Shown piece by piece: positions 1 to 64,000 of a stretch of DNA of 64,000 nt. A program made the translations under genes and the position numbers. The notes beneath the pieces are model-generated. The model did not search any database and was not told where the DNA came from. It was given only the letters and a program-made list of their open reading frames with translations. This stretch comes from Candidatus Kerfeldbacteria bacterium (GTDB lineage: Bacteria; Patescibacteriota; Patescibacteriia; UBA10025; JAHIVO01). The DNA lies in assembly GCA_016214565.1 (NCBI GenBank), contig JACROE010000002.1, positions 212,584 through 276,583 of the forward strand. Reading direction: 5' to 3'. How positions within the stretch are numbered: position 1 is the first letter of the stretch; each line of letters starts with the position of its first letter.

Positions 1-1150
1 CTGCATGCGTTGCTGATGCGAGCGCGCCCAGGGCTGCGCCGATCAGGATTCCTCGCCGGTGTTCATCAGTCTCGCGTCGAATCACTACTATGATGCGCCT
101 GCCTACTAATATGATAAAAGCAACGAGGGCCGCTCCTCCAAAAACGCCCAGCTCAGCAAATGCCTGCATATAATAATTGTGCGCATAACGCGGTTGCTCA
201 TTGACCGTCTCAGCATACCGAGCATACATATCTTGATATGTATTCAAACCGGTCCCAATAATAGGGTGGTCAATTGCCATGTGAATCGCGCTGACCAAAA
301 AATTCCAACGCTGGCTGAAACTTGATATGAAATCGGAATAGGAAATGGTCTCATAAATTTTAATCGCCCGCCCCAGGTCTTTATGCTGAGCATAGCGAAA
401 ACCAATTAGTCCTCCTACGCCAAGGATGGCACAGAGGAGCATGATCACTACCGTTGTACGACTAAATATTTGTCGATGAAAACGACGCAATAATATGTAG
501 AGTGGAATAATACTACTGACCCAGGCGGTGTATGAATATGTCAGAGCCAGCCCCACGATCATGGTTAGTGCAGATAATCCCCATATTGTTTTGTACAGTT
601 TCCGCTCCGCCTGAATCCACTGTATACACGCCAATGGTATGAGGAGAATGAACACGCCAGATATCGCATTTGCATTAAACAAAAAACCGCTCAAGCGAGG
701 GCTCGATTGATTGAGAAACATTACGAATCCAGCGAGTGCCCCAAGCACGCCAACCCCAATGACTCCCCAATTAAACAGTTCAATATGTCGCCAGGTACGA
801 AAAAAATGTATAGCGGAAAAATAAATAAGTATATAGGCAGCCAGCAAAAACCAGTAGCTCAAACTCCCATACCAATGTACGGAAAAAAATACCCCCGCCA
901 GCCCAATGACGAGCCAACCAATCATATATGTATGCGGATGGCTGACGACTGATCTCCAGCGAGTCGATGCGGTATTAAATCGATGACCTCGGAGAATTAA
1001 AAAGGCAAATAAAAAAGAAAAAATTAGAACAATTGCGTGCACCCATTTGCTCCATTCTGCAGAAAAAAATGAGGTCACCGTGAGCAGTGCCATGAACAAA
1101 ACCATAATGATTCGGTCACGCCCTGATACTGCCGGCATAATATGATTCAT
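1..1150 (-). CDS. Partial CDS (C-terminus runs off window start): polytopic membrane protein, O-antigen ligase / Wzy_C-like (PglL/PilO-type O-oligosaccharyltransferase candidate)
   Basis: Start codon at 1148-1150 (MNHIMPAVSGRDRIIMVLFMALL...). Continuous minus-strand frame to position 1. About 10 predicted hydrophobic helices and a large loop, typical of Wzy_C-family ligases. Not in the ORF track because there is no stop inside the window. Confidence 0.45.
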   Translation of the reverse strand, partial: MNHIMPAVSGRDRIIMVLFMALLTVTSFFSAEWSKWVHAIVLIFSFLFAFLILRGHRFNTASTRWRSVVSHPHTYMIGWLVIGLAGVFFSVHWYGSLSYWFLLAAYILIYFSAIHFFRTWRHIELFNWGVIGVGVLGALAGFVMFLNQSSPRLSGFLFNANAISGVFILLIPLACIQWIQAERKLYKTIWGLSALTMIVGLALTYSYTAWVSSIIPLYILLRRFHRQIFSRTTVVIMLLCAILGVGGLIGFRYAQHKDLGRAIKIYETISYSDFISSFSQRWNFLVSAIHMAIDHPIIGTGLNTYQDMYARYAETVNEQPRYAHNYYMQAFAELGVFGGAALVAFIILVGRRIIVVIRRETDEHRRGILIGAALGALASATHA

Positions 1151-1171
1151 AACGGGAAAACGTTTCACCAT

Positions 1172-2146
1172 TCAGATGCTAAACATACGCTGCCAATCCA
1201 GTATATCACGCTTTGTCAGTGTTCTTCGATGCCCAATCACCAAGCGCTGCCGGAATAAACGAGGCAAGGCAATCAGTGCCGCTACTCCAATCCGGATAAA
1301 TAGCCACGCCCGGACAAGTGTTCCACCGGTGCCGGCAGCCAGCGCCGCACGATCGCGTACCGCCGCCGGCCAAAGCGAGATGGGTAAATTTTTTATGGCA
1401 AAAAATATCCGGTTCCGACCAGAATGGAACAGTCGAAACGTTGAGGCGAGCGTATTCACGGTAGCCGACACCTTATGATAAACCACCGCTGACGGCGCAT
1501 ACACGATCTTCCACCCGCGCAAACGAGCGCGTACTGACAAATCGGTATCCTCGATATAGGCAAAAAAATGGCGATCAAAATAATCTCCATCCAGGCAAAT
1601 ATCCTCAAGCATTTCCCTTCGATACAGTGCGGCGCCGCCACGCGCAATGAAGCATTCGTTTTCCTCTGCATATTGACCCCTATCTTTCTCGCCTGCGCCA
1701 CGTGTAACTACCTTGAAGGCATGGGGCAATAAATAATCCCCCGCTGAATCAAAGACGTCTCGCTGAAAAAAATTCATCATCCGGCTGGCCACGGCTCCAA
1801 TACGAACATCGCGCTCAATAGCCGTGTGCAATGCCCTGAGCCACCCGGCATCAACTTCGGTATCATTATTCAGCACCGCGATAAAACGAATGGTAGAATC
1901 CTCCAGTACCGCGCGAATGCCAATGTTATTCCCCTCGGCAAACCCTACATTTTTTTTGTTAGCAACTATTGTTACTTCGGGAAATGAATTCCGCACATAC
2001 TCGACTGAACCATCACGTGAACCATTGTCGACAAGAAATATTTTCGCACGGACGGAGTCCTGCCGGCACACTGAAGCAAGACAGGTCTCAAGATGCTGGC
2101 GACCATTCCAATTCAATACGATGACTGCGGTATCAGCCTGCTGCAT
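1172..2146 (-). CDS. Family 2 glycosyltransferase (GT-A fold)
   Basis: N-terminus AVIVLNWNGRQHLETCLASV...LVDNGSRDGS followed by a DxD-type region (NNDTEVD). This is the classic GT2 signature. 324 aa. Confidence 0.8.
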   Translation of the reverse strand: MQQADTAVIVLNWNGRQHLETCLASVCRQDSVRAKIFLVDNGSRDGSVEYVRNSFPEVTIVANKKNVGFAEGNNIGIRAVLEDSTIRFIAVLNNDTEVDAGWLRALHTAIERDVRIGAVASRMMNFFQRDVFDSAGDYLLPHAFKVVTRGAGEKDRGQYAEENECFIARGGAALYRREMLEDICLDGDYFDRHFFAYIEDTDLSVRARLRGWKIVYAPSAVVYHKVSATVNTLASTFRLFHSGRNRIFFAIKNLPISLWPAAVRDRAALAAGTGGTLVRAWLFIRIGVAALIALPRLFRQRLVIGHRRTLTKRDILDWQRMFSI

Positions 2147-2161
2147 ACAGACGAGAAAAAA

Positions 2162-3352
2162 TTATATGATCAATGTATCAATAAAACTATGCTGATACAA
2201 GAGCGGCCAAAGTCGAGGCAGCAGTGCCAAATACCAGCCGAGGCTCAGAACAACAAATAGCCCCACGCTCAGCTTCCCCGTCATCCCATGCTCCGACCAC
2301 AGGTGCCAGCACCAGTAGGCAAGGGCAAGGGCAATTAGTGGCACTAGGGGCAAAAAAACATTCCACGTGCCAGGGATAATAATCCATGGCACTGCCACAA
2401 CAAACAGGCTGCTAACTATAAACACCAGCCCGGCCTCCCGCTTCCGTATCAAACGCACAGCAGAAGCTATCAAAACGCCCAGGCCTGCCCACAAGATAAT
2501 AATATTGCCCGAGTACACTACCTGATATACTCTCTGCCAGGTCACGGGATTATCATAGGCAGCGCCACTCTGGATGGGGAATGATTGAAACCATTGAATA
2601 ATCCCCCCATTAAACCAATCCGCACCGGACCGAAATGCACTATGAAATTCAGCCATGTCACGATGCAGTGTCAATAAATTTGGCAAACCAGGAATAAGCA
2701 GATACAGCGGCATGAAGAGTAGGCAATAGCAGGCAACCGCCACCACCGTCGAGAAACCCATCATTCGTACCCAATGATTCCGTTTGATGAGAGCTGCTCC
2801 CCAGAGCAGCACCAGCAAACCTCCACCAGTCCACTTAATAGCTGCCGTGCAACCAATCATAGCGGCTGCGCCAACTGCCCAGGCAGCCCGCCCCGCCTCA
2901 ATATACCGCCAGATGCAATACAGACTCACCAATATAGCCGTAGCTAAAAAAGTATCAAGCATCGCCAGCCGACCGCTGGCAAACCAATATGTTTCTAATG
3001 AGAGAAAAGTTGCAGCAAGTACCGGCACGATGTACCCGCCAAACATGCGCTTGGCTAAGAGATACACAAAAATAACACCTGTGACACCAGCCACAACAGA
3101 AAAGATTCTCCAGCCGTCAGGATTATCGCCAAATAGTCGTATGCCCAGAGCGATAATATATTTACCAACCGGCGGGTGTTCACTATTAATCAGTACCCCA
3201 TCAAAAAACCCACGTGCTGCAGATACATAGGCGACCTCATCATAGCGAAACCAGTGGTATCTTCCGAGATGTATCGAATACATGACATAATTAAAAATAC
3301 TTATTCCGCCGAGAAAAAAATAATCCCGAATTTGTAGCTGCCGATTAATCAT
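2162..3352 (-). CDS. GT-C glycosyltransferase, ArnT/PMT (GT39)-like polytopic membrane protein
   Basis: 396 aa with many TM helices. The N-terminal loop carries the DE(V) motif typical of GT39/ArnT (RYDEVAYVSAARGF...PPVGKYIIALGIRLFG). Confidence 0.65.
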   Translation of the reverse strand: MINRQLQIRDYFFLGGISIFNYVMYSIHLGRYHWFRYDEVAYVSAARGFFDGVLINSEHPPVGKYIIALGIRLFGDNPDGWRIFSVVAGVTGVIFVYLLAKRMFGGYIVPVLAATFLSLETYWFASGRLAMLDTFLATAILVSLYCIWRYIEAGRAAWAVGAAAMIGCTAAIKWTGGGLLVLLWGAALIKRNHWVRMMGFSTVVAVACYCLLFMPLYLLIPGLPNLLTLHRDMAEFHSAFRSGADWFNGGIIQWFQSFPIQSGAAYDNPVTWQRVYQVVYSGNIIILWAGLGVLIASAVRLIRKREAGLVFIVSSLFVVAVPWIIIPGTWNVFLPLVPLIALALAYWCWHLWSEHGMTGKLSVGLFVVLSLGWYLALLPRLWPLLYQHSFIDTLII

Positions 3353-3390
3353 ACTATGAACCTACCACCTTCTCACTTCCGCAGCAATGG

Positions 3391-3436
3391 TAAAACAAAA
3401 AGCGCTCTGGAATATCCAGAACGCTTCTTGTTTTTA
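3391..3436. terminator. Bidirectional rho-independent terminator-like hairpin just downstream of the pilin gene
   Basis: Stem 3401-3411/3415-3425 (agcgctctgga/tccagaacgct, one mismatch). Flanked by an A-run on the plus strand (3391-3400) and a T-run (3426-3435). Confidence 0.5.
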
Positions 3437-3449
3437 ATATCCGAAGATA

Positions 3450-3902
3450 CTAGTCAGCAGTGATACCACAGCCAATAGCACCAGTCGTGTAATCATCATC
3501 ATTCGTACCATCACCTTTCAACCAGTAATAATGTCCTGTGGCAGCTGGAGACTCCAACTGTGCATACAGGATATAGAACGGCGCGGTGAGACCACCGTTA
3601 CATGCTTGGTAGCGGTAGTGCCGAGTCGTATCCTGAGGATCATCCGGAACTCGAGTAATGTAGGTCGGCGCTAATGCGCTCAAAGCTACGTTAGCAATAC
3701 CACTCGTTGCCGGGTAGGTGCTGCCGTAATCGTCTGAGTACAGTACTAAACCAGTACGAATCTGACCAAGGTCAGATTTACGTGTGGCGTCACGGGCTTT
3801 TTCCCGGGCGCCATTTAAGGCTACCAAACCGATCGTTGCCAAAATACCGATGATGGCAATAACGACCAATAACTCAATAAGGGTAAAACCTTTTCGTTTC
3901 AT
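3450..3902 (-). CDS. pilA: Type IV major pilin (prepilin with class III signal peptide)
   Basis: MKRKG/FTLIELLVVIAIIGILATI shows the canonical prepilin cleavage/methylation motif with Glu at +5. C-terminal Cys pair (QACNGG...IGCGITAD) fits a disulfide D-region. Strong SD (GGGGGTG) 8 nt upstream. 150 aa. Confidence 0.9.
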   Translation of the reverse strand: MKRKGFTLIELLVVIAIIGILATIGLVALNGAREKARDATRKSDLGQIRTGLVLYSDDYGSTYPATSGIANVALSALAPTYITRVPDDPQDTTRHYRYQACNGGLTAPFYILYAQLESPAATGHYYWLKGDGTNDDDYTTGAIGCGITAD

Positions 3903-4192
3903 GTCTTCACCCCCTTTCTATATAGTGGCAAAGACATGCAATATGCTTCCGCGTTCTGCGAAATATCACAGATCACGGATCCGCCTGACCCGTGCTCTTC
4001 ACAGAGCAACGAAAGCGGATACCACATGTCTAGGAAACCACTTGGGATACTATTAGTTTCTTAGATTGAAACTGATAATTGAATGTGCCGTACGACAAGC
4101 TGATGCAAATCCTGTGTATAGAATAAATCAATAATATCACATTTCGTACGTATTGTCAACTAAAACTACGTAAAAAGCCAGCGTCTATTAGC

Positions 4193-5398
4193 TTAAATAG
4201 TACTGGACAGGTTATACAGTGGCAGAATAATGGCAGAAACCAAGAAACCGACGGCCACACCGATAGCAATCATAATAATTGGCTCGATTGCCGTTGTTAA
4301 ATTCCCCAGAGAATTCTCCAATTCCCGCTGATAAAAGTCAGCGATTTTCTCCAAAATTTTATCCAATTGACCCGACTGCTCACCCACGCTCATCATTTGC
4401 GACAACATCAACGGCACGTCCTTATTCTGGACAAAAACGGTCGTGATTGAAGCGCCGCCTTCAACCTTTTTAATGGTTTCCCGAGTTAAATCATGATACA
4501 GGGTATTCCCCACTACATCAGCTACGATATCCAAAGATTTGGTTAAGGGTACGCCTGAGGTCAGCAGCGTCGACAATGACCGAGCAAATCGCGTCAAATA
4601 CAATCGGCTAAACAGCGCCCCAACCAAAGGTAGCCGAATTTTTACTTTATCAATTACCCGTTTGCCTGCTGGAGTTTTATTATACCAACGGAATAAAATG
4701 ACTGCGCCGATCGCCAATAAAATAATAAGCCACCAAAATCCACGCAAAAAATCACTGATACCAATGAAGATGATAGTGGTCAGCGGCAAATCAACATCCG
4801 CTCCTTCAAAAATTGAAGTGATCTGCGGCAGCACAAAAATCATCATCATCGCTCCGACTAAAATAAGAGCGCTCACAATAAACGAAGGGTAAATCAATGC
4901 GCCGCGCGTTTTTGCTTTCAGGTCATAATCTTTTTCTTGTTGATCGGCCAAATAAACAAGAATTTCATCCAGTCGCCCAGTCGTTTCCGCTGAACGCACC
5001 ATCTGAATAAAGAAGTTTGAAAACACGCGAGGATATTTCCCCAGGGCCTGAGATAATTTAGCGCCACCATCAACTTCGTCAGCGACATCAGACAGCACTG
5101 ATTTTAGCTTGACGCTGTTTGTTTGTGCCACCATAACTTTCAGCGCGCGCACAATTGGCACGTTTGATGAAATCATCACCGACAACTGCCGAGCAAAAAC
5201 TACGATGTCCTTCGAACTGACCCCCGATCCAAATGACAGTCCTGAAAATAATTGCCGGGATTTCCGCTCCTTCAGCGATACGATAAATAAGCGCTTATCG
5301 CGTAACATGCCATACGCAATATTTTCCGACGGCGCCACTACGACGCCATCTACTGTTTGCCCTTCGATTGTACGCGCTTTATACGCAAATTCCGACAT
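4193..5398 (-). CDS. pilC: Type IV pilus inner-membrane platform protein PilC (GspF family)
   Basis: 401 aa. Two GspF-type repeats with TM segments, in typical PilC arrangement next to pilB. Confidence 0.85.
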   Translation of the reverse strand: MSEFAYKARTIEGQTVDGVVVAPSENIAYGMLRDKRLFIVSLKERKSRQLFSGLSFGSGVSSKDIVVFARQLSVMISSNVPIVRALKVMVAQTNSVKLKSVLSDVADEVDGGAKLSQALGKYPRVFSNFFIQMVRSAETTGRLDEILVYLADQQEKDYDLKAKTRGALIYPSFIVSALILVGAMMMIFVLPQITSIFEGADVDLPLTTIIFIGISDFLRGFWWLIILLAIGAVILFRWYNKTPAGKRVIDKVKIRLPLVGALFSRLYLTRFARSLSTLLTSGVPLTKSLDIVADVVGNTLYHDLTRETIKKVEGGASITTVFVQNKDVPLMLSQMMSVGEQSGQLDKILEKIADFYQRELENSLGNLTTAIEPIIMIAIGVAVGFLVSAIILPLYNLSSTI

Positions 5399-5407
5399 GG
5401 GTAAAAA

Positions 5408-5797
5408 TTATTTTTTCGTTTTGCTAATAATTGATTTCACTTTTTCCACCACTTCCGCTGGCATAAAATGCGCTTTGATCAAATAATCCACCGCACCAAT
5501 TGCCAGGCCTTTCTGCACATCCTCTTGCTGTCCGAGATTGGTCAGCATCAAAACCGGAATATTCTTTGTTTTTGGGTCGCTTTTGAGATTTTTTAGCACG
5601 TCAAACCCGCTCATTTTCGGCAAAATGACATCGAGCAAAATAATGTCCGGCTTGATTGATTGCGCTTGTTCAAGTCCCGCCTCCCCGTCACCTGCCAAAA
5701 CCACTTCAAAATCTTCAAGGTTCATCTTGGTAACGTACATGCCGGCTAAAAATGCATCATCCTCAACCAGTAATATTTTTGTTTTGGAGTTGGCCAT
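5408..5797 (-). CDS. Single-domain response regulator (CheY-like REC only)
   Basis: KILLVEDD...DIILLDVILPKMSGFDVLKNLK...PVLMLTN...K. All REC phospho-acceptor landmarks are present. 129 aa with no output domain. Confidence 0.85.
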   Translation of the reverse strand: MANSKTKILLVEDDAFLAGMYVTKMNLEDFEVVLAGDGEAGLEQAQSIKPDIILLDVILPKMSGFDVLKNLKSDPKTKNIPVLMLTNLGQQEDVQKGLAIGAVDYLIKAHFMPAEVVEKVKSIISKTKK

Positions 5798-5801
5798 ATG
5801 A

Positions 5802-7571
5802 CTATTTTTTAGTTGCGCTTAATACTTCACTAAATGACGTTTTGCGTTCCAGAGCCTTCATAATGCCGTCCTGTGCCATCACGACCATATTTTGGCGGAG
5901 AGCGGTCTCGCGGATAGCGTCAATCGTAGGATTACTCACAATAATATTCTTCATCTCATCATTGACCTCAATAATTTCATTAATCAAAATACGTCCTTTG
6001 TAGCCAGTGTTTTCGCAGCGGACGCAGCCCTTGCCTTCATAAAATTTGAATTCCGGCTTCTCCACGCCGAGATGGCGTTTATAGGCTTCTGGCGGGATGC
6101 CCATCATTTGCTTCTCTACCTCTTTCATTAATTCAGCGGGAAGCGCCACTTCTTCTTGGCAGTACTGACATAACCGACGCACCAAGCGCTGAGCCACCAC
6201 TGTTGAAAGTGAAGCCGTGATCAAGAATGGTTCAATTTTCATATCAATCATGCGGGGAATCGCGCCAAATGAATCATTGGTGTGTAGTGTGGATAAAACT
6301 AAATGTCCCGTCAGCGAAGCGTGCACGGCTAATTCAGCAGTTTCACTATCACGAATTTCACCGACCATGATCACATCCGGATCTTGGCGCAAAATAGAGC
6401 GCAATCCAGCGGCAAAGGTCAGTCCAACATCAGGGTTGATTTGCGACTGATTCACCCCTTCGATGTAATACTCAACCGGATCCTCTAGGGTCACGATATT
6501 AATTGCCTCGTCATTCAATATAGTTAACAACGCTGACAAAGTGGTGGATTTACCCGAACCAGTCGGCCCGGTGAGTAAAATCATACCCACGCTTTTTTCT
6601 GTAGCGCGTTTCATCAAGTCTAATGATCGTCCCTCAAACCCCAATTTTTCTAAATCAAGCACCACCGCCGCACGATCCAAAATACGCATCACGACTTTTT
6701 CATTGGCAAAGAGTGGCAGCGTCGAAACGCGATAATCAATAATACGCCCACCCCACTCCGTACGGAACCGGCCGTCCTGTGGCACCCGCGTTTCATCCAG
6801 CTTCAAATTGCACATAACTTTAATCCGAGCCACGATAGAATTATGAACATACCGCGGTAATACCAACGATGTGTGCAGCACGCCATCAACTCGATACCGC
6901 ACGCGCGTCTCATTTTCCACCGGCTCGATGTGAATATCAGATGCATTGCCTTCGACCGCGTGCTTCAAAATAACATTCACCATCTTAGACACAGGCGCGC
7001 TCTTGACCACCTCCTCCATTCCCTTTTCCTTCGTTAGCGCCTGCTCCAACATATCCTCGTCGCCATCCTTCTGCTCGGTACTTGCGAGCGCCTCTTCGAC
7101 TTCAGCGCCGAGCGTTGCATATTGTTTAAACGCTTGGCGGAAACCTGCATCAGAAATCAAAAAATAATTTAATTTGTACCCATTTTCTCGTGCAATAAAT
7201 TCTATGGCTTCAATCGCCTTGAAGTCTCCCGGATTAACCATGGCGACCGAAACCGTGTTCCCCTCTTTTGCGAAGGCAACCACGTGATAATTCTCGGATA
7301 ATTCGCGAGGGATCAAATTCAAAACTGATTGGGAAATTGTTTTCCCAAATAAATCAATATAGGTAACCCCTAATAATTGCGATCGACCACGCGCCACATC
7401 CTCCTCAGAAACAAATCCGCGCTGGAGCAATTCAGCGATAATCGACTCGTCATCCGTGGCGTGCTCGCGGACACTGGCTAATTTGTCAGCAGGTAACTGT
7501 ACTTGCTGAGTGACAACATCAACAATTGATTGAGCTGGGGATTGAAAATTTTGATTCAATTGATCATCCAT
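5802..7571 (-). CDS. pilB: Type IV pilus assembly ATPase PilB (GspE family)
   Basis: N-terminal T2SSE_N domain. Walker A LLTGPTGSGKSTTL, Asp/His boxes and a tetracysteine motif (CQYC...CVRC). 589 aa. Confidence 0.9.
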   Translation of the reverse strand: MDDQLNQNFQSPAQSIVDVVTQQVQLPADKLASVREHATDDESIIAELLQRGFVSEEDVARGRSQLLGVTYIDLFGKTISQSVLNLIPRELSENYHVVAFAKEGNTVSVAMVNPGDFKAIEAIEFIARENGYKLNYFLISDAGFRQAFKQYATLGAEVEEALASTEQKDGDEDMLEQALTKEKGMEEVVKSAPVSKMVNVILKHAVEGNASDIHIEPVENETRVRYRVDGVLHTSLVLPRYVHNSIVARIKVMCNLKLDETRVPQDGRFRTEWGGRIIDYRVSTLPLFANEKVVMRILDRAAVVLDLEKLGFEGRSLDLMKRATEKSVGMILLTGPTGSGKSTTLSALLTILNDEAINIVTLEDPVEYYIEGVNQSQINPDVGLTFAAGLRSILRQDPDVIMVGEIRDSETAELAVHASLTGHLVLSTLHTNDSFGAIPRMIDMKIEPFLITASLSTVVAQRLVRRLCQYCQEEVALPAELMKEVEKQMMGIPPEAYKRHLGVEKPEFKFYEGKGCVRCENTGYKGRILINEIIEVNDEMKNIIVSNPTIDAIRETALRQNMVVMAQDGIMKALERKTSFSEVLSATKK

Positions 7572-7585
7572 ATTCAGCGGCTCGC

Positions 7586-8503
7586 TTAGAAATTGATTGG
7601 CTCAAAAGGATTAGCGTGATACGGCACGCTCACGAGTTCGCGTGTCGATTCATTTCCCTCAGCATCGACTGCAGTAACCGTGTAATAATACGGCGTATTC
7701 GGCTGGATTGACGTATCGCTAAATGAATATTTGTCGCTATCGGCTCCGCTGCCCCCCTGAGGAGCACCCTCCACTAGTACACTGCCGAGCTGACCGCTTA
7801 TTGCAGAACGATAAATTCGCACTAAGGCAACGTCACTTGGATCTAATAATTGCCAGGTGATGGTCAATGAATCGTCGTTTGAGGTTACCGCCACATTGGT
7901 GGGACTCGCGGGTGGAACTTCATCAGTCGCGATAGCTGCTATATTAGACGAGTACGGTGATGTATCACCTTCAGCATTTGCCATGCGCACTACGTAATAA
8001 TATCGAACAAAATTTTCCACCGTTGTATCTCGGTAATTAAGTTCCGCGGATGCATCGGATGTTTCCAGTGTAGCGATTAATTCTCCCCTATCAGACGTAT
8101 TTTGCGATCGATAAATCTGCGCTGACGTAAAATTAACAAACGCCGGATTTTTCCATGAGATAATAAGCGTATTACCAACGCCGGGATTTTCTATGTGCAC
8201 ATTGGTGGGGGGCAAGGGTACACTCAAATCAAGAGCGACACCGCTGTATTGATCGGCATATCCCTCGTGCGGTTTGCGTGATAAGCCATTTAACTGGGAA
8301 TCAGAAAAAATATCCTCCTCAAACTTCGGCACGCTTACCTGAGGCATGGTACTGACCACTCCCGTCGGTGATACCTGCTGCTGGCTGGGCGCCGCTGCGT
8401 AAAATTGGCTGTAGACGAAATATCCACCACCCAGCACAATCACGAGTAGCGCGATAATGAGATTGACAGTTCGTTTATTGAGGCTGTGTTTCTGAATCAA
8501 CAT
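7586..8503 (-). CDS. Membrane-anchored protein with two fibronectin type III-like domains (in the PilP position of the operon)
   Basis: N-terminal TM (LIIALLVIVLGGGYFVY). Two approx. 90-aa units end in YYYVVRMANAEGDTSPYS and YYYTVTAVDAEGNES, which are FN3 G-strand signatures. Confidence 0.55.
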   Translation of the reverse strand: MLIQKHSLNKRTVNLIIALLVIVLGGGYFVYSQFYAAAPSQQQVSPTGVVSTMPQVSVPKFEEDIFSDSQLNGLSRKPHEGYADQYSGVALDLSVPLPPTNVHIENPGVGNTLIISWKNPAFVNFTSAQIYRSQNTSDRGELIATLETSDASAELNYRDTTVENFVRYYYVVRMANAEGDTSPYSSNIAAIATDEVPPASPTNVAVTSNDDSLTITWQLLDPSDVALVRIYRSAISGQLGSVLVEGAPQGGSGADSDKYSFSDTSIQPNTPYYYTVTAVDAEGNESTRELVSVPYHANPFEPINF

Positions 8504-8509
8504 ATAATA

Positions 8510-9091
8510 TTATTGATAGTACAGCGTAAGGTTGAGCGTATAGTTTGTCTGATCTGGATCGTATGCCAATGAGGTTAATTCAAGCAGCGGCAATTGCGTG
8601 CTCACCGCATCCAAAAAACTTTTCATTTTTGAGTAGCTGGTAACATTTTGCACTCCCAGAGATATGTTAAGTGTCTTAATTGCTGCCTTGGCCGCTTTTT
8701 TGGAGCCGTCCGGTATGCTTAATGGGCCGCTATCAATACTAACTAATGATAATTCATTATCTGCGACGAAATCCTTCAGTTCAATCATAATTTGCGGGAT
8801 TTCTGACTCATGGGGTAGGACTGACTGCAGCTGAGCAATCTGTGCGTGAGTGACCGCCCGATAGCGAGTTTCGAGATCCTCGAGCCGCTCAAGGGTAATC
8901 CGGCGCTGATTAAGCGCTTCGAGCTGTGTATTCAAATCAACCACGCCCGCTTCCTGAATATCGGTCACAATACGCTGGACAAAAAAGAGATAACCCAATC
9001 CCAATATCAGCACCACGCAGCCGATGACGACAAAAATAAAGTACCTGCTAAAAATATAAGCTATTCGACGTTTGAGTAATTTCGATTTCAT
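8510..9091 (-). CDS. pilO: PilO-like pilus assembly protein (TM plus coiled-coil plus ferredoxin-like domain)
   Basis: 193 aa. Single N-terminal TM and a coiled-coil-rich segment. Position between pilN and pilB. Overlaps the pilN stop by 4 nt. Confidence 0.55.
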   Translation of the reverse strand: MKSKLLKRRIAYIFSRYFIFVVIGCVVLILGLGYLFFVQRIVTDIQEAGVVDLNTQLEALNQRRITLERLEDLETRYRAVTHAQIAQLQSVLPHESEIPQIMIELKDFVADNELSLVSIDSGPLSIPDGSKKAAKAAIKTLNISLGVQNVTSYSKMKSFLDAVSTQLPLLELTSLAYDPDQTNYTLNLTLYYQ

Positions 9092-10824
9092 AAGGTCGGT
9101 GAGAAATAAAAGATGGCTGGCTGAACCGTCAATTCGACGGTGAAGGTCACTGGCGTGTCCCCGACTCGAGCAGCCGGAGTCGCGCTCCCTATCGCCGAAG
9201 TCGCGGTTGTGTTTGTTGATTCGGCCAGGGTTCCAGTAAAAGCAATCCCGGAAACCGTGACGTCAGAAACAAATGACTGAGCCTTTTCAAATACCATAAG
9301 CTGCTTAATCGCGGCGTCATAATTACGGCCAACCGCTTGCAGTGTTACGGTGCCATTTACATCAGCAGACATTGAGGTGAAATACACGTCAGGACTGGTT
9401 GCCCGCTCCAATTCTGAAAAGAATGATGACCAATACACGTGCTTATCCAGCAGTGTGGAAACATTATCAATCTGTACGCGCAATTCATTAATCTCATTAA
9501 GCATTTTCTCGTATGACCGTATTTGAATATCCGCAATGACGATCTGGTTATTCATTTTATTTATCTCGGTAGTAATCGAATTGTAATACCAGTTTGCCCA
9601 GAGCCACCCGCCAAAAACGACGCCCACGGCCACTACAATAAATGTTGCCAGCATCATCACCCGCGAAATCGAAATTTCTTGTTCAAGCGATTCTTCGGGT
9701 ACTAGGTTGACTTCCCAATTCGTGCCAAGCGGTGCGCCAGCGCCCAAACCAGCCTGAGCCTGTAGCGTGTGAGAGGCCGCTGCTGGCCGATGAAATAATT
9801 CCTTGAACCATTGCAGCAAACGCATCCACCCCGAGAGCTGCTGTTTTTTTGGCTCAGCCTGGGTCATGGGTTGCGCTTCAGTCATGCGCATAGCTTCGTT
9901 TGTTGCGTGTTTTTTCTTCGGCACTGCCTGCACTATCGGAATTGTCGGGGCTGGCGGAACCACGGGCATTGCCGGCACAGCCGGTTTGGCAACTGACGGA
10001 ATTGGTACACTCGAAACTACCGGCTTCGAAAATTTAATCGCCGGAGCTGGAGAAGGTGTCGTGGGCGCAATAACCGTTGGACGTACCGGTTGAATTACTT
10101 TTGGCGTTGGAGCAATGATTGGCGATGAAACTGCCGCAGCTTTGAAACGGACTGACAAGGCGGGCTCAACCGGTGTGGGCATTGCCTCTATTTCTGTTGC
10201 CGCAGGTTTTACCACTGCCGGCTTCTCTGCTCGCGCAAACAACCCACGTAACCAATGCAATAATCGAGTAAAGAATGATCCCTGATGGGTAGACTTGCTC
10301 AAACCAGCAACAGTCGTCACCGTAATCACGTCTCCATGACGATGCTGATCATCCACGGGCTGTGATACTTCCCTTTCTGAACGTACGGGCGAGTATTTAG
10401 GAAACCGTTCGCCCAGTGGCTGGGTTGGTACAGCGGGCGCAACTGGAGCCGACTGACGCCGCATAAAGCGCGCCAAAAATCCACCCGAATCTTTTGGTAA
10501 TGGATGGGGCGTTACAACTGGTTTCGCCGCTGGTTTCACATATGTGATTACCTTCTTTTCAGGTAGAGCGGGTGCCGCTCGATATACAATATGCTCCTCA
10601 ATATTCACTTTGCGCTCGGGTAAACGAACTGCTGTTTCGTCAGCAACTTGTTTTTTTGGTCGAGAAAAAGCACCCTTAAAAAATGTCAAAACACCTGCCC
10701 GCTTCACGCTTGATCGCGATTTTTCGCTATGCGTGGGGCCAGTCATGACAATGGTTTGTTCGCGGGATTGTTTTTCGGTTTTTGCTTTTGCTTTTTCCTC
10801 GCTAGGGAGGAGATTGATCGCCAT
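9088..10824 (-). CDS. pilN: PilN-like pilus assembly protein with approx. 380-aa Pro/Ala-rich insertion
   Basis: Starts MAINLLP (PilN INLLP motif). Single TM near residue 395 (VMMLATFIVVAVGVVFGGWLW). The C-terminal approx. 180 aa looks like a PilN periplasmic domain. A long low-complexity PAxP region separates the INLLP motif from the TM. Confidence 0.6.
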   Translation of the reverse strand: MAINLLPSEEKAKAKTEKQSREQTIVMTGPTHSEKSRSSVKRAGVLTFFKGAFSRPKKQVADETAVRLPERKVNIEEHIVYRAAPALPEKKVITYVKPAAKPVVTPHPLPKDSGGFLARFMRRQSAPVAPAVPTQPLGERFPKYSPVRSEREVSQPVDDQHRHGDVITVTTVAGLSKSTHQGSFFTRLLHWLRGLFARAEKPAVVKPAATEIEAMPTPVEPALSVRFKAAAVSSPIIAPTPKVIQPVRPTVIAPTTPSPAPAIKFSKPVVSSVPIPSVAKPAVPAMPVVPPAPTIPIVQAVPKKKHATNEAMRMTEAQPMTQAEPKKQQLSGWMRLLQWFKELFHRPAAASHTLQAQAGLGAGAPLGTNWEVNLVPEESLEQEISISRVMMLATFIVVAVGVVFGGWLWANWYYNSITTEINKMNNQIVIADIQIRSYEKMLNEINELRVQIDNVSTLLDKHVYWSSFFSELERATSPDVYFTSMSADVNGTVTLQAVGRNYDAAIKQLMVFEKAQSFVSDVTVSGIAFTGTLAESTNTTATSAIGSATPAARVGDTPVTFTVELTVQPAIFYFSPTL

Positions 10825-11030
10825 AGTTTTGCCTCCTTTTGTTTTTTGTTTTGTGGGGTACGTGCTTTGGCGAGATGCACGGATACAACCAAGACCCTCA
10901 TATCAGGGTGCTCGGCTTTTTTATTCAGGCAAATAATAGTTTTTCCCTATATTTACCTTAATATACATATATTTTAGCACATTTAAAAACTAAAGTCAAG
11001 CACCTCTGACCTTAAAATGCATAATTCAAA

Positions 11031-12206
11031 TTATTGCAACTCTCGCATGGCCAAACCGATAGCAACGGACATGCGCGGACCCAATTCACGTAATAATGAA
11101 TCAATTTCAACCGGATGCACCACGCGCGCCCAAGGATCGCCCACAAACGACCGAATGTTGAAGCTTTCTTGAATATACTGGGTTATGTTACCGAGAAAAG
11201 CCGAACCGCCAGTTAACACAACTTTTGAAATCGGCTGTTTATTCTGATTTCGGTAAATATTAGTAATATATCGAATTTCATTCATGATAGCGTTGATCAC
11301 GTATTTCACTTGCTTTGGCAATTGGTCAAGCGGCTGATTAGCCATTGAAATAGTGAGATCACGCTTCATTTGCTCAGCCTGTTCATACGAAACCTGCATC
11401 GAATCCACAATCGCCTGGGTGATACTTTTCCCTCCGAGGTCAATACTCCGATTCAAGATAGGCACGCCGTCAGCATAAATGATAATACTCGTCGCTCCGC
11501 CGCCGATATCAATGACCATGATGGGATTGTGATCATTCCCTACCAGCGAGCGCTCGATAGCGAATGATTCTGTTTCCAAACCAACTAATCGGAGGCCAAC
11601 GTCTTTAAAAAGGGCAACGTAATTATTTACTAAATTTTTGGGAGCGGCGGTTAAGAGAACCTTCAGATTTGGTTTTGAGTCTCCTCCAATAATACTCCGC
11701 TTATCAACGGTATCTTTCGCTGAAGCCCCTTTATCCGTTGGATTTGTGTTCGGGACATTCAATCCTGCAGTATTTATCTCTTTCTCTTTCTTCCTCTTTT
11801 TGTCCTCTTGCTTACCATCGTCGCCAGGCATGCCGCCTAATACCTCCCAATCCAAAATCATTTCCTCTAAGGGAATAGGTACAAATTTCTTCGCTTCCCA
11901 TCGCACCGCTGAAATCAAATCCTTCTTATTCATGGCGGGTAGACTGATGATCGAACTGAATACGCTAAAGCTTGGCAGTGCCGCTACCGCATTTTCTGTG
12001 GATACCTTGGCGCGCTTCAGCAACTCACGCAAATGCTCAGCGATTGCCGCCCGCGCTTCTTTCGTATCATCCTTCACGATATTGTATGTCTCATCAATAA
12101 AACCATACGTCACCAGCTGAGGGCGATTCTGCTCTAACTGCAATTCAACAATCTTAATACTGGATCCTCCTAAATCGATTCCGACGTAACTTTGTTTTTT
12201 TGCCAT
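11031..12206 (-). CDS. pilM: PilM (actin-like ATPase of the type IV pilus inner membrane complex)
   Basis: SYVGIDLGGSSIKIVEL...MVIDIGGGATSIIIY...LTGGSA are actin/FtsA-fold phosphate motifs. 391 aa with a Lys/Glu-rich insert. Confidence 0.85.
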   Translation of the reverse strand: MAKKQSYVGIDLGGSSIKIVELQLEQNRPQLVTYGFIDETYNIVKDDTKEARAAIAEHLRELLKRAKVSTENAVAALPSFSVFSSIISLPAMNKKDLISAVRWEAKKFVPIPLEEMILDWEVLGGMPGDDGKQEDKKRKKEKEINTAGLNVPNTNPTDKGASAKDTVDKRSIIGGDSKPNLKVLLTAAPKNLVNNYVALFKDVGLRLVGLETESFAIERSLVGNDHNPIMVIDIGGGATSIIIYADGVPILNRSIDLGGKSITQAIVDSMQVSYEQAEQMKRDLTISMANQPLDQLPKQVKYVINAIMNEIRYITNIYRNQNKQPISKVVLTGGSAFLGNITQYIQESFNIRSFVGDPWARVVHPVEIDSLLRELGPRMSVAIGLAMRELQ

Positions 12207-12292
12207 AGGTAATTAATGTATAATGTAAAATCTATAATGCATAATCTATGTTCAGAAAATTATACATCATACATTACTCATTATTAAATACT

Positions 12293-15200
12293 TTAGGGAA
12301 CAACGCGCTGATAAAGTGGCAACGCTCGAGTGAAGTCAGCTAAGCCCGGCGGCGTATTGGCCACGACTCTACCATCATACACAATCTGCTCCGCACCTTC
12401 AAGGTTTTTGGTATAGGTACGATCAAAATTATAACCGCTGGCGATGAAGAGCCCTGACACATACAACGGCGTCTGATAGTCAATATGCAGCTGACTCGTG
12501 GCTGGATTAATAGGTCGCGTTTCATTGAGCGCGGCAAATGTTTCATTGCCACCGCGGCGCAGACGAATGCCAATGTGATTTCCTACGGTGTAGCCAGCGC
12601 GGTCAATCCAGGATTGAATGAGCGATGTGCTATCGGTCAGCCAATGGACACTCCCTGTTCCCCAGGCCCCGGCGGCTACATCTTCTGCCACTTCTGATAC
12701 ATCCTGAGTCATCGCGTATTCAAATGGATTTGCTCCAATTACCGGCATATCATCTGCCTCAAGCAATCCTTGGCGGAGCTCAAACGGTGCACTTGAACTA
12801 TTGCAATCATTTCCCTGTACGCGCAGATGAGACTCAACGATTTGGGCATTATCGGGCACCTGGGTAAAGCCCGACTGCGGCGCGAAACGTAAGTAAACTC
12901 GATTGGGATTATTCAGATACCAGCCCACGCTCTGACACGGCGAATTCGAACTCCAGCTACCGCCGGTACCCCAGGCAGCAGCATCATCGTCAAATGGGTC
13001 AGCTGCCACATCAGCCAATGTATAAATGGTCCGCTGAGGGGCATACTCAATAACCAGCACGGGCGCGGCTAAACTCAAATGGTCCTGCGACGCGAATGTC
13101 TTGAATTGGTTGGTAGTGGCCTGTCCTTCGTGCAAAACCAAACCAATATAATTCGTGGGGGCATACGCCTCATCATTCAAGAATCGTTTTACCAATGAGG
13201 TGATATCGGGACTATCGTGGGAATCAACCGTATTCCACGCAGTAGTATCATAGGTAACGCTGTTCGATACAACTGAATCAAACAGTGGCAGATTAGGAGT
13301 ATTGGTAAAATTAACCCCGCCAACATTGTTTGAATCCATGAGATAAATACGGCCGGTGAAATCCCCTCCGCTGGTAAGCCCAGTCGAATCAAATCGCAAG
13401 TAAGCACGGCGAATCTCGGCTCCCGCCGGTACATCGGGCATTTGATAACGAAGGAACGTGCGAATTGCCTGTCCCGATGCATTGACGCCAAATGAAGCCG
13501 TCGTGCTCGTCGGCGTATTAGCGCCGGTCGATAATACCGTCGTGTCATCAGGTGATACGGCAACCGTATACGCCACCGGATTTTTACGCCCCGTACTGAT
13601 GATGCCGGATGCAACGCCATCATCAGGATCGCGATCGATCGCCACATACACGCCAGCTAAAGTGTCAACTAATGAATTTACGGTAATATTGCCCCGCACA
13701 ATAAACGCGGCTGACGGCATTTCACTTAAATCAGTAAGCGCCGTATTGTCATAGGTTATTGCCGCATTGATCTCGAGATCACCGTCAATAACGATTAACC
13801 CATTGCCAGTCGTACCACCCGCACCTTTCGTAATCGTCATTGCCGAATTAATCACCGCGTTACCATTGACATAGTAAACCTCTCCGTTCAGAACCGGCGC
13901 CGTGCCCAGACGCGATCCGTTGGCCAAGTCGCCTGCGGTTAACACATTTAAATCATGGCCAAAACGATTCTTCGCACCACCAACGTCGGTAATCAATGAG
14001 TCGATATCGAGTCGAGACAGCACCTTTTCACCAAACGGCAATCCAGCACCGGTCACCAAGGGATTCAATCCCGGCTCTTGTAATTGGCTGGTTGGTAAGC
14101 CAGTCTGAGATGAAGCATAATTCCCTGGGATCCCCTGGATGTCTCCATTGGCCTGAATCAAATAGGTGGCCGTGTATTGGCTTGACCCAGCTGGCGGTGG
14201 AGCCAGCGTCACATTTTCACCAGAGTACACATCACCAAATGACGTCCGAATATACGGGATGCCCAATAACGCGCTGGCTGGGATGAATTCAATCCAGCCG
14301 ACTCCGCTGAGGATAGCCCCTCCGCTTAATTTTGTATACAAAACATTTGAAGATGCGCAGCGGTAGGTGCCAGGCGCTGTCGAAACCTCGAGACATACGG
14401 GATCCTCGCCACCACAATCCGCATCGCCATTGGCGGGATTGCATGCGGTGGCGCTGTAGTGCAGCTCATTCCAGGCAATATGCGGATTTGCATTTCGATC
14501 CAGTGCTAGACTTGGGCTCGTCGAAGAATCCGCAGTCACCCCGGCTGTTAACTGAGGATCATCATAATTCTGCATGCCACCCTCAATCCCATAATCCCCC
14601 GTAGCAGTAACCCAGGCTCCCTGGCCACCATTTGATTCTTGGTCCCAATACCGATATCGAACATCAGGAACCGCGGGAGGCTCGGTATCATCAGCCCAAG
14701 TAATATGCGGTTGGTCATCAGCATCAATCGCCAAAGTTGGCGCCCCGCCCATCTGAGCATGGCGCTGGGTTTCTCCCGTGACTACACCATTAACCAATAT
14801 ATTAGTCATCGCTGTACTTCCGCTGACCGTTACCCAATTAGTCCCGTTCCACGTCCGATACAGTACGAACTGTGGATCGCGCCAGACGATACCCGGCCGT
14901 CCTGCCGATGTCAGGGCGATGTCCGGATCCTGCCCATTGATAGTGACAATCTCATCTAATGCATCAACGCCTGCGTTCACCTGCAGATTAGTTGTGTTGG
15001 TTTGACCACTGGCGGTTACCCAATTCACACCATTCCAAGTGCGATAATTAATCTGCGCACCATTAACCCAGACAATATGGGGGATAGCTGGGGTTGATTG
15101 GGTAACGGTAAGTTTTGGGAACCATTCGGGAATTGATCCAGCAAGACTATTACTGACTTGAATATCATCAACTCCGCCGTCGGGATCAATCCAGACCCCA

Positions 15201-18200
15201 CCTGATTTCCAACGATAATACACTTCAGCCGTATTACCATTGCCAAAACGATACACCACATGAGGATTCGATCCCGCGTCCAGGGCGAGGTCAGGCATGC
15301 CGCCATTATCTATCTTTTCCGGAGTCGTCCAATTTCCTCCTGCATCATCATAATAGGAGAAAAATACTTCCCCATTTTGATCGTACGTGCCTCCTTGCTG
15401 CCAAACAATATATGGCCTATCTCCACTTAATTGGAGCGATGGCCAAAATGCGTCCACGCCATTGATATTGCTCACATTCAGACGTGATGATTGAGGATCG
15501 GTCGTGCCTGGCACATACGCAGTTCCATTTGCCGTCTCCCATTCACCAGCCTTGAGCCGAGCATAATAAATTTGATACGAGTTATTAGTACTATTATATT
15601 CACTCCAGGCCATATGTGGATCCCCGATGGAATCAACCACCAGTGAAGGCGAGCCGTAATTATCCCCCTGATCGCTCGCCGCCCGACCTGAGGCGGTCAC
15701 GCGGACATGCGGCAACCAAACTGAATTATTGTGCGTCTGCGGGATGAGTGAAGCTTGCCAGCCCCATCCAAACAATGTGTAGAGGGATACGTCCGTTGGA
15801 TTTACATCAGGGTCGCCCAGGAATTGCTGGGAATCTATCTCGGTGCCGGATAATGTGTATCGACCGGAACGAGTCGCCCCATCATCGTACGTACCACCCA
15901 GGCGAATCCAGCCCCAATCATCATAGCCCAGCGCTTCCCCTTCTGACTTCAGGGACATGATACGCGCCCATCCGGTAACTTCTCGAGTGATACCGCTGAA
16001 GCTGGCAGTGGCAATTGCCTTGCACTGCTCATCAGCGCCCGTGGGAGCGTAATCAGGACAGTCACTCTGCGTAGCGCATGTCTCGAAGACGCATGATTCA
16101 CCGGCCAGACAATCGGTATCGGCCACGCACGCACCAATGCCATCGGAACACACGCCATACCGCTGGCCAGACGATCCGGCTTGGTCATAGCAATACCCAT
16201 AGCCGTGCCCGCTCGAAGTAGCTTGCGCGACTTTTACCAGATTGCCACCGCCACTGAGAAGGCCCGAGGTCGTGACCGTCCAAATCGCATTATTTCGATA
16301 CATAATCTGAGAACCCATGACATAATCACGTGAAGAAACTTTATAACTATTAACCAGTGTCATAGTAGAGGCCTCATACTGGAAAATTCGAGCTTGGGAA
16401 TTGCTGCACCCGCCACCGACCGAACTACAAGCCGCCCGCTGACAATAATTTCCCGCTCCACTGCATTGATAATCAAAATCACAGACAGCTCCACCGATAG
16501 CGCAGGTTCCTTCACTTCCCTGGGCGCTACACAGAATCGTCGCATCATTATTACAATTACCTAGTCCCGTATGTGCCGTCATCCAGAGATAACGGCCGTC
16601 ATAGGCAATGCCCTGCGGATACTGGGGATGATCAAATTCTATCGTATCAATTATCGAACCGGCGACTGGGTCAATAATCATTACCGCGCCAATGCCAAAC
16701 TGACCTCGTGGATGACTTGACGACGCAGTCAGCGGTACATACAAACTGGCATTAACCCGCACCACGTCATAATACGCAAAGGCATAACCCGATGGCAACG
16801 GGATGGATTGAATCGTTCCGGTATTCAAGTCGAGACGCGCGATGGATGTTTCATAAACATGGCCTGTCCACAATGAATGAGTGGTCACATCAATATTTGC
16901 ATCTACGGGACGACGACCAGTGCCCCAATGCGTACCAGCAACGGCAATGCATGCCGCCTCAGTGGCATAGGCTGAATTAGAACAGCGACCACAGCGACGC
17001 GGCGCACCACCTGCCGGGAGGCCAGTATCACAATGGACTTCAGTATTGGTCGCGGGATCTATGCGTGATATTGAACCCCACCAATTGCCACCAGCGCCAC
17101 CGCCGCCAGCTTCCTGATTAATAACATAAATATCTCCGGAGGTTGGATCATAATCAATACCTTCGGGATTGCATTGTGGGTCAGTATCGTGCGCGTCAGC
17201 ACAGCTCACCAGATTGATGGTTGCTTCCACCGCCAAGGTCGTCGGATTTATGCGATACACCTGATTAGTCCCGTACGCGGTCACCCACACCGCAGTGCCA
17301 TCAAACGCCGCATCCAGCGGACGCAACCCACCGATGGCCTTCAGGTCGACATACCCAACCGTGGTCATATCACTGACGCGTACTTTCAATACGCCATGAT
17401 CAGCATTAGCCGGTGAATTAGACCAGTCCGTCCCCAGCGTAATCCAGTAATACGGACCTCCGGCGGTCACGCTGTCATAAGCAAATTTATGCAGGAAACC
17501 GGGACGGGGTTGTTTCACGTCATTCCAGGAGGCTGCCCAGTCAGTGGTCTGGGGCGGCGTACCAGCGCTTTCCACACATGTAGCTCCTTTACAATCAAAA
17601 CTATCCGCGCACGCCTGCTGGGTATTATTAGCACAGACATTGGTATTAAATGTAATCCAACCGACACCCGCTTCGCCATATCCCGCATCCCAGAATCGGT
17701 AGTGCACATTCCAGTCGTTTGGCGTGAGACCATCGGACTCGCTCCACAGCAGATACGGATCTCCCTCCCCATCAATGTCAAACGCCAGGCCACGGATATC
17801 AAATCCGGTGCGTCGAGCCGCTTCGAGATTGGCATCATTATTTCCTCCGCCGTATGCGCCACTGGTAGTTATCCAGGCACCGGCGCCGCTATTTGCGGCC
17901 GGATCATAATTACGATACCGAATAATCTGAGGATTGCCAGATTCATACCCCATCACATGCGGATGACGTTGACGATCAACCTTCAGATCAATGGCAGACA
18001 CGTTTCCACCTACGCCGGGATTATACGTCGCGCTAGTATCTGCGGGCACGGTGCCGTCAGCCGCTGCCCAGGCTGAACCATTCCAGGTAATATACCGCGC
18101 GCCACTCGTCGTTGCCCAGGCAATATGCGGCGTAACATTCCGGTCAAGCACAATCTTTGGACTTTTAACTCCGGTCGTAGCGCCATTGACGGCAACCTCA

Positions 18201-21200
18201 GCAGACCAGGCGCTACCATTCCAATATCGATACAGTACTTGATTAGCCGCGTCACCCCACACCACATACGGATAGCCTGTGGTGGGATCAACGGCTAATG
18301 ACGGCTGATGATCAGTAGATGTCGTATTGGCAATATCATCGAAATCCGGACCGCCATTTGGCCGTACCCAATCAGCGCCACCCCACTCGGTATAGTAGAC
18401 ATCATAGGTGCCACCGACTTTCGATTTCTTGAAGGCGATATGCGCCTGATTGAGTGCATCGATGGCAATCGAGGGATACAAATCATCGAGGTTCCCCGTG
18501 ATCACGTTCGTGGATACGTCAATTTTTTCATTCGTGGCATTCGTCGTGCCAGGCCGATACACAGTGCCCGTCGGCGCTACCCAAGCGCCAAATCCATTCT
18601 GCGCTTCCGGATTCCAGCGGAGATACCAAATATGATAATAATCTGAAATACCAGCCACCTTCTCGGCCCAGGCAATATGGGGATTCGCATTTTCATCAAA
18701 CACCAGCGTTGGTTGCATTGAATCAAGGCTGGTCTGAGAAATATTATCCGCTCCCAGCGCACCGGCAGCCGTCACCCACTCGCGACCATTCCATCGCTGG
18801 TAGAAAATATCTTTGGTATTGCCCGCACTCGGCCAAGCCTCTGCCCACACCCGATGCACCCGGCCAAATGCGTCAATAACAATGTTCTTATCCGATGAAT
18901 TCGCACTATTGGTCTGCGCCGGCTTATTCGTATTCACTGTCTCGACGGTGCTCCACTGCTCCTCGGGGATGCTCCGACCGGATGAGGACCAGGCATACCC
19001 GGTCACTGGATTGACGTCGCGCGTTTCCTCGAACATGGTATTGACCCCCCAGTCCTCGGAAGTGCCACAACTAAAGCCAAATCCCGTGAGATTATACAGA
19101 TTGAGGCAGTTCGTGGAAATCCAGCCAAGATTTGATGACCAGGCCCAACCCACGATGTTATTCCGCACTAAGAATAGAGTGGCCTTAGGCCCAAATGATG
19201 TTTCAATGCAGGTATTCCCTGCCACGCATCCGCTGGCAACAATGGTCGGACCGTCGCCGTTGCGGGCTTTCATGGCAAAATCATATTTACTCGAGGGATC
19301 CAGCGCTACATCAATACCATTATTACTGCCCCACTGGCTATAGGTCGCCCAGATGCCTGAGCTGTCGCCTGAGGCACACTGGAAATTACCGCCTGACATA
19401 TCAATACTCCCATCAGTCCGGGCGTATCGCTCATACTCAACATTACCATTACTATCATATTTAGTGACGCACAGAGCGTATTGGGTTTCTGGAATGCCGG
19501 CACCACCCTGAGGATTGCCATCGGTAGTGCGGACGGTTACATTTGCCGAGGTGCCTGACTCTGCCCGAACTAATATCGGCGCAGCTGGAATAGCCGCTAG
19601 CGTATAGCGGCAGGTCACGCCAGCGCCGGGAACAAATGAATTAATATCCCCGGTACCATTGACCAGGCGATCGGCATTCGCGGAACGCGCCTGGTAGCAG
19701 TAATTCCGATTGGCTGACAAACCACTATCCGTGACACTATTGGAAGTAATATATTGAGTCGTATGGTTGCTAAATCCAGCCTCACCACCACCGCCTGGTG
19801 CTGATGGATTATTTTCAAACGAAATTCCTGAGTTCGGCGTAGTCAGATTATTAAATGTGCTACCACTCGAATTCGCCATCACTGAAATCTGGTTAGTCTG
19901 AACATCGGTAAACGAAATCGAACCAACCGTCTCAATCGACGTATAGGCTCCAATGCTCCCCGTTAACGGATTACTTCTACCCAGGCGGCCTCGACTGTCA
20001 CGGGCGCGCACCGAAATAGTGCATCGTTGATTTGCATCACTTGTACCGGCATTGCCATCATTGCTCGAATGGATATAATTTGTCCCCGCGGTATTGAAGG
20101 CAAGCGGCGTACTCCGACAATATTGATTATAGGTACCCGTATAATCAACCACCGGCGCGCCACCGACAGGCGCATTCCACAGCCAGCGCAGACTATTAGT
20201 CGTTTGACTGTCGTGATTCGGCGTTTGGTACGTAATTTCACACGGCGGAAGCGTATCAGATGGTGGAATAAAAAGTAGCAACGGAGTGACCTCACTGCTA
20301 GAATTGCGCACCTCTACCTTATAATACTGATAGGTATGAGAAAGTGAACACGCCACCCAAGAATTGATAATGTTATCATTAAATGTTTTGACGGTACTGC
20401 CGATCCATCTTTTTGTTTCCCAGGGTAGCGCTGTCCAGGTCCCCCCTTCACAATCGTCTGCAAATGGACGGGTACAATACGACACTCGATACGAGGTGGT
20501 GTCGCTTGGATTTTCCGGCGATTGCTCGGTGATAGTGACCGCACAATAATAATCATCGGTATCGTCATCTACGCCATCCACATGATTACATGCCACGGTA
20601 ACATTGGGCTGGGCAGCATAGGTCCGCACCGGTCCGCCCGAACCTGACCACTGACCACACCGCTCCACATTTCCGTTACTGGCATTACCATTATCGCACC
20701 CCCGCACCGTAACCGTATACTGTTGATTTGGGCTGAGATTAGACTGTGTCCATGGATCATTCCCCGCCGGAGTGATATTCGGATATAAAATAGAACTCTG
20801 AAAATCAACCTGATACAGCCCCTCGGTGTCACGCGTATACGGAGCCGTCCAATCCCATTTGATATAGTTATGACCTTTGTTTGGATTGCATACTAAAATT
20901 GAACACAGCACTGGTGCGCTAGGTGCACACGGTGGCAGTGTATCATCCTTGACTGCTGAAGCGGCAGAATTTGTGGTTGAGGCATTATTGCCAGTCATTG
21001 AGGCATACACCCGAAAATAGAGCCGTGTGTTTGTGGCATTGGTGCAGCTTAAATTTTTAAACCGAACCGTCTGTCCATTCTGAAACGTTTGCGACCAATT
21101 CTGAGCATTATAAGTACCCAGTGCGCCACCGGGAATATACCCCTGAACATCAGTCCAGGCCGACGCACCATCATATGACCGCTGCACTTTATAGAAGTAT

Positions 21201-24097
21201 GGCGGCGAAGGATTTACCGTATCGCGGATAGTGACATCACAATAATACCCATCAGTCGTGTTGTAATTGCACACCACGTCCGGTGTGGCAGGAGTATTCA
21301 GCGGTGTGCAATACTGCGCGGTATTGGACCAAACTGATGATGCGCTCTCACCAATCACACCAGTCGAATTTTTCGATTGCGCCCGAAAATCGTAACACGT
21401 CGCCGCGCTTAAACCAGTAAGCGTTATTCCAGTTGCTCCCCCCCAGGTCGTATCAGTCGCCCACTGGGCAGTACCAAATCGCGTACTACCGCCAGCCGAA
21501 GAAAAGTATTGCCAGCTTCCGCCCTGAAATATCTGCATCGCATACTGGGTACTACTCGGATTCAGCCAGGGCGAGGTGGTGGGCGCATTCTGTGGAGTCG
21601 TATTCAATGCTATCTGAAAAGAAGTACTGGTGTTATTGGCGCTCGCGGGATTGCTCGGGGCAGATGGAGTACGCGCTCGAGTATAAATGTCCACGTAATT
21701 GGTAATGTCCGGATCATTAACCGTATTATTTCTTGTGTTCTGTGAAAAAGTTCCTGCCGCGTAGTATGCATTCGGCTTCAAATACGCAAACGCAGAATAC
21801 TCCCCTGAGGCGTAAAATGGCGTTAGTAACGGGATATTTATCCACTGATTGAACGTGAGGCAGCGAGCCTGACCGCCCGAGGATCCATTAGCTACCCAAT
21901 CGCGAGTGCCGATCACGCCATCAGGAAAATTCGTATAAACGGTACTATTAGCCGAGGGTGGATCATCAACGTACCGGATATCGGCAGTTGGCGAATAATT
22001 CCAGCTGGGAGAAAAAGCAAATGTGATTAAGCCAATACAATACCTGGTCGGCTCCGGATCAGAGGCAAAATACGATCGCTGATTGGTATATTCATCACCG
22101 ACCCCCGCCGCCGGCCAAATTTTAATCGATGACCACGTTTCAGAGGTTACCGAGGGTGGATGGATAGCCTTCGCCGCATATGTATAGTCATCTTGTACAT
22201 TACTATAATTTGAAATATAACTGCCGGGTGCCTCCAAACGCTGTACCCGGGCGCGATACCAGACGTGCTTATCTGAGTACTGTGTCAGACTCGTGCTGGT
22301 CTGCAGATTGTCAGTGATGGTACAAATACCCGTCGTGCCGGCTTTTGAAGTGGTAGTACAATTATAGGTAACACCCGTGGTACAAGTGCCCGACCCCCCC
22401 GTCGTCAACGTAGTACAGATTTCGGTCCACGGTCCAGTCGATGAGGTCAGCGACCGCTCCAGACGAAAATTCGTCTCATCATCAAAATCATCATCAATGT
22501 CTATCTCCAGAGTTGAAATACTACTGTCGGATTGGGGATCAACCCGGCTGATTACCGGACGCGGGAAATAAACGATCTCCAGCCAGGCGTACGGCTGGGT
22601 AAGCGGCGTTGTCTGCACCTCAGTACCGGTCCGCACACCCCAATTTGGTCCATAAAATATCTCACTGGGAATATCCAGCTGAAATTGAGTAAGCGCTAAA
22701 GCACCCACCAAACCCAGCGAACTTAATTCGACATCAATAATACGCGTGCAGTTTGCTGGGGCGGCAACACAGTTCTGAGTGGCGCTCGTTGGCAGTCCGG
22801 TGGTGTTAATCAACCCCTCATTGGTCATACTGGAGGTCAGCGCCCAGAGTGCGGAAGGATTGCTTACTGATGTCCATTTGTCCGCACCAGAATAGACCGT
22901 GACGTTATTCCCCTCGGTAAATGTTTGCTCGCCAGCCACGCCGCCAGTGCGGTACATATTGAGATACAATCGTGCTCCCTGGACCTGCGCATCATCAAAG
23001 CCTGACCCACCCGGCTGGTTCGCATCGCCCGTGTAGAAACTTAGGATTTGACGATACTCCCAGCGGGTATCCGGGCATGAGCTACAGCTCTGGGGCGGGC
23101 CCTGCGCTCGAGTCCCCGTCAGCCAATATGCACCAGTGGGCGTGCCATTAAAAGTATAAGTATGGACAACCGGAGACGATGGGTACGCATATGAATCCTG
23201 AAGCTGGCCGTACAATCCAAATGCCTGTGTGCCAAAATACGAATTATCAATAACCAGTGGATACCGGGCATGCGCCAGCCAATCCTCGCCACTCGGGCTG
23301 ATCACTTTCGATATTTCATATACTCGCTCATCAATCTGCGTGATGCGATAAGCAATGTCATAACTGGCCCCCGGATCGGTTTCTGCTAATTCATACATGA
23401 CGGGGGCAGGAGAAATAAAGACCACGTGCTTGGTTGTCGTATCATGAAAAGTAATCGAACCATCCGGTTCTAATTTTGGATACAAGCCGGTTAATACCAA
23501 CTGCTGGGTCAAGGACGGCAGTGTCGCAGCAGTCGTGGCTGAGTCCACAATCAGCTCCTCAATGAGCTTCCCTTTCCCCACTGAATACCGCGCATCAATG
23601 CCAGGATATATATCAGCATAGGTGACCTGGTCCCCGATCGCAGTCCAGACGCTATCCTGAGCACCTCGATAGGTAGTCTCGATCCGCCGTTTGCCATCCG
23701 GACTCTGGTACACAATAAAATTACTACTGCTAACATCATTTTTAAAATACGCTTTCTGAATATTGGTAGTATTTTCAAATGCATACTCGGGTTGCGCCGC
23801 GGGCACCAGCGCGGTATCAATCGGTGCATACTCTCCGGGGTTAGGCGTCAGGTATTGCACTGGCTCCGGAGAAAACATAACCGATGCAGTGCCGTCTTCA
23901 TGAAGTACGGGGTCACTTTTATAACTCACATATTCGAAACCAGACTGATCAAATATCGATTCAGGATTGACGGCGCTATGCTGCTGATCCTTAACCAGTA
24001 TGTGATACCAGCCTAATAAACCGGCCAAGCCAATACTACCGACCAGTGCGGCAATAAATAATATTCGTATAGTGATGTAATGAGAACGGGACATCAT
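12293..24097 (-). CDS. Giant (3934 aa) exported surface protein: N-terminal signal-anchor, FN3-like domains, two 7-bladed Trp-rich beta-propeller arrays, YWTD/NHL-like blades, Cys-rich linkers, beta-helix-like C-terminal region
   Basis: Single uninterrupted ORF. N-terminal TM (IRILFIAALVGSIGLAGLLGWY). FN3-type endings (CYDFRAQSKNSTGVIGESAS). Repeat arrays described separately. Start overlaps the upstream gene (ATGA). Confidence 0.9.
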   Translation of the reverse strand: MMSRSHYITIRILFIAALVGSIGLAGLLGWYHILVKDQQHSAVNPESIFDQSGFEYVSYKSDPVLHEDGTASVMFSPEPVQYLTPNPGEYAPIDTALVPAAQPEYAFENTTNIQKAYFKNDVSSSNFIVYQSPDGKRRIETTYRGAQDSVWTAIGDQVTYADIYPGIDARYSVGKGKLIEELIVDSATTAATLPSLTQQLVLTGLYPKLEPDGSITFHDTTTKHVVFISPAPVMYELAETDPGASYDIAYRITQIDERVYEISKVISPSGEDWLAHARYPLVIDNSYFGTQAFGLYGQLQDSYAYPSSPVVHTYTFNGTPTGAYWLTGTRAQGPPQSCSSCPDTRWEYRQILSFYTGDANQPGGSGFDDAQVQGARLYLNMYRTGGVAGEQTFTEGNNVTVYSGADKWTSVSNPSALWALTSSMTNEGLINTTGLPTSATQNCVAAPANCTRIIDVELSSLGLVGALALTQFQLDIPSEIFYGPNWGVRTGTEVQTTPLTQPYAWLEIVYFPRPVISRVDPQSDSSISTLEIDIDDDFDDETNFRLERSLTSSTGPWTEICTTLTTGGSGTCTTGVTYNCTTTSKAGTTGICTITDNLQTSTSLTQYSDKHVWYRARVQRLEAPGSYISNYSNVQDDYTYAAKAIHPPSVTSETWSSIKIWPAAGVGDEYTNQRSYFASDPEPTRYCIGLITFAFSPSWNYSPTADIRYVDDPPSANSTVYTNFPDGVIGTRDWVANGSSGGQARCLTFNQWINIPLLTPFYASGEYSAFAYLKPNAYYAAGTFSQNTRNNTVNDPDITNYVDIYTRARTPSAPSNPASANNTSTSFQIALNTTPQNAPTTSPWLNPSSTQYAMQIFQGGSWQYFSSAGGSTRFGTAQWATDTTWGGATGITLTGLSAATCYDFRAQSKNSTGVIGESASSVWSNTAQYCTPLNTPATPDVVCNYNTTDGYYCDVTIRDTVNPSPPYFYKVQRSYDGASAWTDVQGYIPGGALGTYNAQNWSQTFQNGQTVRFKNLSCTNATNTRLYFRVYASMTGNNASTTNSAASAVKDDTLPPCAPSAPVLCSILVCNPNKGHNYIKWDWTAPYTRDTEGLYQVDFQSSILYPNITPAGNDPWTQSNLSPNQQYTVTVRGCDNGNASNGNVERCGQWSGSGGPVRTYAAQPNVTVACNHVDGVDDDTDDYYCAVTITEQSPENPSDTTSYRVSYCTRPFADDCEGGTWTALPWETKRWIGSTVKTFNDNIINSWVACSLSHTYQYYKVEVRNSSSEVTPLLLFIPPSDTLPPCEITYQTPNHDSQTTNSLRWLWNAPVGGAPVVDYTGTYNQYCRSTPLAFNTAGTNYIHSSNDGNAGTSDANQRCTISVRARDSRGRLGRSNPLTGSIGAYTSIETVGSISFTDVQTNQISVMANSSGSTFNNLTTPNSGISFENNPSAPGGGGEAGFSNHTTQYITSNSVTDSGLSANRNYCYQARSANADRLVNGTGDINSFVPGAGVTCRYTLAAIPAAPILVRAESGTSANVTVRTTDGNPQGGAGIPETQYALCVTKYDSNGNVEYERYARTDGSIDMSGGNFQCASGDSSGIWATYSQWGSNNGIDVALDPSSKYDFAMKARNGDGPTIVASGCVAGNTCIETSFGPKATLFLVRNNIVGWAWSSNLGWISTNCLNLYNLTGFGFSCGTSEDWGVNTMFEETRDVNPVTGYAWSSSGRSIPEEQWSTVETVNTNKPAQTNSANSSDKNIVIDAFGRVHRVWAEAWPSAGNTKDIFYQRWNGREWVTAAGALGADNISQTSLDSMQPTLVFDENANPHIAWAEKVAGISDYYHIWYLRWNPEAQNGFGAWVAPTGTVYRPGTTNATNEKIDVSTNVITGNLDDLYPSIAIDALNQAHIAFKKSKVGGTYDVYYTEWGGADWVRPNGGPDFDDIANTTSTDHQPSLAVDPTTGYPYVVWGDAANQVLYRYWNGSAWSAEVAVNGATTGVKSPKIVLDRNVTPHIAWATTSGARYITWNGSAWAAADGTVPADTSATYNPGVGGNVSAIDLKVDRQRHPHVMGYESGNPQIIRYRNYDPAANSGAGAWITTSGAYGGGNNDANLEAARRTGFDIRGLAFDIDGEGDPYLLWSESDGLTPNDWNVHYRFWDAGYGEAGVGWITFNTNVCANNTQQACADSFDCKGATCVESAGTPPQTTDWAASWNDVKQPRPGFLHKFAYDSVTAGGPYYWITLGTDWSNSPANADHGVLKVRVSDMTTVGYVDLKAIGGLRPLDAAFDGTAVWVTAYGTNQVYRINPTTLAVEATINLVSCADAHDTDPQCNPEGIDYDPTSGDIYVINQEAGGGGAGGNWWGSISRIDPATNTEVHCDTGLPAGGAPRRCGRCSNSAYATEAACIAVAGTHWGTGRRPVDANIDVTTHSLWTGHVYETSIARLDLNTGTIQSIPLPSGYAFAYYDVVRVNASLYVPLTASSSHPRGQFGIGAVMIIDPVAGSIIDTIEFDHPQYPQGIAYDGRYLWMTAHTGLGNCNNDATILCSAQGSEGTCAIGGAVCDFDYQCSGAGNYCQRAACSSVGGGCSNSQARIFQYEASTMTLVNSYKVSSRDYVMGSQIMYRNNAIWTVTTSGLLSGGGNLVKVAQATSSGHGYGYCYDQAGSSGQRYGVCSDGIGACVADTDCLAGESCVFETCATQSDCPDYAPTGADEQCKAIATASFSGITREVTGWARIMSLKSEGEALGYDDWGWIRLGGTYDDGATRSGRYTLSGTEIDSQQFLGDPDVNPTDVSLYTLFGWGWQASLIPQTHNNSVWLPHVRVTASGRAASDQGDNYGSPSLVVDSIGDPHMAWSEYNSTNNSYQIYYARLKAGEWETANGTAYVPGTTDPQSSRLNVSNINGVDAFWPSLQLSGDRPYIVWQQGGTYDQNGEVFFSYYDDAGGNWTTPEKIDNGGMPDLALDAGSNPHVVYRFGNGNTAEVYYRWKSGGVWIDPDGGVDDIQVSNSLAGSIPEWFPKLTVTQSTPAIPHIVWVNGAQINYRTWNGVNWVTASGQTNTTNLQVNAGVDALDEIVTINGQDPDIALTSAGRPGIVWRDPQFVLYRTWNGTNWVTVSGSTAMTNILVNGVVTGETQRHAQMGGAPTLAIDADDQPHITWADDTEPPAVPDVRYRYWDQESNGGQGAWVTATGDYGIEGGMQNYDDPQLTAGVTADSSTSPSLALDRNANPHIAWNELHYSATACNPANGDADCGGEDPVCLEVSTAPGTYRCASSNVLYTKLSGGAILSGVGWIEFIPASALLGIPYIRTSFGDVYSGENVTLAPPPAGSSQYTATYLIQANGDIQGIPGNYASSQTGLPTSQLQEPGLNPLVTGAGLPFGEKVLSRLDIDSLITDVGGAKNRFGHDLNVLTAGDLANGSRLGTAPVLNGEVYYVNGNAVINSAMTITKGAGGTTGNGLIVIDGDLEINAAITYDNTALTDLSEMPSAAFIVRGNITVNSLVDTLAGVYVAIDRDPDDGVASGIISTGRKNPVAYTVAVSPDDTTVLSTGANTPTSTTASFGVNASGQAIRTFLRYQMPDVPAGAEIRRAYLRFDSTGLTSGGDFTGRIYLMDSNNVGGVNFTNTPNLPLFDSVVSNSVTYDTTAWNTVDSHDSPDITSLVKRFLNDEAYAPTNYIGLVLHEGQATTNQFKTFASQDHLSLAAPVLVIEYAPQRTIYTLADVAADPFDDDAAAWGTGGSWSSNSPCQSVGWYLNNPNRVYLRFAPQSGFTQVPDNAQIVESHLRVQGNDCNSSSAPFELRQGLLEADDMPVIGANPFEYAMTQDVSEVAEDVAAGAWGTGSVHWLTDSTSLIQSWIDRAGYTVGNHIGIRLRRGGNETFAALNETRPINPATSQLHIDYQTPLYVSGLFIASGYNFDRTYTKNLEGAEQIVYDGRVVANTPPGLADFTRALPLYQRVVP
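14432..15655 (-). repeat. Protein-level tandem repeat array 2: second set of seven blades with the same Trp-rich consensus
   Basis: Residues approx. 2815-3222. Examples are DPHMAWSEYNSTNNSYQIYYARLKAGEW, PHIVWVNGAQINYRTWNGVNW, PGIVWRDPQFVLYRTWNGTNW and PHITWADD...VRYRYWDQ. Confidence 0.7.
17642..18886 (-). repeat. Protein-level tandem repeat array 1: seven approx. 55-aa Trp-rich blades (consensus PS-hA-hD-x3-PHIAW-x8-12-hYY-x-W-NG-x-W)
   Basis: Residues approx. 1738-2152 of the giant protein. Examples are PHIAWAEKVAGISDYYHIWYLRWNPEAQNGFGAW, AHIAFKKSKVGGTYDVYYTEWGGADW and YPYVVWGDAANQVLYRYWNGSAW. Confidence 0.7.
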
Positions 24098-25566
24098 TGG
24101 GGTAGCGGATAACTAATCTCCAGATGGGGTTCAACGGTCGGAACATTCCCAATCACGTATGCTCCGGAAAATTTTCCATCAGTCACTGGAACAGCCGTGG
24201 TTGTCAATGCAATACTCAGCAGTAGGTGAACCCGAGCGCCAGCAATCACTGATTCGGAAAGCGGCACTGATGTTATACACGCCGCACTATCGGTCCGACA
24301 GATTGTGGTTGTTTTCGGATTGTCTGTCGGGAATGCCGCCAAGCTAATCCGGTCAAGCAATGTACCTCCAGTCGAAGCAAGTCGAGTAACTATACTAGGC
24401 AAGACTTGATCATATACACTCGCAATCGGTTGAATTGTCGCATCTGATAGAGGCGCCTCTTCACTGCTGACCTGACCGGATTGATGCAGCCCCAGTACCA
24501 GTCGGACAAGGGGTGCTCCCTCACCAGCAAACGTGTTGAGCGCATCACCAACATTAACGAATGAGAGTAAACTGACAAATGAAAGTGATGGTGCAGCACG
24601 CAGTAACCCATTGTCATCGGGTAACCGATAAGCACCAATTTTATATTTTTGTGCACGTGTATCTAATTGCGGCGCAGACGAATTAATGCGCCAAACTTGG
24701 CCAGTCACTGGCGTCGAGTACGGCGAACGATATTGATGTTCCAAAACAACTGGGCGGCTAACGAGCGATATCCATTCGGCTCCCGCCTCGCCCAGCGAAT
24801 ATTGAAGCGCGTCCTGCGCATAGGTAAGCCGCACATCGGTAGTCAATTCCCCTGACTGGAGATCAAGCTCCTCATCGGTCATAGGAATAAATAGCGTTGG
24901 TGAGATCGTAGAAAAAACAAGCTCGTGAGTATCGGCATCCTGCAACATGCCCTGTGCATCTCCCAGTCTACCCCAGGATAATCCATTCAGGGCTAATCGT
25001 GGCTGCCAGGACCATGTCTCAACGGTAGGATTATGAAATATTGTCTGTTCAATCAAAACATCATGGTCAAGGCGAAACTCAACATCAGTTTCTGGAGCGA
25101 CCCCCTGATAGCGCACGACTGCGTCACTCAGCTCCCAAGCGCCAGCTTGAGCCTGAGGATATTGGATAGTGAAAGATCGCCCTTCGGTAACCTCAACCGT
25201 CACTGATGGCACTCCTTGATCGATCCAAAAACGCGTAGAAAAAATATTAGCAGTATTCACAAAACCACCCTCTGATTCAATCCAGGACGAGTCAATAGGC
25301 ACTAGCGACCCTTCAGTTGTACGGTATTGCATAGCAAATGGATACACGGATCGTATAAATGTGCCTGAGGAACTCTCTTGATCAATATAATTCTTCCCGG
25401 CCTCCAGCATCGTGTGATCCAAAATAATAGCCTGGGATGACTGAGCATTATTCAATGCTCCATCATATAGCAAATAATACCAACCGATGAAGCCGAGTAA
25501 AAGCACAGCCAGAACTATCAGAAAAACGTAGTGTATTTTAGAAAATGAAATCATAATCCGCGACAC
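24094..25566 (-). CDS. Exported hypothetical protein (490 aa) with N-terminal signal-anchor, sharing an N-terminal domain pattern with the giant protein
   Basis: TM IHYVFLIVLAVLLLGFIGWYYLL. The stop overlaps the giant-gene start (ATGA). The start overlaps the 791-aa gene by 16 nt. Confidence 0.7.
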   Translation of the reverse strand: MSRIMISFSKIHYVFLIVLAVLLLGFIGWYYLLYDGALNNAQSSQAIILDHTMLEAGKNYIDQESSSGTFIRSVYPFAMQYRTTEGSLVPIDSSWIESEGGFVNTANIFSTRFWIDQGVPSVTVEVTEGRSFTIQYPQAQAGAWELSDAVVRYQGVAPETDVEFRLDHDVLIEQTIFHNPTVETWSWQPRLALNGLSWGRLGDAQGMLQDADTHELVFSTISPTLFIPMTDEELDLQSGELTTDVRLTYAQDALQYSLGEAGAEWISLVSRPVVLEHQYRSPYSTPVTGQVWRINSSAPQLDTRAQKYKIGAYRLPDDNGLLRAAPSLSFVSLLSFVNVGDALNTFAGEGAPLVRLVLGLHQSGQVSSEEAPLSDATIQPIASVYDQVLPSIVTRLASTGGTLLDRISLAAFPTDNPKTTTICRTDSAACITSVPLSESVIAGARVHLLLSIALTTTAVPVTDGKFSGAYVIGNVPTVEPHLEISYPLPQ

Positions 25567-27926
25567 GTTATCTGGCTAATTTTGCTATTACTATCCAGGG
25601 TAACACTGGCGACAAACTGACCATCAGGACAATCGGCAATACCGCCAGTTACGGGCACCGACGCGGTTAGACTTGACCAGGTATTACCGACCGTTTCAAT
25701 GTCTGCCCCTATCCGTAGGTCACCTGATGCGCAGGCACCACCCGCCAAATCACTACAGGCACCATTATTGGTACACGGTCGATTATAGTATACCGCTCCC
25801 CCCGCTTTACAATAACCATTTTTCAGGGTCAATGATCCGGAGATGCGCATATGTCCTGCCTGCGTCTGATTGATGACGCTGCATGTTTCTGCTGTCGGAC
25901 AATGCCAATCATACAGACACTGCCGGGTTGTCGTGATTGAACACGTGCCTGTGGTATGAGCAAATTGGACGACAGTACTGAGATCCGGATGGTCAGTCGT
26001 ACCGGTTATAAAAACTTTCGTCAGCTTTAGAGGGCGAGTGCCACCCGCATTACAATTTGCATCGCAGGCTGAGAGCGACCAGAGATTGGCTCCATCAAAA
26101 ACTAATGATGAATCCCAATAATTGGTCGAGAGTACCTCCCCAAATTCTTTCATCTCATCAGTTGCCACAGAAATCCGCAGCAGGCTCGCTTTGTTAATCC
26201 CACCCTGGGTACCCGCTAACCAGAGATACTGCCCATCGAATTCCATGGCCACTCGATAGGATGCTAATTCCTTTGGATACCCTGCCATAATCATACCATC
26301 GGACACGCGAACTTTTGAAATTGATTTCGGACCAGCGACGCTACTATTTGATATGACCCACATATAGATCCCATCAAAATACATTTTCCACGGATTAGCT
26401 ACGCCTGTTGCGTAGCGTGCCGTCACCGCGCCTGTGGCTGGATCTATTTTAATTAAATTATTCGGATTCAATCGGCATGATCCTGATACGCACGAAGCAT
26501 CAACCCGACACGAATCAAAAGTTGTCGGCGCGGTCGAGCCGCACAGCGCCGGAGTGATTACCCATATAGCATTATCGCCAAAAGTGATATCAGCCGGCTT
26601 CATAAAGAAGCCATCACTATTGAGGCGATTCAGGTTCGTGCCGGTGCCATGCGTCCCAATCGGATACGTTCCAATCACTTGGCAATTACGATCAACCTTA
26701 CTCACATCTCCACCCAGCCAATTAGCCGTCCAAATATATGGCTCGCCTGCTTCGGTAGCGATGGTCATCCGGGCTGGGTTGTCACCCCAGGTAGCGCCAT
26801 TCGGCCGACTTGAGTCAGAGGTGACACAGCGAGCGATCGTTTGCCCACTATGCGGATCAAACTTGAGTACAGAATTATCGCCCGTGCCGGTGCTTGTTAT
26901 CCAGAGATACTGCCCGTCATACTCCATAGCGCTGGGTGTGGCAGCGGCGCCCTGAACACGATAGCTGGCAATCCGCGCACCATCAGAGACACGAATCTTG
27001 AATACATTATTACCCGCGGCATCAGGCATAATATTACTGGCCCACACATACGCCCCATCAAATGCGAGACTGGGTTGATAGGCACCCTGGATAGCTCCAT
27101 CTGAAACAGAATAATAACCAATCCGCTTCGCCTGCACAAAAGGTATGCGCGAGGATTGGATATACGTCGCCACAAATCGATCGGCAATCAATTCGGCTCT
27201 GGCGCCCAAACGACCATTAAAATACCCTGCCCACCCGTCAGCGGTATTAGTTCCCGCTACCGCTGGTGCCGTAAGCGATTGAGTCGTCGCATATATACCA
27301 GTACCGCTGACGCTTTCACCGCGCACACCGACATTTGCCGAGCTTTCACCGCGGATCGCCCAACCCGTGGGCATATCAATAATGCCATAGATGCCGGCTT
27401 GACCAGTGGCTCCCGCGTCACCATAAATACCAACACTATCAACGCTATAGGCACGAACTGCCGATCCTGATGTCGGCGTATTTACATCTCCAATTTGCAC
27501 CGTCCCCTCATCAACCACTACCCGATACCCAGCGGCCGGAGTCAGAGTACCAATGCCCAGCCAATTTACTAATGCATCAACAAATAGCGTATCGGTATCA
27601 ACAGTCAGTTTATCAGCAAAGACCGACGGTGTGGCTAGGTGTATTCCAGTACCGCGCACATCAAGAGCGCGTAATGGATCAAAATTAAGCGACGTCTGTT
27701 CGTTCGGATTATAGCTCGGGTCAAGCAGCAGATCGCCAGCCTTCGCCTGATTTTCAGCACCCGTCGTCAGTGGTGCCGGGAATTCTTGTTGTGGCGGGGG
27801 AATCGACGGCTCGCGCCACTCAGCACCGACAGGCGTGCTCCACAACAAACCAAAGCTCAGCATTAAAATAACCACGCCCAAAAGGCTATACAACTGAGTT
27901 TGATTCTTTTTAAATAAATTACCCAT
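25551..27926 (-). CDS. Large exported protein, paralog A (791 aa): conserved N-module, GxYG/GxRG Gly-rich repeats, YWTD/NHL-like beta-propeller blades, C-terminal Cys-loop
   Basis: N-terminal TM, then PPPQQ...QAKAGDLLLDP...LTVDTDTLFVD. Blades include FDGAYVWASN...VFKIRVSDG, YDGQYLWITS...VLKFDPHSG, FDGIYMWVIS, FDGQYLWLAG and FDGANLW. Ends CPDGQFVASVTLDSNSKISQITCRGL. Confidence 0.85.
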   Translation of the reverse strand: MGNLFKKNQTQLYSLLGVVILMLSFGLLWSTPVGAEWREPSIPPPQQEFPAPLTTGAENQAKAGDLLLDPSYNPNEQTSLNFDPLRALDVRGTGIHLATPSVFADKLTVDTDTLFVDALVNWLGIGTLTPAAGYRVVVDEGTVQIGDVNTPTSGSAVRAYSVDSVGIYGDAGATGQAGIYGIIDMPTGWAIRGESSANVGVRGESVSGTGIYATTQSLTAPAVAGTNTADGWAGYFNGRLGARAELIADRFVATYIQSSRIPFVQAKRIGYYSVSDGAIQGAYQPSLAFDGAYVWASNIMPDAAGNNVFKIRVSDGARIASYRVQGAAATPSAMEYDGQYLWITSTGTGDNSVLKFDPHSGQTIARCVTSDSSRPNGATWGDNPARMTIATEAGEPYIWTANWLGGDVSKVDRNCQVIGTYPIGTHGTGTNLNRLNSDGFFMKPADITFGDNAIWVITPALCGSTAPTTFDSCRVDASCVSGSCRLNPNNLIKIDPATGAVTARYATGVANPWKMYFDGIYMWVISNSSVAGPKSISKVRVSDGMIMAGYPKELASYRVAMEFDGQYLWLAGTQGGINKASLLRISVATDEMKEFGEVLSTNYWDSSLVFDGANLWSLSACDANCNAGGTRPLKLTKVFITGTTDHPDLSTVVQFAHTTGTCSITTTRQCLYDWHCPTAETCSVINQTQAGHMRISGSLTLKNGYCKAGGAVYYNRPCTNNGACSDLAGGACASGDLRIGADIETVGNTWSSLTASVPVTGGIADCPDGQFVASVTLDSNSKISQITCRGL

Positions 27927-27934
27927 GATAATGA

Positions 27935-30900
27935 TTATAATGGACGACAGTGTAGCGAATTAGTCGTAATATCAAATCCTTTTGCAAATTGTCCGTCCTG
28001 ACACGAAGTGGAAAACCCGCGTACGTCATCGCTGCTACCGCCCCACACATTTGCGATCACTTGAAAATCATTCGTCACAATCAATTCTCTTCCGATTGAC
28101 GCCTGGCCTGACGAAAAAATACTCCCCGCTTGATTACGACCCGGGATGGTCGTCTGAAGATTAGCTAAACCCTCAAGGTCGGGATGAGAAAACCCCGTGC
28201 CTGAAAAAAACTGATGCAAATTATATCCATCACAATTATTTGTCGTTTGGTTCACCCAGATGCTGCTTCCGTCAAAGGTAAGACTATTCGGATTGCAGTA
28301 GTACCCATATTGAGTGCCATCAAGGTACTGGCTGGTACCGGCATTGATCCGATTCAGGTAGGCGGCATTCTCACGAACTGACTCATCAATATCAGAAGCG
28401 CTGGAACACTCCGGATCAGGACGCCCGCTGCAACCCGGCGATCCAGGGGCACCATCATAGTCACACAATCCATTCCCATCATTATCCACCCGATCAGCGC
28501 ACTCAATATCAGTGGTGGTGCCATAGTAATCACTACTATCGGTCTCATGGGCATCATCGACTGAGGCACATTTCGTATCTGCCGGGAGAGCGCCGCAACC
28601 CCGATCACATTGCCCGTTGCCATCATTATCGATACCATCCTCGCACTCACGTGTGTAGTTCGCCCGCTCCTGGACTGCCCAGATGTGCGTCCCGTCAAAA
28701 GTGAGGGCACTCACATTATTAGCCGTGGCACTACATGTCCCTCCGCCCGTACATTGGCTTGTCGCCGTGCAAAAAAGATTCGCCCGAGTCCCACCTGAAC
28801 AGCGACCTGGTATATTCATCGTCGGAATACGCGCCGCTACTGATCCATCACTGATGCGTACTTTATATACGCTGTTACCATCCGTATCTCGATTCCGCGC
28901 ACCAAACCAAAGGTAGGTACCATCAAATAATATTGAATATAAATTATCGTCCACGTTATACGCGGTAGAAATCGCATAGGTACTCAATATAGCGCCTGTC
29001 GTGCGGTCAATCTTTGAGTAACTATTGCGTCCTGCGCTAGTGGCAGTTTTCCGTGTCACCCAGATATATTCGCCATCGAAGGCAAGATATTTTGGCCCAT
29101 TAGCCACGGCAAAGGAACTCGCCGTGCAATTCGATCCACTACAGCTAATGGGGTCAATTCGTTTCAGGGTATTGGTACTATCATCACTGATCCAGAGGTA
29201 TTGCCCATCAAAGATCATATCATTACCATCTTCATTTGAGCTGGTAGTGTAATCATAATCACCGATCAGTACGCCATCGCTCGCGCGGATTTGCGCCAGC
29301 TCAGTATTTGATCCGCCGGCGCTGCCATGCGTTACCCAGATTGACTGTCCATCAAACGCTAAGTATGACGGATAGTAGCCGCTGAAGTAATCGCCGACCT
29401 TCTGTCCGTCGCTGGCACGGTACTTACTAATAGTATTCCCGGCGTTATTTGATGACCAAAGATAAGTGCCGTCATACAGGGTATCCTGAGAAAATGAACC
29501 CTTGGGGATGTAGGTGATCGTCGTATACGGCGCATCAATCATATTGCGACTGATTGAGCTGGCTACCCCGTGGCTGCCCCAAACATAATCAACCGGTCCT
29601 GATTCGCGATCAAAATCAAAGTCTGCCATTCCATCGGGGACTTCGTAGCTATGGACGATCGTTCCGGTGGTATTTATTTTGAAAAAATCATAATAATTAT
29701 GCGCCCATACATACGGACCGCCCGATGATGTATCGTCATATTCTACCTTTTCAAGATTAGTAGTCACTGACGCGTAATTGGTGAATGTCTCAGTGGTCGG
29801 ATTAAAACTCGCCAATCCTTCATTGCCCTGATACTTGCTGTAATGAGATGACTTCCCTATCCATACTTTCCCGTCGCCCCAAGCCAATGCGTGCGGTTCG
29901 CTGGCCGGACCAGGACAATATACTTTTTGTAGCGCGGTATTAGTCGGGTCAGCTGCAGAGAATTTAGCAATTCCTTCACCACGGTAGAGTAACGTGGGTG
30001 TCATCGAATCTAGTCCGTCAAATGCTACCCAAATAGTGGGGCTGGATGGGTCGGTAGTATTTGGCTGAAGCGTGATACCGTGGATAGCATTGACCGACGC
30101 CATAACCAGCCGCTCATCACCAGCCGGATAGGCACCCGTAGGACTGGTGCCGGGTGCCTGGGTTTGATTGATACATTCTGTATCGCCAGGTGTCCACGTG
30201 CCACCATTAGCCTGACAGGTTGCTTGAGTCGTGTAGCTCGCGTTGCTGCAGATCCCGCTATCAATATTCCCATCCCCATCATTATCGAGCCGATCGGAGC
30301 AACGTTTCGGATCATAAGAAAGACACTGATCACCTGTGTTCGGTGCCAGTTTGAAATTGGTATAAGTCTGATCCGCAATGCGAAAACGGGAAATTGAATA
30401 ATCGCGGCTCAAACCCGCATCATTGATAGTCCATATATATGGTCCACCAATGGTGTATGGATCATAAATCAGATCAGTTGGACCGTCATCAGAGGCCGAC
30501 GCATGCGCGCCCACGGCATAATGGGTGGCTGTATGTGTCGGATCATTAGGATCAACGCGAGATATGCCGAGAGCGTCATCCCAATTATTGGCTACCCAGA
30601 TATACCCGCCGCCGAGTATCATCTCACTGGTACCATGAGCTTGTGTGCCGCTGCTGTTCTCTAGTATAAATTCTTCGCTAATAGCGCCGTTCGAAGGATC
30701 AAGCAGAAGAAAATAGGGTGAGTTGTCCCACGATTCACCAATTAATTGCCAAATCCAGGTTCCGTCAAAGAGCATAACAGACGGATCGACAATTTTGCTC
30801 GAAGCGAGATCTCGCAATTCTTGCCCAGCCGTATACGGAAATTGAGAATTCTGTAATCGATTTGGCATAAATCCGCGAGCATAGCTCTCCTGTGAACTAT

Positions 30901-31627
30901 ACACCTGCTGGGCAAAATATCCCGCCCACGCACCGACGCCAGTCGCCTGGCCGTAAACGCCCGCTCGCTTAATCGCAGCTGCTCGATCGAGTGCGGCATT
31001 CGAGCTCCCTACCACAGCCGAGCTGGCTAGGCTGTCCGCCCGGATACCAGTGCCCGAGCTTGTATTCAAACCATACACACCGGGGCCAGCAGTACCGATG
31101 CCGCGTACTGCCGCCTGACCATCCTGCTGAGTCGTGCCCAGCGCACCATAATTCAGAGCGCTGCTCGTGACTAAGGCTGACCCAGTCACACCAGCGGACT
31201 GAGTGCCAATCAATAGACCGCCATCCAATTCAAGTAATGTCGCCGGATCATTAAGGCCAATGCCTACCCGATGTGTATTTCCATCTACATATAATGTATC
31301 GGTGTCTACCTGCAGTGTACCGGCGGGAGCTACTTCAAAATTATTAATAAACACGTCGCGCGTTCCACGCACCTCAAGTGGATACATAAACGAAGGTAGT
31401 TCGCCATAAGGATTGTAATACGGATCAAGCAGCAACCATCCGCGTTTTGCCTGACTATCGCGACTCGTGTTGAGCGGTGCATACACGTTTCCGGCTGGCG
31501 GCTGGGCTGACGGCGGATTCCAAACGGCCTTGACCGAAGCAACCCAGAGCAAATAAATTGCAGCGCTAACTACAATCAAGAGAGCCCCAGCAATGAATGG
31601 ATGTATTGTATTGATTCGACGAGTCAT
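27935..31627 (-). CDS. Large exported protein, paralog B (1230 aa): same N-module and blades, plus Asp-rich Ca-binding-like Cys/Asp stretches
   Basis: PPSAQPP...QAKRGWLLLDP...LQVDTDTLYVD. Blades include FDGTYLWSSNNAGNTISKYRASDG, FDGQSIWVTHG, FDGQYLWISDD, FDGEYIWVTR, FDGTYLWFGAR and FDGTHIWAVQ. DNDGNG motifs. Ends CQDGQFAKGFDITTNSLHCRPL. Confidence 0.85.
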   Translation of the reverse strand: MTRRINTIHPFIAGALLIVVSAAIYLLWVASVKAVWNPPSAQPPAGNVYAPLNTSRDSQAKRGWLLLDPYYNPYGELPSFMYPLEVRGTRDVFINNFEVAPAGTLQVDTDTLYVDGNTHRVGIGLNDPATLLELDGGLLIGTQSAGVTGSALVTSSALNYGALGTTQQDGQAAVRGIGTAGPGVYGLNTSSGTGIRADSLASSAVVGSSNAALDRAAAIKRAGVYGQATGVGAWAGYFAQQVYSSQESYARGFMPNRLQNSQFPYTAGQELRDLASSKIVDPSVMLFDGTWIWQLIGESWDNSPYFLLLDPSNGAISEEFILENSSGTQAHGTSEMILGGGYIWVANNWDDALGISRVDPNDPTHTATHYAVGAHASASDDGPTDLIYDPYTIGGPYIWTINDAGLSRDYSISRFRIADQTYTNFKLAPNTGDQCLSYDPKRCSDRLDNDGDGNIDSGICSNASYTTQATCQANGGTWTPGDTECINQTQAPGTSPTGAYPAGDERLVMASVNAIHGITLQPNTTDPSSPTIWVAFDGLDSMTPTLLYRGEGIAKFSAADPTNTALQKVYCPGPASEPHALAWGDGKVWIGKSSHYSKYQGNEGLASFNPTTETFTNYASVTTNLEKVEYDDTSSGGPYVWAHNYYDFFKINTTGTIVHSYEVPDGMADFDFDRESGPVDYVWGSHGVASSISRNMIDAPYTTITYIPKGSFSQDTLYDGTYLWSSNNAGNTISKYRASDGQKVGDYFSGYYPSYLAFDGQSIWVTHGSAGGSNTELAQIRASDGVLIGDYDYTTSSNEDGNDMIFDGQYLWISDDSTNTLKRIDPISCSGSNCTASSFAVANGPKYLAFDGEYIWVTRKTATSAGRNSYSKIDRTTGAILSTYAISTAYNVDDNLYSILFDGTYLWFGARNRDTDGNSVYKVRISDGSVAARIPTMNIPGRCSGGTRANLFCTATSQCTGGGTCSATANNVSALTFDGTHIWAVQERANYTRECEDGIDNDGNGQCDRGCGALPADTKCASVDDAHETDSSDYYGTTTDIECADRVDNDGNGLCDYDGAPGSPGCSGRPDPECSSASDIDESVRENAAYLNRINAGTSQYLDGTQYGYYCNPNSLTFDGSSIWVNQTTNNCDGYNLHQFFSGTGFSHPDLEGLANLQTTIPGRNQAGSIFSSGQASIGRELIVTNDFQVIANVWGGSSDDVRGFSTSCQDGQFAKGFDITTNSLHCRPL

Positions 31628-31630
31628 ATA

Positions 31631-34600
31631 TTATATTCCACGACAATCAATTCTTACTACCCCGCCGGCGGTATTCACCGTCACATTAGTGATATAGTGA
31701 CCATTCGGGCAGGTCTGGGTGCCTGGTGCCAAAACGCCCAAACCCGATCGATACACTTGCCCATTTGCCGCACCGGCGTAGAGATAGCCATTTGCAGTTT
31801 TGAGCAAGGTGTTGATTTGCGGCGTCCCGGACAAGGTGGTGAGCAGCGACCAGCTCGATCCATTATCAGTCGAGCGGAAAATCTTTCCTCCGGCAGTGCC
31901 GGCATACAGATACCCATTCGTTGTCTGCATTAATGCATTGACCATCGTGGTACCAGTCAGCGCGGTCTTCGTCCAATTAACCCCGTTATTGATTGAACGA
32001 AAAACACCGCCCGTGTCTGTCCCAGCATAGAGATATCCATTCGCTGCTCTTGTCATCGACTTGATTGCCTCAGCCGGTGAGAGCGTAGCTAAAAGCGTCC
32101 AATTCAAGCCGGAATCAACCGATTGTAGAATCTGTCCATTATCCACACCAGCCAGAATCGTCCCATTCGGTAAATCAGTAAATGCATAAATGATTCCGTT
32201 TGTGCTTGAGTACACGTCAGACCAAGACGCCCCGTTATCAGTAGAACGAGATATGCGAAATGCTCCCGTGTGAATATTGGTGCTCCGCGCAACGTAAATG
32301 ATGCCGTTGCTCCCCTGAAAGATAGCGTCAAATTTTGCCTGCCCGGCTGACAGCGCACCCCCCGCTTGCCAGGTCGCCCCATTAGTATCCGAATAATACA
32401 TCGTGGTAATCACGCCCTGCCCAGCAAATAGCCGCGTTCCACTGCGAAGCATGACTTGCACCCGATCACCCGGCGGAGTCGCCGCCGGCTGGGTCCAGGT
32501 CGTCCCCTGATTACTTGATAAATGTATCCAGCGCACACTGCCATTAACGCCAGCGACCAACGTATTAGCGGCTGACTCTACCATTGCATTCACCGAAGTT
32601 GCATTAGCGAGCGCTCCCATAGCCGGCCACGTACTATCGTCAAAATTGGTAAGGACATCGCCCGCGCCAACCTTTTGCCAACTGTTGCCCAGAGCATCCA
32701 CATTGCCATCAATTTGCACATCATTCCCCACCCGAGCATCTCCGGTAATGCTATAGCTCCCCCGTTGCCATGTCGGCACCGTCGTAGACTGCAGCGACAA
32801 TGCTTCAGCAAATGACTGGTCGCCATAGCCCGTCCCGGCAAATAATTTAACAACGCCGGCAGAGCCGGAATTTCCAGTACCCGTGGACCACAAATAGGAA
32901 CCATCAAATTCTAAACTCTGTGGCGCGAAGGCAAGCGGAATATCCAAGCGATTGTTCGGATCCGCGGCCTGCAATCGGCTGAGACTCTGACCCGCATAAT
33001 TTGCGGTCCACACATGCGTCCCATCAAAGGCAATCCCTACTGGTTCATTACCAGTCGCGAAAGTCCCGACGGCCTGTGGCAGCGCGAAGCACCCGCCATT
33101 ACCCGCGCAGTCAGTGTCAGTCGAGCAGGTAATTGTCTGATCCAGCGAGCAACGTTTATTATTGGTGAGGTAATATTGAGTGACGGAATTCGTGCCGCGA
33201 TTGGCTACCCAATAATGAACGTTGTCATACACAATATCAACTGGATTTAACCCAACTAATCCGGTCCAGAGCGCTGCTTGGCGTGTGGCAGGATTCATAT
33301 TTACGACCGCATTCTCTGCCGAAGAAACCGCCCAGAGAAAACTGCCGTTGTAAATAATTTTCCCTAACGAATTTGCGGCATTGGAAACATCGGTGCGGCT
33401 CAATTCAGCGCAGGTGTTGCTCAAATTGATAATCTCACCGGTGCCCTGGGCAGATACCCAATAACTTCGGCCATCAAAAGCGATACTGACCGGCTTGGTG
33501 CCACTGGCAAAAACTTTTGAGCAAACGATTGCGCCAGAATACAAATTCACCTTGTAAACGGTATCGGCATCACGCGCGGTCACCCAAAAATAATTACCAT
33601 CATGAAATCCCTCGGTCATACCAGCACCAAGGGTTGCCTGATATGCCACAAATCCGTCGCTGGCTCGGACTTTCCACAATTCTGAACCACGCGACAGCCA
33701 CACGTACGTATTGTCATGATACAAAATCGAAAAACCAATCTTTGAATAATCAAACGTTTGCGCAACCGACCCAGTACTACTCTCGAGTCCAACCACGGTG
33801 CGACCATACCAGCTCGGCACCCACACGCGATTGACTGATGGATCAAATAGTATATCGCGATACGACCGATTGCTGTTTGCGGGGAAATGCGACAAGGCGC
33901 TGGGATTATTTGCCGGGAACCGATCGACATAACCAGCCGGTGCTCCACTCGTGGTCGCTACCCAAATATTTGTACCATCATAGGTGATCGCCTGCGGTCC
34001 AACGGGCCCCGCATACGTCGCAATCCTCGAGGAGACAGTCCCCGAACCAATATTGATGTAATAAGCGCCATCACTGCCAGTACCACTATCATCGGCCGAG
34101 GCCCACATGTAATGACGGTTACCATCATAAACTAAATCAGTTGGTCCCGGCACGCTGAAACGAGTATAATCTGACGCACTGATGGTCGCATCACCCCCGC
34201 CTGGATTGACTGAGTTTATCCGATATACTGCATCATTATTACTAAAAGCGAGCCATAAGCTATTAGTCGTAGTATCAAAAGTAATGGCGCGAGGTCCCTG
34301 TGAATACGGCGCGGTCATCGATTCAGCATGTTCTATATCATAGCGGGCAATCGGCTGCCAGTTCACGCTATCATCTGTATAATCGGAAATTCGGAATTGC
34401 TCGAGCCGATCGTGATAATCTCGTCCAAAACAATCTCCACCGGCATGCAACGCCCATAAAATATCAGAATCGTTTGGATCCTGAACAATAAAACCATACG
34501 GACATGTGCCATGAGCATCCGCATCAAGCACGCTTCTTGATTCCGCAATCCCCGATGCAATGTTGACGCGAGCGATTTTTCCCGAGTACGTATCAGATGC

Positions 34601-35587
34601 CTGCCAAATATATCCATTCGGCTGATCATACATGAGATCTTGAGCTGGACCGAGTGTGTAGCGAGCAGTTACCTCGCCGGTTCCTTTGTCTACACGCAAC
34701 AAATCGTTATGGCCATTTCCCGCCTGACCGATCCAAAGCCATTTCCCATCAGTGGCCATGCGCGCCGGGTACAATTCAGGAAATAATTGCGCAGCAATTT
34801 GACCTTCGGTATAGGGGATCAGCGATTCAGGCTCTGTAGTTCGAAGAATCTTTGCAGCTGAAACAATCTCATTGGACTCGAGCAACCCAGTAAAGTACCC
34901 AGCCCAGCGGTTGCTCAAGTTCAAACTTGTTCCATAGACACCGATACCCGTCGAGCTAAATCCACCTACCGCACTATACAAAGGGGTAACAGCTGTATGC
35001 GCCCCCTCAAGAGCAGCACTCAAGCTTGCTACTGCCCACATACCATAGCCCGACGTGCTGCTCGACACCCCCTGCACTCCGTACGTCGCTCCATACCCAT
35101 AGAGTGCCTCACTATCAGCACTCACCGCGCGAACACCCGCTTCATCCAAGCCAGTCACGCGCATTCGTCCACTCGGGATTTGCAATATTGCCGAGTCTCC
35201 CGACACGCAGCTATTCACACAGACGCGATTATTGAGAGGGTCAACAAACAATGTTTCAGAAGAATCGTTAACTTTCAAGGTATTGTCGATGATACCCTCA
35301 GTAGTACGAGCGCCACTGCCGAGCACCTCTAACTGATAGGCATATGGTGAAGTTTGATCATCTGTTCCGAAACGTAGTGCACCGCTTTTTACCTGATTTG
35401 ACTCGTCAATTCTCAGTAATTCTGGGGTATTGTCTTCAGGCGGCGGAGCACTAGGGTCAGGTAAGGCATCGGCAAATCCGCCATTAATAAAGAAAATACA
35501 GCCAGCAATTACAAAGGAAATAAAAAATAGGCTAAAATTAGCCAATTTATTATACTGACGCTTAGTTTTCTTATTGAAAATACTCAC
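31631..35587 (-). CDS. Large exported protein, paralog C (1318 aa): same N-module, beta-propeller blades, and C-terminal BNR/Asp-box propeller
   Basis: Signal peptide (...FINGGFA/DA). PDPSAPPP...QVKSGALRFG...SETLFVDP. Blades include TDGKWLWIG, FDGRSYWVS, FDGTHVW and FDGSYLW. Ends CPNGHYITNVTVNTAGGVVRIDCRGI. Confidence 0.85.
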   Translation of the reverse strand: MSIFNKKTKRQYNKLANFSLFFISFVIAGCIFFINGGFADALPDPSAPPPEDNTPELLRIDESNQVKSGALRFGTDDQTSPYAYQLEVLGSGARTTEGIIDNTLKVNDSSETLFVDPLNNRVCVNSCVSGDSAILQIPSGRMRVTGLDEAGVRAVSADSEALYGYGATYGVQGVSSSTSGYGMWAVASLSAALEGAHTAVTPLYSAVGGFSSTGIGVYGTSLNLSNRWAGYFTGLLESNEIVSAAKILRTTEPESLIPYTEGQIAAQLFPELYPARMATDGKWLWIGQAGNGHNDLLRVDKGTGEVTARYTLGPAQDLMYDQPNGYIWQASDTYSGKIARVNIASGIAESRSVLDADAHGTCPYGFIVQDPNDSDILWALHAGGDCFGRDYHDRLEQFRISDYTDDSVNWQPIARYDIEHAESMTAPYSQGPRAITFDTTTNSLWLAFSNNDAVYRINSVNPGGGDATISASDYTRFSVPGPTDLVYDGNRHYMWASADDSGTGSDGAYYINIGSGTVSSRIATYAGPVGPQAITYDGTNIWVATTSGAPAGYVDRFPANNPSALSHFPANSNRSYRDILFDPSVNRVWVPSWYGRTVVGLESSTGSVAQTFDYSKIGFSILYHDNTYVWLSRGSELWKVRASDGFVAYQATLGAGMTEGFHDGNYFWVTARDADTVYKVNLYSGAIVCSKVFASGTKPVSIAFDGRSYWVSAQGTGEIINLSNTCAELSRTDVSNAANSLGKIIYNGSFLWAVSSAENAVVNMNPATRQAALWTGLVGLNPVDIVYDNVHYWVANRGTNSVTQYYLTNNKRCSLDQTITCSTDTDCAGNGGCFALPQAVGTFATGNEPVGIAFDGTHVWTANYAGQSLSRLQAADPNNRLDIPLAFAPQSLEFDGSYLWSTGTGNSGSAGVVKLFAGTGYGDQSFAEALSLQSTTVPTWQRGSYSITGDARVGNDVQIDGNVDALGNSWQKVGAGDVLTNFDDSTWPAMGALANATSVNAMVESAANTLVAGVNGSVRWIHLSSNQGTTWTQPAATPPGDRVQVMLRSGTRLFAGQGVITTMYYSDTNGATWQAGGALSAGQAKFDAIFQGSNGIIYVARSTNIHTGAFRISRSTDNGASWSDVYSSTNGIIYAFTDLPNGTILAGVDNGQILQSVDSGLNWTLLATLSPAEAIKSMTRAANGYLYAGTDTGGVFRSINNGVNWTKTALTGTTMVNALMQTTNGYLYAGTAGGKIFRSTDNGSSWSLLTTLSGTPQINTLLKTANGYLYAGAANGQVYRSGLGVLAPGTQTCPNGHYITNVTVNTAGGVVRIDCRGI
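31748..32527 (-). repeat. BNR/Asp-box repeat array (S-x-D-x-G-x-T/S-W) at the C-terminus of the 1318-aa protein
   Basis: SSNQGTTW, SDTNGATW, STDNGASW, SVDSGLNW, SINNGVNW and STDNGSSW recur at approx. 45-aa spacing, alternating with GY(L/I)YAG motifs. Confidence 0.7.
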
Positions 35588-35661
35588 AAATTTCCTCCCG
35601 TATAGGACTTTTGAAGTTTATTTTCTAGTTTTATTTAAAATGCTGCTCAAAAATCAGCAAA

Positions 35662-35690
35662 TTGACATTTTGACCAGTATTTGCAATAAT
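35662..35690 (+). promoter_or_regulatory. Candidate sigma70-type promoter for the plus-strand LemA/HtpX unit, within a divergent intergenic region
   Basis: TTGACA (35662-35667), 17-nt spacer, AATAAT (35685-35690). AT-rich 150-bp divergent region between the giant-protein operon and the 35737 gene. Confidence 0.35.
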
Positions 35691-35736
35691 CAGAGATATT
35701 GAGTGCAAATTATTTCTATTTAATAGTAACATAATT

Positions 35737-36288
35737 TTGCCATTCAGTCAACTAATGAGGCAAAATAAAAAAATGAAAAACATTACCAATAAAGAAGACC
35801 TCTTTGGCTGGTCCCGTAACGCAGTCTATGGGGCTTTTGTAGCATTTTTGCTCATATTAGGTGTCGCTTCCACCGCATATTTTGTTGGACGCCATAATGT
35901 AAGACAGGCTCAGTCCCCGATCGCAGTTATCGAACTCTCTGATCGGTCACCGCAAGTTATGGGAGCTAAAATTTTTAACCTCAATGGTGTCGTCATCGAA
36001 AACAATTCATCTGACAACGAACTTATTATACAAACGACATACCGCGATAATACCGGAGCGCTTCAACAGAAGCAAATTACGGTCAGCATTGATCCTGATC
36101 TTGAAATTATTCGCTGGGATGTCACTGATACTGCTGGACAAACAGAAAGTGCACAACGCGTTCGTATAACATTGAATGATATTCAAGCGGGAAGCCAGGT
36201 AACCATTCAAACAGAAGACGACATCCAAACTAATACCCAGGTAAATGCTCAGGCCATAACTGAGATGATTACCCCATTTACTAATTAA
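35737..36288 (+). CDS. Hypothetical membrane-anchored protein (183 aa; true start may be the internal Met at 35773)
   Basis: Single N-terminal TM (VYGAFVAFLLILGVASTAYFV) followed by a Thr/Gln-rich soluble domain. GAGG 12 nt upstream of the 35773 ATG. Confidence 0.55.
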   Translation: MPFSQLMRQNKKMKNITNKEDLFGWSRNAVYGAFVAFLLILGVASTAYFVGRHNVRQAQSPIAVIELSDRSPQVMGAKIFNLNGVVIENNSSDNELIIQTTYRDNTGALQQKQITVSIDPDLEIIRWDVTDTAGQTESAQRVRITLNDIQAGSQVTIQTEDDIQTNTQVNAQAITEMITPFTN

Positions 36289-36315
36289 TTTTTTAATAAC
36301 TAACGTATATATCCT

Positions 36316-36873
36316 ATGCCTCTTTTTCTCTGGATCATAGTCGGTATCATCGCCGTAGCCATACTTTGGCTGATTGGCGTGTACAACGGTTTAATTCGAC
36401 TCCGTAACCAAACAGGTGAAGCCTGGTCAGACATCGATGTACAGCTCAAGCGACGTTATGACCTCATTCCGAATTTAGTTGAGACCGTCAAAGGATACGC
36501 CAAGCATGAACGTGAACTTTTTGAAAAAGTGACTCAGGCGCGTTCGCAAGCAATGAGCGCTACCGGCATTGCTCAAAAAGGCCAAGCGGAAAACATGTTA
36601 TCGGAAACTTTGAAGAGTTTATTTGCCGTTTCTGAAAATTATCCTGATCTGAAGGCAAATCAAAACTTTTTGAAATTACAAGATGAATTGTCCGACACGG
36701 AAAATAAGATTCAAGCATCTCGCCGATTTTACAACGGCAATGTACGTGACTTCAACACGAAGCTGCAAGTTTTCCCCAATAACATGGTAGCCAGCACGAT
36801 GGGATTTAAGCCGTATGAATTTTTTGAGGTAGAGGAAGCGGCGGAGCGAGAACCAGTCAAAGTTCAATTTTAA
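36316..36873 (+). CDS. lemA: LemA family protein
   Basis: N-terminal TM plus LIRLRNQTGEAWSDIDVQLKRRYDLIPNLVETVKGYAKHERE...NYPDLKANQNF...ENKIQASRRFYN. This is a textbook LemA signature. 185 aa. Confidence 0.9.
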   Translation: MPLFLWIIVGIIAVAILWLIGVYNGLIRLRNQTGEAWSDIDVQLKRRYDLIPNLVETVKGYAKHERELFEKVTQARSQAMSATGIAQKGQAENMLSETLKSLFAVSENYPDLKANQNFLKLQDELSDTENKIQASRRFYNGNVRDFNTKLQVFPNNMVASTMGFKPYEFFEVEEAAEREPVKVQF

Positions 36874-36928
36874 GCAGTCAACTCAGTAATAATCGCGCGG
36901 CTTACCAGTAAGACGCGCGATTTCAACT

Positions 36929-37822
36929 ATGCCTACTATCTACACTCATATTGCAGCCAATAAACGTCGATCGTGGATATTGATGGGACTGTGCATCATG
37001 ATTTTATTTGGCATTGGCTACCTGATCGACCAGGTGTACGGAAATGGTTCATGGGGCTGGTCGTTTGTAGCCGTCATCTACGCGACCATCAGCGCTTTGA
37101 TCGGCTATTACCGAGGTGATAAAATTGCCCTCTGGACTTCGGGGGCCATCCCAATCACTAAAGAACAAAACCCCTACGTCATTCGCATGATTGAAAATCT
37201 CGCGATTACCGCGGGCTTGCCAATGCCTAAAGTTTTTATCATTCCTGATGATGATATTAATGCCTTTGCCACTGGACGAGACCCACGGCACGCCTCAATC
37301 GCAGTCACCAAGGGAGCGATTGAAAAATTAGAAAATGAAGAGCTGGAAGGTGTGCTGGCACATGAGCTTTCCCATATCGGAAACTACGACATTCGCTATA
37401 TGACACTGGTTATTGTTGTGGTTGGAACTATCATTGTACTCTCTGACATGTTCTGGCGAACCCGTTTTATAGGCCGCTCAAATAACCGCAACAACGGCGG
37501 CGGCCTTATCCTATTGATCGGTCTCGTCATGCTGATACTCGCGCCGCTGTTTGCCGAGCTGATAAAACTTGCCGTCTCGCGCAAACGTGAATACCTAGCT
37601 GACGCATCAGGCGCGCTACTGACTCGCTACCCCGAGGGCTTAGCCCGCGCTCTTGAAAAAATTAATGCACAGGGTGCACGAATTGAACGCGCCACTAAGT
37701 CGACTGCTCATCTCTATATTGCTAACCCCTTGGGTGGCGGCTTCTCAAAATTATTCTCCACGCATCCGCCCATTGAGGATCGCGTTCAGCGCCTCCGTCA
37801 AATGGGATCCATAACCCAATAA
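36929..37822 (+). CDS. htpX: HtpX-type M48 zinc metalloprotease
   Basis: HExxH motif (HELSHIGNYD). Four TM segments. Downstream Glu (REYLADASG). Canonical LemA-HtpX gene pair. Confidence 0.85.
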   Translation: MPTIYTHIAANKRRSWILMGLCIMILFGIGYLIDQVYGNGSWGWSFVAVIYATISALIGYYRGDKIALWTSGAIPITKEQNPYVIRMIENLAITAGLPMPKVFIIPDDDINAFATGRDPRHASIAVTKGAIEKLENEELEGVLAHELSHIGNYDIRYMTLVIVVVGTIIVLSDMFWRTRFIGRSNNRNNGGGLILLIGLVMLILAPLFAELIKLAVSRKREYLADASGALLTRYPEGLARALEKINAQGARIERATKSTAHLYIANPLGGGFSKLFSTHPPIEDRVQRLRQMGSITQ

Positions 37823-37826
37823 TCCT

Positions 37827-37961
37827 ATGCCACGAAAAGAAATAGACACTACGGTCGCTACAAAAACTAGTCTGGCAACAAAAATATCACTGGGCATCCT
37901 CATTACCAGCGGGGTTGTCGCGATTATCGCAATTGTGACCGGTCTCGTGATGAGTAATTAG
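37827..37961 (+). CDS. Possible small (44 aa) single-TM membrane peptide
   Basis: ATG 4 nt after the htpX stop. Hydrophobic C-terminus ISLGILITSGVVAIIAIVTGLVM. No convincing SD. Confidence 0.25.
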   Translation: MPRKEIDTTVATKTSLATKISLGILITSGVVAIIAIVTGLVMSN

Positions 37962-37990
37962 TTCACAGACGCACACAATCAGCAAATCAC

Positions 37991-38022
37991 TTGCGTATAT
38001 ACTAGTGGATCCGTATACTAGA
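37991..38022 (+). promoter_or_regulatory. Candidate clpC promoter overlapping a direct-repeat/palindrome cluster. The transcript is predicted to be near-leaderless.
   Basis: TTGCGT (37991-96), 17-nt spacer, TATACT (38014-19). Direct repeat TATACTAG at 37998-38005 and 38014-38021. Palindromic hexamers GTATAC, ACTAGT and GGATCC. ClpC ATG at 38031. Confidence 0.3.
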
Positions 38023-38030
38023 CAAGCGCT

Positions 38031-40535
38031 ATGGATAATAAAATTACCGATAAATTTACCACCCACCTCAAAAACGCCCTGAAAAAGGCGCGAGAATTAA
38101 GCGCATCCATGGGCACGACTTTTATTAATCCCGAACATATCACCTACGGGCTGATCATGCAAAAAGGCAGTATCGCCGCCGAAATTCTCACAAAATCAGG
38201 ACTTACCCCGGAACGTATCCGTACGATCGTTCTAAAAAATAATAAGGGCGTACTTGATGATTCGCTCACAGCCAAGCCGGCGGCCACAGGCTCTTTTTCG
38301 GTGCATACGAAAAAAACCATCGAAAAAGCTGCTTTGATCGCCCATCATAACAACCATAAATATATCGGAACCGAGCACCTGCTGATGAGTCTAACGCAGA
38401 TCAATACTCCCGCTATGCTCGAGCTCTGGGAGCAAAATAAAGTTAACCTCAATAGTATTGAAGAGCAACTCGAAACTGTCATGCGCAGCACCTCGCGCTT
38501 CCCTGATTTAACCCAAATTTTTGAGCAAGCAAAAGAGGCTGAACAAGAAGAGAAAACGAAAGATGAATCAAAAACACCCGCACTTGATTTCTTCTCCACT
38601 GATCTGACCGACCCGAAACAACAGAAAAGTATTGATCCGGTCATCGGTCGCACAGACGAAATTAACCGTCTCATCCACATTCTTTCTCGCCGTACAAAAA
38701 ATAATCCCGTGTTAATCGGCGAGCCGGGCGTAGGTAAAACAGCCATTGTTGAAGGTTTAGCAAAAAAAATATTGCAGGGTGACGTACCCGATATGCTGCT
38801 CAATAAAAAAATCCTTCGACTTGATCTCAGCTTGGTAGTTGCAGGGACGATTTATCGTGGTGAATTTGAAGGACGTTTCAAACAAATTATTGACGAGATT
38901 AAGCGTGATCCAAATATCATCGTCTTTATTGACGAGCTCCATACCATTATCGGTACTGGTTCAGCCGCGGGCTCTATGGATGCAGCAAATATATTAAAAC
39001 CAGCCCTAGCAAAAGGAGAACTGAGAACCATTGGTGCCACCACGCTGGATGAATACCGCAAACACATCGAATCTGATCCAGCCCTTGAACGACGCTTTCA
39101 ACCTATTATTATTGAGGAGGCAAGCGCCGAAGAAACAATGGAGGTTTTGCGTGGCATCAAAGAAAACTACGAACGGTATCACCTGGTGCACATTTCCGAT
39201 GACGCTATCCGGGCAGCTGTAGAAATGAGCGCGCGCTACATTCAGGACAAATTCTTACCTGACAAAGCAATCGACTTGATCGACGAGGCTGCCTCAAAAA
39301 TCAAGATTTCCCAGAAGCGCGACGGTTTACTCAAAGAAATCCATCAAACAGAAAAAGAAATCAACCGAGTCCGTGAAGAAAAAAACACCCTAGTTAATAA
39401 GGAGAATTTTGAACGTGCCTTACAATATAAAGCGCAGGAAAATAAGTTGCTTGAGCGATTAGCCATCCTTCGCCAAAAACAATCCCAGTCCAACCTGCAA
39501 TTCGTGGGGAAAATAACGCGAACGGACATTGCCGAGGTCATTTCCCGGATGACAAAAATACCCCTCCAAGAACTGGTGGTAGAGGAAAAGGAAAGACTCC
39601 TAAACCTTGAAGAGGAACTGTCACAATCAATCATTGGCCAGGACGAAGCGATCAAAGCTATCGCCAATGCCATTCGCCGATCCCGCGTCGGCCTGGCTGA
39701 TCCAAATCGTCCGATTGCTTCATTTATGTTTCTCGGACCATCCGGCGTAGGGAAAACTGAGACGGCAAAAGTGCTAGCTCGCACGGTCTTCGAAGATGAG
39801 CACGCACTGATCCGCATCGACATGTCTGAATTTGCCGAAGGATTTAATATGTCCAAACTATTAGGCGCTCCGGCTGGATACGTTGGTTATAAAGAGGGTA
39901 ATAAACTTACCGAGCCCGTTCGCCGCAAACCATATTCAGTCGTACTCTTCGATGAGATTGAAAAAGCGCATCCGGAAGTTTTCAATGTATTGCTACAAAT
40001 CATGGAAGACGGCCATTTAACTGACGCCACGGGCCGACAAGTCAATTTCAAAAACACTATTGTCATCATGACGTCAAATATTGGATTGCAAAACCTGACG
40101 AAGGGCGCTGAGATTGGTTTTGCTGCTGACAGCCCCGCTGATAAAGCCGAAGCAGAGAAACAATATCAACATATTAAAGAGCGTGTCCTACAAGACTTAG
40201 AAAAAACGTTCCGTCCTGAATTATTGAACCGTATCGACAGTACTATTGTCTATCGCCCACTCACCAAAAAAACGATTGAAAAGATTGTCTCGCTTCACAT
40301 CGCTGCGCTCCAGGAAAAGCTGCGCGCCCAACAACTCACGGTCAATGTTACGAAGCGAGCGATTAAATTTATTGCGGAAAAAAGCTTCCAACCAAATCAA
40401 GGCGCCCGCGCCGTGCGTCGCCATATTCAGGAGCATATTGAAAATGTCATTGCCGAAAAGCTATTGTCCGGCACCCTCCACGCCGGCGAGCGTGTCAAAG
40501 TTACAGTTACGAATGGTGCCTTGACAGTGGGGTAG
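38031..40535 (+). CDS. clpC: ATP-dependent Clp protease ATP-binding subunit ClpC (class I AAA+, two NBDs, Clp_N repeats)
   Basis: Two Clp_N repeats at the N-terminus. NBD1 Walker A GEPGVGKTAIVEGLA. Short UVR-like middle domain. NBD2 Walker A GPSGVGKTETAKVLA and sensor motifs. 834 aa. Confidence 0.9.
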   Translation: MDNKITDKFTTHLKNALKKARELSASMGTTFINPEHITYGLIMQKGSIAAEILTKSGLTPERIRTIVLKNNKGVLDDSLTAKPAATGSFSVHTKKTIEKAALIAHHNNHKYIGTEHLLMSLTQINTPAMLELWEQNKVNLNSIEEQLETVMRSTSRFPDLTQIFEQAKEAEQEEKTKDESKTPALDFFSTDLTDPKQQKSIDPVIGRTDEINRLIHILSRRTKNNPVLIGEPGVGKTAIVEGLAKKILQGDVPDMLLNKKILRLDLSLVVAGTIYRGEFEGRFKQIIDEIKRDPNIIVFIDELHTIIGTGSAAGSMDAANILKPALAKGELRTIGATTLDEYRKHIESDPALERRFQPIIIEEASAEETMEVLRGIKENYERYHLVHISDDAIRAAVEMSARYIQDKFLPDKAIDLIDEAASKIKISQKRDGLLKEIHQTEKEINRVREEKNTLVNKENFERALQYKAQENKLLERLAILRQKQSQSNLQFVGKITRTDIAEVISRMTKIPLQELVVEEKERLLNLEEELSQSIIGQDEAIKAIANAIRRSRVGLADPNRPIASFMFLGPSGVGKTETAKVLARTVFEDEHALIRIDMSEFAEGFNMSKLLGAPAGYVGYKEGNKLTEPVRRKPYSVVLFDEIEKAHPEVFNVLLQIMEDGHLTDATGRQVNFKNTIVIMTSNIGLQNLTKGAEIGFAADSPADKAEAEKQYQHIKERVLQDLEKTFRPELLNRIDSTIVYRPLTKKTIEKIVSLHIAALQEKLRAQQLTVNVTKRAIKFIAEKSFQPNQGARAVRRHIQEHIENVIAEKLLSGTLHAGERVKVTVTNGALTVG

Positions 40536-40589
40536 TATTTTTTTATTCTATTTGGCAGATGGCCTTCCCTCCAAAACGGGAAGGTTTTT

Positions 40590-41258
40590 ATGTTTATTCA
40601 ATCATTGCTCAAAGAAATACTATCATTAATTTTTCCTCTCAATTGCCTTGGCTGCGGCCGAGAAGACACCTGGCTCTGTCCTACCTGTGTAGCACGTATT
40701 CCACGATCGGTTCATGCAGTGCCACATCGTCCACCCCTCGACGGTGTCTGGGCCATCACCCACTATGACAATCCAATCGTCAACGCCCTGCTACACTATC
40801 TCAAATATAATGGTGTTGCGACCGTACACATGCATCTAGGCGCTTTACTCGTAGAGTTATGCTCACACATTGACAATTCTTCCGTGCACACTATACTTCA
40901 TACTTCATCGATAATCCCAGTTCCTCTGCACCCCCGGCGATTGCGCGAACGTGGCTACAATCAATCGTTGTTACTTGCCCAGCATGTTGGGGATATGCGG
41001 CAGATACCAGTAGTTCCAGGCGCGCTGATCCGAAGCAAATATACAGTACCCCAAGCATCACTTGATCGCGCTGAGCGACTGCACAATATCGATGGCGCCT
41101 TTAGTATCGGACCGGACTTTAAAAAACTCAACAAAAATGTTATACTCGTAGACGATGTTGCCACTACTACGGCGACGCTCGCGGCCTGTGCCACGATCCT
41201 CAAAACCCACGGGACTCGCGCTGTTTGGGGGTTTGTCATCGCACATGGAAATCGTTGA
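40590..41258 (+). CDS. comFC: ComF family protein (ComFC-like; zinc finger plus phosphoribosyltransferase domain)
   Basis: N-terminal CLGCG...CPTC zinc ribbon. C-terminal PRTase motif VILVDDVATTTATL. 222 aa. Confidence 0.8.
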   Translation: MFIQSLLKEILSLIFPLNCLGCGREDTWLCPTCVARIPRSVHAVPHRPPLDGVWAITHYDNPIVNALLHYLKYNGVATVHMHLGALLVELCSHIDNSSVHTILHTSSIIPVPLHPRRLRERGYNQSLLLAQHVGDMRQIPVVPGALIRSKYTVPQASLDRAERLHNIDGAFSIGPDFKKLNKNVILVDDVATTTATLAACATILKTHGTRAVWGFVIAHGNR

Positions 41259-41292
41259 AATCACACTATTGAGTACCCATGGGGGATTCCGA

Positions 41293-41381
41293 GGAGAGTT
41301 GGCCGAGTGGCTTAAGGCAGCGGTTTGCTAAACCGCGGGGGTCTAAAAAGCCCCGCACAGGTTCGAATCCTGTACTCTCCG
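41293..41381 (+). tRNA. tRNA-Ser (anticodon GCT) with long variable arm
   Basis: Acceptor GGAGAGT/ACTCTCC plus discriminator G. Anticodon loop TTGCTAA. Long extra arm GGGGGTCTAAAAAGCCCC. T-loop GGTTCGAATCC. Confidence 0.85.
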
Positions 41382-41382
41382 A
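41364..41382 (+). repeat. Direct repeat copy 1 (19 bp, CGAATCCTGTACTCTCCGA), the 3' end of tRNA-Ser(GCT)
   Basis: Identical 19-mer recurs at 41535-41553. GAATTCTAT also recurs next to each copy. Confidence 0.8.
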
Positions 41383-41534
41383 AGTGAATTCTATGAACGA
41401 GGATGAGTAGCGAGCACACTGCTGTGCTCGCGACAGGATGAGAAAGCCGCAGCGATGCGCGAGTTTCCCGAAGAGAAGGCGAGCGCCGCGAGGCGGGGTC
41501 GACGAAGAATTCCGTCAGGAATTCTATCGGTGAC

Positions 41535-41553
41535 CGAATCCTGTACTCTCCGA
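41535..41553 (+). repeat. Direct repeat copy 2 (19 bp), duplicated tRNA-Ser 3' end 171 bp downstream of copy 1
   Basis: Perfect match to 41364-41382. The intervening 150 bp contains a perfect 9-bp-stem hairpin GCGAGCACA-CTGC-TGTGCTCGC (41412-41433). Confidence 0.8.
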
Positions 41554-41582
41554 CCTGATCAGTATTTCCAAAACAATGTCAT

Positions 41583-41669
41583 GGAGGCGTGCGAGAGTGG
41601 TTGAATCGGGCAGTCTTGAAAACTGCTAGGCCCGCAAGGGTCTCGGGGGTTCGAATCCCTCCGCCTCCG
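41583..41669 (+). tRNA. tRNA-Ser (anticodon TGA) with long variable arm
   Basis: Acceptor GGAGGCG/CGCCTCC plus G. Anticodon loop CTTGAAA. Extra arm GGCCCGCAAGGGTC. T-loop GGTTCGAATCC. Confidence 0.85.
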
Positions 41670-41703
41670 AATGAACAACAGCCCTAATAAATAAGCTACC
41701 ATT

Positions 41704-42216
41704 ATGAACGAAGAAGAGCTGAGCCCCTCAGTCAACAAGCCGAATCTGGGCGAAACAAGACTCAGGTGGGATTTCCCTGAGTATGTCCAATACCGTCGTG
41801 GTATGTGGTGGTACGTCATGGCTTTGATTATTATTATCGGTCTACTCATATATTCAATTGTTGCGAAAAATTACATATTCATGGTTCTGATTGTGCTGAC
41901 TGGATTTATTATATATTTTCGAGATCGTCGCGAACCCGCTGAATTATCAATCCAGATCAAAGAGCGAGGCATTCAACTAGGTGATCGCAACGCTTACCGC
42001 TGGGCTGACCTCAAGGCTTTTTGGATTATTTATGAACCGCCAGAAGTAAAAAACCTCTATCTTGATTTCAAAGGTTTGCGGCCAACTATGTCTATTTCGC
42101 TTGAAGATCAAAATCCGATAGAGGTACGAAACCTACTGGCAGGGCACCTGATCGAAGATACCGAACGTGAAAATGAATCATTCTCAGATGGTTTTGGCAG
42201 GATATTCAAGATATAA
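41704..42216 (+). CDS. Hypothetical membrane protein (170 aa, two TM helices)
   Basis: WWYVMALIIIIGLLIYSIVAKNYIFMVLIVLTGFIIYF, then a soluble C-terminal domain. No recognisable family. Confidence 0.55.
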   Translation: MNEEELSPSVNKPNLGETRLRWDFPEYVQYRRGMWWYVMALIIIIGLLIYSIVAKNYIFMVLIVLTGFIIYFRDRREPAELSIQIKERGIQLGDRNAYRWADLKAFWIIYEPPEVKNLYLDFKGLRPTMSISLEDQNPIEVRNLLAGHLIEDTERENESFSDGFGRIFKI

Positions 42217-42257
42217 ACCATTGCAGTAAAAAATTTCCCTACACTGTCCTCGTGCGC

Positions 42258-42329
42258 GCCCTCGTCGTTCAACGGATAGGACGCAAGATTGCGGATCTTG
42301 TAATCGTGGTTCGATTCCACGCGAGGGCA
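42258..42329 (+). tRNA. tRNA-Arg (anticodon parsed as GCG), flanked by a 14-bp inverted repeat
   Basis: Acceptor GCCCTCG/CGAGGGC plus A. D-stem GTTC/GGAC. Anticodon loop TTGCGGA. T-arm CGTGG-TTCGATT-CCACG. Flanks are CCTACACTGTCCTC (42240-53) and GAGGACAATGTAGG (42331-44). Confidence 0.7.
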
Positions 42330-42371
42330 TGAGGACAATGTAGGGAAGTACTAATAAATACTTAAACCAAT

Positions 42372-43103
42372 ATGACTGATCCTAAGAATCATTTACCCCA
42401 GAATGAAGATTTTGCTGCACCGCCGCCGCCCTGGGGAGATATTCGGGACACCACCCACCAGACACGCATTGATATTGGGTTCAAGGATCGCCAAACGTGG
42501 AAAAATGCTCCTGCAGTATTTGATGCACATACCCTCAAAATTTTTGGCCACCCGGTCATGGAAGATTGGGAAACACCCTACATGAAAGAGTTGGCAACCA
42601 TAGCAACAAAAAATGGCGGCGTAATCCTTGAACTCGGGTATGGCATGGGCATCTCGGCAAACTTTATTCAACAAGCTGCAATCCTCAAACATATTGTCAT
42701 CGAAGCAAACCACGAGGTAGCTGAAAAAGCACGTGAATTTGCGCATACTGCCCCACATCCCGTAGAGGTATTAGAAGGTCTCTGGGAAGAAGTTATTGAT
42801 CAAGTAGCGGATAATAGCATTGATGGAATTTTATTTGACACCTACCCATTATCTGAGCTTGAAATTCATAAAAATCATTTTGGATTTTTCAGAACAGCAT
42901 TTAAAAAATTAAAGTCGGGCGGAGTATTTACCTACTACTCTGATGAAATTGATGATTACCATCCTGTTCACCTAAAAAAATTGATTGCGGCAGGTTTTAA
43001 AAGAAAAGACATTAATGGTAGAGTAATCCCGATGCACCCACCGGCCGACTGTCAGTATTGGAAAGCGGATACCATGCTCGCGCCAATTGTAACCAAGGAG
43101 TAG
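42372..43103 (+). CDS. Guanidinoacetate N-methyltransferase (GAMT)-family class I SAM-dependent methyltransferase
   Basis: High similarity to animal GAMT as recalled from memory: IFGHPVMEDWETPYMKELA...GGVILELGYGMGISAN (motif I)...GLWEEV...DGILFDTYPLSE...LKSGGVFTYY...PPADCQYW...APIVTKE. Confidence 0.75.
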   Translation: MTDPKNHLPQNEDFAAPPPPWGDIRDTTHQTRIDIGFKDRQTWKNAPAVFDAHTLKIFGHPVMEDWETPYMKELATIATKNGGVILELGYGMGISANFIQQAAILKHIVIEANHEVAEKAREFAHTAPHPVEVLEGLWEEVIDQVADNSIDGILFDTYPLSELEIHKNHFGFFRTAFKKLKSGGVFTYYSDEIDDYHPVHLKKLIAAGFKRKDINGRVIPMHPPADCQYWKADTMLAPIVTKE

Positions 43104-43158
43104 AAACAAAAAGCACAAATAAAGTCTCGAGGGCACTGCTTTGTGCTACAATATACCC

Positions 43159-45225
43159 ATGCGCATTAGCATCAATACTCCCATTGGAGAATTACCTCGC
43201 GTTGGTCCCGCCCTCACCAAACGCCTCAATAAGCTCGGTATCACAACTGTAGCCGATTTATTATGGTACTATCCATTTCGCTACGAGGACTACAGCACCA
43301 TCACACCCATCGTAGATATTCATACCGACACAAAAGTAACGATTAAGGGGCAGGTGACGTTGATTGCCAATAAGCGAGTATTCCGTCGGCGCATGTTCAT
43401 CACCGAATGCATCATCACCGACGACACCGGCAGTATCAAAGCAGTTTGGTTTAACCAACCATTTATCACCAAGCTGCTGGCCCAAGGTGACCTCGCCTAT
43501 TTTTCTGGAACCGTTGAAATGACTAAATTTGGATTGCAACTAGTCGGTCCACAGTACGAAAAGATTAAAAAGGAACAAACCCATACCGCCCGGATTGTAC
43601 CGATGTACTCATTAACCGAACGCCTGACCGAGAAACAAATCAGGTTTTTGATTAAACTCGTCCTGCCATTGGCCGAACAGATCCCGGACTGGATGCCGGA
43701 ATCTTTGCGCCGTACCCATAAACTCATCCCCCTGCACCAGGCGCTGCGCGAAATTCATTTCCCAACTAATAAAAATACGCTGGTGCAAGCGCGGACGCGA
43801 CTCAAGATAAATGAGCTCCTCCTACTCCAGCTCCAATCGCGGCTGATCCGCGCCGCTCTCCAGAGCAAAACCGCGCCCGTGATACCATTTGACGAGACCC
43901 TAACTAAAACGTTTGTTGGCCGACTCCCCTTTACCCTCACCGACGACCAGCGCCGTGCCGCTTGGACTATTCTCCAGGATTTACAGAAAACCACGCCAAT
44001 GAATCGACTGCTCCAAGGCGATGTCGGTTCGGGAAAAACGGTGGTCGCGGCCATCGCTATGCTCAATGCCAGCCGAGCTCACTTCCAATCAGCCCTGATG
44101 GCACCCACGGAAATCCTCGCGCTCCAACATTACGCGACCATCACCACGATTATTGCACCAGAAGAAGCGCGGATTGCCCTGCTGACCCGCTCAAAAAAAA
44201 TGCTGCGAGGAAAACTTGCCACCAGCGCCACATTCAATCGCGCCATAGAGCAGCATGAAGTAGACATCTTGGTCGGAACGCATGCCCTGATCCAGGATAA
44301 GGTGAAATTCGCCCAACTGGGCTTCATAATTATTGATGAACAGCATCGGTTTGGTGTGGACCAGCGTAAACAGCTCAAACAAAAATCAGACTCAGGAACC
44401 ATACCGCACCTACTGTCCATGACCGCGACGCCAATTCCTCGATCACTAGCTCTGACGGTCTATGGCGATCTGGATGTCAGCACTATTACCCAGATGCCAC
44501 CCGGTCGCAAACCAATTATGACAAAAGTTGTGCCACCTGAAAAAAGAGAAGCGGCCAATGAATTTATTCGAAAAGAAATCAGCGCTGGACGACAAGCATT
44601 TGTCATTTGCCCGCTCATCGAAGAATCGGATAAGCTCGGGGTGAAAGCGGCAACGGACGAACACAAACGACTGCAACAAGACATCTTTCCTGAATTGCAG
44701 ATTGGCCTGCTCCATGGAAAAATGAACATTGAGGAAAAAGAACATGCTATGAACGACTTCAGTGCTGGCAAAACCAATATTCTGGTAGCAACTGCGGTAG
44801 TGGAGGTGGGTATCGACGTGCCCAATGCTTCGGTCATGGTGATTGAGGGCGCTGATCGATTTGGCCTCGCCCAGTTGCACCAGTTCCGCGGACGAGTAGG
44901 ACGGGCCGCTCATCAATCCTACTGTCTCGTCTTTACCGACGCCACTAACGATAAAGCGATCGAGCGGCTGACTGCACTGACCACGACCCAAAATGGATTT
45001 ATTCTTGCGGAAAAAGACCTCGAAATGCGAGGACCCGGTGAAGTATACGGTTTACGGCAGTCGGGTTTCCCTGAACTTAAAATTGCCACCCTGACCGACC
45101 TACCACTCATCATGCTCGCAAAATCAATGGCCGAGGAAATCCTGACTGATGACCCAGATTTGTCAAAAAATGAGCTGCTCGCGAAGCAGCTCAGACAATC
45201 CAGCCGATCAGTCCATCTCGAATAA
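43159..45225 (+). CDS. recG: ATP-dependent DNA helicase RecG
   Basis: N-terminal wedge/OB domain. Helicase motif I GDVGSGKTVVA. DEQHRFGV (motif II). Motifs III-VI present. The C-terminal region is typical of RecG. ORF track begins at 43141 (MCYNIPM...); Met at 43159 (MRISIN) is the likelier start. Confidence 0.85.
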   Translation: MRISINTPIGELPRVGPALTKRLNKLGITTVADLLWYYPFRYEDYSTITPIVDIHTDTKVTIKGQVTLIANKRVFRRRMFITECIITDDTGSIKAVWFNQPFITKLLAQGDLAYFSGTVEMTKFGLQLVGPQYEKIKKEQTHTARIVPMYSLTERLTEKQIRFLIKLVLPLAEQIPDWMPESLRRTHKLIPLHQALREIHFPTNKNTLVQARTRLKINELLLLQLQSRLIRAALQSKTAPVIPFDETLTKTFVGRLPFTLTDDQRRAAWTILQDLQKTTPMNRLLQGDVGSGKTVVAAIAMLNASRAHFQSALMAPTEILALQHYATITTIIAPEEARIALLTRSKKMLRGKLATSATFNRAIEQHEVDILVGTHALIQDKVKFAQLGFIIIDEQHRFGVDQRKQLKQKSDSGTIPHLLSMTATPIPRSLALTVYGDLDVSTITQMPPGRKPIMTKVVPPEKREAANEFIRKEISAGRQAFVICPLIEESDKLGVKAATDEHKRLQQDIFPELQIGLLHGKMNIEEKEHAMNDFSAGKTNILVATAVVEVGIDVPNASVMVIEGADRFGLAQLHQFRGRVGRAAHQSYCLVFTDATNDKAIERLTALTTTQNGFILAEKDLEMRGPGEVYGLRQSGFPELKIATLTDLPLIMLAKSMAEEILTDDPDLSKNELLAKQLRQSSRSVHLE

Positions 45226-46524
45226 CTACAGCACAATATTCCGAATCGCATCGCTGACCGATGACTCAGGGATGACTTGTAATCCCGCCGTAGCGCTCGC
45301 ATCACGCGTGGCGGGCATGACCACGTCGCGGAACCCCAGCTTGGCTGCCTCGGCTAAGCGCTTGTCCAACGTAGCGACTGATCGTATTTCTCCACCCAAG
45401 CCAACCTCTCCCAAGACAATCGTCTCTGGAGCAATGGCTTTATTTTTTAATGCTGAAGCTATGGCAATGCACACGGCCAGATCAACCGCTGGTTCATTGA
45501 CCCGGAAACCGCCGGCCACGCTGACATGGACATCTTGATTTCCCAGAAAGAGGCCTGCTTTCTTCATTAAAACTGCTATCAATACCTGCAAACGATTCAG
45601 ACTAAAACCAACTGCGCGACGCTGAGGGTAGCCAAAATTGGTGCGTGTAACCAACGCCTGTATTTCAACCAAAAACGCACGCGAGCCCTCAACAACGGCG
45701 GTCACGACTGACCCCGGTTGGCTCTTTGATCGTTCGGCGAGGAATAATGCAGAGGGATTCGTCACTTCATGTAACCCATCAGGATGCATGTCAAAAACTC
45801 CAATCTCATTGGTTGAACCAAAGCGGTTTTTCACTGCGCGCAATACCCGAAAGGCATGGTGGCGATCACCCTCAAGGTACAGCACGACATCAACCAAATG
45901 CTCCAGAGAACGAGGGCCAGCTACCGAACCTTCTTTCGTCACATGGCCAATCACAATGATAGGGATATTCAATTCTTTAGCCAGGGCAACCAACCGTCCA
46001 GTCGCGGCGCGCAATTGGCTAACACTTCCCGGCTCACTGGAAACGTCCGGCGTGGCCACGGTCTGAATAGAATCCAGAATGACCAGCCCCGGCGTATGCT
46101 GACGCACCGTACTTTCAATAATATCTAAATCTGTTTCGCCTAAAAATTTTAAGCCTGCCGCGCGCAGGCCCAAGCGCTCAAATCTCCCCTTGACCTGACT
46201 GCCGGATTCTTCGCCGGAAATATACAGTACTGTTTTATTCTGGTCGGCGATACGACCGCCGATCTGGAGTATCAAGGTCGATTTGCCAATCCCGGGATCG
46301 CCACCGAGTAAAATAACGCCGCCTAAAACAATGCCACCGCCTAAAACCCGATCAAATTCTGGCAATGCCGTTGAGAGCCGAACCGCATGCACATCGCTGA
46401 TTTCGGTCAGCGATTGGACAGTGCCTGCCGGAGCGCTCGATCCAGGCCGGGCAATCGATCGACGCACAGTCTGCACTTGCTGTTGTACTGTTCCCCATTG
46501 GCCGCACTCAGTACAACGCCCCAC
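45226..46524 (-). CDS. radA: DNA repair protein RadA/Sms
   Basis: N-terminal C4 zinc finger CTECGQWGTV. RecA-like Walker A GDPGIGKSTLILQ. KNRFG motif (AVKNRFGSTNEIG). C-terminal Lon-protease-like domain. 432 aa. Confidence 0.9.
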   Translation of the reverse strand: MGRCTECGQWGTVQQQVQTVRRSIARPGSSAPAGTVQSLTEISDVHAVRLSTALPEFDRVLGGGIVLGGVILLGGDPGIGKSTLILQIGGRIADQNKTVLYISGEESGSQVKGRFERLGLRAAGLKFLGETDLDIIESTVRQHTPGLVILDSIQTVATPDVSSEPGSVSQLRAATGRLVALAKELNIPIIVIGHVTKEGSVAGPRSLEHLVDVVLYLEGDRHHAFRVLRAVKNRFGSTNEIGVFDMHPDGLHEVTNPSALFLAERSKSQPGSVVTAVVEGSRAFLVEIQALVTRTNFGYPQRRAVGFSLNRLQVLIAVLMKKAGLFLGNQDVHVSVAGGFRVNEPAVDLAVCIAIASALKNKAIAPETIVLGEVGLGGEIRSVATLDKRLAEAAKLGFRDVVMPATRDASATAGLQVIPESSVSDAIRNIVL

Positions 46525-46637
46525 CCACTTGGGGAATTGCGCATCGCAATTTGAGCAGGAATAAATTGTTTTTATTTTAGGAATATGAAAAAAATACTGG
46601 ATTAGCTAGTACCATCATAACACAAGGTGGCGATGCC

Positions 46638-48050
46638 TCAAAAAGTCATAGTACGCAGCACGGCGCAGGTTGGCGTAGTCGCATCTTGCCAGACATAATC
46701 AGGAAATTGGCCAGGATTATTCTTTGACTGAATAATCTTTTCGTAGGCAGCCTGGACTTTGCCCACGTAATTCCTGGTTTCCGCGTAGCCAGGATTCTCC
46801 ACGCACTCCCACCAGGTTTGACCCGGACACGTCACACTCGAACAATTTGCGCCAACTCCGCCATTATAGGCCGCGTTCGCGTATTTATGATCACCATTTT
46901 TACACTGTGTTTGCTCTGGAAAGCACGAAGCTTTTTTCCCACTTTTATAGGTGGCTGACTTGGGGCACGTGCCATTCAACAAATCCCGATACAACTGTGC
47001 GGCAATGTTTATATTAGTCGCTGGATTGAGTAGCTGCTCACAGGTTATCCCGCCTGAATATTTCGCTGCGGTAGATGGCATCAATTGAATGAGTCCACAG
47101 GCGCCAACGGACGATTTTGCCTTTGGGTTACCCGATGACTCGACCAGCATCAGCGCCTTGAGCCAATCACGATCAATGCCGATATTTGCCGCTTCGGCAG
47201 TCAAACAATTATCAAAGGTACTGGTATTTGCGGTTACGGCAAACCCACTTGAAGTTTTTTCCGGCGTTTCTTTGATTTCAAATTCTCGAATCGGAAATTG
47301 TCGTTCAATTTTAATCCCATCAAACTTGACTAAATTTGGATTGATCGTCAAAAGTATGGTATACGAGGCAACCGCAATCAGCAGCCCAATCAGCGCACTG
47401 GAAATAGTCTCTTTGGCGCTCTGAATCTGCGATTGATTGCCAAAAGAGATAATATAGCGGAACCCGCCGTACATCACAAAAACGGTGGAAAGAATACCAG
47501 CCACGCTCACCAGAAATACATAGAGTGCAATAATATATTCCCCGAGTGTCGCACCCGTGATAACGACAGTCCTCCCCTCGTTAAAAATGCTGGAAAATGG
47601 AATAGAGACTTGCGGAATAAACGAAACGAGTCGACGAGGATTATCCTCAGGTGTCGTTTGAGTTTCGCCTCTCCACTGAATACATTGGTCAATTTCAGTG
47701 CAGACCTCTCCGCTTGCGTTGCACACCGTGGCAGCGCAACCCTGCGGCTCATCTGGTTTGACGACAAAACATTGCCCTTCGATTCCCTCATGCGGTGGAC
47801 AGACACAGCAGCGCACGGTCGCGGTCGGCCTTTGCCGACAAGTACTAATCTGATCACAGGGCTGAGATTGCATGACATAACCAAATGCCTCACATTGAGC
47901 AGTCTCTGGATTGGTATGTGAATAGCATTCACCTGGACCTTTGACACAGCATCGTTCAGTTTCAGGCAACCCTTGAGCGCTGACTACACTCGGAGCCACA
48001 ACAAATAACCCCGCTCCGATGATTATCAGCGTGAAAAGATATCGTCGCAT
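46638..48050 (-). CDS. Secreted Cys-rich protein with VirB2/TrbC-pilin-like hydrophobic hairpin module and C-terminal lytic transglycosylase (SLT) domain
   Basis: Signal peptide. Cys-rich 130 aa. Hydrophobic hairpin AGILSTVFVMYGGFRYIISFGNQSQIQSAKETISSALIGLL. SLT motif LMLVESSGNPKAKSSVGACGLIQLMPSTA. Confidence 0.65.
   Translation of the reverse strand: MRRYLFTLIIIGAGLFVVAPSVVSAQGLPETERCCVKGPGECYSHTNPETAQCEAFGYVMQSQPCDQISTCRQRPTATVRCCVCPPHEGIEGQCFVVKPDEPQGCAATVCNASGEVCTEIDQCIQWRGETQTTPEDNPRRLVSFIPQVSIPFSSIFNEGRTVVITGATLGEYIIALYVFLVSVAGILSTVFVMYGGFRYIISFGNQSQIQSAKETISSALIGLLIAVASYTILLTINPNLVKFDGIKIERQFPIREFEIKETPEKTSSGFAVTANTSTFDNCLTAEAANIGIDRDWLKALMLVESSGNPKAKSSVGACGLIQLMPSTAAKYSGGITCEQLLNPATNINIAAQLYRDLLNGTCPKSATYKSGKKASCFPEQTQCKNGDHKYANAAYNGGVGANCSSVTCPGQTWWECVENPGYAETRNYVGKVQAAYEKIIQSKNNPGQFPDYVWQDATTPTCAVLRTMTF
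47316..47558 (-). repeat. Paralogous module copy 1 (approx. 240 bp, approx. 80% nt identity to 49970-50212)
   Basis: Encodes the shared FVMYGGFRY(I/V)ISFGNQSQIQSAKETISSALIGLL segment. DNA similarity is visible directly (ggaaatagtctctttggcgctctgaatctgcgattgattgccaaa vs ggaaatcgtttctttggcactctgaatctgtgactgattgccaaa). Confidence 0.75.
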
Positions 48051-48052
48051 AA

Positions 48053-49318
48053 CTATGGCAATTGGATAGTGTACACGTTTCCGGTATTGGCGTCGGTAAA
48101 GTATAACCGATTGTCATCATTGGAAACCACTAAATTCACAACGGTATACTCCTTGTTGCCAGTCGAGAGCGTGGGCAAAGCAACCAGGGTGCGCAAGCCT
48201 GAGTTAGTATCTATTTTATAAATTAAGTCATTGGTATTAGTAGCAGCTGATGGGACTATCCCAGTACCTTCAGGCAAAAATTTTGGTACCGCACAATAAA
48301 CAAATGACTCGCTATGCGTGAATGAACATTTTGACGACCATGTTTGTAATCCTAATTCAATGGTATTGCCTCCCGTAGTATCCCCACTCGCATCAACCAG
48401 AAATAACTCAGGGTTATAGCGAGAGCTGGCATTATAGGTACTGTACAGTAATTGTTTGCCGTCGGGTGACCAAGTGCCTTCGAAGCCACGCCCGGTGGTG
48501 GTGATTGATTTGAAATTTTCTCCCTGGGTGCCAATCAAAAATATTTCCTGACTAGTTCCATTTTGCGCCTCACGGAAAGTAGCTACCACTTGGCTCGAGG
48601 GAGACCAATTAATATCAACGTTTTGGCTCTGGTCGCCGAGCGGTTCAATCGCCTCGACCTGAGAACCGTCGGAATTGGAAATCGCTAGCCAGCGCTCATC
48701 CTCGATGTCTGACTCATTTTTAAAGCCTAATTTCTGGCCATTGGGAGAAAATTCAACGTCATTCCAGGTGCGCGGAATCGTCAGCTGATTATGCAAATCA
48801 AAATCGTAGATGATTTTCGTGTCATCGGGAAACGTAATCAACGCTTTATTTTCAACTGGTGACCACTCAATCGTATCGGCCTGGGGGAATATTTGATCGG
48901 AGAGTGCAACTTGCTTACCTAGTGCATCAAGCATAAAAAACTGCCCGGTATCTTTATCGTAAAAACGAATCCCGTTGCCGTCCGGGGTCGTATTCACGCC
49001 AAGGGCATTGGCTCGCGCCACAATATCAGCAATAGTTTCACCTCCCTGAGCTACCGGGCTTGGCCCGGTATTCGTATTGGCCGCTGGTGCGGTATTCGTG
49101 AAGCGATTTGTATTTGTGACGTTGGTAGGAGGAATATTTACTGCGCCATTAGAGTTTGGCAATACGCCACCATTCGTTACTTGATTCGTATTCTGGTTTG
49201 CATTATCATTTCCATTTCCCGAGGTAAAAATGTCGCGCAAAAAAACAAAATATATCAGCGCGCCAAACACGATGACAATCAAGATAAAGAGCGTAATGAA
49301 TAATAGTCGTCGATTCAT
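48053..49318 (-). CDS. TolB-like beta-propeller protein (PD40/WD40-like repeats), membrane-anchored
   Basis: N-terminal TM. PD40-type blades (WSPDGKQLLYST, FSPNGQKLGF, INWSPSSQVVATF). 421 aa. Confidence 0.6.
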   Translation of the reverse strand: MNRRLLFITLFILIVIVFGALIYFVFLRDIFTSGNGNDNANQNTNQVTNGGVLPNSNGAVNIPPTNVTNTNRFTNTAPAANTNTGPSPVAQGGETIADIVARANALGVNTTPDGNGIRFYDKDTGQFFMLDALGKQVALSDQIFPQADTIEWSPVENKALITFPDDTKIIYDFDLHNQLTIPRTWNDVEFSPNGQKLGFKNESDIEDERWLAISNSDGSQVEAIEPLGDQSQNVDINWSPSSQVVATFREAQNGTSQEIFLIGTQGENFKSITTTGRGFEGTWSPDGKQLLYSTYNASSRYNPELFLVDASGDTTGGNTIELGLQTWSSKCSFTHSESFVYCAVPKFLPEGTGIVPSAATNTNDLIYKIDTNSGLRTLVALPTLSTGNKEYTVVNLVVSNDDNRLYFTDANTGNVYTIQLP

Positions 49319-49324
49319 AGTTTC

Positions 49325-50404
49325 TTATTGACAAAAATACTGCACGAATCCGCCCACGATACTCTGGTCAGGCGGACGAATATCACCGGGGCCAAAAAAA
49401 TTAAACCTGGCTTGGGGCATAATGACACATGATTTCCCCTCTTCACATACTTTGCCAATCAGCAAATTATGAGGAACTGTTTTTTCCTTAATCATCCCAC
49501 AGTCAAGATCGTTTAAAATATGCGCATTATAAATAAGATTATCAGTAGGATTTAATATCGGCCATTGATCAATGCATTCAAATGTAGACTTGCCATCTTC
49601 CTCCACGGCAGCACACACCTTATTTTCCCCACACGTAATACCAATACACTCATCCGTTTGTCCTTCATGCCAAATGAACCCGCAGGTTTGAAACAATTTC
49701 TCCTTGCAAACTTTACGATCCCCATAACTCAAAACGCAACCATATGTTTTTTCTCGGCCGTCATCAGCAATGACCTGACAGGTTTCCCCGTCAGTGCAAT
49801 TTGAGCCCTTATACACACACTGTTTACTGTCTGCGCTCTCAATCACCCCCGTACGTTCGACGGTTCCGACGTCACCACAGTTCACCGAGCCCTCAACTTT
49901 CGGCGTTGCGGTTCCCTCTCGATCCTCGCACCAACCCGCTCCAAATTCTGCGATCGGAGTAAAATCAATCACATCAAAACGAGTCAAATTCGGATTGATA
50001 AAATACAGTATGGTGTATGAACTGACCACCAATAATAACCCAATCAATGCGCTGGAAATCGTTTCTTTGGCACTCTGAATCTGTGACTGATTGCCAAATG
50101 ATATGACATACCGAAATCCTCCATACATAACGAAAACCGTGGTCAAGATACCAGCCACCCCCGCAAAATACCGATAAATGCCGACAATGTAGCAGCCAAG
50201 ATTTTTTATGTAGTGCCCACCGTCATGATTAACGGTCACTCCGGGTATTTCAATACTGAGCTTAATTGCCTTGGTAAAATCAGTTATGGCGCATGGATCA
50301 GTCTGATTGGCTCCTTGGGCAAATGTAGTCAATGGCACAATGACCATCGCGGTTACGATAGCTATCCTGAAAACAATGCGATGTGATTTGAGCCAACGAA
50401 CCAT
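49325..50404 (-). CDS. Secreted Cys-rich protein carrying the same VirB2/TrbC-pilin-like hydrophobic hairpin module (paralog of the 46638-48050 N-region)
   Basis: Signal peptide (TTFA/QGA). AGVAGILTTVFVMYGGFRYVISFGNQSQIQSAKETISSALIGLL. Cys-rich C-terminal domain. 359 aa. Confidence 0.65.
   Translation of the reverse strand: MVRWLKSHRIVFRIAIVTAMVIVPLTTFAQGANQTDPCAITDFTKAIKLSIEIPGVTVNHDGGHYIKNLGCYIVGIYRYFAGVAGILTTVFVMYGGFRYVISFGNQSQIQSAKETISSALIGLLLVVSSYTILYFINPNLTRFDVIDFTPIAEFGAGWCEDREGTATPKVEGSVNCGDVGTVERTGVIESADSKQCVYKGSNCTDGETCQVIADDGREKTYGCVLSYGDRKVCKEKLFQTCGFIWHEGQTDECIGITCGENKVCAAVEEDGKSTFECIDQWPILNPTDNLIYNAHILNDLDCGMIKEKTVPHNLLIGKVCEEGKSCVIMPQARFNFFGPGDIRPPDQSIVGGFVQYFCQ
49970..50212 (-). 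repeat. Paralogous module copy 2 (see 47316-47558)
   Basis: Near-identical 45-aa core and approx. 80% nucleotide identity to copy 1. Confidence 0.75.
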
Positions 50405-50419
50405 AACTTAAAAGGGAGA

Positions 50420-51073
50420 CTACAATTGATTAATCAAGTCCTCGGGTGATACAACACTATTCGTGGGGGATGATTCCGGTGCTGCAATACCCTTCTCCTG
50501 CCATGAAGCAGTATCCACGAGCCACCCCTCCCCTTCATAGGCTAATCTCAGAATAATATCCTGATAGTATATATCCTGACTTTCCGTCGTATCACCAGTT
50601 TCGATCCGCTGAGTGGATAATCGAATAGTCGCATTGCCACTGTCCTGAGCGGTAATTGACGTGCTCAGCACTTTAGTCACCACCTCGGTGAATGCCCCGC
50701 TGGTGGCCTGGCTCGACTGCCGTCGCACAAAATCATCTGCCGATTGCTGCATCCGAGCGGTCATATACGGCTTCAGATTAGTAATATTCACAAATTCTGA
50801 TTCTGAGGTATAGCTCCCATACCGCTCAGTAAAAAATTGGGCCAAGCGTGTCGCATCCACGGTCACCGGATCCACCGCCGTCCCCGGATTGGTATTTACA
50901 TTCGTGGTCACGTCGACCACTGCCACATTCGCCGCTTGATTTGTCGTATTCGTCGGCGTCACGGCATCATCGGCCGACTGAAAATAAAACCAAGCCAATA
51001 CCCCCAGTAACACCACGATGGCACCGCCTGCTATCAAGAGATACTGGCGCTGAGTTAAGTTGATTCGTGCCAT
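50420..51073 (-). CDS. Membrane-anchored protein, possibly VirB8-like (NTF2-like periplasmic domain)
   Basis: N-terminal TM (LLIAGGAIVVLLGVLAWFYF). Thr/Asn-rich linker. approx. 120-aa C-terminal globular domain. Position between the VirB4-like and pilin-like genes. Confidence 0.3.
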   Translation of the reverse strand: MARINLTQRQYLLIAGGAIVVLLGVLAWFYFQSADDAVTPTNTTNQAANVAVVDVTTNVNTNPGTAVDPVTVDATRLAQFFTERYGSYTSESEFVNITNLKPYMTARMQQSADDFVRRQSSQATSGAFTEVVTKVLSTSITAQDSGNATIRLSTQRIETGDTTESQDIYYQDIILRLAYEGEGWLVDTASWQEKGIAAPESSPTNSVVSPEDLINQL

Positions 51074-51104
51074 AAAATATATAGATTAACCTTTAATAAT
51101 TGAC

Positions 51105-53003
51105 TTAGGCCGATGCCTCGGCTCCTTCGCGCTGCGAAGCGACAAACTCGCGTTTGGCCTGCTCTATTTCCAGCAACTGGCGCGGATCAGAGGTAATGAT
51201 CTGATCCTCCGTGTATGAAGCAACCACTTTTATAGCGGCGTGCTTCGAGCCGGCAAAGAAAATGCCTTCACCCACCCCGCACTCAAGCAGGAGATATTTC
51301 TCTCCTTCGGTCAGCAGGAATGTCTTGGCAATCAGATCAATCGCCGCTGGTGACTGTTTCATCAGCAACTGAATCGCGGAGTTATTCACGATTGCCTGTC
51401 CATACGGCGATCGCAAAAAGTCATTCACGTCCTGGGTAATAGTCGTGACACCCAGGTAATATTTACGACATCGCTTCACCAGAGCAAAAATAAATTTCGC
51501 GGAATCTTCCTGCTGCATCAACCACCACGCTTCATCAATGACCATCAGGCGTTTCTTCAATTGGGAACGTACCGTATTCCAGATATAGGAAACGATCAAC
51601 TGGATACCGACGGGCTTCAATTCATCCTCAAGATCACGCACTGAGAACACCACTAACTGGTTATTCATTTCCACGTTGGTCGGGTTATTGAGTAAACCAG
51701 CAAACGTTCCTTCCGTATATTTCTTGAGGCGGGTCACCAATTGGTCAGCACCGACCATGCCCTCGAGCACTTCTTGGAAATCCTGGAAGAGCGGCGGTTC
51801 GACGCGAGTCAAATCTGTTTCTGCCGTAATATCTTTCTTGGCATAGGTCTCAATCAAAGCTCGATCAATGATGGAGTCTTCCTCGTGGGAAAATTGACCC
51901 AGCATCAGCCGAAGCAGACCCTTCAGAGTGATGACCGCCGACCGAATAATATCCGACGTTTTTTCATCCTTGCGCGTCGGCCGCGGCAAATCAAACGGAT
52001 TAATCTTACTCTCTGAACTCAATGAAATGTTAATATAGGTACCGCCCACGGCATCGGATAAGTATTTGTACTCCATTTCTGGATCAATCACGATGACGTC
52101 AGTGCCCAGCATCATGCTGCGCAATATTTCCAGCTTAACGGCGTAGCTTTTACCAGCACCGGAGGTGGCGAAAACCACCGAGTTCGCATTTTGCAGAGAA
52201 AATCGGTCAAATAATATAAGGCTATTGTTATGACGATTAATTCCGTACAGGATACCGTTGTCGCTGGTCAACTCGGACGAAATAAAAGGGAACGATGAGG
52301 CAACCGGCGAACTGGCCATATTGAAGGTGATATTCAATTCATCGGTCGCAAGCGGCAAGGTGGACATGAAGCCCTGCTCCGCTTGATAGAGCACCCGCTT
52401 GGTATACACCAGTCGCGAGCCAAACAGCGATTCAACTTTTTCCGTTATCTTATCCAGCTCATCTTTTTGTTGTGCGTACATGGTAATATACAGCGCGTAC
52501 TGGAAAAACCGTTCAATGCCCTGCGTCAGGTCATCGCGTAGCTTTTCAATATCACGAAGCGCCGTTTCACGGATCGGATCGCGGGGGGCACCTTTTTCCG
52601 CATCGGCTAATATTTGAGCTTCCAGGGCGCCCACTTTATTGCGCAATTGCTTCAAAATAATTTCCGAATTAACCGGATAGAAAAACATGGCAATGTCCAG
52701 TGGAACGTTCAGATTGATCACCGGCGCAAACCATCCGACACGGATATAGCGTGGATATGCCACAACAAATATGGTCCGGACAAACTGGGAGCCCAATTCC
52801 AGATAACGCGATTCAATCCTCATTGATGCCGGCGCAATCAAATCGCGCACCGTCACCACGCCGCGCCGATACGCTTTTTCTGATTCGAGGAGTGTCTTTT
52901 TTTCCTCAAGTTGTTCGCGCGCCAGCTGCTCCTTTTCCTGAGGAGTTAATTCGGGTGGTCGTTCAGTTGGGATGGATTGCGTAGCACGATAGAGTTCAAC
53001 CAT
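51105..53003 (-). CDS. virB4: VirB4/TrbE/CagE-family type IV secretion ATPase (C-terminal ATPase portion, 632 aa)
   Basis: Walker A VVFATSGAGKSYAVK. Walker B RLMVIDEAWWLM. DUF87/VirB4-type arrangement with conserved Arg/Gln residues in the C-terminal region. Confidence 0.8.
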   Translation of the reverse strand: MVELYRATQSIPTERPPELTPQEKEQLAREQLEEKKTLLESEKAYRRGVVTVRDLIAPASMRIESRYLELGSQFVRTIFVVAYPRYIRVGWFAPVINLNVPLDIAMFFYPVNSEIILKQLRNKVGALEAQILADAEKGAPRDPIRETALRDIEKLRDDLTQGIERFFQYALYITMYAQQKDELDKITEKVESLFGSRLVYTKRVLYQAEQGFMSTLPLATDELNITFNMASSPVASSFPFISSELTSDNGILYGINRHNNSLILFDRFSLQNANSVVFATSGAGKSYAVKLEILRSMMLGTDVIVIDPEMEYKYLSDAVGGTYINISLSSESKINPFDLPRPTRKDEKTSDIIRSAVITLKGLLRLMLGQFSHEEDSIIDRALIETYAKKDITAETDLTRVEPPLFQDFQEVLEGMVGADQLVTRLKKYTEGTFAGLLNNPTNVEMNNQLVVFSVRDLEDELKPVGIQLIVSYIWNTVRSQLKKRLMVIDEAWWLMQQEDSAKFIFALVKRCRKYYLGVTTITQDVNDFLRSPYGQAIVNNSAIQLLMKQSPAAIDLIAKTFLLTEGEKYLLLECGVGEGIFFAGSKHAAIKVVASYTEDQIITSDPRQLLEIEQAKREFVASQREGAEASA

Positions 53004-53004
53004 A

Positions 53005-53682
53005 CTATTCGATATTGAGTTTGCTCACGTCGACTAATTGTTGCTGGTCGTATGTGTCAGGGTTGTACGTATTATAATACAATTCGATCAAGCTCTGCGT
53101 GTCTAGCTGGACCGCTTTCAAACCAATCGAACTTAAACCGTCAATAATGTACTCAATGCGCTTCTGCATCTCAATCCGATTTTTCTCGAATTTCTTTTGT
53201 TTAATGGTGATAACGTTTGTTGGCGACAGCACCTCTTTCACTCGGCTAAAAAACCCCTTGGCTTTTATATTGCCGGCGGCGTACGGCACAACGATATAAA
53301 ATCGCTTGCTCATGATGTCTGCCAGTGAAACCAATTCCTGAATATACTGGCGATACTCCCGGGTTTGCACTTTGAGCAGCTCATTGGTCTGCTCTTTCTC
53401 AACCGTTTTCAGCCGCTCCAGGTAATCGTCAATATTTAGTTTCCGAGATTGAATCAATATTTGAAGGGGAAATTCTATCGTATTCAAAAATTGAACATAC
53501 CCTTGAATAACCGCATTTTGTTCGTCTTCAGATTTCAAAGCAAAATTGATCGACGAAACGAGTACAACTGCACGCAGCGTCCCATCTTTCAGGATAACCG
53601 TGTTATCCTTGATTTCAAGAATGCTCATGTATTGCTGAGTAGCGGCCGCGAGATTATTTTTACTGATTTTTTCTTCAGCCAT
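53005..53682 (-). CDS. Soluble 225-aa protein translationally coupled to virB4; candidate split-off VirB4 N-terminal domain
   Basis: 1-nt gap to the virB4 start. 225 + 632 = 857 aa, matching full-length Gram-positive VirB4 (e.g. approx. 800 aa). No TM. Confidence 0.35.
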   Translation of the reverse strand: MAEEKISKNNLAAATQQYMSILEIKDNTVILKDGTLRAVVLVSSINFALKSEDEQNAVIQGYVQFLNTIEFPLQILIQSRKLNIDDYLERLKTVEKEQTNELLKVQTREYRQYIQELVSLADIMSKRFYIVVPYAAGNIKAKGFFSRVKEVLSPTNVITIKQKKFEKNRIEMQKRIEYIIDGLSSIGLKAVQLDTQSLIELYYNTYNPDTYDQQQLVDVSKLNIE

Positions 53683-53687
53683 GATGA

Positions 53688-54119
53688 TTAATTATTTGGC
53701 TCAAGTCCTTCCTGATACGCCCCGCCTGTATCGACCACGAGCGATAACTCGGTCAATCGCGATTCAGTTAAGCGTTGCTTCTTGGAGGGAGGGGGCGGTG
53801 CGGGCTTTTCCTTCTCCTCTTTAACACTGCTATTATCATACTGCTTATGCCAGATGGTCAGGGTCGGCCGACGCAATGTTTGCATCATGTTTAATAAAAA
53901 ATGGTGAAACGGTCGCCCATTAATTTTCGCAAAAGCAAATACACCAGTCAGAGCAAAAATGAGTACGCCTTCAATGGCGGCCGCCCAAAAGTTGGCGAGT
54001 TTAAAAACAATAAAAATCATGCCGGCACCGATTAAAAAAGTGATGAACTGGCGCACCGTTAAGGGGCCAATAATTTTATTCTCAACATCGAGGAATTGAG
54101 GAACAATAAATTGCTGCAT
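53688..54119 (-). CDS. PrgI/VirB3-like small two-TM protein
   Basis: IIGPLTVRQFITFLIGAGMIFIVF, then a second TM (VLIFALTGVFAFA), as in PrgI-family proteins preceding VirB4. 143 aa. Confidence 0.55.
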   Translation of the reverse strand: MQQFIVPQFLDVENKIIGPLTVRQFITFLIGAGMIFIVFKLANFWAAAIEGVLIFALTGVFAFAKINGRPFHHFLLNMMQTLRRPTLTIWHKQYDNSSVKEEKEKPAPPPPSKKQRLTESRLTELSLVVDTGGAYQEGLEPNN

Positions 54120-54121
54120 AC

Positions 54122-55453
54122 CTAAGTGACGAGTCGCGCATTGAGCGCATTAATGGCAAAAAATTCTTCCGTCAAGAGAAATGGCTGCTGACTTTCGCGA
54201 CGTTTTCTCACAATCTCACCAATAGGCACATTCTGCTCCATGCTTTCTCGGCCAATCGCCAAGTACAGTGCAAAAAGAGGCGAAGTACGCCAGGCCTGAA
54301 CTGCTTGCATCCGCATTTCCCACGACTCCTCCTCCAGTAATTCAATTTTTTCATACACTTTATCCGCTGATTCTGAGGGATTGGTACCCAAGCGGCGGAA
54401 TTCCTGCAAATCAACTTGATGAATTTCTTCAACAGGTCCAACCACGCCCGCAGGCTGGCGGATGTCAATCATTTGTGGTTTGTCCGGACGCATCGTCTGA
54501 CGAATGCGCGGCATCGCCTGATCAGACTGACCATACAATTCATGAGCAGGCGCAACCGGCCGTGGTGTCTCGGAAATAGGTACAGCCGGACGAACTGGTG
54601 GTCGAGGAACTGGCGATACGATTGGCGCGGGCGGTATCGCCGCGGCGGGTGGCTTCATAGCTGCCAATGCAGCCGCCATATCAGCTGGCATGGTGGGTGT
54701 AACCGGCGAGACAGGTGCGGCACCGCCTGGGCGGGGTACAAAAGCAGGTGGAGCAGCCGCATACATACCCCGCTCTGGAGCAGGCTGCGACGCTGGTTTT
54801 TTAATCACTGGAGTTTGAGCGGCAGGCTTACCGTGGCGCATTGTGTCTGACTCAACCATGACCGATTCAATAACCGCAGTAGCCACTGGAGCAGCGAAAC
54901 CCAGCCCACCAATCTTCGTCTGCCGTTGCAGCACGTCTTCTACTTCGATGGCGCTGCGCAAACCACGGATGAAAGACTCAAGCACCTTCGCAAATCGTTT
55001 TTGCATCAGATCGCTATCAAATGTCAGATTGTGCTTGCGAATGACTCGTTCAACGACTGCGTCAACGGTTTGCGCAGGATCTGAGGCGGGCTGCGTCACC
55101 ATTTTCTGCAATTCAGCGGCATGCCGTTTAATCTCCTCTTCATCACTTTTATCAATAAATGCCGCGGGTGCCGGGCCTAAATCTTTAAGCGGCGGACTCG
55201 GGCGAAATGGCGTGGGTGAGGGAGTCGGCACTACCGACTTTGCTGCTGGCTGGGCAGCAACCGGTGTAGCAACGATTTTTGGCGTTGGCGAAACTGACGC
55301 GGGCTTTGGAGCTACTGCCGGAGGCGGTGGGGTGGGCAGCGAACCTGAATCTACATCAATTGATTCATTATGATGCACACGAGAAAAGGTGCCTCCTGGG
55401 TCTTTAACCAGGAAGCCGTCTTGCCACTCATTCATTAATTGATCATCAGCCAT
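54122..55453 (-). CDS. Pro/Ala-rich hypothetical protein (443 aa), no TM
   Basis: Long PxP tracts (PTPPPPAVAPKPASVSPTPK...; PPAAAIPPAPIVSPVPRPPVRPAVP) with a conserved-looking approx. 90-aa C-terminal domain. Confidence 0.6.
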   Translation of the reverse strand: MADDQLMNEWQDGFLVKDPGGTFSRVHHNESIDVDSGSLPTPPPPAVAPKPASVSPTPKIVATPVAAQPAAKSVVPTPSPTPFRPSPPLKDLGPAPAAFIDKSDEEEIKRHAAELQKMVTQPASDPAQTVDAVVERVIRKHNLTFDSDLMQKRFAKVLESFIRGLRSAIEVEDVLQRQTKIGGLGFAAPVATAVIESVMVESDTMRHGKPAAQTPVIKKPASQPAPERGMYAAAPPAFVPRPGGAAPVSPVTPTMPADMAAALAAMKPPAAAIPPAPIVSPVPRPPVRPAVPISETPRPVAPAHELYGQSDQAMPRIRQTMRPDKPQMIDIRQPAGVVGPVEEIHQVDLQEFRRLGTNPSESADKVYEKIELLEEESWEMRMQAVQAWRTSPLFALYLAIGRESMEQNVPIGEIVRKRRESQQPFLLTEEFFAINALNARLVT

Positions 55454-55464
55454 TGTTTGTTTTT

Positions 55465-56418
55465 TTATAACGTCGTGATTGGACGAGTTTGCGTAATATA
55501 GAATTTATTGTGTGACCACGCCCATTCGATATCCTGTGGCGTACCATAGTGCTTCTCGATTGTTGCACACAATCGTGCTATTTTCATAATCTGAGCACTC
55601 TTCAATTTCTGTTTCTCGCGTTTTGCTAGCGGAACCATTACTTCACGGGTTCCCTGCGTTCCCTTGCGCTGTATCATCCGTTCTTGCCGTGAGACAGCAA
55701 TATCGAGAATAGCATCCGATTTCCGATCGACGACGTAGGTATCGGGCGTAATGCGTCCGGAAACAACCGCCTCTCCCTGCCCCCAGCCAGCCTCGATAAC
55801 CATATGCTGGCGATTCTTTGTCACGGGATGCGCCGTAAAGGTTATACCCGCCACTTCAGAATCAATCATTTCCTGCACCACCACGGCGACTGATACGGGA
55901 ATGGTATGTAATTTCTTCTCAAAACGATAAAAAATTGCTCGTGGCGTAAAAAGAGAGGACCAGCAGGTTTGTATCGTTTTCAGTAATTGTGGTTTTCGTA
56001 TGAATAAATACGACTCTAATTCCCCTGCCCATGATGCCGTCGAAGAATCCTCGGCTGTCGCAGATGAGCGGACGGCGACCGTAGTATTATGTAATTTTGT
56101 AAATGCGGCGAACACCTCTCGCGCTAACTCAGGGGGGAATGATGCGTTTTGAATTTTCCTTCGTAGTTCACGGGAGGCTCGGTTGATACTGGCTAAAACT
56201 TTCGGATCGACCGTGCGTAACATGCGGCTGGCGAGACTATCAATCCCCGTATCACGCATAAATTGATCAAATGCGGTACGCAATACCACAAAACCCTGAG
56301 GTACCGGGATGTGATGTGCGGTCATCTCGCCAAGATTTGCCCCTTTGCCGCCCGCGAGATTGACGCTCTTCTTATCGAGCTTGCTGAAGGGGGATACAAA
56401 GGCTTTCGATGACTTCAT
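55465..56418 (-). CDS. Stand-alone PPDK_N domain protein (ATP-grasp nucleotide-binding domain of PEP synthase / pyruvate phosphate dikinase / rifampin phosphotransferase)
   Basis: LAGGKGANLGEM...VAVRSSATAEDSSTASWAGELESY...DIEWAWSHNKFYITQTRPIT covers the complete PPDK_N signature. 317 aa. No His-swivel or PEP-binding domain attached. Confidence 0.8.
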   Translation of the reverse strand: MKSSKAFVSPFSKLDKKSVNLAGGKGANLGEMTAHHIPVPQGFVVLRTAFDQFMRDTGIDSLASRMLRTVDPKVLASINRASRELRRKIQNASFPPELAREVFAAFTKLHNTTVAVRSSATAEDSSTASWAGELESYLFIRKPQLLKTIQTCWSSLFTPRAIFYRFEKKLHTIPVSVAVVVQEMIDSEVAGITFTAHPVTKNRQHMVIEAGWGQGEAVVSGRITPDTYVVDRKSDAILDIAVSRQERMIQRKGTQGTREVMVPLAKREKQKLKSAQIMKIARLCATIEKHYGTPQDIEWAWSHNKFYITQTRPITTL

Positions 56419-56575
56419 GATGATCGATTATGCTTAAAAAAATCATATAATGAGCATTCAAAATCATGGCTACATTATAGCATAATTTGCCGATAAAATC
56501 AAACCACGAAAATCATCGGCAAATATCTAAGTGATTGTTGAAGAAAACGCAAAAAAATGGTAAAATAACGTTACT

Positions 56576-57403
56576 ATGGCTGATATGGAGGTCAAGAAAA
56601 TCAAAGTAGCCCAGCAAAGAGAAACCGTGGCCTCACCTTTTAGTTCAACAATATCTCCTGCCACAACGGAGCCCCCCAAGCCCATGGGGAGTCCATTGCG
56701 CATGCCCAGCAATAATATCTCAATACCGGTAGCAATGCCTTCGGGACAAACCGAAAGAGAAAGCCAGTGGAGTCAAACGTTATCACAGGAACGGGTTAAC
56801 CAATTCAAACAGTCAAAAAAAATGACTGGCACTATCGGTCGCATGCTGGGTAATTTAGAAAACCCTGACTTAGATATGGAAGATAATCAAAATCTCCAAT
56901 ATCTAAAAAAAATGCAGCATTCTCTGACCAAGGGATCAAAAGTAAATGCCATTAAAACTGGTGCACAAATCGGTATAGACCTCCGCCACCGCATCGCCGC
57001 CGGAGGAATGCAAGGATTTTTATTTGCTTTGTCATTGGCGATCATTAAAGACTTCTGGGACTTCGGCACTATTTGGTTTACGATCGGGTTCGCTGGCACA
57101 CTCTTCAATATCATGATTACTACCGCACTTCTATTTGTGGTCATGTTTCAAGGAATCTGGTTTCGTCGCTGGTTACTAAAAAAAATGTGGAGTAGGTTTC
57201 TAGGCGCTATCATCCTGGAATTTATTCCTATACTTAATTTTTTTCCCTGGTGGATTATCAGCGTACTCTTAGTTAAACAAGCAGCTGATAAACGACTCAA
57301 GAAAATGGAAGCGGCTGGAGATCAGCATGACCAAAATATGGAGGAACTCAAAGCGGCTGAAGAGGATTCAGGGGAACAGGCCCAATACAATCAAGCCGCC
57401 TAA
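56576..57403 (+). CDS. Hypothetical membrane protein (3-4 TM helices in C-terminal half); the only plus-strand gene in this block
   Basis: GMQGFLFALSLAIIKDFWDFGTIWFTIGFAGTLFNIMITTALLFVVMF...FLGAIILEFIPILNFFPWWIISVLLV. Start uncertain. Confidence 0.5.
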   Translation: MADMEVKKIKVAQQRETVASPFSSTISPATTEPPKPMGSPLRMPSNNISIPVAMPSGQTERESQWSQTLSQERVNQFKQSKKMTGTIGRMLGNLENPDLDMEDNQNLQYLKKMQHSLTKGSKVNAIKTGAQIGIDLRHRIAAGGMQGFLFALSLAIIKDFWDFGTIWFTIGFAGTLFNIMITTALLFVVMFQGIWFRRWLLKKMWSRFLGAIILEFIPILNFFPWWIISVLLVKQAADKRLKKMEAAGDQHDQNMEELKAAEEDSGEQAQYNQAA

Positions 57404-57443
57404 TATTTTAGGTGACCCATATCCGTATAGCACATTATGAGTG

Positions 57444-58970
57444 CTATATTTTTTTTACAATTCCTTTAGTTGCATCCACTTCGACCCGGTCGCCGGTCTT
57501 CAGTACACGAGTGGCAATCATGGTACCGATCACGCAGGGAATTCCTAATTCACGTGAGACAATAGCGGCATGGGTCGTAATCCCACCCTGGTCGGTAATA
57601 ATCGCCGCCGCCTTTTTCATCAGTGGGACAAACTCAGGTGTGGTATTATTAGTTACCAAAATATCTCCCTTATTAAAGGGGCCAGGCTGATGAGCATTCC
57701 GTACGAGCCGAACGACCCCTCGCGCTATTCCTGGGCTGGCAGCAACGCCGGCAATTAAGTCCGCAGCACTGTTTCGTGGTTCGAAATCTTTCTCGTGTAC
57801 AAACCGCGACACAGTTCGACCATGATATAATACATACCCACGTCGAGTACCGTAAACAAACGTTCGGAGGCGGCGGCTCCGCAATTCCTGAGGATCAAAA
57901 TTACGATCTAAAAAAACCTTCGCTACTTCTGGCTCCACAACGCTATACATCTCATTCAAATCCAAGCCAACCCGCTTGCCCATCTCAGAAAAAATTAATC
58001 GGAGAAAGTGACTGAAGCGAATGAGGCACATCTTGCGATAATCTTGCATGTGCGTCATTTGTTCGGAAAAATACACCACATGTGACAGCCAAGGATTATG
58101 GAGTCTGTGTAATAATTTGTTTTTCTCTATTCGATTTTTTTTCAACACCGTAGCCAGATCCCCCATGAATGGCTGCCGAACGAGTCGAAAAAGTTTCGAT
58201 GCAAAATAGCGTTCAGTGAGCACCTTAGCGTAATAATTATTCTCAACCCAATAATACAGTCGGGCATGTCGCTTAAGTGCCTTCCAAAACCTTGGAGTAC
58301 GCTGAAGAAATCTAAAAAAATCAGGAAACGTTCGCCACTGTCCCCGAATTTTGCGAGCGAGGCGTTGTAATGCGATCTCCTCCTCATTGGTATATGAAGG
58401 GATAGTGGGCGCTGTCAGAATTGTAATAGCCTTTTGGCGCCTGGCCGCATCAGCAATATGGCGACTAATAAATTGGCTCAACCAATCTTCAGTTCCTGCA
58501 GTCAAACAGCAATCAGCCATATATCCTTCAGCGGCCTGGTCCATATTTGCCCAATATAGCTTATGATACAATGCATAAAGCTGCTGATCAGTAAGTATAC
58601 GCACGTCAATTGCTTCTGCCGCAGCATAGGCAGCGAGATTTGCGTCAGCATGCCGCTCCCACCGTCGATAAAATTTACGGAAAATCGCTAAGCTCCGTTT
58701 GCAACCACGCACGAAATAATCCCGCACCAAAGCTAAATCTCGCAAATCCCAATAGTGAAATAATTCCGTTTGCTCAGATGGCATAGTGCGGATAAATAAA
58801 TAGCTTTGTCGAATTGCAGGTGAATACCGCTGATTTTGCAACCATACCCCGGCATGGGTACCTTGCATAAAAATGGTATGTAAGAATCCTGGGTAATTTT
58901 TTTCCAGCCATAAATGACGAGGATTTCTCGTTCGAATAGTATATGGAGATAACCGCCTGTACTGTTTCAT
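57444..58970 (-). CDS. Paralog 1 (508 aa): helical N-terminal domain plus C-terminal PEP-utilizing enzyme mobile (phosphohistidine swivel) domain
   Basis: C-terminus GDILVTNNTTPEFVPLMKKAAAIITDQGGITTHAAIVSRELGIPCVIGT...GDRVEVDATKGIVKKI. Confidence 0.8.
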   Translation of the reverse strand: MKQYRRLSPYTIRTRNPRHLWLEKNYPGFLHTIFMQGTHAGVWLQNQRYSPAIRQSYLFIRTMPSEQTELFHYWDLRDLALVRDYFVRGCKRSLAIFRKFYRRWERHADANLAAYAAAEAIDVRILTDQQLYALYHKLYWANMDQAAEGYMADCCLTAGTEDWLSQFISRHIADAARRQKAITILTAPTIPSYTNEEEIALQRLARKIRGQWRTFPDFFRFLQRTPRFWKALKRHARLYYWVENNYYAKVLTERYFASKLFRLVRQPFMGDLATVLKKNRIEKNKLLHRLHNPWLSHVVYFSEQMTHMQDYRKMCLIRFSHFLRLIFSEMGKRVGLDLNEMYSVVEPEVAKVFLDRNFDPQELRSRRLRTFVYGTRRGYVLYHGRTVSRFVHEKDFEPRNSAADLIAGVAASPGIARGVVRLVRNAHQPGPFNKGDILVTNNTTPEFVPLMKKAAAIITDQGGITTHAAIVSRELGIPCVIGTMIATRVLKTGDRVEVDATKGIVKKI

Positions 58971-60052
58971 ATTTTTCTAACAACTCCGCTTGTTGCGTCC
59001 ACTTCCACCCGGTCGCCGTCTTTGAAAACTTTGGTGGCAATTCTTGTACCGGCAATACTGGGGATTCTTAACTCACGACTGACAATCGCCGCATGGCTCA
59101 GAACGCCGCCACCCTCATCAACCACAATGGCCGAAACTTCTTTCAGTAAAGGCACATCATTAGGATGAGTATTAACACTAACGTAAATAGGATGTCTCGG
59201 CCACCGCACGGGACGTAACGTACGGATAACGGTGCCATTACGTTTGCCCCGAAATACTGACGTTCCTCGAACTACCCTCGCACTATCTATTACCCTAGGC
59301 CATACGCAACTTTTCTTCACTCGGCTAACTTCTTGGGTACGACCGTCTACTGTTTCCCTTCGCACGCCATAAAAATACACATACCCCTTGCGACGAGACT
59401 CAAGCGTGCGAGGTGAGACAACTAACCGCCGCTTCCTCAGAGTAGCAGATAATTCTGGCCGAGTCATCATAAGTAATAATCGCGGTGTAGTTCCTAATGC
59501 CCGAGCTACTAATCGAGCTATCTGCTGAAGCAGCACTTCAATGCGCGGATATACCGCGGCGATACGGTTGCGCTCCCGGGCAAGGCGCCGAAGTTCGCTG
59601 TGTGGCATAGACGGCATCAATCGATCTGCAAACTCTAAATACCGCCAAAAATAATTATACACACCAATAGCAGCAAAATAATCGGGGTAGCGACGAATCA
59701 AAAATTGTAAAAAATGAAACGGATTATCTGTGGCGAATGGTGCCTGGTGATCATACGCACGTACAAAGTCCTCATACCGAGCATATGCTTTCCTCCGACT
59801 TTGATTGAGCCAAGCAGGATGGCGCCGTAACTGCTGCGCTATCCGTCGTATGACAGATTGGATATTGAGTAGTGACGTCCACCGATTACCCGTGCCAATA
59901 CCACCCAACGAGCCATACGTCATACCCGCTAAACGACTAATCCGCCGGCCATACCCATTACTGACGCAACTCAAAGTAAACAAAGATAATTTCCTCTGCA
60001 CCCCGCCCTCGGCAGAAAGGTGATAATGAATAATTGACTGAGCAGGGTTCAT
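58967..60052 (-). CDS. Paralog 2 (361 aa): shorter N-terminal domain plus C-terminal phosphohistidine swivel domain
   Basis: VVDEGGGVLSHAAIVSRELRIPSIAGTRIATKVFKDGDRVEVDATSGVVRKI. ATGA overlap with paralog 1. Confidence 0.75.
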   Translation of the reverse strand: MNPAQSIIHYHLSAEGGVQRKLSLFTLSCVSNGYGRRISRLAGMTYGSLGGIGTGNRWTSLLNIQSVIRRIAQQLRRHPAWLNQSRRKAYARYEDFVRAYDHQAPFATDNPFHFLQFLIRRYPDYFAAIGVYNYFWRYLEFADRLMPSMPHSELRRLARERNRIAAVYPRIEVLLQQIARLVARALGTTPRLLLMMTRPELSATLRKRRLVVSPRTLESRRKGYVYFYGVRRETVDGRTQEVSRVKKSCVWPRVIDSARVVRGTSVFRGKRNGTVIRTLRPVRWPRHPIYVSVNTHPNDVPLLKEVSAIVVDEGGGVLSHAAIVSRELRIPSIAGTRIATKVFKDGDRVEVDATSGVVRKI

Positions 60053-60054
60053 AA

Positions 60055-61479
60055 TTATATTTTCCTCACAATCCCATGATTTGCCCGTACCTCAATCATA
60101 TCACCATCCTTGAATACTTTTGTCGCATACTGCGTTCCGACAATACACGGAATCCCCAACTCGCGGGAAACAATAGCGGCATGGCAGGTAATACCGCCCT
60201 CATCGGTAACGATACCAACCGCCTTTCGCAAGGCTGGCATATATTCAGGTCGCGTCATTGAAGCAATAATAATATCACCCCGACGGACGTTCTTTAATGA
60301 GGCGAGATTACGACAAATGACTGCCCGCCCAATTGCAGTGCCCATTGTCGCTGATGAACCATGAAGGTCATTGCTCGTTGTGGTAGTTGCCGCATGTTGA
60401 TAGCGCTGATTTAATTGACGGTACTGCGGACCGCTCGCAATATACTCCTGTAAACCCTCAGTAACGACAAAACATCCAGACCGATATCGCTCAATGAGTA
60501 CCCCGCGAATTCGCTTCAATTCACGGATAGCGCGTAGCTCTAAAACCTCTCTGACACCTAACTGATACAAGTAACGCTCATCAATAGATACCCGACGGTG
60601 TATCTCATGAATCACCAGACCCACATATCCAATCGTTCTTAAAATATGCTGTTTTCGGTTATCCTGCCAGATGGCGGCCTGATCAATCACGCTGACCATT
60701 GTTTGAATCTCAGGTCCGAGATAATACCGCCGCATAAGCTGATTTTTTGTATGCCTAATCTCTGCTAATGATCGATATCTTTCCGGCGCTATTCGCCACC
60801 GCTTCATAAACCACTGAACAGCAGGGAGGACTGGCCCCGAATAGCTGTTTTGTATCCATGAATAACGCTTCGCATGGCGGGCAATTGCCTGACGCCAACC
60901 GCTATCTTTTTTAATTCTAAAAAGCGCTCGCTCCTCCTGGGTAACGAAAGAAAGTTGAGTGGGCGTAGCGAGCTCCATAAAAACTTTATTTACGTCATTC
61001 GGTGGTACCACCCGCGTAATCGCCTGTTTAAACTCTCGCTCAATTCCGATCGAAATTGATTCAAGAATGTGAGCAATGCCCACGGCATCCGTGAGGCTGC
61101 CAGCCACACGCTTTAGCTGTGCCAATAATTGAGTATCAGTAATTGTACGGAGATATTTCAGTGATATACGCCGATTAAAAATCTCGTGCTTTTGCATGAT
61201 ACGGTTTGATCGGCGTTCTAATTGTTTTAAATATAACGGATTCTTTTTGAGTCGCTTCTTAGTCTCACGCCAAATACGCTCCAGGTCCGTCTGTAAATAA
61301 TGCATCTCCCCATATCCATCGTGATATCGATATAAGAATGAAGAATATCCAAATCCAATGTGTCCCTTCATTTTCATGCCGCTGTAACCGGCCATGCCGA
61401 GAAAAATCGGGACGCCAGTAAACCCCTGCGTGTACCAGCGCTTTTTAAAAGCTATTTGAAATCGTTGGGTGATAGTCAT
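60055..61479 (-). CDS. Paralog 3 (474 aa): N-terminal domain plus C-terminal phosphohistidine swivel domain
   Basis: GDIIIASMTRPEYMPALRKAVGIVTDEGGITCHAAIVSRELGIPCIVGT...GDMIEVRANHGIVRKI. N-domain motif SFVTQEERALFRI is shared with paralog 4 (SFVNETEVALFRI). Confidence 0.8.
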   Translation of the reverse strand: MTITQRFQIAFKKRWYTQGFTGVPIFLGMAGYSGMKMKGHIGFGYSSFLYRYHDGYGEMHYLQTDLERIWRETKKRLKKNPLYLKQLERRSNRIMQKHEIFNRRISLKYLRTITDTQLLAQLKRVAGSLTDAVGIAHILESISIGIEREFKQAITRVVPPNDVNKVFMELATPTQLSFVTQEERALFRIKKDSGWRQAIARHAKRYSWIQNSYSGPVLPAVQWFMKRWRIAPERYRSLAEIRHTKNQLMRRYYLGPEIQTMVSVIDQAAIWQDNRKQHILRTIGYVGLVIHEIHRRVSIDERYLYQLGVREVLELRAIRELKRIRGVLIERYRSGCFVVTEGLQEYIASGPQYRQLNQRYQHAATTTTSNDLHGSSATMGTAIGRAVICRNLASLKNVRRGDIIIASMTRPEYMPALRKAVGIVTDEGGITCHAAIVSRELGIPCIVGTQYATKVFKDGDMIEVRANHGIVRKI

Positions 61480-61484
61480 GCGAG

Positions 61485-62108
61485 CTACTTTCTTAGGTGT
61501 TTTTCAGCTTCCTTAACGCCATATAGATCACGCACTGGCGTAATAGCATGCGGCGTCGACGCAGCGGCTGTAGTTAAGTGGTATGCCCGACCGGGGACCG
61601 CTACTCCCTGCTGGCGCGCTTGTTGAACCGCTTTCAAAAAAAACTGGCAATTTTGCTTTCTATCATCAGTATACACCACTTCAGAAAATTTTTTTGCTAC
61701 GATCCGCCGCAATACATCTACCAGCATGGTGCTGGTCTTAACGTTTGTATTTCCGTAATCAAAAGTGCTAAATCGATAAGTAAAATAGTCGCGTATATCC
61801 AAATGATAGTGCTTTTGAATGTATTCTGCCCGCCAATCCAACTGCTCATGATTCCCTGTAGTGAAGTAGCCATTGTGCCGTGTCCAGCGAAGCACCTCGA
61901 CAAATCCAGGTGCTAATGAAAGTCGAAAGAGGCCTTCTCGATATGGCCGCTCATACGCATGTTCATAATCAAACGCTGAAATAGTCCGTAGATCATAGCC
62001 CAATGACTCTAGGTACGCATCATAATCCGGGAAGCCGCTGCTACGAGTATCCCACTCTTCAGGAAACAAAGTGTTGGCAAGATCCCATAAATAAAATACG
62101 CTGCCCAT
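61485..62108 (-). CDS. HAD-superfamily-like protein with degenerate motif I (D-L-A instead of D-x-D)
   Basis: VFYLWDLANTLF (motif I-like). APGFVEVLRWTRHNGYFTTGNH (motif II-like). K...EVVYTDDRKQN (motifs III/IV-like). 207 aa. Embedded in the paralog array. Confidence 0.45.
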   Translation of the reverse strand: MGSVFYLWDLANTLFPEEWDTRSSGFPDYDAYLESLGYDLRTISAFDYEHAYERPYREGLFRLSLAPGFVEVLRWTRHNGYFTTGNHEQLDWRAEYIQKHYHLDIRDYFTYRFSTFDYGNTNVKTSTMLVDVLRRIVAKKFSEVVYTDDRKQNCQFFLKAVQQARQQGVAVPGRAYHLTTAAASTPHAITPVRDLYGVKEAEKHLRK

Positions 62109-63680
62109 TTACGTCCGTTTAATAACCGTGACCACTCCATGATTACCGTTTACCTCTACGATATCGCCGTCTTTCAGCACCTGAGTGGCAATTTTTGTGC
62201 CAATCACGCACGGGATATCAAGCTCCCGTGAAACAATCGCCGCATGGCAGGTGACACCGCCTTCGTTAGTTACGATCGCAGCTGCTTGTTTCATGCCGGC
62301 GATATAATCAGGCCGGGTCATAATGGCCACTAAAATATCGCCTGCTTTAACCTTTTTGATTTCAGTGGCTGACTTCACAATGCATACTCGTCCCCGAGCC
62401 ACGCCTCGACAAGCAGACAAACCACGAAAATCATTAACCAGTTTCTGTTCACTGACGCCGAGAATCTCTCGATATAATCGCCTCGCCGGAGCGCCGGTCA
62501 CGATTTCATACTGATTACTATCATGCTGGTACCATAAACAAAATTTCATTCGCCGACGAATCTCGGGCACCGGAATTGCAAGCCCGTTAAATAATGCTTC
62601 AATTTCCGGTTGAGCATGATACTTCATTTCGTGAAGTGTACGACCAAAACGACTACCGATTTCCTTAAGTAAAATACTACCATAGTGCGTGGACCAGTAG
62701 GTGAGTAGTTTGCGGCTGTCTTGCCAATGGGTAAAATCTTCGGATATTTCCAAGAGTACCCGTATCTTTTTCGGAAGTTGTAACCGTGACATGAGCCTCT
62801 TCTTTTCCCGAAGATTGCGTCTGGGTGTGGTCGTAATTTGCCGAATACGCTCGACAATGTCAAAGCCGGATTTAAAAATAGCTTTCAGTTCATTAATCCA
62901 TTCCGGTAATCCTAAATAATTATCATGTACATAATTATTCTTACTCCAAAAATACTGCCGCTCCTGCTGGAGCAACAACGAATGAATTACCGCATTTTTT
63001 TTCACGAGCGTAATTAATTGCCGAACGGGCAATCGGCGGAAAGCGGCGACCAACGTACGGTTTCGTTGTATCATGAATGCAATTCGAAATAAGGCAACTT
63101 CAGTTTCATTTACAAACGAATGGTGTACCGGCGCGGTAAGGATTGAAAAATAACGCGACAACTCTCGTTCCATCCCCTTGCCCCGCAAAAATTTCTGTAG
63201 CTCTTTCTGAATAATGGTGTCAGTACCTAATGCAAATCCATCAATAATGAAACTAGAACTGACTGCCCGTACATTTAATTGTACATAGGTGTGATACAAC
63301 GTACGAAGTTGTTTCAGCTTTAGGCGTTGGAAGTCTTGGTCATGCAATTTTTGGCAAAATGTAAAAAAACATCGTTCATCCTCTGCCCATCGCTTCATGA
63401 GCAGTTTTGAAAAATGTGGTTTGCGCATCCCTGCCCCTGTAATCCCCGATGAAACGCGGTCAATGTCTGCCTGATCAATATACCAATCCGCACGGTCATT
63501 TTCAAAAATGCCAAAATGACTTGTAGCATGCCAACCATTTTTTCGCTGTTCTCGAAGTATCTCGCCGATAGAAATGAAATAAATAAAATGCGGACATCCA
63601 TCAAACCGCTGATGATACCATTCCTTGCTGTGTAATCGTTCAACATCGCGCTTGATAAGTCCAGGAGTAAATGTTTTCAT
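62109..63680 (-). CDS. Paralog 4 (523 aa): N-terminal domain plus C-terminal phosphohistidine swivel domain
   Basis: GDILVAIMTRPDYIAGMKQAAAIVTNEGGVTCHAAIVSRELDIPCVIGT...GDIVEVNGNHGVV. Confidence 0.8.
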   Translation of the reverse strand: MKTFTPGLIKRDVERLHSKEWYHQRFDGCPHFIYFISIGEILREQRKNGWHATSHFGIFENDRADWYIDQADIDRVSSGITGAGMRKPHFSKLLMKRWAEDERCFFTFCQKLHDQDFQRLKLKQLRTLYHTYVQLNVRAVSSSFIIDGFALGTDTIIQKELQKFLRGKGMERELSRYFSILTAPVHHSFVNETEVALFRIAFMIQRNRTLVAAFRRLPVRQLITLVKKNAVIHSLLLQQERQYFWSKNNYVHDNYLGLPEWINELKAIFKSGFDIVERIRQITTTPRRNLREKKRLMSRLQLPKKIRVLLEISEDFTHWQDSRKLLTYWSTHYGSILLKEIGSRFGRTLHEMKYHAQPEIEALFNGLAIPVPEIRRRMKFCLWYQHDSNQYEIVTGAPARRLYREILGVSEQKLVNDFRGLSACRGVARGRVCIVKSATEIKKVKAGDILVAIMTRPDYIAGMKQAAAIVTNEGGVTCHAAIVSRELDIPCVIGTKIATQVLKDGDIVEVNGNHGVVTVIKRT

Positions 63681-63689
63681 ACTATCGTA

Positions 63690-64000
63690 TCACGAGGTAA
63701 CTTTTTTAATCGTCCCGGTCGCGCCGTTTACTTCCACAAAGTCACCATCCTTAAAAATACGCATCGCAAACCGCGTACCAACAACGCAAGGAATCTTCAT
63801 TTCCCTGGAAATAATGGCAGCATGCGAGGTGAGACCACCTTCATCAGTGACAATCGCCCCCGCACGGTGCATTAAGGGAACAAAGTCGGGACGAGTCATA
63901 TACGTCATCAGTATATCACCCGGCCGAAGTTTATGCCCATCAGCGGACGGAGACTCAATCTTTCGCACTTTCCCACGATAGATACCTACGGCTGCGCCAA
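63690..64000 (-). CDS. Paralog 5, partial (N-terminus beyond window end): C-terminal phosphohistidine swivel domain
   Basis: GDILMTYMTRPDFVPLMHRAGAIVTDEGGLTSHAAIISREMKIPCVVGT...GDFVEVNGATGTIKKV. The frame stays open to position 64000. The track's Met is a GTG inside the conserved region. Confidence 0.7.
   Translation of the reverse strand, partial: GAAVGIYRGKVRKIESPSADGHKLRPGDILMTYMTRPDFVPLMHRAGAIVTDEGGLTSHAAIISREMKIPCVVGTRFAMRIFKDGDFVEVNGATGTIKKVTS

Follow-up and report, generated by a model that had tools for sequence, protein, structure and literature searches.

A candidate pilus-subunit O-glycosylation island inside a type IV pilus operon of Candidatus Kerfeldbacteria

Gene content of the locus

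The DNA analysed here (the window) is a 64,000-nucleotide stretch from the genome of an uncultivated member of Candidatus Kerfeldbacteria (Patescibacteria). Near its start, genes for type IV pilus assembly and a major pilin are followed by three genes for predicted glycosylation enzymes: a GT-C membrane glycosyltransferase, a GT2 glycosyltransferase and a Wzy_C-family membrane protein (Table 1). All features described in an earlier reading of this DNA, made without knowledge of its origin (the sequence-only reading), are present on the minus strand, and its central observation of three co-oriented genes 3′ of the pilin gene was confirmed by coordinates, strand and Pfam domains. GT-C and GT2 are 15 nt apart, and GT2 and Wzy_C abut (0 nt). 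A contig that is 100% identical to the window (L095), reached by exact look-up of the GT2 protein (P0174), carries on a single strand PilB, the response regulator, PilC, pilin, GT-C, GT2, a complete Wzy_C protein with tetratricopeptide repeats (Wzy_C-TPR), two pilin-like genes, a prepilin peptidase and minor pilins. Minor pilins and the prepilin peptidase lie beyond the cassette in the same orientation, which places it within the pilus operon. Searching for exact copies of the 396-aa GT-C, or of P0013, the NCBI call of Wzy_C-TPR, gave zero matches, and an alternative-start GT-C (P0001) matched one 5.6-kb contig ending in GT2.

Table 1. Features of the pilus locus and the genes 3′ of the pilin
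Feature	Coordinates	Strand	Evidence and remarks
PilB ATPase	5802-7571	-	Pfam T2SSE + MshEN
Response-regulator receiver	5408-5797	-	Pfam Response_reg
PilC	4193-5398	-	Pfam T2SSF
Major type IV pilin	3450-3902	-	150 aa; N_methyl and GspG-like matches
Intrinsic-terminator-like hairpin	3392-3434	-	Folding energy compared with shuffles
PMT-like GT-C	2162-3352	-	396 aa; PMT_2 + PMT
GT2	1172-2146	-	324 aa; Glycos_transf_2
Wzy_C protein, first 390 codons	1-1171	-	Wzy_C; ORF cut by the window edge

The major pilin has a typical leader (MKRKG/FTLIELL; N_methyl E=1.6e-9), and no Rfam family matched its 5′ UTR. It is the presumed acceptor of the glycan. Two Ser/Thr-rich strings, YGSTYPATSG and DGTNDDDYTTG, had been put forward as a hint of glycosylation; both are present, but they also occur in an 82%-identical pilin (locus L010) that has no GT-C beside it. 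The candidate acceptor site, judged from the sequence, is the loop LESPAATG (Ser118) between Cys101 and Cys145. The corresponding motif LE[SAR]P was found in 13 of 17 pilins accompanied by Wzy_C and in 2 of 43 without it, a post hoc and phylogenetically confounded association. The protein ends in ...CGITAD, with no terminal Ser or Thr, and the pilins of relatives end in varied residues.

Directly 3′ of the pilin stop codon lies a hairpin with a U tract. Its 20-bp stem (dG -30.7 kcal/mol, z = -9.4 versus shuffles) is followed by UUUUUGUUUU; a consensus terminator scanner missed it because the stem runs into A and T tracts. Stable hairpins (best MFE ≤ -18 kcal/mol) were seen just 3′ of the first pilin gene at 25 of 30 related loci. 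The proposed terminator between pilin and cassette does exist, but it belongs to the major pilin genes of this group in general and not specifically to the cassette. Its probable role is that of an attenuator, allowing high expression of pilin while keeping that of the downstream genes low.

The GT-C protein scored 71.3 bits with PMT_2 (cut-off 26.1) and 39.8 bits with PMT (cut-off 22.7), and its score of 48.6 with the NCBIfam model PrMnsylTfPmt is far under the equivalog cut-off of 800. The motifs YDEV, EHPPVGK, GDNPDGWR, RLAMLD and KWTG are conserved with homologues. Asp38 and Glu39, within FRYDEVAYVSAAR after the first transmembrane helix, are invariant in 11 aligned homologues. The AlphaFold2 model (pLDDT 79, pTM 0.85) had Pmt4 as its top PDB match (9i5k_A, E=3.2e-9, query TM 0.77), and ArnT (5f15) gave a query TM of 0.59. 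A PDB search by sequence returned only a chance aquaporin match. The PMT_4TMC domain, precomputed for most homologues, was undetected at E≤0.01, and the corresponding helices are present in the model, which is of low confidence at residues 238-279; no TPR or MIR domain was found in the Pfam scan. By motifs and modelled fold, GT-C is a minimal protein O-mannosyltransferase-like (GT39-like) enzyme. Of the earlier description as an ArnT-GT39-like, TfpW-style enzyme, the PMT/GT39 family survives; kinship with ArnT or TfpW was rejected, given the PMT-type motifs, the PMT-type best fold and the lack of a TPR domain.

GT2 matches Glycos_transf_2 (79 bits), with a GT-A fold and a single C-terminal hydrophobic segment (residues 276-294). 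Its distant homologues, and only those, are named decaprenyl-PP-GlcNAc rhamnosyltransferase (WbbL) or AglI by their sources; GT2 itself reached 34.7 bits against a cut-off of 200 for the rhamnosyltransferase subfamily TIGR01556. From these similarities, GT2 is probably WbbL-like and would extend a polyprenyl-PP-linked sugar on the cytoplasmic face. A role as polyprenyl-phosphate-sugar synthase for GT-C was also considered and is less likely, because GT2 is kept with Wzy_C in relatives where GT-C is absent.

The full-length Wzy_C protein has 661 aa (650 aa in P0013), with C-terminal TPR repeats. The Wzy_C domain scored 70.3 bits in the window fragment (E=1.9e-19, cut-off 31.7) and 69.3 bits in P0013. 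The sequence-only reading had named both Wzy_C and PglL models as informative: Wzy_C lay above cut-off, but PglL_A (PF15864) did not match full-length P0013 at E≤0.001. The AlphaFold2 model (pLDDT 79.8) matched TPR/OGT domains and, in a Foldseek comparison, the O-antigen ligase WaaL (7tpg_B, E=7.8e-5, target TM 0.52). A PDB search by sequence gave TPR matches only and none for the membrane domain. Arg277 and His320 are invariant in 10 family members and align with R288 and H338 of E. coli WaaL in an hhalign comparison that is weak alone (E=0.075) and whose aligned stretch excludes WaaL R215. These WaaL residues are conserved in PglL as R298/H349 (PMC3643930), and the equivalent His is required for TfpM activity (PMC9829042). 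Taken together, the sequence features make Wzy_C-TPR a candidate pilin O-oligosaccharyltransferase.

Linkage to pilin genes and the post-pilin slot

Synteny was followed in both directions. Among 80 PilC-anchored loci, 12 informative close relatives (PilC 65-83% identity) all carry a GT2 orthologue (44-68% identity) in the same position 3′ of the pilin, and eight of them show the order pilin, GT2, Wzy_C-TPR. Ten more distant loci have one or more pilins, Wzy_C-TPR and further pilins. In these relatives the Wzy_C-TPR gene is co-oriented right after the pilin, or after GT2 where present; in this genome GT-C and GT2 separate it from the pilin. The 10-kb upstream flanks contain no such glycosylation genes at any locus. 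In the reverse direction, all ten metagenome loci retrieved with a Wzy_C-TPR profile place the gene between pilin genes, and both foreign loci reached from GT2 homologues are pilus operons. Across at least 30 loci, no member of the Wzy_C-TPR clade was found outside a pilus context. In roughly half of the related pilus loci the slot is free of glycosylation genes, and the function is therefore dispensable.

The GT-C gene behaves differently. It is absent from all 80 PilC-anchored loci, all close relatives included, and a search of 1.84 billion representatives yielded only three relatives at E≤1e-30. No pilin genes neighbour its nearest homologues (P0025 and P0002), and another homologue (P0026) sits among T4SS-type pilin genes. 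A search for recent horizontal transfer by composition found unremarkable GC and GC3. Between the pilin terminator and GT2, GT-C represents an insertion specific to this lineage. The proposal that the cassette tracks with the pilin thus holds for GT2 and Wzy_C and fails for GT-C, which no relative shares.

Other Patescibacteria fill the slot with other genes: a TMEM260-like GT-C (one with a detected TPR) or a YfhO GT-C, the latter counted after exclusion of matches under 600 aa, since the profile included the methyltransferase domain of a fusion protein. At locus L096, and at L008 as far as that locus reaches, the slot holds a Wzm/Wzt ABC exporter, GT4s, GT2s, methyltransferases and a GT2-Wzy_C fusion, which in its complete L096 form bears a TPR. 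L011 and L015 have the same glycan cluster and end before the expected fusion gene. Such clusters would be expected if Wzy_C-TPR consumes a lipid-linked glycan. In the present genome, a Pfam scan of most large ORFs at 35.7-61.5 kb, together with the gene list for 6 kb on the far side of the window start, turned up none of the following: an initiating phosphoglycosyltransferase, a flippase, nucleotide-sugar genes or a polyprenyl-phosphate-sugar synthase. The scanned interval begins beyond five giant ORFs at 12.3-35.6 kb.

Interpretation and alternatives

The reading we favour, and consider somewhat better than an even bet, is that the cassette is a pilus-subunit O-glycosylation island inside a type IV pilus operon. 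The gene content, the domain and fold assignments, the retained catalytic residues and the synteny kept among relatives make this probable. The original idea of pilin glycosylation is thus supported for GT2 and Wzy_C and weak for GT-C.

We infer every step of the mechanism that follows, from the glycan and its donor to the acceptor site. GT2 would add a nucleotide-sugar-derived sugar to a polyprenyl-diphosphate-linked primer made by enzymes encoded elsewhere. After flipping, Wzy_C-TPR would move the short glycan en bloc onto Ser/Thr of pilin on the membrane's outer face, using a WaaL/PglL-type Arg/His active site, while its extracytoplasmic TPR domain may recruit the membrane-anchored pilin. 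In this lineage only, the PMT-like GT-C could add a second modification, single sugars from a polyprenyl-monophosphate donor, to Ser/Thr of pilin or of other exported proteins. The strong terminator would keep pilin mRNA abundant, and limited read-through would express the modifiers, minor pilins and prepilin peptidase.

For GT-C taken by itself, there is a substantial chance, though one that falls short of even, that it is an unrelated insertion: a housekeeping or horizontally acquired PMT-like enzyme that acts on other envelope proteins or on glycolipids and landed in a permissive intergenic slot. Its restriction to this genome and its absence from every related PilC-anchored locus fit this explanation, as do the pilin-free neighbourhoods of P0025 and P0002, the Ser/Thr-rich strings kept by the L010 pilin without any GT-C, and the lack of a TfpW-type TPR domain. 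Its placement speaks for a link to the pilus, however: it is co-oriented within the operon, 15 nt upstream of GT2, and other Patescibacteria repeatedly carry GT-C enzymes of different families in that very slot. Its ordinary GC and GC3 also count against acquisition from elsewhere, and the T4SS-type pilin genes around P0026 hint at filament-protein substrates. A broader alternative concerns the substrates of the whole cassette, which might serve general extracytoplasmic O-glycosylation, or mainly minor pilins or other surface proteins, with the major pilin no more than one of many substrates, as for Neisseria PglL or actinobacterial Pmt. PMT-family enzymes have a wide range of secreted substrates, and PglL is an O-OTase of general specificity; GT-C homologues are not pilin-linked, five giant signal-anchored proteins with 17-18% Ser+Thr are encoded just upstream of pilM, and minor pilin genes lie directly 3′ of Wzy_C-TPR. 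Nevertheless, we regard this as unlikely. Wzy_C-TPR is strictly placed after the major pilin gene or genes at every locus, the pilin motif LE[SAR]P correlates with its presence, and general O-OTase genes, Neisseria pglL for one, usually lie apart from pilE.

Two further alternatives deny protein glycosylation altogether. The cassette could build an envelope glycopolymer, with Wzy_C as a wall-polysaccharide polymerase or ligase, GT-C as a teichoic-acid-type decorator and the operon position mere co-regulation. The Wzy_C family includes O-antigen polymerases and ligases that are not distinguishable from O-OTases by sequence, YfhO-type GT-C enzymes, known as teichoic-acid glycosylases, occupy the slot elsewhere, and the L096-type clusters resemble ABC-dependent polysaccharide loci. 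The Wzy_C-TPR clade is nonetheless fully linked to pilins, with none of the loci above in a non-pilus context, and its extracytoplasmic TPR domain suggests a protein partner; we therefore judge a glycopolymer role distinctly improbable. It is less probable still that Wzy_C-TPR is a non-enzymatic assembly or envelope-crossing factor, a PilF/PilW-like TPR protein whose membrane domain has no transferase activity. TPR proteins do take part in pilus biogenesis in other bacteria, and Wzy_C-TPR is conserved within pilus operons. Yet the Arg and His of the WaaL type do not vary, nor do many loop residues, the gene co-occurs with GT2 or entire glycan clusters, and its absence from about half of related pilus loci argues that it is not a core assembly part.

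Returning to pilus-subunit glycosylation, a fuller joint reading has five parts. Wzy_C-TPR would be a new pilin-dedicated O-oligosaccharyltransferase class in Patescibacteria. Its extracytoplasmic TPR domain, not a C-terminal sequon, would catch the pilin. The interval separating the major from the minor pilin genes would serve as a modular slot for glycosylation genes. Wzy_C-TPR, TPR-bearing TMEM260-like GT-C, YfhO and glycan clusters would be exchanged there, diversifying the pilus surface, plausibly under phage or host-recognition pressure. Finally, this genome would stack two chemistries, Wzy_C en bloc transfer and PMT-type single-sugar transfer. With all five parts taken together, we advance this reading tentatively, at a little under an even chance.

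The best-supported means of host finding and attachment in ultrasmall, episymbiotic Patescibacteria are type IV pili, and pilin glycosylation in Pseudomonas protects against pilus-specific phages. Conserved, swappable membrane glycosyltransferases in a pilus operon provide concrete candidate enzymes, and an acceptor loop, for pilin glycosylation. In the literature consulted, a single paper takes up pilin glycosylation in Patescibacteria; it stops at site prediction and describes glycosylation in Saccharibacteria as unexplored (PMC11623550). Wzy_C-TPR enzymes may attract interest as new O-OTases in bioconjugate engineering. Should the glycosylation prediction fail, the strict linkage of the Wzy_C clade to pilins would still want explaining.

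Comparison with known systems

Linkage of this kind has precedent: tfpO/pilO, tfpW and 21 of 31 pglL homologues adjoin pilin genes. The probable island described here is analogous to TfpO/PglL, but Wzy_C-TPR brings both a new architecture and a new phylum. TfpO/PilO (P. aeruginosa 1244, Acinetobacter) and TfpM (Moraxellaceae) are likewise Wzy_C enzymes encoded directly 3′ of the cognate pilin on the same strand, with a common catalytic His and little or no adjacent glycan-synthesis capacity. They are ∼425-460 aa long without TPR, whereas Wzy_C-TPR has a 200-aa extracytoplasmic TPR domain and a GT2 partner. They modify a C-terminal Ser/Thr of the pilin, which here ends in ...GITAD, and their hosts are Gram-negative Proteobacteria and not Patescibacteria. 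PglL (Neisseria) and PglS (Acinetobacter) resemble Wzy_C-TPR in the conserved Arg and His of their Wzy_C core and in the larger periplasmic domain at the C terminus, and they target internal Ser in Ala/Pro/Ser-rich loops similar to the proposed LESPAATG loop. In Wzy_C-TPR, however, PglL_A is missing and the C-terminal domain is a TPR; Neisseria PglL is a general O-OTase with a gene unlinked to pilE, whereas Wzy_C-TPR is pilin-linked.

The membrane domain of Wzy_C-TPR has its best solved-structure match in WaaL, with common Arg/His positions. WaaL lacks a TPR and is encoded in LPS core loci, in contrast to the pilus operons seen here. WaaL uses lipid A-core as acceptor, a lipid of the outer membrane, which Patescibacteria are not known to make.

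TfpW (P. aeruginosa Pa5196/PA7) is a membrane glycosyltransferase encoded directly 3′ of pilA. Its combination of a GT-C core with a periplasmic TPR follows the logic of Wzy_C-TPR and of the TMEM260-like GT-C-TPR proteins of Patescibacteria. The window GT-C differs in length (396 versus 646 aa), in lacking a TPR, in its PMT-type DE (YDE) motif as against DDX, and in its best fold match, which is Pmt4 rather than Emb or ArnT; genes for D-Araf biosynthesis were not found near it in the scanned ORFs. It is closer to the GT39 PMTs (fungal Pmt1/2/4, actinobacterial Pmt), with which it has in common PMT and PMT_2 membership, the GT-C fold, a DE motif in the first extracytoplasmic loop and the HPP.GK motif. 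Compared with these enzymes it is much shorter, has no MIR domain, no detected PMT_4TMC and no Ppm1-like donor synthase seen nearby.

The pilus locus and its cassette

Every gene at positions 1-12206 of the window lies on the minus strand, and the three genes that the sequence-only reading placed after the pilin gene (GT-C, GT2 and Wzy_C) are present there, with Pfam scores and coordinates as tabulated. The cassette is tightly packed, with intergenic gaps of 15 and 0 nt. The Wzy_C fragment in the window matches at 100% a 650-aa NCBI protein, 'O-antigen ligase family protein [Candidatus Kerfeldbacteria bacterium]', which bears TPR repeats at its C-terminus (Wzy_C-TPR). The Logan contig L095 matches window 1-12146 at 100% identity and carries a further 6.3 kb beyond the window start; in it, Wzy_C-TPR has 661 aa counted from the first ATG. 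Samples SRR12113395 and SRR12113407 contain the organism of the window. Two small pilin-like proteins and a prepilin peptidase (A24) follow, and then proteins of 221, 238, 239 and 475 aa, of which the 221- and 239-aa proteins carry an N-terminal methylation motif and the 238-aa protein has no Pfam match. All of these genes share the strand of the cassette. This order places the cassette inside the pilus locus rather than at its end, between the major pilin and a minor-pilin/peptidase block.

Features of the window and of comparison loci
Feature	Location	Strand	Remarks
Wzy_C protein	starts 1171, leaves window	minus	Wzy_C 70.3 bits
GT2, 324 aa	1172-2146	minus	Glycos_transf_2 79 bits
GT-C, 396 aa	2162-3352	minus	PMT_2 71.3 bits, PMT 39.8 bits, both above curated cut-offs
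Hairpin	3392-3434		between pilin stop codon and GT-C start
Prepilin, 150 aa	3450-3902	minus	followed by the three cassette genes
5′ UTR element	3940-4013	minus	invariant core 3967-3982
PilC	4193-5398	minus	
Response regulator, receiver only	5408-5797	minus	
PilB ATPase	5802-7571	minus	
fn3 protein	7586-8503	minus	
PilN/PilO-like protein	8510-9091	minus	second of two
PilN/PilO-like protein	9088-10824	minus	after PilM
PilM	11031-12206	minus	first in transcription order
Five very large proteins	12293-35587	minus	right upstream of pilM
T4SS-like cluster	46638-55453		
SLT transglycosylase with T4SS_pilin domain	46638-48050		in T4SS-like cluster
T4SS_pilin protein	49325-50404		in T4SS-like cluster
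TraG/VirB4-like ATPase	51105-53003		in T4SS-like cluster
PPDK_N and PEP-utilizers genes	55465-61479	minus	
ORF among these genes	56576-57403	plus	between PPDK_N gene and the three PEP-utilizers genes
GT-C homologue P0026 and T4SS_pilin genes	L094:5848-9619		
Larger glycan cluster	L096:1-12805		
TMEM260-like slot, example	L064:10205-16332		
194-aa ORF	L012:13116-13700		between GT2 and Wzy_C-TPR

The terminator-like structure previously noted between pilin and cassette is real: a 20-bp hairpin followed by a U tract (ΔG −30.7 kcal/mol; z = −9.4 versus shuffles). It is not specific to the cassette, however. A stable hairpin (best MFE ≤ −18 kcal/mol) stands just after the first pilin gene in 25/30 related loci, mostly with the same A-tract/GC-stem/T-tract form and whatever gene comes next; it is a property of the major pilin genes in this group. 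The sole promoter-like match between hairpin and GT-C start is weak (9/12 positions), and genes essential for pilus assembly sit further downstream, so that attenuation with partial read-through would be a reasonable interpretation.

The major pilin mRNA also has a conserved element in its ∼225-nt 5′ UTR, downstream of a promoter-like site (4159-4131) and upstream of the pilin ATG (3902). Its core, GCACGG(G/A)TCA..CGGATCCGTGATCTGTGA, is nearly invariant in 16 distinct loci, with a fully invariant 16-nt stretch, CGGATCCGTGATCTGTG, and occurs once per locus, always upstream of the first pilin. Single-sequence folds enclose the core in an outer stem in 13/15 cases, the stem sequence differing by locus; RNAalifold recovers the invariant inner hairpin alone. 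CACGGGTC can pair with one or the other of two tandem near-repeats (GATCCGTG, GATCTGTG), and this alternative pairing suggests a switch. With no Rfam match at E ≤ 1, the apparently structured element is possibly an undescribed cis-regulatory RNA.

Linkage to pilin genes and the contents of the slot

Linkage was examined in 80 species-representative loci, each anchored on PilC and taken with 10 kb on either side; by sequence, all belong to Patescibacteria (the title 'uncultured Gammaproteobacteria' on several records is misleading). The usual order is PilB, response regulator, (PilT-like), PilC, major pilin(s), a variable slot, then minor pilins and peptidase. In each of the 12 informative loci whose PilC is 65-83% identical to that of the window, a GT2 orthologue (44-62% identity) is encoded downstream of the major pilin. 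The exact order pilin, GT2, Wzy_C-TPR occurs in eight of the 12 (L003, L004, L005, L007, L010, L012, L013 and L016), with the minor-pilin block next if the contig reaches that far. Ten more distant loci (L021, L024, L029, L030, L034, L042, L044, L047, L050 and L075) lack GT2 and have the order pilin(s), Wzy_C-TPR, pilins. In none of the loci did the 10-kb flank upstream of PilC contain a Wzy_C, GT2 or GT-C gene.

The reverse search, in which metagenome contigs were scanned with a Wzy_C-TPR alignment, gave 10 loci, a few of them duplicates of genome loci. In all 10, a pilin gene is immediately upstream (with GT2 between in four) and pilin genes lie downstream. Two foreign loci reached from GT2 homologues (P0204, 50% identity; P0217, 44%) are likewise pilus operons. 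Of the nine Wzy_C-TPR homologues that are closest without being identical, six are on contigs equal in size to GT2-homologue contigs, which suggests that the two genes share those contigs. The expectation that the cassette tracks with the pilin gene thus holds for GT2 and Wzy_C-TPR but fails for GT-C, whose homologues were found in 0/80 PilC-anchored loci.

The slot may hold more. In L096 and, as far as the loci reach, L008, L011 and L015, it is occupied by a larger cluster (L008 stops within the fusion gene, L011 and L015 before it). The L096 cluster begins with pilin, GIY-YIG, a Wzm-type ABC permease, a Wzt-type ATPase-methyltransferase fusion, GT4, GT2 and GT4, and continues with a methyltransferase, the GT2 orthologue, another GT2 and a 988-aa GT2-Wzy_C-TPR fusion, after which the minor pilins resume. 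It is a complete, ABC-transporter-dependent glycan cluster between major and minor pilin genes, as expected if Wzy_C-TPR consumes a lipid-linked glycan made and exported by its neighbours. (A further GIY-YIG gene follows a GT-C homologue in L093.) Ten other loci, some labelled Buchananbacteria, have a TMEM260-like GT-C of about 605-700 aa in the slot (L043, L053, L055, L056, L059, L064, L065, L072, L079 and L081), with a TPR repeat detected in one protein; a YfhO-family GT-C of about 755-960 aa is present as well in six of these loci, and a methyltransferase in several. Roughly half of the informative loci have a slot without a recognisable glycosylation gene. The slot is thus a recurrent home of glycosyltransferases, from different families, that act outside the cytoplasm. 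In one relative, L012, a 194-aa ORF interrupts it between GT2 and Wzy_C-TPR; read by eye, its sequence shows an NHYHLL motif reminiscent of IS200/RAYT-type transposases.

Predicted enzymes and candidate acceptors

The membrane part of the Wzy_C-TPR AF2 model (mean pLDDT 79.8) matches the O-antigen ligase WaaL (7tpg), and the final ∼200 residues match TPR superhelices, that of O-GlcNAc transferase among them. Loop residues invariant among ten family members include Q276-R277 and the block E314-QPRYAHNYY-323. A profile alignment to Escherichia coli WaaL, weak (E = 0.075) but in agreement with the Pfam match, equates R277 with WaaL R288 and H320 with WaaL H338. Both WaaL residues are reportedly essential to that enzyme and also conserved in PglL (PMC3643930), and TfpM requires the equivalent His (PMC9829042). 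Hydropathy indicates that four helices separate the catalytic loop from the TPR domain, which should put the latter on the outer side, with the predicted active site. Compared with Wzy_C and PglL models, the protein was recognised by the former and not by PglL_A.

The sequence-only reading described GT-C as an ArnT-GT39-like enzyme. Its PMT_2 and PMT scores are above the cut-offs, and the model (pLDDT 79, pTM 0.85) has its closest fold in the protein O-mannosyltransferase Pmt4 (9i5k; TMq 0.77, versus 0.59 for ArnT); a relationship to ArnT or TfpW was rejected. GT-C, which has neither a MIR nor a TPR domain, is classed as a minimal PMT-like enzyme; it keeps the family-invariant motifs YDEV (D38/E39), EHPPVGK, GDNPDGWR, RLAMLD and KWTG. 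When 1.84 billion representatives were scanned exhaustively with HMMER, 3390 relatives came up at E ≤ 1e-3 but only three at E ≤ 1e-30: GT-C itself, P0025 (40% identity) and P0026 (34%). P0025 has no pilin nearby, and another homologue, P0002, adjoins a small GT2. P0026 is flanked by three small T4SS_pilin-domain (PF18895) genes, which encode a different kind of filament protein. The window has its own T4SS-like cluster, and such proteins could be alternative substrates of GT-C. Elsewhere in the window, a PPDK_N (ATP-grasp) gene near three consecutive genes ending in a PEP-utilizers mobile domain forms a split, multiplied arrangement of phosphotransfer enzymes.

The Ser/Thr-rich pilin strings quoted in the sequence-only reading carry little weight; the L010 pilin (82% identical) has them too, in a locus without GT-C. 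A loop, [LMIVT]E[SAR]P followed by Ser/Thr/Ala/Gly, occurs in the first pilin of 13/17 loci with Wzy_C and 2/43 without (Fisher p = 4e-8), although the motif was defined post hoc and the Wzy_C-positive loci belong to few clades; in two of the four Wzy_C-positive misses the pilin ORF was uncalled or called truncated. In the window pilin, whose mature form has 145 residues, the loop reads LESPAATG (residues 116-123, with Ser118), within the Cys101-Cys145 loop. As a candidate acceptor site it is a lead, not a result. Right upstream of pilM, five genes in a row encode very large proteins (3934, 490, 791, 1230 and 1318 aa). All five, candidate surface proteins and perhaps targets of O-glycosylation, start with a signal anchor and contain 17-18% Ser+Thr; a prepilin motif is absent from every one.

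Proposed mechanism, alternatives and known systems

In the proposed pathway, GT2 would extend a polyprenyl-PP-linked primer. On the outer side of the membrane, Wzy_C-TPR would then move the glycan onto pilus subunits; a second modification, in the window lineage only, would come from the PMT-like GT-C. More distant GT2 homologues bear the source names decaprenyl-PP-GlcNAc rhamnosyltransferase and AglI. The window ORFs scanned at 35.7-61.5 kb and the 6 kb past the window start yielded no initiating transferase, flippase or donor synthase, which is a main weakness of the proposal.

The cassette could instead serve envelope glycopolymer synthesis; on the criterion set by the sequence-only reading, the GT2 and Wzy_C-TPR pair is linked to pilin and not to a cell-wall polysaccharide locus. 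It might also carry out general protein O-glycosylation, or Wzy_C-TPR might have a non-enzymatic role in pilus assembly. GT-C may be an unrelated insertion. Parsimony favours its entry into the slot in the window lineage. The GC and GC3 of its gene are ordinary. That it acts on pilin is judged about as likely as not, with some help from the other GT-C enzymes that recur in this slot.

Full-text literature on Patescibacteria/CPR pilin glycosylation, O-antigen ligases and oligosaccharyltransferases yielded no description of this arrangement; coverage was incomplete, making this an absence of evidence. The one relevant paper (PMC11623550) gives predicted sites only, and calls glycosylation unexplored in Saccharibacteria. 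In outline, Wzy_C-TPR would work like PglL, TfpO and TfpM. It is placed in none of these families, however, since it lacks a PglL_A match, and since TfpO and TfpM substrates have a C-terminal Ser/Thr that is missing from the window pilin. Its added TPR domain recalls TfpW of Pseudomonas (a GT-C plus TPR), which is paralleled by the TMEM260-like GT-C found after the major pilin in other Patescibacteria. Pilin-adjacent O-glycosylation is already known from Proteobacteria; what would be new here is the Wzy_C-TPR architecture in another phylum, together with an extra PMT-like enzyme in the window genome.

Follow-up and report, generated by a model that had tools for sequence, protein, structure and literature searches.

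Why does a bacterium with a tiny genome encode a series of large, apparently exported proteins directly before the machinery genes of a type IV pilus, and do these proteins work together with that pilus? The locus that raises this question belongs to a Candidatus Kerfeldbacteria MAG (Patescibacteria/CPR) from groundwater and lies on a contig of 1.116 Mb, of which the 64,000-nucleotide stretch analysed here is referred to as the window. The preliminary description of this DNA had guessed at a small-genome organism, and the contig bears this out: the five genes in question, A to E, take up 23.3 kb, or ~2% of it.

Gene order and transcription units

The array consists of 13 minus-strand genes in the order A1318, B1230, C791, D490, E3934, pilM, pilN, pilO, FN3, pilB, REC, pilC and pilin. 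ORF calling verified all the coordinates and the strand as first claimed, together with the junctions of the upstream part, namely a 3-nt gap between A and B, an 8-nt gap between B and C, a 16-nt overlap between C and D, an ATGA overlap of 4 nt between D and E, and an 86-nt gap between E and pilM. The accompanying statement that all other gaps range from -16 to +9 nt was wrong, as pilM and pilN are separated by 206 nt, pilC and pilin by 290 nt and FN3 and pilB by 14 nt. Of the "five giant proteins", E3934 alone is truly giant, D being 490 aa long. Upstream, A-B-C-(D)-E adjoins a divergent LemA gene in an order that is kept in the related loci L001 and L002/L003, and ORFs of 185 aa and ~295 aa, matched by size, occupy the LemA/HtpX position and orientation at several of the 25 loci whose sequence reaches upstream. 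Downstream, the same-strand run extends beyond pilin to position 1172 through two glycosyltransferase genes recognised by Pfam, one of the GT-C type (PMT_2, 2162-3352, minus strand) and one GT2 (1172-2146, minus strand), which are candidates for pilin or surface-protein glycosylation; 9 relatives also have GT2 after the pilin gene, whereas PMT_2 was encountered in the window alone.

The machinery block opens with pilM (11031..12206, minus strand), encoding the actin-like cytoplasmic component (Pfam PilM_2, E = 5e-45), for which no Shine-Dalgarno sequence is evident. The pilN gene (9088..10824, minus strand) encodes a long, 578-aa form that starts MAINLLPSEEK and is laid out as this INLLP start, a cytoplasmic linker of ~360 residues, a membrane helix (382-411) and the PilN domain. 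The INLLP motif of PilN binds PilM, as seen in the Thermus PilM-PilN structure, and 21 relatives have kept this start. The Pfam match is weak for PilN (16.9 bits, below the cut-off) and for the product of pilO (8510..9091, minus strand; Pfam PilO 21.3 bits, just below the cut-off of 22), but both genes keep their place in those relatives for which the fetched DNA extends far enough. Between pilO and pilB lies FN3 (7586..8503, minus strand), which encodes a membrane-anchored Ig/fn3 protein (Pfam fn3, E = 7e-8) and is kept in the 22 Kerfeldbacteria-type loci reaching beyond pilO; its product is possibly a PilP-like partner. The block continues on the minus strand with pilB for the assembly ATPase (5802..7571; Pfam T2SSE, E = 2e-127; N-terminal MshEN, E = 3e-14), REC for a single-domain CheY-like response regulator (5408..5797; Pfam Response_reg, E = 5e-22), present in 21/21 relatives whose fetched DNA reaches its position, pilC for the platform protein (4193..5398; Pfam T2SSF, E = 4e-58) and the gene of the major pilin (3450..3902; class III signal KRKG|FTLIE; Pfam N_methyl, E = 2e-9; TIGR02532). 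A six-frame motif scan of the window found no canonical prepilin other than this pilin, which is encoded 8 kb downstream of E, and minor pilins able to form a tip complex were not found there. Secretin, PilP, PilD and PilT gave no match in the window ORFs scanned, which were most, not all, of those of at least 100 aa; six more distant relatives have a PilT-like gene of 360 aa between REC and pilC. The proposal of a monoderm-type machine is thus upheld as regards secretin and PilP, in agreement with Méheust et al. 2019 (PMC6744442).

The array had also been described as a single operon. Conserved internal promoters precede pilN and pilin, and as each of these long gaps holds one of sigma-70 type, the sequence indicates that there are probably three transcription units, namely A-E-pilM, pilN-pilC and pilin. 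Since promoter-like counts overall equal chance, promoters were accepted only once their conservation across species had been shown. The pilN promoter (10971..10999, minus strand; TTGACT, 17 nt, extended -10 TGTGCTAAAAT) has hexamer core columns that are invariant in 14 relatives (alignment A6), and the long pilM/pilN spacer occurs only in the giant-bearing clade. The pilin promoter (4131..4159, minus strand; TTGACA, 17 nt, extended -10 TGTGATATTAT) is largely invariant in 17 relatives (alignment A5) and is followed by a structured leader of ~220 nt (folding z = -4.3) with a conserved hairpin, GCACGGGTCAG/GCGGATCCGTG, at 3966-3995. The long leaders matched no Rfam, riboswitch or other known RNA family even at E <= 1, a conserved promoter was not found in the E/pilM spacer, and scanning the intergenic gaps for terminators yielded nothing convincing.

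The five large proteins

All five proteins carry one N-terminal hydrophobic segment. The first three, A1318 (31631..35587, minus strand), B1230 (27935..31627, minus strand) and C791 (25551..27926, minus strand), are paralogous, as had been noted, with 25-29% identity, and belong to a family (family 2) marked by the mature N-terminus 'W-x-E-P…PP-x-x-N…Q-K-x-G-L' after a signal-peptidase-I-like site. A1318, a putatively secreted protein of 1,318 aa defined by ORF call, Pfam and paralogy, has the variant 'LPDPSAPPP' of this motif after its signal peptide and a C-terminal BNR/sortilin-type propeller at residues ~1011-1251 (window 31835-32557), for which Pfam scores are above cut-off (BNR_2, 33.4 vs 31.4; Sortilin-Vps10, 35.6 vs 33). 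B1230, with the mature N-terminus 'VWNPPSAQPPAGN', is cysteine-rich (24 Cys), and C791, with 'EWREPSIPPP', has a Cys-rich C-terminal region terminating in C…CRGL. Residues ~265-640 of C791 (window 26007-27134) are predicted to fold into a 7-8-bladed beta-propeller (AF2 pLDDT ~80-90), its whole N-module being of low confidence (pLDDT <35), and the Foldseek matches of the model to YncE, YVTN and WD40 propellers identify a generic propeller only. Orthologues in L001 are 51% identical to A1318 and 61% to B1230, that of B1230 in L002 is 32% identical, and a search of 5.8 billion proteins found only 9 homologues of C791. In most of the Patescibacteria sampled, family 2 is represented by one gene of ~450-1,360 aa, which is triplicated in this clade; the motif, as W-x-E/G-P…PP, is found in 14/18 large upstream neighbours in other Patescibacteria.

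D490 (24094..25566, minus strand) is an apparently membrane-anchored protein of 490 aa with no Pfam match; it is paralogous to the N-terminal part of E3934, matching residues 2-391 at 25% identity. It evolves fast, its orthologue in L001 being only 26% identical, and the gene is missing in some relatives, such as L002. E3934 itself (12293..24097, minus strand), the 3,934-aa giant directly before pilM, comprises a putative membrane anchor (residues 6-35), the domain common to D490 (residues ~36-400), an fn3 domain (residues ~1075-1137, window 20687-20875), two BNR-like propeller regions (residues ~1710-2140 and ~2800-3215, window 17678-18970 and 14453-15700) and a C-terminal module. The N-termini of E and D have no AxA cleavage site, both show a conserved G-W-Y motif behind the helix and, from their sequence, look like uncleaved membrane anchors, which in the case of E argues against a free or released tip protein. 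The whole of E3934 matched nothing in Pfam, NCBIfam or PDB sequences, and Pfam on ten segments gave only weak fn3, BNR_4 and DUF7948 matches, BNR_4 being sub-threshold at 22 bits. PDB sequence searches with E3934, B1230 and the family profile returned only a non-significant RCC1-like GW-repeat match to UVR8 (E = 0.22). The two propeller regions are similar to one another and to P0011-P0013, non-CPR proteins that we rejected as functional evidence, as they have only BNR-like propeller repeats in common with E and stand in unrelated, non-pilus contexts.

The possibility that A-E are giant pilins was likewise rejected, canonical prepilin motifs being absent from all of them. At the DNA level, neither tandem repeats nor repeats or cassettes for antigenic variation were found among A, B and C.

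A module gene before pilM

The C-terminal module of E3934 (12296..14314, minus strand; residues 3262-3934) is predicted to be an ice-binding-protein/ComZ-like beta-helix, made up of residues 3262-3505 and a closing segment (3876-3934) that ends '…IVYDGRVVANTPPGLADF…LPLYQRVVP'. The AF2 model has a mean pLDDT of 71.6, with ~95 in the core and low confidence over the first ~140 residues, and the resemblance is in fold only, as neither the E module nor five small members matched Pfam DUF3494/PF11999 at E <= 1. Two DNRLRE carbohydrate-binding domains are inserted in the module at residues ~3517-3875 (window 12473-13549), with a match above the curated cut-off (NF033679) and the fold of a solved DNRLRE CBM.

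This module defines an unannotated family (family 1) with a near-invariant tail, '…YDGR..AN.PPGL…LP'. It was revealed by an exhaustive HMMER search, which returned 691 cluster representatives at E <= 1e-3, of which 397 also pass E <= 1e-10, unlike a word-indexed protein search, in which E residues 1-800 retrieved nothing, even E itself, and residues 2620-3934 only 4 proteins; the word index seems to miss very long proteins. Most of the 150 representatives listed measure 350-900 aa, within a range of ~350 to >5,000 aa. Most of the Patescibacteria sampled have one such gene of ~450-850 aa, and the small members have apparently cleavable Sec signal peptides and highly variable N-terminal halves. 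For the two families before pilM, the ten member entries consulted in databases are all unnamed or 'hypothetical protein' (10/10), and a literature search of incomplete coverage found no description of the pilM-upstream family, an earlier one being possible.

In 25/25 related genome loci (PilM 44-79% identical), the gene immediately preceding pilM is an E-type ORF, at a distance of 5-595 nt (<50 nt in 10/25), and the C-terminal signature is common to all of these ORFs, with one variant, in L021. Beyond these relatives, the module gene is followed by pilM in 72 out of 80 metagenome loci, a sample retrieved via two conserved peptide patterns and hence biased to canonical family members; in 7 of the remaining 8 the contig ends within 800 nt, too early to show pilM. 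The search was seeded with a 13-sequence alignment, a 109-sequence alignment (A3) being too divergent as seed. Single look-ups at L033 and L034 agree with the order of module and then pilM, and pilM is absent downstream in L112, where the contig has room, and in the single look-up L035. The synteny check that the preliminary description had called for thus comes out in its favour, and gene linkage of the large proteins to the pilus is strongly supported. That linkage is, however, no peculiarity of giant proteins: it reflects an ancestral arrangement of two genes across Patescibacteria, which this clade has inflated. Given that an E-family protein precedes pilM in nearly all related loci sampled, E3934 probably acts with the pilus in attachment.

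Possible roles at the pilus

The reading that we favour, with a probability of roughly one half, is that A-E are pilus-coupled adhesins, greatly enlarged in this clade, from two Sec-exported accessory families that became fixed before pilM. Family 1 would have reached 3,934 aa through the addition of a membrane-anchored N-domain, fn3, two BNR-like propellers and two DNRLRE CBMs, and D490 would be a duplicate of that N-domain. Once exported, A-E-type proteins might be physically coupled to the pilus, or to an envelope-spanning machine, by their conserved modules, and the variable propeller and CBM parts might bind the glycans of a host cell or of a particle, such that pilus extension and attachment would act together. 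For the large proteins, adhesion, a location at the tip and the status of cargo are all inferred.

Several known systems resemble parts of this arrangement. ComZ of the Thermus thermophilus competence pilus (PDB 6qvi) is likewise an ice-binding-protein-like beta-solenoid in a type IV pilus system; it has been argued to be a pilus-tip DNA receptor, with a solenoid closest to ice-binding protein (PMC6561018), and, as with the E module, sequence motifs do not flag it as a pilin. However, the ComZ solenoid is embedded in a GspK-like pilin fold and paired with the adjacent minor pilin PilA2, and neither a pilin-like domain nor a neighbouring minor pilin was found here; as to a GspK-like fold in the E module, the ~140 residues before the helix are of low confidence, and small members seem Sec-cleavable rather than equipped with a pilin helix. 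In addition, ComZ and the module have no detectable sequence similarity, and E3934 is ~7 times longer and encoded before pilM, not among pilins. The non-pilin tip adhesins PilY1/PilC1 of Pseudomonas and Neisseria, of which PilY1 had been named as an analogue at the outset, likewise combine a Sec-type N-terminus instead of a prepilin signal with a variable N-terminal adhesive region, a conserved C-terminal domain, propellers and linkage to type IV pilus genes. The analogy holds for this design logic and fails for the conserved part itself, which is a propeller domain in PilY1/PilC1 but a beta-helix here, and Pfam and NCBIfam gave no PilY1 or Neisseria_PilC match. Moreover, PilY1/PilC1 genes lie with minor pilins, whereas the E family is encoded with pilM, in a monoderm. 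PilX2 of the T4P-2 system of Nanosynbacter lyticus TM7x (Saccharibacteria) has a beta-propeller and a non-canonical signal peptide and is required for host binding (PMC12206443). It is, by description, likewise a propeller-bearing, pilus-associated protein of Patescibacteria, but a lollipop-shaped minor pilin encoded in the pilin locus.

An alternative that we regard as unlikely is that the beta-helix module is a structural, envelope-spanning or alignment part of the machine, which would guide the fibre through wall and S-layer as a monoderm stand-in for PilP/PilQ/TsaP, with the giant N-part of E as a clade-specific surface decoration. Its gene adjoins pilM almost without exception and comes first in the machinery block, in what is probably the same transcription unit as pilM, E appears to be anchored in the membrane, and secretin and PilP were not found in the window ORFs scanned, all of which would suit such a part. 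Against this, the highly variable N-terminal halves of the small members, the spread in length from ~350 to >5,000 aa and the carbohydrate-binding domains inserted into the module point to an adhesin-like protein rather than a stoichiometric machine part, and the small members apparently have cleavable signal peptides. To our knowledge, the monoderm type IV pili of Firmicutes function without such a beta-helix protein.

It is equally doubtful that A-E are independent surface adhesins or S-layer-like proteins, co-located and co-regulated with the pilus for attachment and making no contact with pilus or machine. Their Sec-type N-termini and their propellers, fn3 or CBM domains would fit, as would their faster evolution (26-61% identity, vs 78-83% for PilM, PilB and PilC, against the L001/L014 species), and there are precedents in the tapirins encoded beside the Caldicellulosiruptor type IV pilus locus (bioRxiv 10.1101/359786) and in the giant genes beside T2SS-like loci of Omnitrophota (bioRxiv 10.1101/2023.11.21.568195). 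Tapirins are cellulose binders encoded downstream of the pilus genes, their structural scores are far below those to ice-binding proteins or ComZ, and no sequence relationship was found. The Omnitrophota giants and the >5,000-aa FhaB/DUF2341 proteins of Patescibacterium danicum are likewise very large surface proteins with an N-terminal anchor, occur in ultrasmall or predatory bacteria, have links to genes or domains of type IV filaments and are read as adhesins, but they differ in their domains, no FhaB or DUF2341 match being found here, and E3934, unlike them, is traceable to a small, widespread, pilM-linked ancestor. Against this reading, simple co-regulation fails to explain why the C-terminal module and the N-terminal motif stay fixed at both positions across deep divergence, over which PilM falls to ~36-45% identity and the rest of these proteins changes.

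Finally, we consider it highly improbable that the large proteins are cargo pushed through wall or S-layer by a pilus machine acting like a type II secretion system: the two machineries are homologous, proteins of apparent Sec-type export are encoded with the machine and their conserved terminal motifs could serve as recognition signals, but there is apparently no outer membrane to cross, no secretin turned up in the window ORFs scanned, E is apparently membrane-anchored, and the substrates of T2SS have no known linear signals at their termini.

Returning to pilus-coupled adhesins, we tentatively go one step further, to a proposal that we hold with less confidence: the beta-helix and W-x-E-P…PP proteins, both secreted and encoded immediately before pilM, might be previously undescribed, near-universal accessory proteins of Patescibacteria type IV pili and together constitute the host-recognition head of the pilus, which would replace the PilY1/minor-pilin tip complex and in Kerfeldbacteria would reach ~400 kDa with glycan-binding modules. 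The type IV pili of Southlakia are essential (PMC10633639), host binding by TM7x is driven by T4P-2 (PMC12206443), and few other systems have been shown to be necessary for Patescibacteria episymbiosis. Two unannotated families fixed before pilM across the sampled loci are concrete candidates for the recognition parts of such pili, and the Kerfeldbacteria locus illustrates how far such a part can expand, to ~2% of a 1.1-Mb contig. For the study of pilus regulation in uncultured bacteria, the locus in addition supplies promoters that can be tested and a conserved element in the pilin leader. If the recognition-head proposal is true, the host to which a CPR cell can attach would be determined primarily by these genes.

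Gene array and pilus machinery

The genes form an unbroken run of minus-strand ORFs, as originally described, from A1318 (31631-35587) through B1230 (27935-31627), C791 (25551-27926), D490 (24094-25566) and E3934 (12293-24097), the five exported proteins encoded before pilM (hereafter A-E; the number is the length in residues), to pilM (11031-12206), the long form of pilN (9088-10824), pilO (8510-9091), the fn3 protein gene (7586-8503), pilB (5802-7571), the REC protein gene (5408-5797), pilC (4193-5398) and the prepilin gene (3450-3902), with the pilus parts confirmed by Pfam and NCBIfam. All reported junctions (3 nt, 8 nt, -16, ATGA and 86 nt) proved correct, but two long gaps, of 206 nt between pilM and pilN and of 290 nt between pilC and the pilin gene, had been missed. 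The host is indeed a small-genome CPR bacterium: C791 is the same protein as HZC01_01225, from a Candidatus Kerfeldbacteria MAG with a 1.116-Mb contig, ~2% of which is taken up by A-E.

The machine itself is an ordinary CPR/monoderm type IV pilus (compare PMC6744442). Among the window ORFs scanned, neither a secretin nor PilP was found, in agreement with the preliminary description, and PilD and PilT gave no match; the window holds only one canonical prepilin, with the processing site KRKG|FTLIE. PilN starts with MAINLLP, and an INLLP start is the motif for PilM binding. The protein has 578 aa in the window and 444-755 aa in relatives, and a ~360-residue low-complexity, Pro/Lys-rich cytoplasmic linker, unusually long for PilN, leads from the INLLP motif to the membrane helix. 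In the region of pilB and the REC gene (5408-7571), PilB bears an MshEN domain at its N-terminus, a type of domain that in MshE binds c-di-GMP. All relatives with fetched DNA extending that far have a CheY-like REC gene between pilB and pilC; in six distant ones (L015, L017, L019, L023, L026, L027) a PilT-like ATPase of ~360 aa is also encoded there, between REC and pilC, without a counterpart in the window locus. The window pilus may lack a locally encoded retraction motor. After the prepilin gene, two glycosyltransferase genes continue the minus strand down to 1172 (1172-3352): a GT-C-type PMT_2 gene directly after it, seen in the window only, and then a GT2 enzyme gene, which 9 relatives likewise have after their pilin gene. 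The location is reminiscent of pilin glycosyltransferases such as TfpW, which by analogy suggests possible glycosylation of the pilin or of the large surface proteins.

Elsewhere on the minus strand lies a monoderm-type type IV secretion cluster (46638-55453) with two T4SS_pilin-domain proteins, one of them fused to an SLT transglycosylase, a PD40/propeller protein, a TraG/VirB4-like P-loop ATPase and a PrgI-family protein, which resembles the Patescibacteria T4SS (PMC12102498). At 55465-58970, a PEP/pyruvate-utilising enzyme is split over two minus-strand genes, one for its PPDK_N domain (317 aa) and one for its PEP-utilizers domain (508 aa), with an unannotated plus-strand ORF (56576-57403) in between.

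Two protein families before pilM

The proposed linkage of the giant genes to the pilus is kept in relatives and so passes the synteny test set in the preliminary description. The order LemA, small ORF, A, B, C, (D), E is retained in two relatives found through C791, and a PilM-based genome scan yielded 25 Patescibacteria loci (44-79% PilM identity), all of which carry a large same-strand ORF directly before pilM, from ~700 aa to >3,300 aa in size; many of these extend beyond the fetched DNA. A BLAST match to E3934, mostly within the last ~700 residues, was obtained for 23 of these 25 ORFs, and the C-terminal peptide '…(I/V)YDGR..AN.PPGL.DF…LP…' is common to all of them, with one variant form (L021). 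The E-type gene lies 5-595 nt from pilM (<50 nt in ten of the 25 loci), and the downstream order pilM-pilN-pilO-fn3-pilB-REC-(PilT-like)-pilC-pilin is likewise kept. MAG records titled 'uncultured Gammaproteobacteria' (L006, L009, L010, L017, L025, L027) hold a Patescibacteria-type locus in full synteny (PilM 44-63%), and these labels are probably wrong.

E residues 3223-3934, used as the query of an exhaustive HMMER search, gave 691 cluster representatives at E <= 1e-3 (397 at E <= 1e-10). The nearest ~30 are giants of 3,000-5,000 aa, while the remainder of the 150 representatives listed mostly have 350-900 aa, and the small members inspected consist of a signal peptide, a few 'GW-x-W-S…GW-I-S-L' repeats and the module. 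The core common to the family comprises E 3262-3505 and the last ~60 residues; what separates these segments in E, a stretch of ~370 residues, is two DNRLRE domains (NCBIfam, 48.6 bits against a cut-off of 34). The core itself has no sequence match in Pfam, NCBIfam or PDB, and the database entries of ten family members are all unnamed or 'hypothetical protein'. Two of three small members looked up singly stand directly before pilM, and in a metagenome scan a same-strand pilM came next, at 21-739 nt, in 72 of 80 module loci; seven of the other eight have <800 nt of contig remaining, which leaves L112 as the sole locus with space downstream yet without pilM. Given the family search and these context counts, E3934 is a greatly enlarged representative of a family that is widespread in front of pilM. 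E3934 keeps only degenerate 'GW-I-x-F' remnants at residues ~2146, ~2729 and ~3267 (window ~17660, 15910 and 14300), which flank both propeller regions, and it may have grown by insertion of whole domains between ancestral GW repeats. The GW repeats show a weak likeness to RCC1 blades (UVR8, E = 0.22, not significant).

A, B and C are mutually paralogous (25-29% identity), D490 is paralogous to the first ~390 residues of E3934, and each of A-E has a single N-terminal hydrophobic segment. In other Patescibacteria the module gene is usually preceded by one gene for a large secreted protein (455-1,358 aa); 14 of 18 such proteins inspected carry 'W-x-(E/G)-P…PP-x-x-N…' after an AxA-type cleavage site, often followed by 'Q-K-x-G-L', and A, B and C bear the same W-x-(E/G)-P…PP motif. 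Divergent ORFs upstream in several loci, one of 185 aa and one of ~295 aa, match the window LemA and HtpX genes in size and position. From this motif and the LemA/HtpX-like ORFs we infer an ancestral layout of divergent HtpX and LemA, a W-x-E-P protein, a module protein, pilM and the rest, relative to which the window has a triplicated first gene, an added D490 and an enormous second gene. AF2 confidently models residues 265-640 of C791 as a 7-8-bladed propeller, and its Gly-rich N-module has no predictable structure as a monomer.

Promoters and transcription units

Consensus promoter scans gave counts at chance level genome-wide; the best minus-strand matches nonetheless fall within the long gaps, and these promoters were accepted because they are conserved across relatives. 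The pilC-pilin spacer (121-321 nt in 17 relatives) contains a largely invariant promoter (TTGACA, 17 nt, TGTGATATTAT), a conserved hairpin element (3966-3995) and the ribosome-binding site GAAAGGGGGTGA. The pilin leader (~220 nt; 3903-4159 with the promoter, minus strand) is structured (folding z = -4.3) and matches no Rfam family. Its element GCACGG(G/A)TCA…CGGATCCGTGATCTGTGA is near-invariant in 12 relatives and might act either as an RNA hairpin with a regulatory function or as an operator to which a DNA-binding protein attaches. The pilM-pilN spacer (10825-11030) measures 210-405 nt in the giant-bearing clade versus 6-20 nt in more distant relatives, and has an invariant promoter (TTGACT, 17 nt, TGTGCTAAAAT). 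Among L004-L026, this long spacer with its promoter is confined to relatives having giant E-type genes of at least 3,000 aa, while pilM and pilN are 6-20 nt apart where the E-type protein is shorter; the internal pilN promoter perhaps evolved so that the machinery could be expressed independently of the 23-kb giant-gene block.

The E-pilM spacer, frequently just a few nt, has no conserved promoter among relatives. In the window (12207-12292) pilM lacks a Shine-Dalgarno sequence. The AT-rich motif ATTATACATTA 10-15 nt before its start is seen again in L006, L011, L012 and L016, which do have a spacer; it may act as a -10-like element, in which case the pilM transcript would be leaderless or have a short leader. 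Because conserved promoters precede pilN and the pilin gene and none lies in the E-pilM spacer, the transcription units are likely [A-E-pilM], [pilN-pilC] and [pilin]. The single 32-kb operon of the preliminary description is not supported, but a coupling between the giant gene and pilM is.

Possible role of the exported proteins

Omnitrophota are known to have giant surface genes adjoining loci for type IV filaments (bioRxiv 10.1101/2023.11.21.568195); also known are very large putative adhesins in Patescibacteria and a pilus adhesin with a propeller in Saccharibacteria (PMC12206443). In the literature searched we found no description of the pair of pre-pilM families across Patescibacteria or of the origin of a 3,934-aa protein from such a family. 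The predicted beta-helix of the module has precedent in pilus-associated proteins, namely in ComZ, a competence-pilus protein argued to occupy the fibre tip, whose solenoid has an ice-binding protein as its closest structural relative (PMC6561018), and in tapirins, adhesins encoded adjoining a T4P locus (bioRxiv 10.1101/359786), but the match may be generic.

We favour the reading that A-E would be pilus-coupled adhesins, at a probability of about 0.5. A simple tip model is opposed by the membrane-anchored appearance of E and D, by the lack of minor pilins nearby and by the module being less similar to ComZ than to plain ice-binding proteins. That the family module is instead a basal or envelope part of the pilus machine seems rather unlikely, and we consider it just as doubtful that A-E are independent adhesins merely co-regulated with the pilus. 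T2SS-like cargo is a very improbable role for them.

Pilus-coupled adhesins are preferred because each family keeps a constant module or motif and varies in all else, including propellers and carbohydrate-binding domains, and because A-E evolve faster than the pilus machine, being 26-61% identical to the nearest species versus 78-83% for PilM, PilB and PilC. Such a fixed module with a variable rest, together with faster evolution, is what would be expected if adhesins dock to a partner that is conserved.

Follow-up and report, generated by a model that had tools for sequence, protein, structure and literature searches.

The 64,000-nucleotide stretch of DNA analysed here (the window) carries a giant open reading frame (ORF; 12293..24097, (-)) encoding a 3934-aa protein, which is deposited in NCBI as a 'hypothetical protein' of Candidatus Kerfeldbacteria bacterium (MBI5037317.1) and which gene calling on independent Logan assemblies also recovered. 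Residue n of this protein falls at window position 24097-3(n-1); with this numbering, window positions 14432-18886 correspond to residues 1738-3222, in agreement with the original prediction. The source organism is an uncultivated ultrasmall bacterium of the Patescibacteria, and the giant protein is probably a surface protein. Its N-terminus (MMSRSHYITIRILFIAALVG...) has a hydrophobic anchor at residues ~8-34 and lacks a prepilin motif of the G-F-T-L-I-E type, which is present in the pilin encoded at 3450-3902. A full-length orthologue (P0005, 3893 aa, the same length as the ORF in orthologous locus L003) is 56% identical to the giant protein over residues 36-3934. Searches of Pfam and NCBIfam with the whole protein and seven sub-segments returned sub-threshold matches only (DUF7948, fn3, CBM96, Glu_cyclase_2 and YVTN). 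The protein contains 57 N-x-S/T sequons compared with 44.9 ± 5.9 in shuffled sequences, an excess of ~2 sd that is too weak for a reading.

The giant ORF lies directly upstream of pilM-pilN-pilO, as does its counterpart in all three orthologous loci. The pilM gene (11031..12206, (-); PilM_2, E 5e-45) is located 86 bp downstream of it, followed on the same strand by the remaining type IV pilus genes (3450..10824, (-)), which encode a PilN-like protein (9088-10824), PilO (8510-9091), an FN3 protein (7586-8503), PilB (5802-7571), a response regulator (5408-5797), PilC (4193-5398) and the pilin. The adjacency of the giant gene and pilM is kept in all three orthologous loci (L003, L004 and L005; 35-56% identity); a scan of metagenome contigs for further orthologous loci retrieved distant relatives only (<= 33% identity), none with pilM nearby. 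Upstream of the giant ORF are four co-directional ORFs (24094..35587, (-)), each with an N-terminal hydrophobic segment. The 490-aa ORF is paralogous to the N-terminus of the giant protein, and the 791-, 1230- and 1318-aa ORFs are mutual paralogues with FDGxxxW blades, the last of which ends C-terminally in a canonical BNR/Asp-box propeller.

Two arrays of Trp-rich repeats are found within the giant protein: propeller A (17639..18886, (-); residues 1738-2153), with seven four-stranded BNR_4-like blades, and propeller B (14315..15649, (-); residues 2817-3261), also with seven blades. The blades start at residues 1738, 1796, 1875, 1932, 1980, 2036 and 2104 in A, which ends at 2153, and at residues 2817, 2886, 2935, 2994, 3058, 3120 and 3195 in B. 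In blade B7, a Cys-rich insertion of ~36 aa occupies about residues 3215-3250 and the last strands reach about residue 3261, so array B ends near window position 14315 and not 14432. Compared with the originally proposed bounds (1738-2152 and 2815-3222), the end of B is 39 residues further on. Blade lengths range from 48 to 79 aa and are not uniformly ~55 aa as had been proposed. The motif residues of the proposed consensus recur, with slightly different spacing (x4 after Asp, then x5-13 and I/V-x-Y): P-S-L-A-(V/I)-D-x4-(P)H-I-A-W-x5-13-(I/V)-x-Y-x2-W-(N/D)-G-x2-W.

The presence of two seven-blade arrays was borne out by reciprocal, non-circular tests. Trained on the A blades only, an HMM finds exactly seven matches in B, and one trained on the B blades only finds exactly seven in A; neither matches the rest of the 3934 aa at i-E < 0.01. 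The two arrays align in register with 33% identity, and Trp makes up 5.1% of A and 4.0% of B compared with 2.0% of the remainder of the protein. Against the B-only HMM, array A scores 144 bits, while the same array shuffled 200 times never exceeds 7.7 bits. Given this difference, the deposited protein, the independent gene calls, the thousands of homologues and the 56%-identical full-length orthologue, there is next to no chance that biased composition or coincidence accounts for the repeats, or that the ORF is a spurious gene, and we rejected this explanation. Blade-to-blade identity inside each array is only 25-29%, compared with a median of 44% in sampled arrays, so that seven equivalent lectin sites are unlikely.

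AlphaFold2 models both arrays as confident all-beta domains with seven blades, array B mostly at pLDDT 82-96 (residues 2789-3260), as the original prediction of seven-bladed beta-propellers had anticipated. Closure at seven blades also agrees with the relatives of the blade profile described below, whose blade counts peak at 7, 14 and 21 (81 of the best 150 have 7, 14, 21 or 28). In these models, residues 1738-2153 and residues 2817-3261 each form a closed seven-bladed beta-propeller, separate from the other. Both are flanked by short 'GW' motifs. N-terminal to propeller A lie VGWAWSSNLGWISTNC ... TGYAWSSSG (18977..19150, (-); residues 1650-1707), and a 'GVGWITFNTNVC' motif closes this propeller C-terminally (17630..17668, (-); residues 2144-2156), with G-x-G-W-I and two Cys invariant in six orthologues and a pLDDT < 50. 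TGWARIMSL, WGWIRLGG and FGWGWQ precede propeller B (15689..15934, (-); residues 2722-2803), where pLDDT is < 50 up to residue 2788, and 'GVGWIEFIP' follows it (14279..14305, (-); residues 3265-3273). The region between the arrays (16178..17500, (-); about residues 2200-2640) contains approximately seven FDGxxxW blades, counted by eye from the sequence, with Cys-rich insertions. It scores 22.0 bits against Pfam Glu_cyclase_2 (cut-off 22.3) and E 0.014 against the YVTN model TIGR02276, and DUF6923 is also reported. The strings originally quoted from this region, FDGTAVWVTAYGTNQVYRINP and CSAQGSEGTCAIGGAVCDFDYQCSGAGNYC, are both located there; the blades had been taken as YWTD/NHL-like, for which no YWTD or NHL model is reported. 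Instead, the middle region is probably a third propeller, weakly YVTN- or glutaminyl-cyclase-like, and it is missing from most giant orthologues.

To place the arrays in a family, we searched 1.84 billion representatives of 50%-identity clusters exhaustively with the blade profile, which matched 20,139 protein clusters at E <= 1e-3. Ten of ten sampled relatives pass the BNR_4 gathering score, and most of the 120 annotated relatives listed have a precomputed PF15892 (BNR_4) match; among those listed, secretion or surface domains also occur (T9SS sorting, CARDB, Ig-like and FlgD-Ig). A word-indexed homologue search with array A returned nothing; the exhaustive search did find giant orthologues, which were probably beyond the word-indexed one, because the later profile search listed proteins only to ~810 aa. 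BNR_4 is not matched by the whole giant protein, nor by array A at E <= 10, while array B scores 23.1 bits (E 5.7e-5), under the gathering cut-off of 27.3 bits. The link to BNR_4 holds through the intermediate profile, as the relatives it retrieves pass the threshold, and the arrays share the BNR_4 fold of seven blades with four strands each. Judged by sequence, they belong, as divergent members, to a BNR_4-like (sialidase-superfamily) blade family rather than with PLL. The canonical BNR/Asp-box S-x-D-x-G-x-T-W, cited for the PL42 enzyme FoRham1 (PMC8377490), was not found in the giant protein by regular expression, and five copies occur in the neighbouring 1318-aa ORF. At the Asp-box position the hairpin of the arrays reads W-(N/D)-G-x-x-W; it was rejected as a canonical Asp box, as its Asp/Asn stands one residue ahead of the Gly and not two.

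BNR_4 members characterised so far are polysaccharide lyases (PMC8377490, PMC13193363), which raises the possibility that the propellers are enzymes. With one active site on the top face, they would degrade a polysaccharide of the host or of a matrix, and the host envelope would be opened in this way. The sole significant solved-structure sequence relative of the array profile is indeed an enzyme, the PL25 ulvan lyase 5uam (E 5.9e-5), and the best Foldseek matches of array B include, besides PLL, the enzyme folds GH145, PL42, PL25, PL24 and sialidases. The low internal blade symmetry is also more enzyme-like than lectin-like. However, the PL25 match was reached by the seven-blade profile only, the single-blade profile giving nothing significant against PDB sequences, and by HMMER it spans no more than chain residues 257-353, roughly two blades of repeat motif. 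PL25 works by His123, Tyr188 and Arg204 in an upper-surface cleft and has a His/His/Cys/His Zn site (PMC13193363), whereas in the giant protein the positions outside the strands that stay invariant across six orthologues include no His, Tyr or Arg, and the inter-strand loops are variable and carry indels. We consider catalysis quite unlikely.

The distribution of conserved positions also bears on the proposed sugar pockets. Among the six orthologues, 42 of the 67 invariant positions are in beta-strands and the rest are mostly Gly, Asp and Pro; this gives the conserved aromatics, originally read as sugar pockets, a role that is structural at least in part. The P-S-L-A-x-D, P-H-I-A-W, I-x-Y-x-x-W and N-G-x-x-W residues go mostly into the four strands of a blade and its two tight turns. 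A ligand would bind on the surface formed by the variable loops, which connect strand B to strand C and one blade to the next. Of the lectin families originally invoked, tectonin and the six-bladed fucose lectins AAL/RSL are absent from every Pfam scan and fold-search list. The likeness to PLL-type lectins stands at the fold level, as a seven-bladed 'W-motif' propeller, and not by sequence, where BNR_4 takes its place: neither the blade nor the array profile retrieves a PLL or PHL chain at E <= 10 from all PDB sequences, and structural alignments of the arrays with the PLL family give 9-12% identity. The models thus support PLL-type bacterial lectins as what the arrays look most like, at the fold level only.

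With almost all conserved positions being structural, the propellers may instead be non-carbohydrate interaction or scaffold modules that bind a protein or some other ligand, as integrin alpha, PilY1 and YncE do, or that simply serve a giant surface fibre as rigid spacers. In a published screen, a cluster of fibrillar-adhesin-like proteins that overlaps BNR_4 was assigned an 'ambiguous' function (PMC9210967). We regard this as rather improbable, since both the most similar folds and the sole characterised proteins related by sequence are directed at carbohydrates, and Pfam reports neither FG-GAP nor PilC/PilY1 models for the giant protein. All near structural and sequence neighbours (PLL lectins, GH145, PL42, PL25, PL24 and sialidases) bind or cleave sugars, with the exception of CylK. 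We think the chances somewhat better than even that the propellers serve in non-catalytic recognition of a carbohydrate on the surface of another cell, and that the giant protein is a pilus-linked adhesin. A surface or adhesion role, as first suggested, agrees with the membrane anchor at the N-terminus and with the conserved location beside pilMNO. The propellers would sit in the extracellular part of the membrane-anchored protein, and the ligand would be a host wall polysaccharide or glycoprotein bound without catalysis; the analysis shows the repeats, their fold, the family link and the gene context with its conservation, and we infer the extracellular location, the carbohydrate ligand, adhesion and any joint action with the pilus. 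Giant membrane proteins in other CPR bacteria have likewise been inferred to be host-attachment factors (PMC8080830). As a bolder and rather doubtful extension of this adhesin reading, the giant protein could be the host-specificity determinant of Kerfeldbacteria-like episymbionts, working with the adjacent type IV pilus machinery. The two diverged BNR_4-type propellers would then form a modular glycan-recognition head, and a lineage-specific third propeller, placed between the two in some orthologues only, would allow this head to change from lineage to lineage and so to track host cell-wall polysaccharides. BNR_4 would in that case provide a scaffold for lectins, as PLL does, besides being an enzyme fold.

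Almost nothing is known about host recognition and attachment for most Patescibacteria (CPR) outside Saccharibacteria. Our analysis resolves a 3934-aa 'hypothetical protein' into defined, expressible foldable domains, tied by conserved gene order to type IV pilus genes, and offers the hypothesis of carbohydrate recognition by two BNR_4/PLL-like propellers. These propellers add a new member to a known domain family (BNR_4), within a pilus-linked giant protein that had not been described. Since the BNR_4-like blade is very common and most proteins with it are uncharacterised, lectin function, if demonstrated, would lead to the re-annotation of many proteins.

The giant protein can be compared with several known systems. 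With BNR_4 and PL25 (PDB 5UAM), the arrays share seven four-stranded blades and the blade pattern (PL25 'LDAQGQPHIA...RWNGNEWV'); characterised BNR_4 proteins also include the PL42 L-Rha-alpha-1,4-GlcA lyase FoRham1 (7ESK). Unlike these ~450-aa secreted enzymes, the arrays occur twice inside an anchored giant protein, fall under the Pfam cut-off, and show no canonical Asp box and no conserved catalytic-type residues in the loops. The C-terminal propeller of CylK (PDB 7RON), a Friedel-Crafts alkylating enzyme, is 11% identical, without a sequence or context link to the arrays. As in the PLL lectins (PLL, PLL2-5 and PHL of Photorhabdus, BP39L and CV39L), which bind L-fucose or O-methylated sugars, the blades are Trp-rich, four-stranded and seven-fold. 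PLL blades, however, are nearly identical repeats of ~48 aa, in contrast to the longer-ranging and diverged blades here, and PLL proteins are single-domain, ~340-350 aa long and form oligomers. Between their blades they repeat a hydrophobic site of two conserved Trp and Ser/Thr in turn T2 and a polar site of Arg/Glu/Gln/Trp (PMC5584973, PMC12203525). As to context, TM7x PilX2 (Saccharibacteria) and PilY1 (Pseudomonas) are likewise seven-bladed propeller proteins encoded with pilus genes. PilX2 is a pilus-locus protein with a PLL-like seven-bladed propeller, the deletion of which lowers host binding, and it lacks a PilD-type signal (PMC11623550), just as the giant protein lacks a prepilin motif. 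Its propeller is described with RCC1 repeats, another blade family than that of arrays A and B, and PilX2 and PilY1 have one propeller each, whereas the giant protein has two and a probable third.

The two repeat arrays lie within a single 3934-codon ORF on the minus strand (window 12293-24097; residue n begins at position 24097-3(n-1)), in which the originally predicted stretch occupies residues 1738-3222, and seven repeats can be laid out in each of its two intervals. The blades of array A start at residues 1738, 1796, 1875, 1932, 1980, 2036 and 2104, and those of array B at residues 2817, 2886, 2935, 2994, 3058, 3120 and 3195 (all on the minus strand). To avoid circularity, the A blades and the B blades were used separately to build two HMMs, and each model was tested on the other array; both returned exactly seven matches there, in agreement with the predicted count, and none elsewhere in the giant protein outside the opposite array (i-E < 0.01). 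Array A scored 144 bits against the B-only model, compared with at most 7.7 bits for 200 shuffles of A, A and B share 33% identity in an in-register alignment, and Trp makes up 4-5% of the arrays against 2% of the remainder of the protein. The arrays are therefore real, with three small corrections. Array B runs on past residue 3222 to about residue 3261 (window 14315), its seventh blade carrying a Cys-rich insertion; the blades measure 48-79 aa rather than about 55 aa; and the blade consensus, whose motif is present, is spaced as D-x4-(P)H and Y-x2-W-(N/D)-G-x2-W.

Structure prediction agrees that array A is a seven-bladed beta-propeller: the AlphaFold2 model of residues 1735-2165, built with a 24-sequence array alignment (mean pLDDT 85.6, pTM 0.87), is all-beta, its strands falling into seven groups that each hold three or four. 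Array B was modelled with its flanks and its own alignment (residues 2690-3300), and the model is confident at residues 2789-3260 (mostly pLDDT 82-96), including the blade 7 insertion, with pLDDT below 50 in the flanks on both sides. The fold-neighbour table comprises CylK (28.4), PLL lectin (27.7), BP39L lectin (26.4), CV39L lectin (23.9), Integrin alpha-M (23.7), YncE (23.5), GH145 (22.3), PL42 (21.8) and PL25 (21.0). In Foldseek, the top 22 entries are PLL/PHL (E 3e-10 to 1e-8), followed by sialidases, GH145, PL25 and PL24; for array B, sialidases, GH145, PLL3/4/5, PL42, PL25 and PL24 are intermixed at similar E-values.

The whole giant protein gave nothing significant in Pfam or NCBIfam, and a word-indexed protein search with array A returned zero matches; that search listed no protein above about 810 aa, an upper size which probably explains why it missed a 55%-identical giant orthologue found by exhaustive search. 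A profile of the 14 blades was run exhaustively with HMMER on a set of 1.84 billion sequences, each standing for one 50%-identity cluster. It matched 20,139 of them at E <= 1e-3; 8,694 of these passed E <= 1e-10, and 1,049 passed E <= 1e-30. Among the best 150 of the 20,139, the number of matched blades was 7 in 24, 14 in 50, 21 in 6 and 28 in 1, and a multiple of seven minus one in 35 more; counts at multiples of seven provide independent support for the predicted seven-blade unit. All ten relatives scanned cleared the gathering cut-off for Pfam BNR_4 (PF15892), a domain also present on most of 120 relatives listed from an annotated collection. Their sources include Caldisericia, Thermoplasmata, Marinimicrobia and Myxococcota, and T9SS sorting, CARDB, Ig-like or FlgD-Ig domains frequently occur on them as well. 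Array B alone matches BNR_4 with E 5.7e-5, its 23.1 bits falling short of the 27.3 cut-off, and array A alone gave no BNR_4 match in the Pfam scan. Among solved structures, the 24-sequence array profile has one significant match, at E 5.9e-5, to 5UAM, a PL25 ulvan lyase. Judged by their sequences, arrays A and B behave as divergent members of a BNR_4-like blade family, a homology we call profile-level, since neither array reaches the Pfam threshold directly. Domains of this kind are already known and very common. In the literature, BNR_4 includes the PL25 lyases as well as FoRham1, a PL42 lyase (PMC13193363, PMC8377490), and a BNR_4-overlapping cluster of fibrillar-adhesin-like proteins has been described as "ambiguous" in function (PMC9210967). 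Array A also weakly matches Pfam DUF2510 (E 0.0042) at a W-(N/D)-G-x-x-W hairpin (residues 1953-1973), as does the same hairpin in relatives P0163, P0170, P0183 and P0188, a similarity that seems due to a common short W-D-G-x-x-W-type motif.

Across six giant orthologues, array A is 37-57% identical, and 42 of its 67 invariant positions fall in predicted strands; the others are mostly Gly, Asp or Pro and presumably sit at turns. Loops joining strands B and C are variable and contain indels, and no invariant His, Tyr or Arg was found outside the strands in these six. Since the invariant positions are mainly in strands and turns, the blade motif is largely structural skeleton; it may serve as well to line the grooves between blades, a role that Trp residues play in PLL lectins (PMC5584973, PMC12203525). 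An enzymatic role for the propellers would fit their homology to an enzyme-containing family, yet no conserved catalytic constellation was seen, and we regard such a role as quite improbable. Blade-to-blade identity within arrays A and B is 25-29%, near the bottom among 83 seven-blade arrays compared (median 44%, maximum 71%), and given this low identity seven equivalent binding sites per array are unlikely.

Short Gly-Trp motifs occur at both ends of both propellers (all on the minus strand): VGWAWSSNLGWISTNC and TGYAWSSSG before A (window 18977-19150, residues 1650-1707), GVGWITFNTNVC closing A (17630-17668, residues 2144-2156), TGWARIMSL, WGWIRLGG and FGWGWQ before B (15689-15934, residues 2722-2803), and GVGWIEFIP after B (14279-14305, residues 3265-3273). 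The GW motif is invariant among orthologues, AlphaFold2 confidence there is below 50, and each propeller appears to interrupt a small beta domain. Between the arrays (residues about 2200-2640; window 16178-17500, minus strand) lie about seven blades of a different type, with FDGxxxW and Cys-rich insertions. Predicted to be YWTD/NHL-like, they match instead Glu_cyclase_2 (22.0 bits, cut-off 22.3) and TIGR02276 (YVTN; E 0.014), and are probably a third propeller, weakly YVTN- or glutaminyl-cyclase-like. Among eleven giant relatives compared, this region (about 2183-2617) is found only in the giant protein, in its full-length orthologue P0005 and, in part, in P0126, a distribution that marks it as a lineage-specific insertion absent from most giant orthologues. 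All eleven (3053-5073 aa) have array A and the N-terminal region, together with some or all of array B and the C-terminal ~700 aa. Within the last, 37-61% identical among orthologues, residues 3262-3600 (window 13298-14314, minus strand) give a sub-threshold match to the carbohydrate-binding module CBM96 (E 0.021, 15.1 bits against a cut-off of 26).

The giant protein (NCBI MBI5037317.1, "hypothetical protein", encoded on a 1,116,013-bp contig in the MAG of a Candidatus Kerfeldbacteria bacterium; Patescibacteria, Parcubacteria group) has an N-terminal hydrophobic anchor and no prepilin motif there. On the same strand, pilM follows 86 bp downstream, then PilN-like, pilO and FN3 protein genes and, further on, pilB, a response regulator, pilC and a pilin gene (3450-3902); just beyond the last lie a GT2 glycosyltransferase gene and a PMT_2 (protein O-mannosyltransferase-like) gene (1172-3352, minus strand), which may point to pilins or surface proteins being glycosylated. 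Upstream are four co-directional, partly overlapping ORFs with N-terminal hydrophobic segments. The nearest (490 aa; 24094-25566, minus strand) is paralogous to the N-terminal ~390 residues of the giant (25% identity, E 2e-11), and the overlap of its stop with the giant's start codon (ATGA) suggests translational coupling. The 791-, 1230- and 1318-aa ORFs (25551-35587, minus strand) are mutual paralogues with a conserved N-terminal region, FDGxxxW blades and Cys-rich linkers in common. In the 1230-aa ORF, acidic double-disulfide repeats and phage baseplate gp8/gp10 are matched below threshold. A canonical propeller of the BNR/Sortilin type, which has five Asp boxes, forms the end of the 1318-aa ORF, and no canonical Asp box was found in the giant protein. 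Three tRNA genes (Ser-GCT, Ser-TGA, Arg-GCG) lie at 41293-42329 on the plus strand. A genome scan recovered three orthologues, two from Patescibacteria MAGs (56% and 50% identity) and the third, at 35%, from an unclassified MAG; pilM directly follows the giant gene in all three loci, on which the synteny claim rests, and the order 791-aa homologue, giant, pilM, pilN, pilO, FN3 is kept in both long ones.

We consider it somewhat probable that both propellers serve as non-catalytic modules for carbohydrate recognition. They would be exposed on a giant protein, anchored in the membrane, that helps to attach the cell to another one together with the type IV pilus or alongside it. In favour of this reading, near neighbours by fold or sequence, CylK excepted, bind or cleave sugars, no catalytic constellation emerged as conserved, relatives have surface or secretion domains, and the pilus linkage is conserved; the enzyme-containing family and the low internal symmetry count against it. 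A non-carbohydrate or scaffold role seems unlikely, given those neighbours. The domain type is known; what appears new is the giant Patescibacteria family and its position, as the literature searched contained no description of a 3,000-5,000-aa family with two such propellers, nor of the conserved place of three members directly upstream of pilM. Family and adjacency are useful and testable, though unsurprising to a specialist. The predicted likeness to PLL lectins holds at the level of the fold only. The attachment reading is also favoured by giant membrane proteins of other CPR bacteria, which have been inferred to be attachment factors (PMC8080830, PMC11809585), and by TM7x PilX2, the product of a pilus locus, which has a PLL-like seven-bladed propeller and is needed for normal host binding (PMC11623550).
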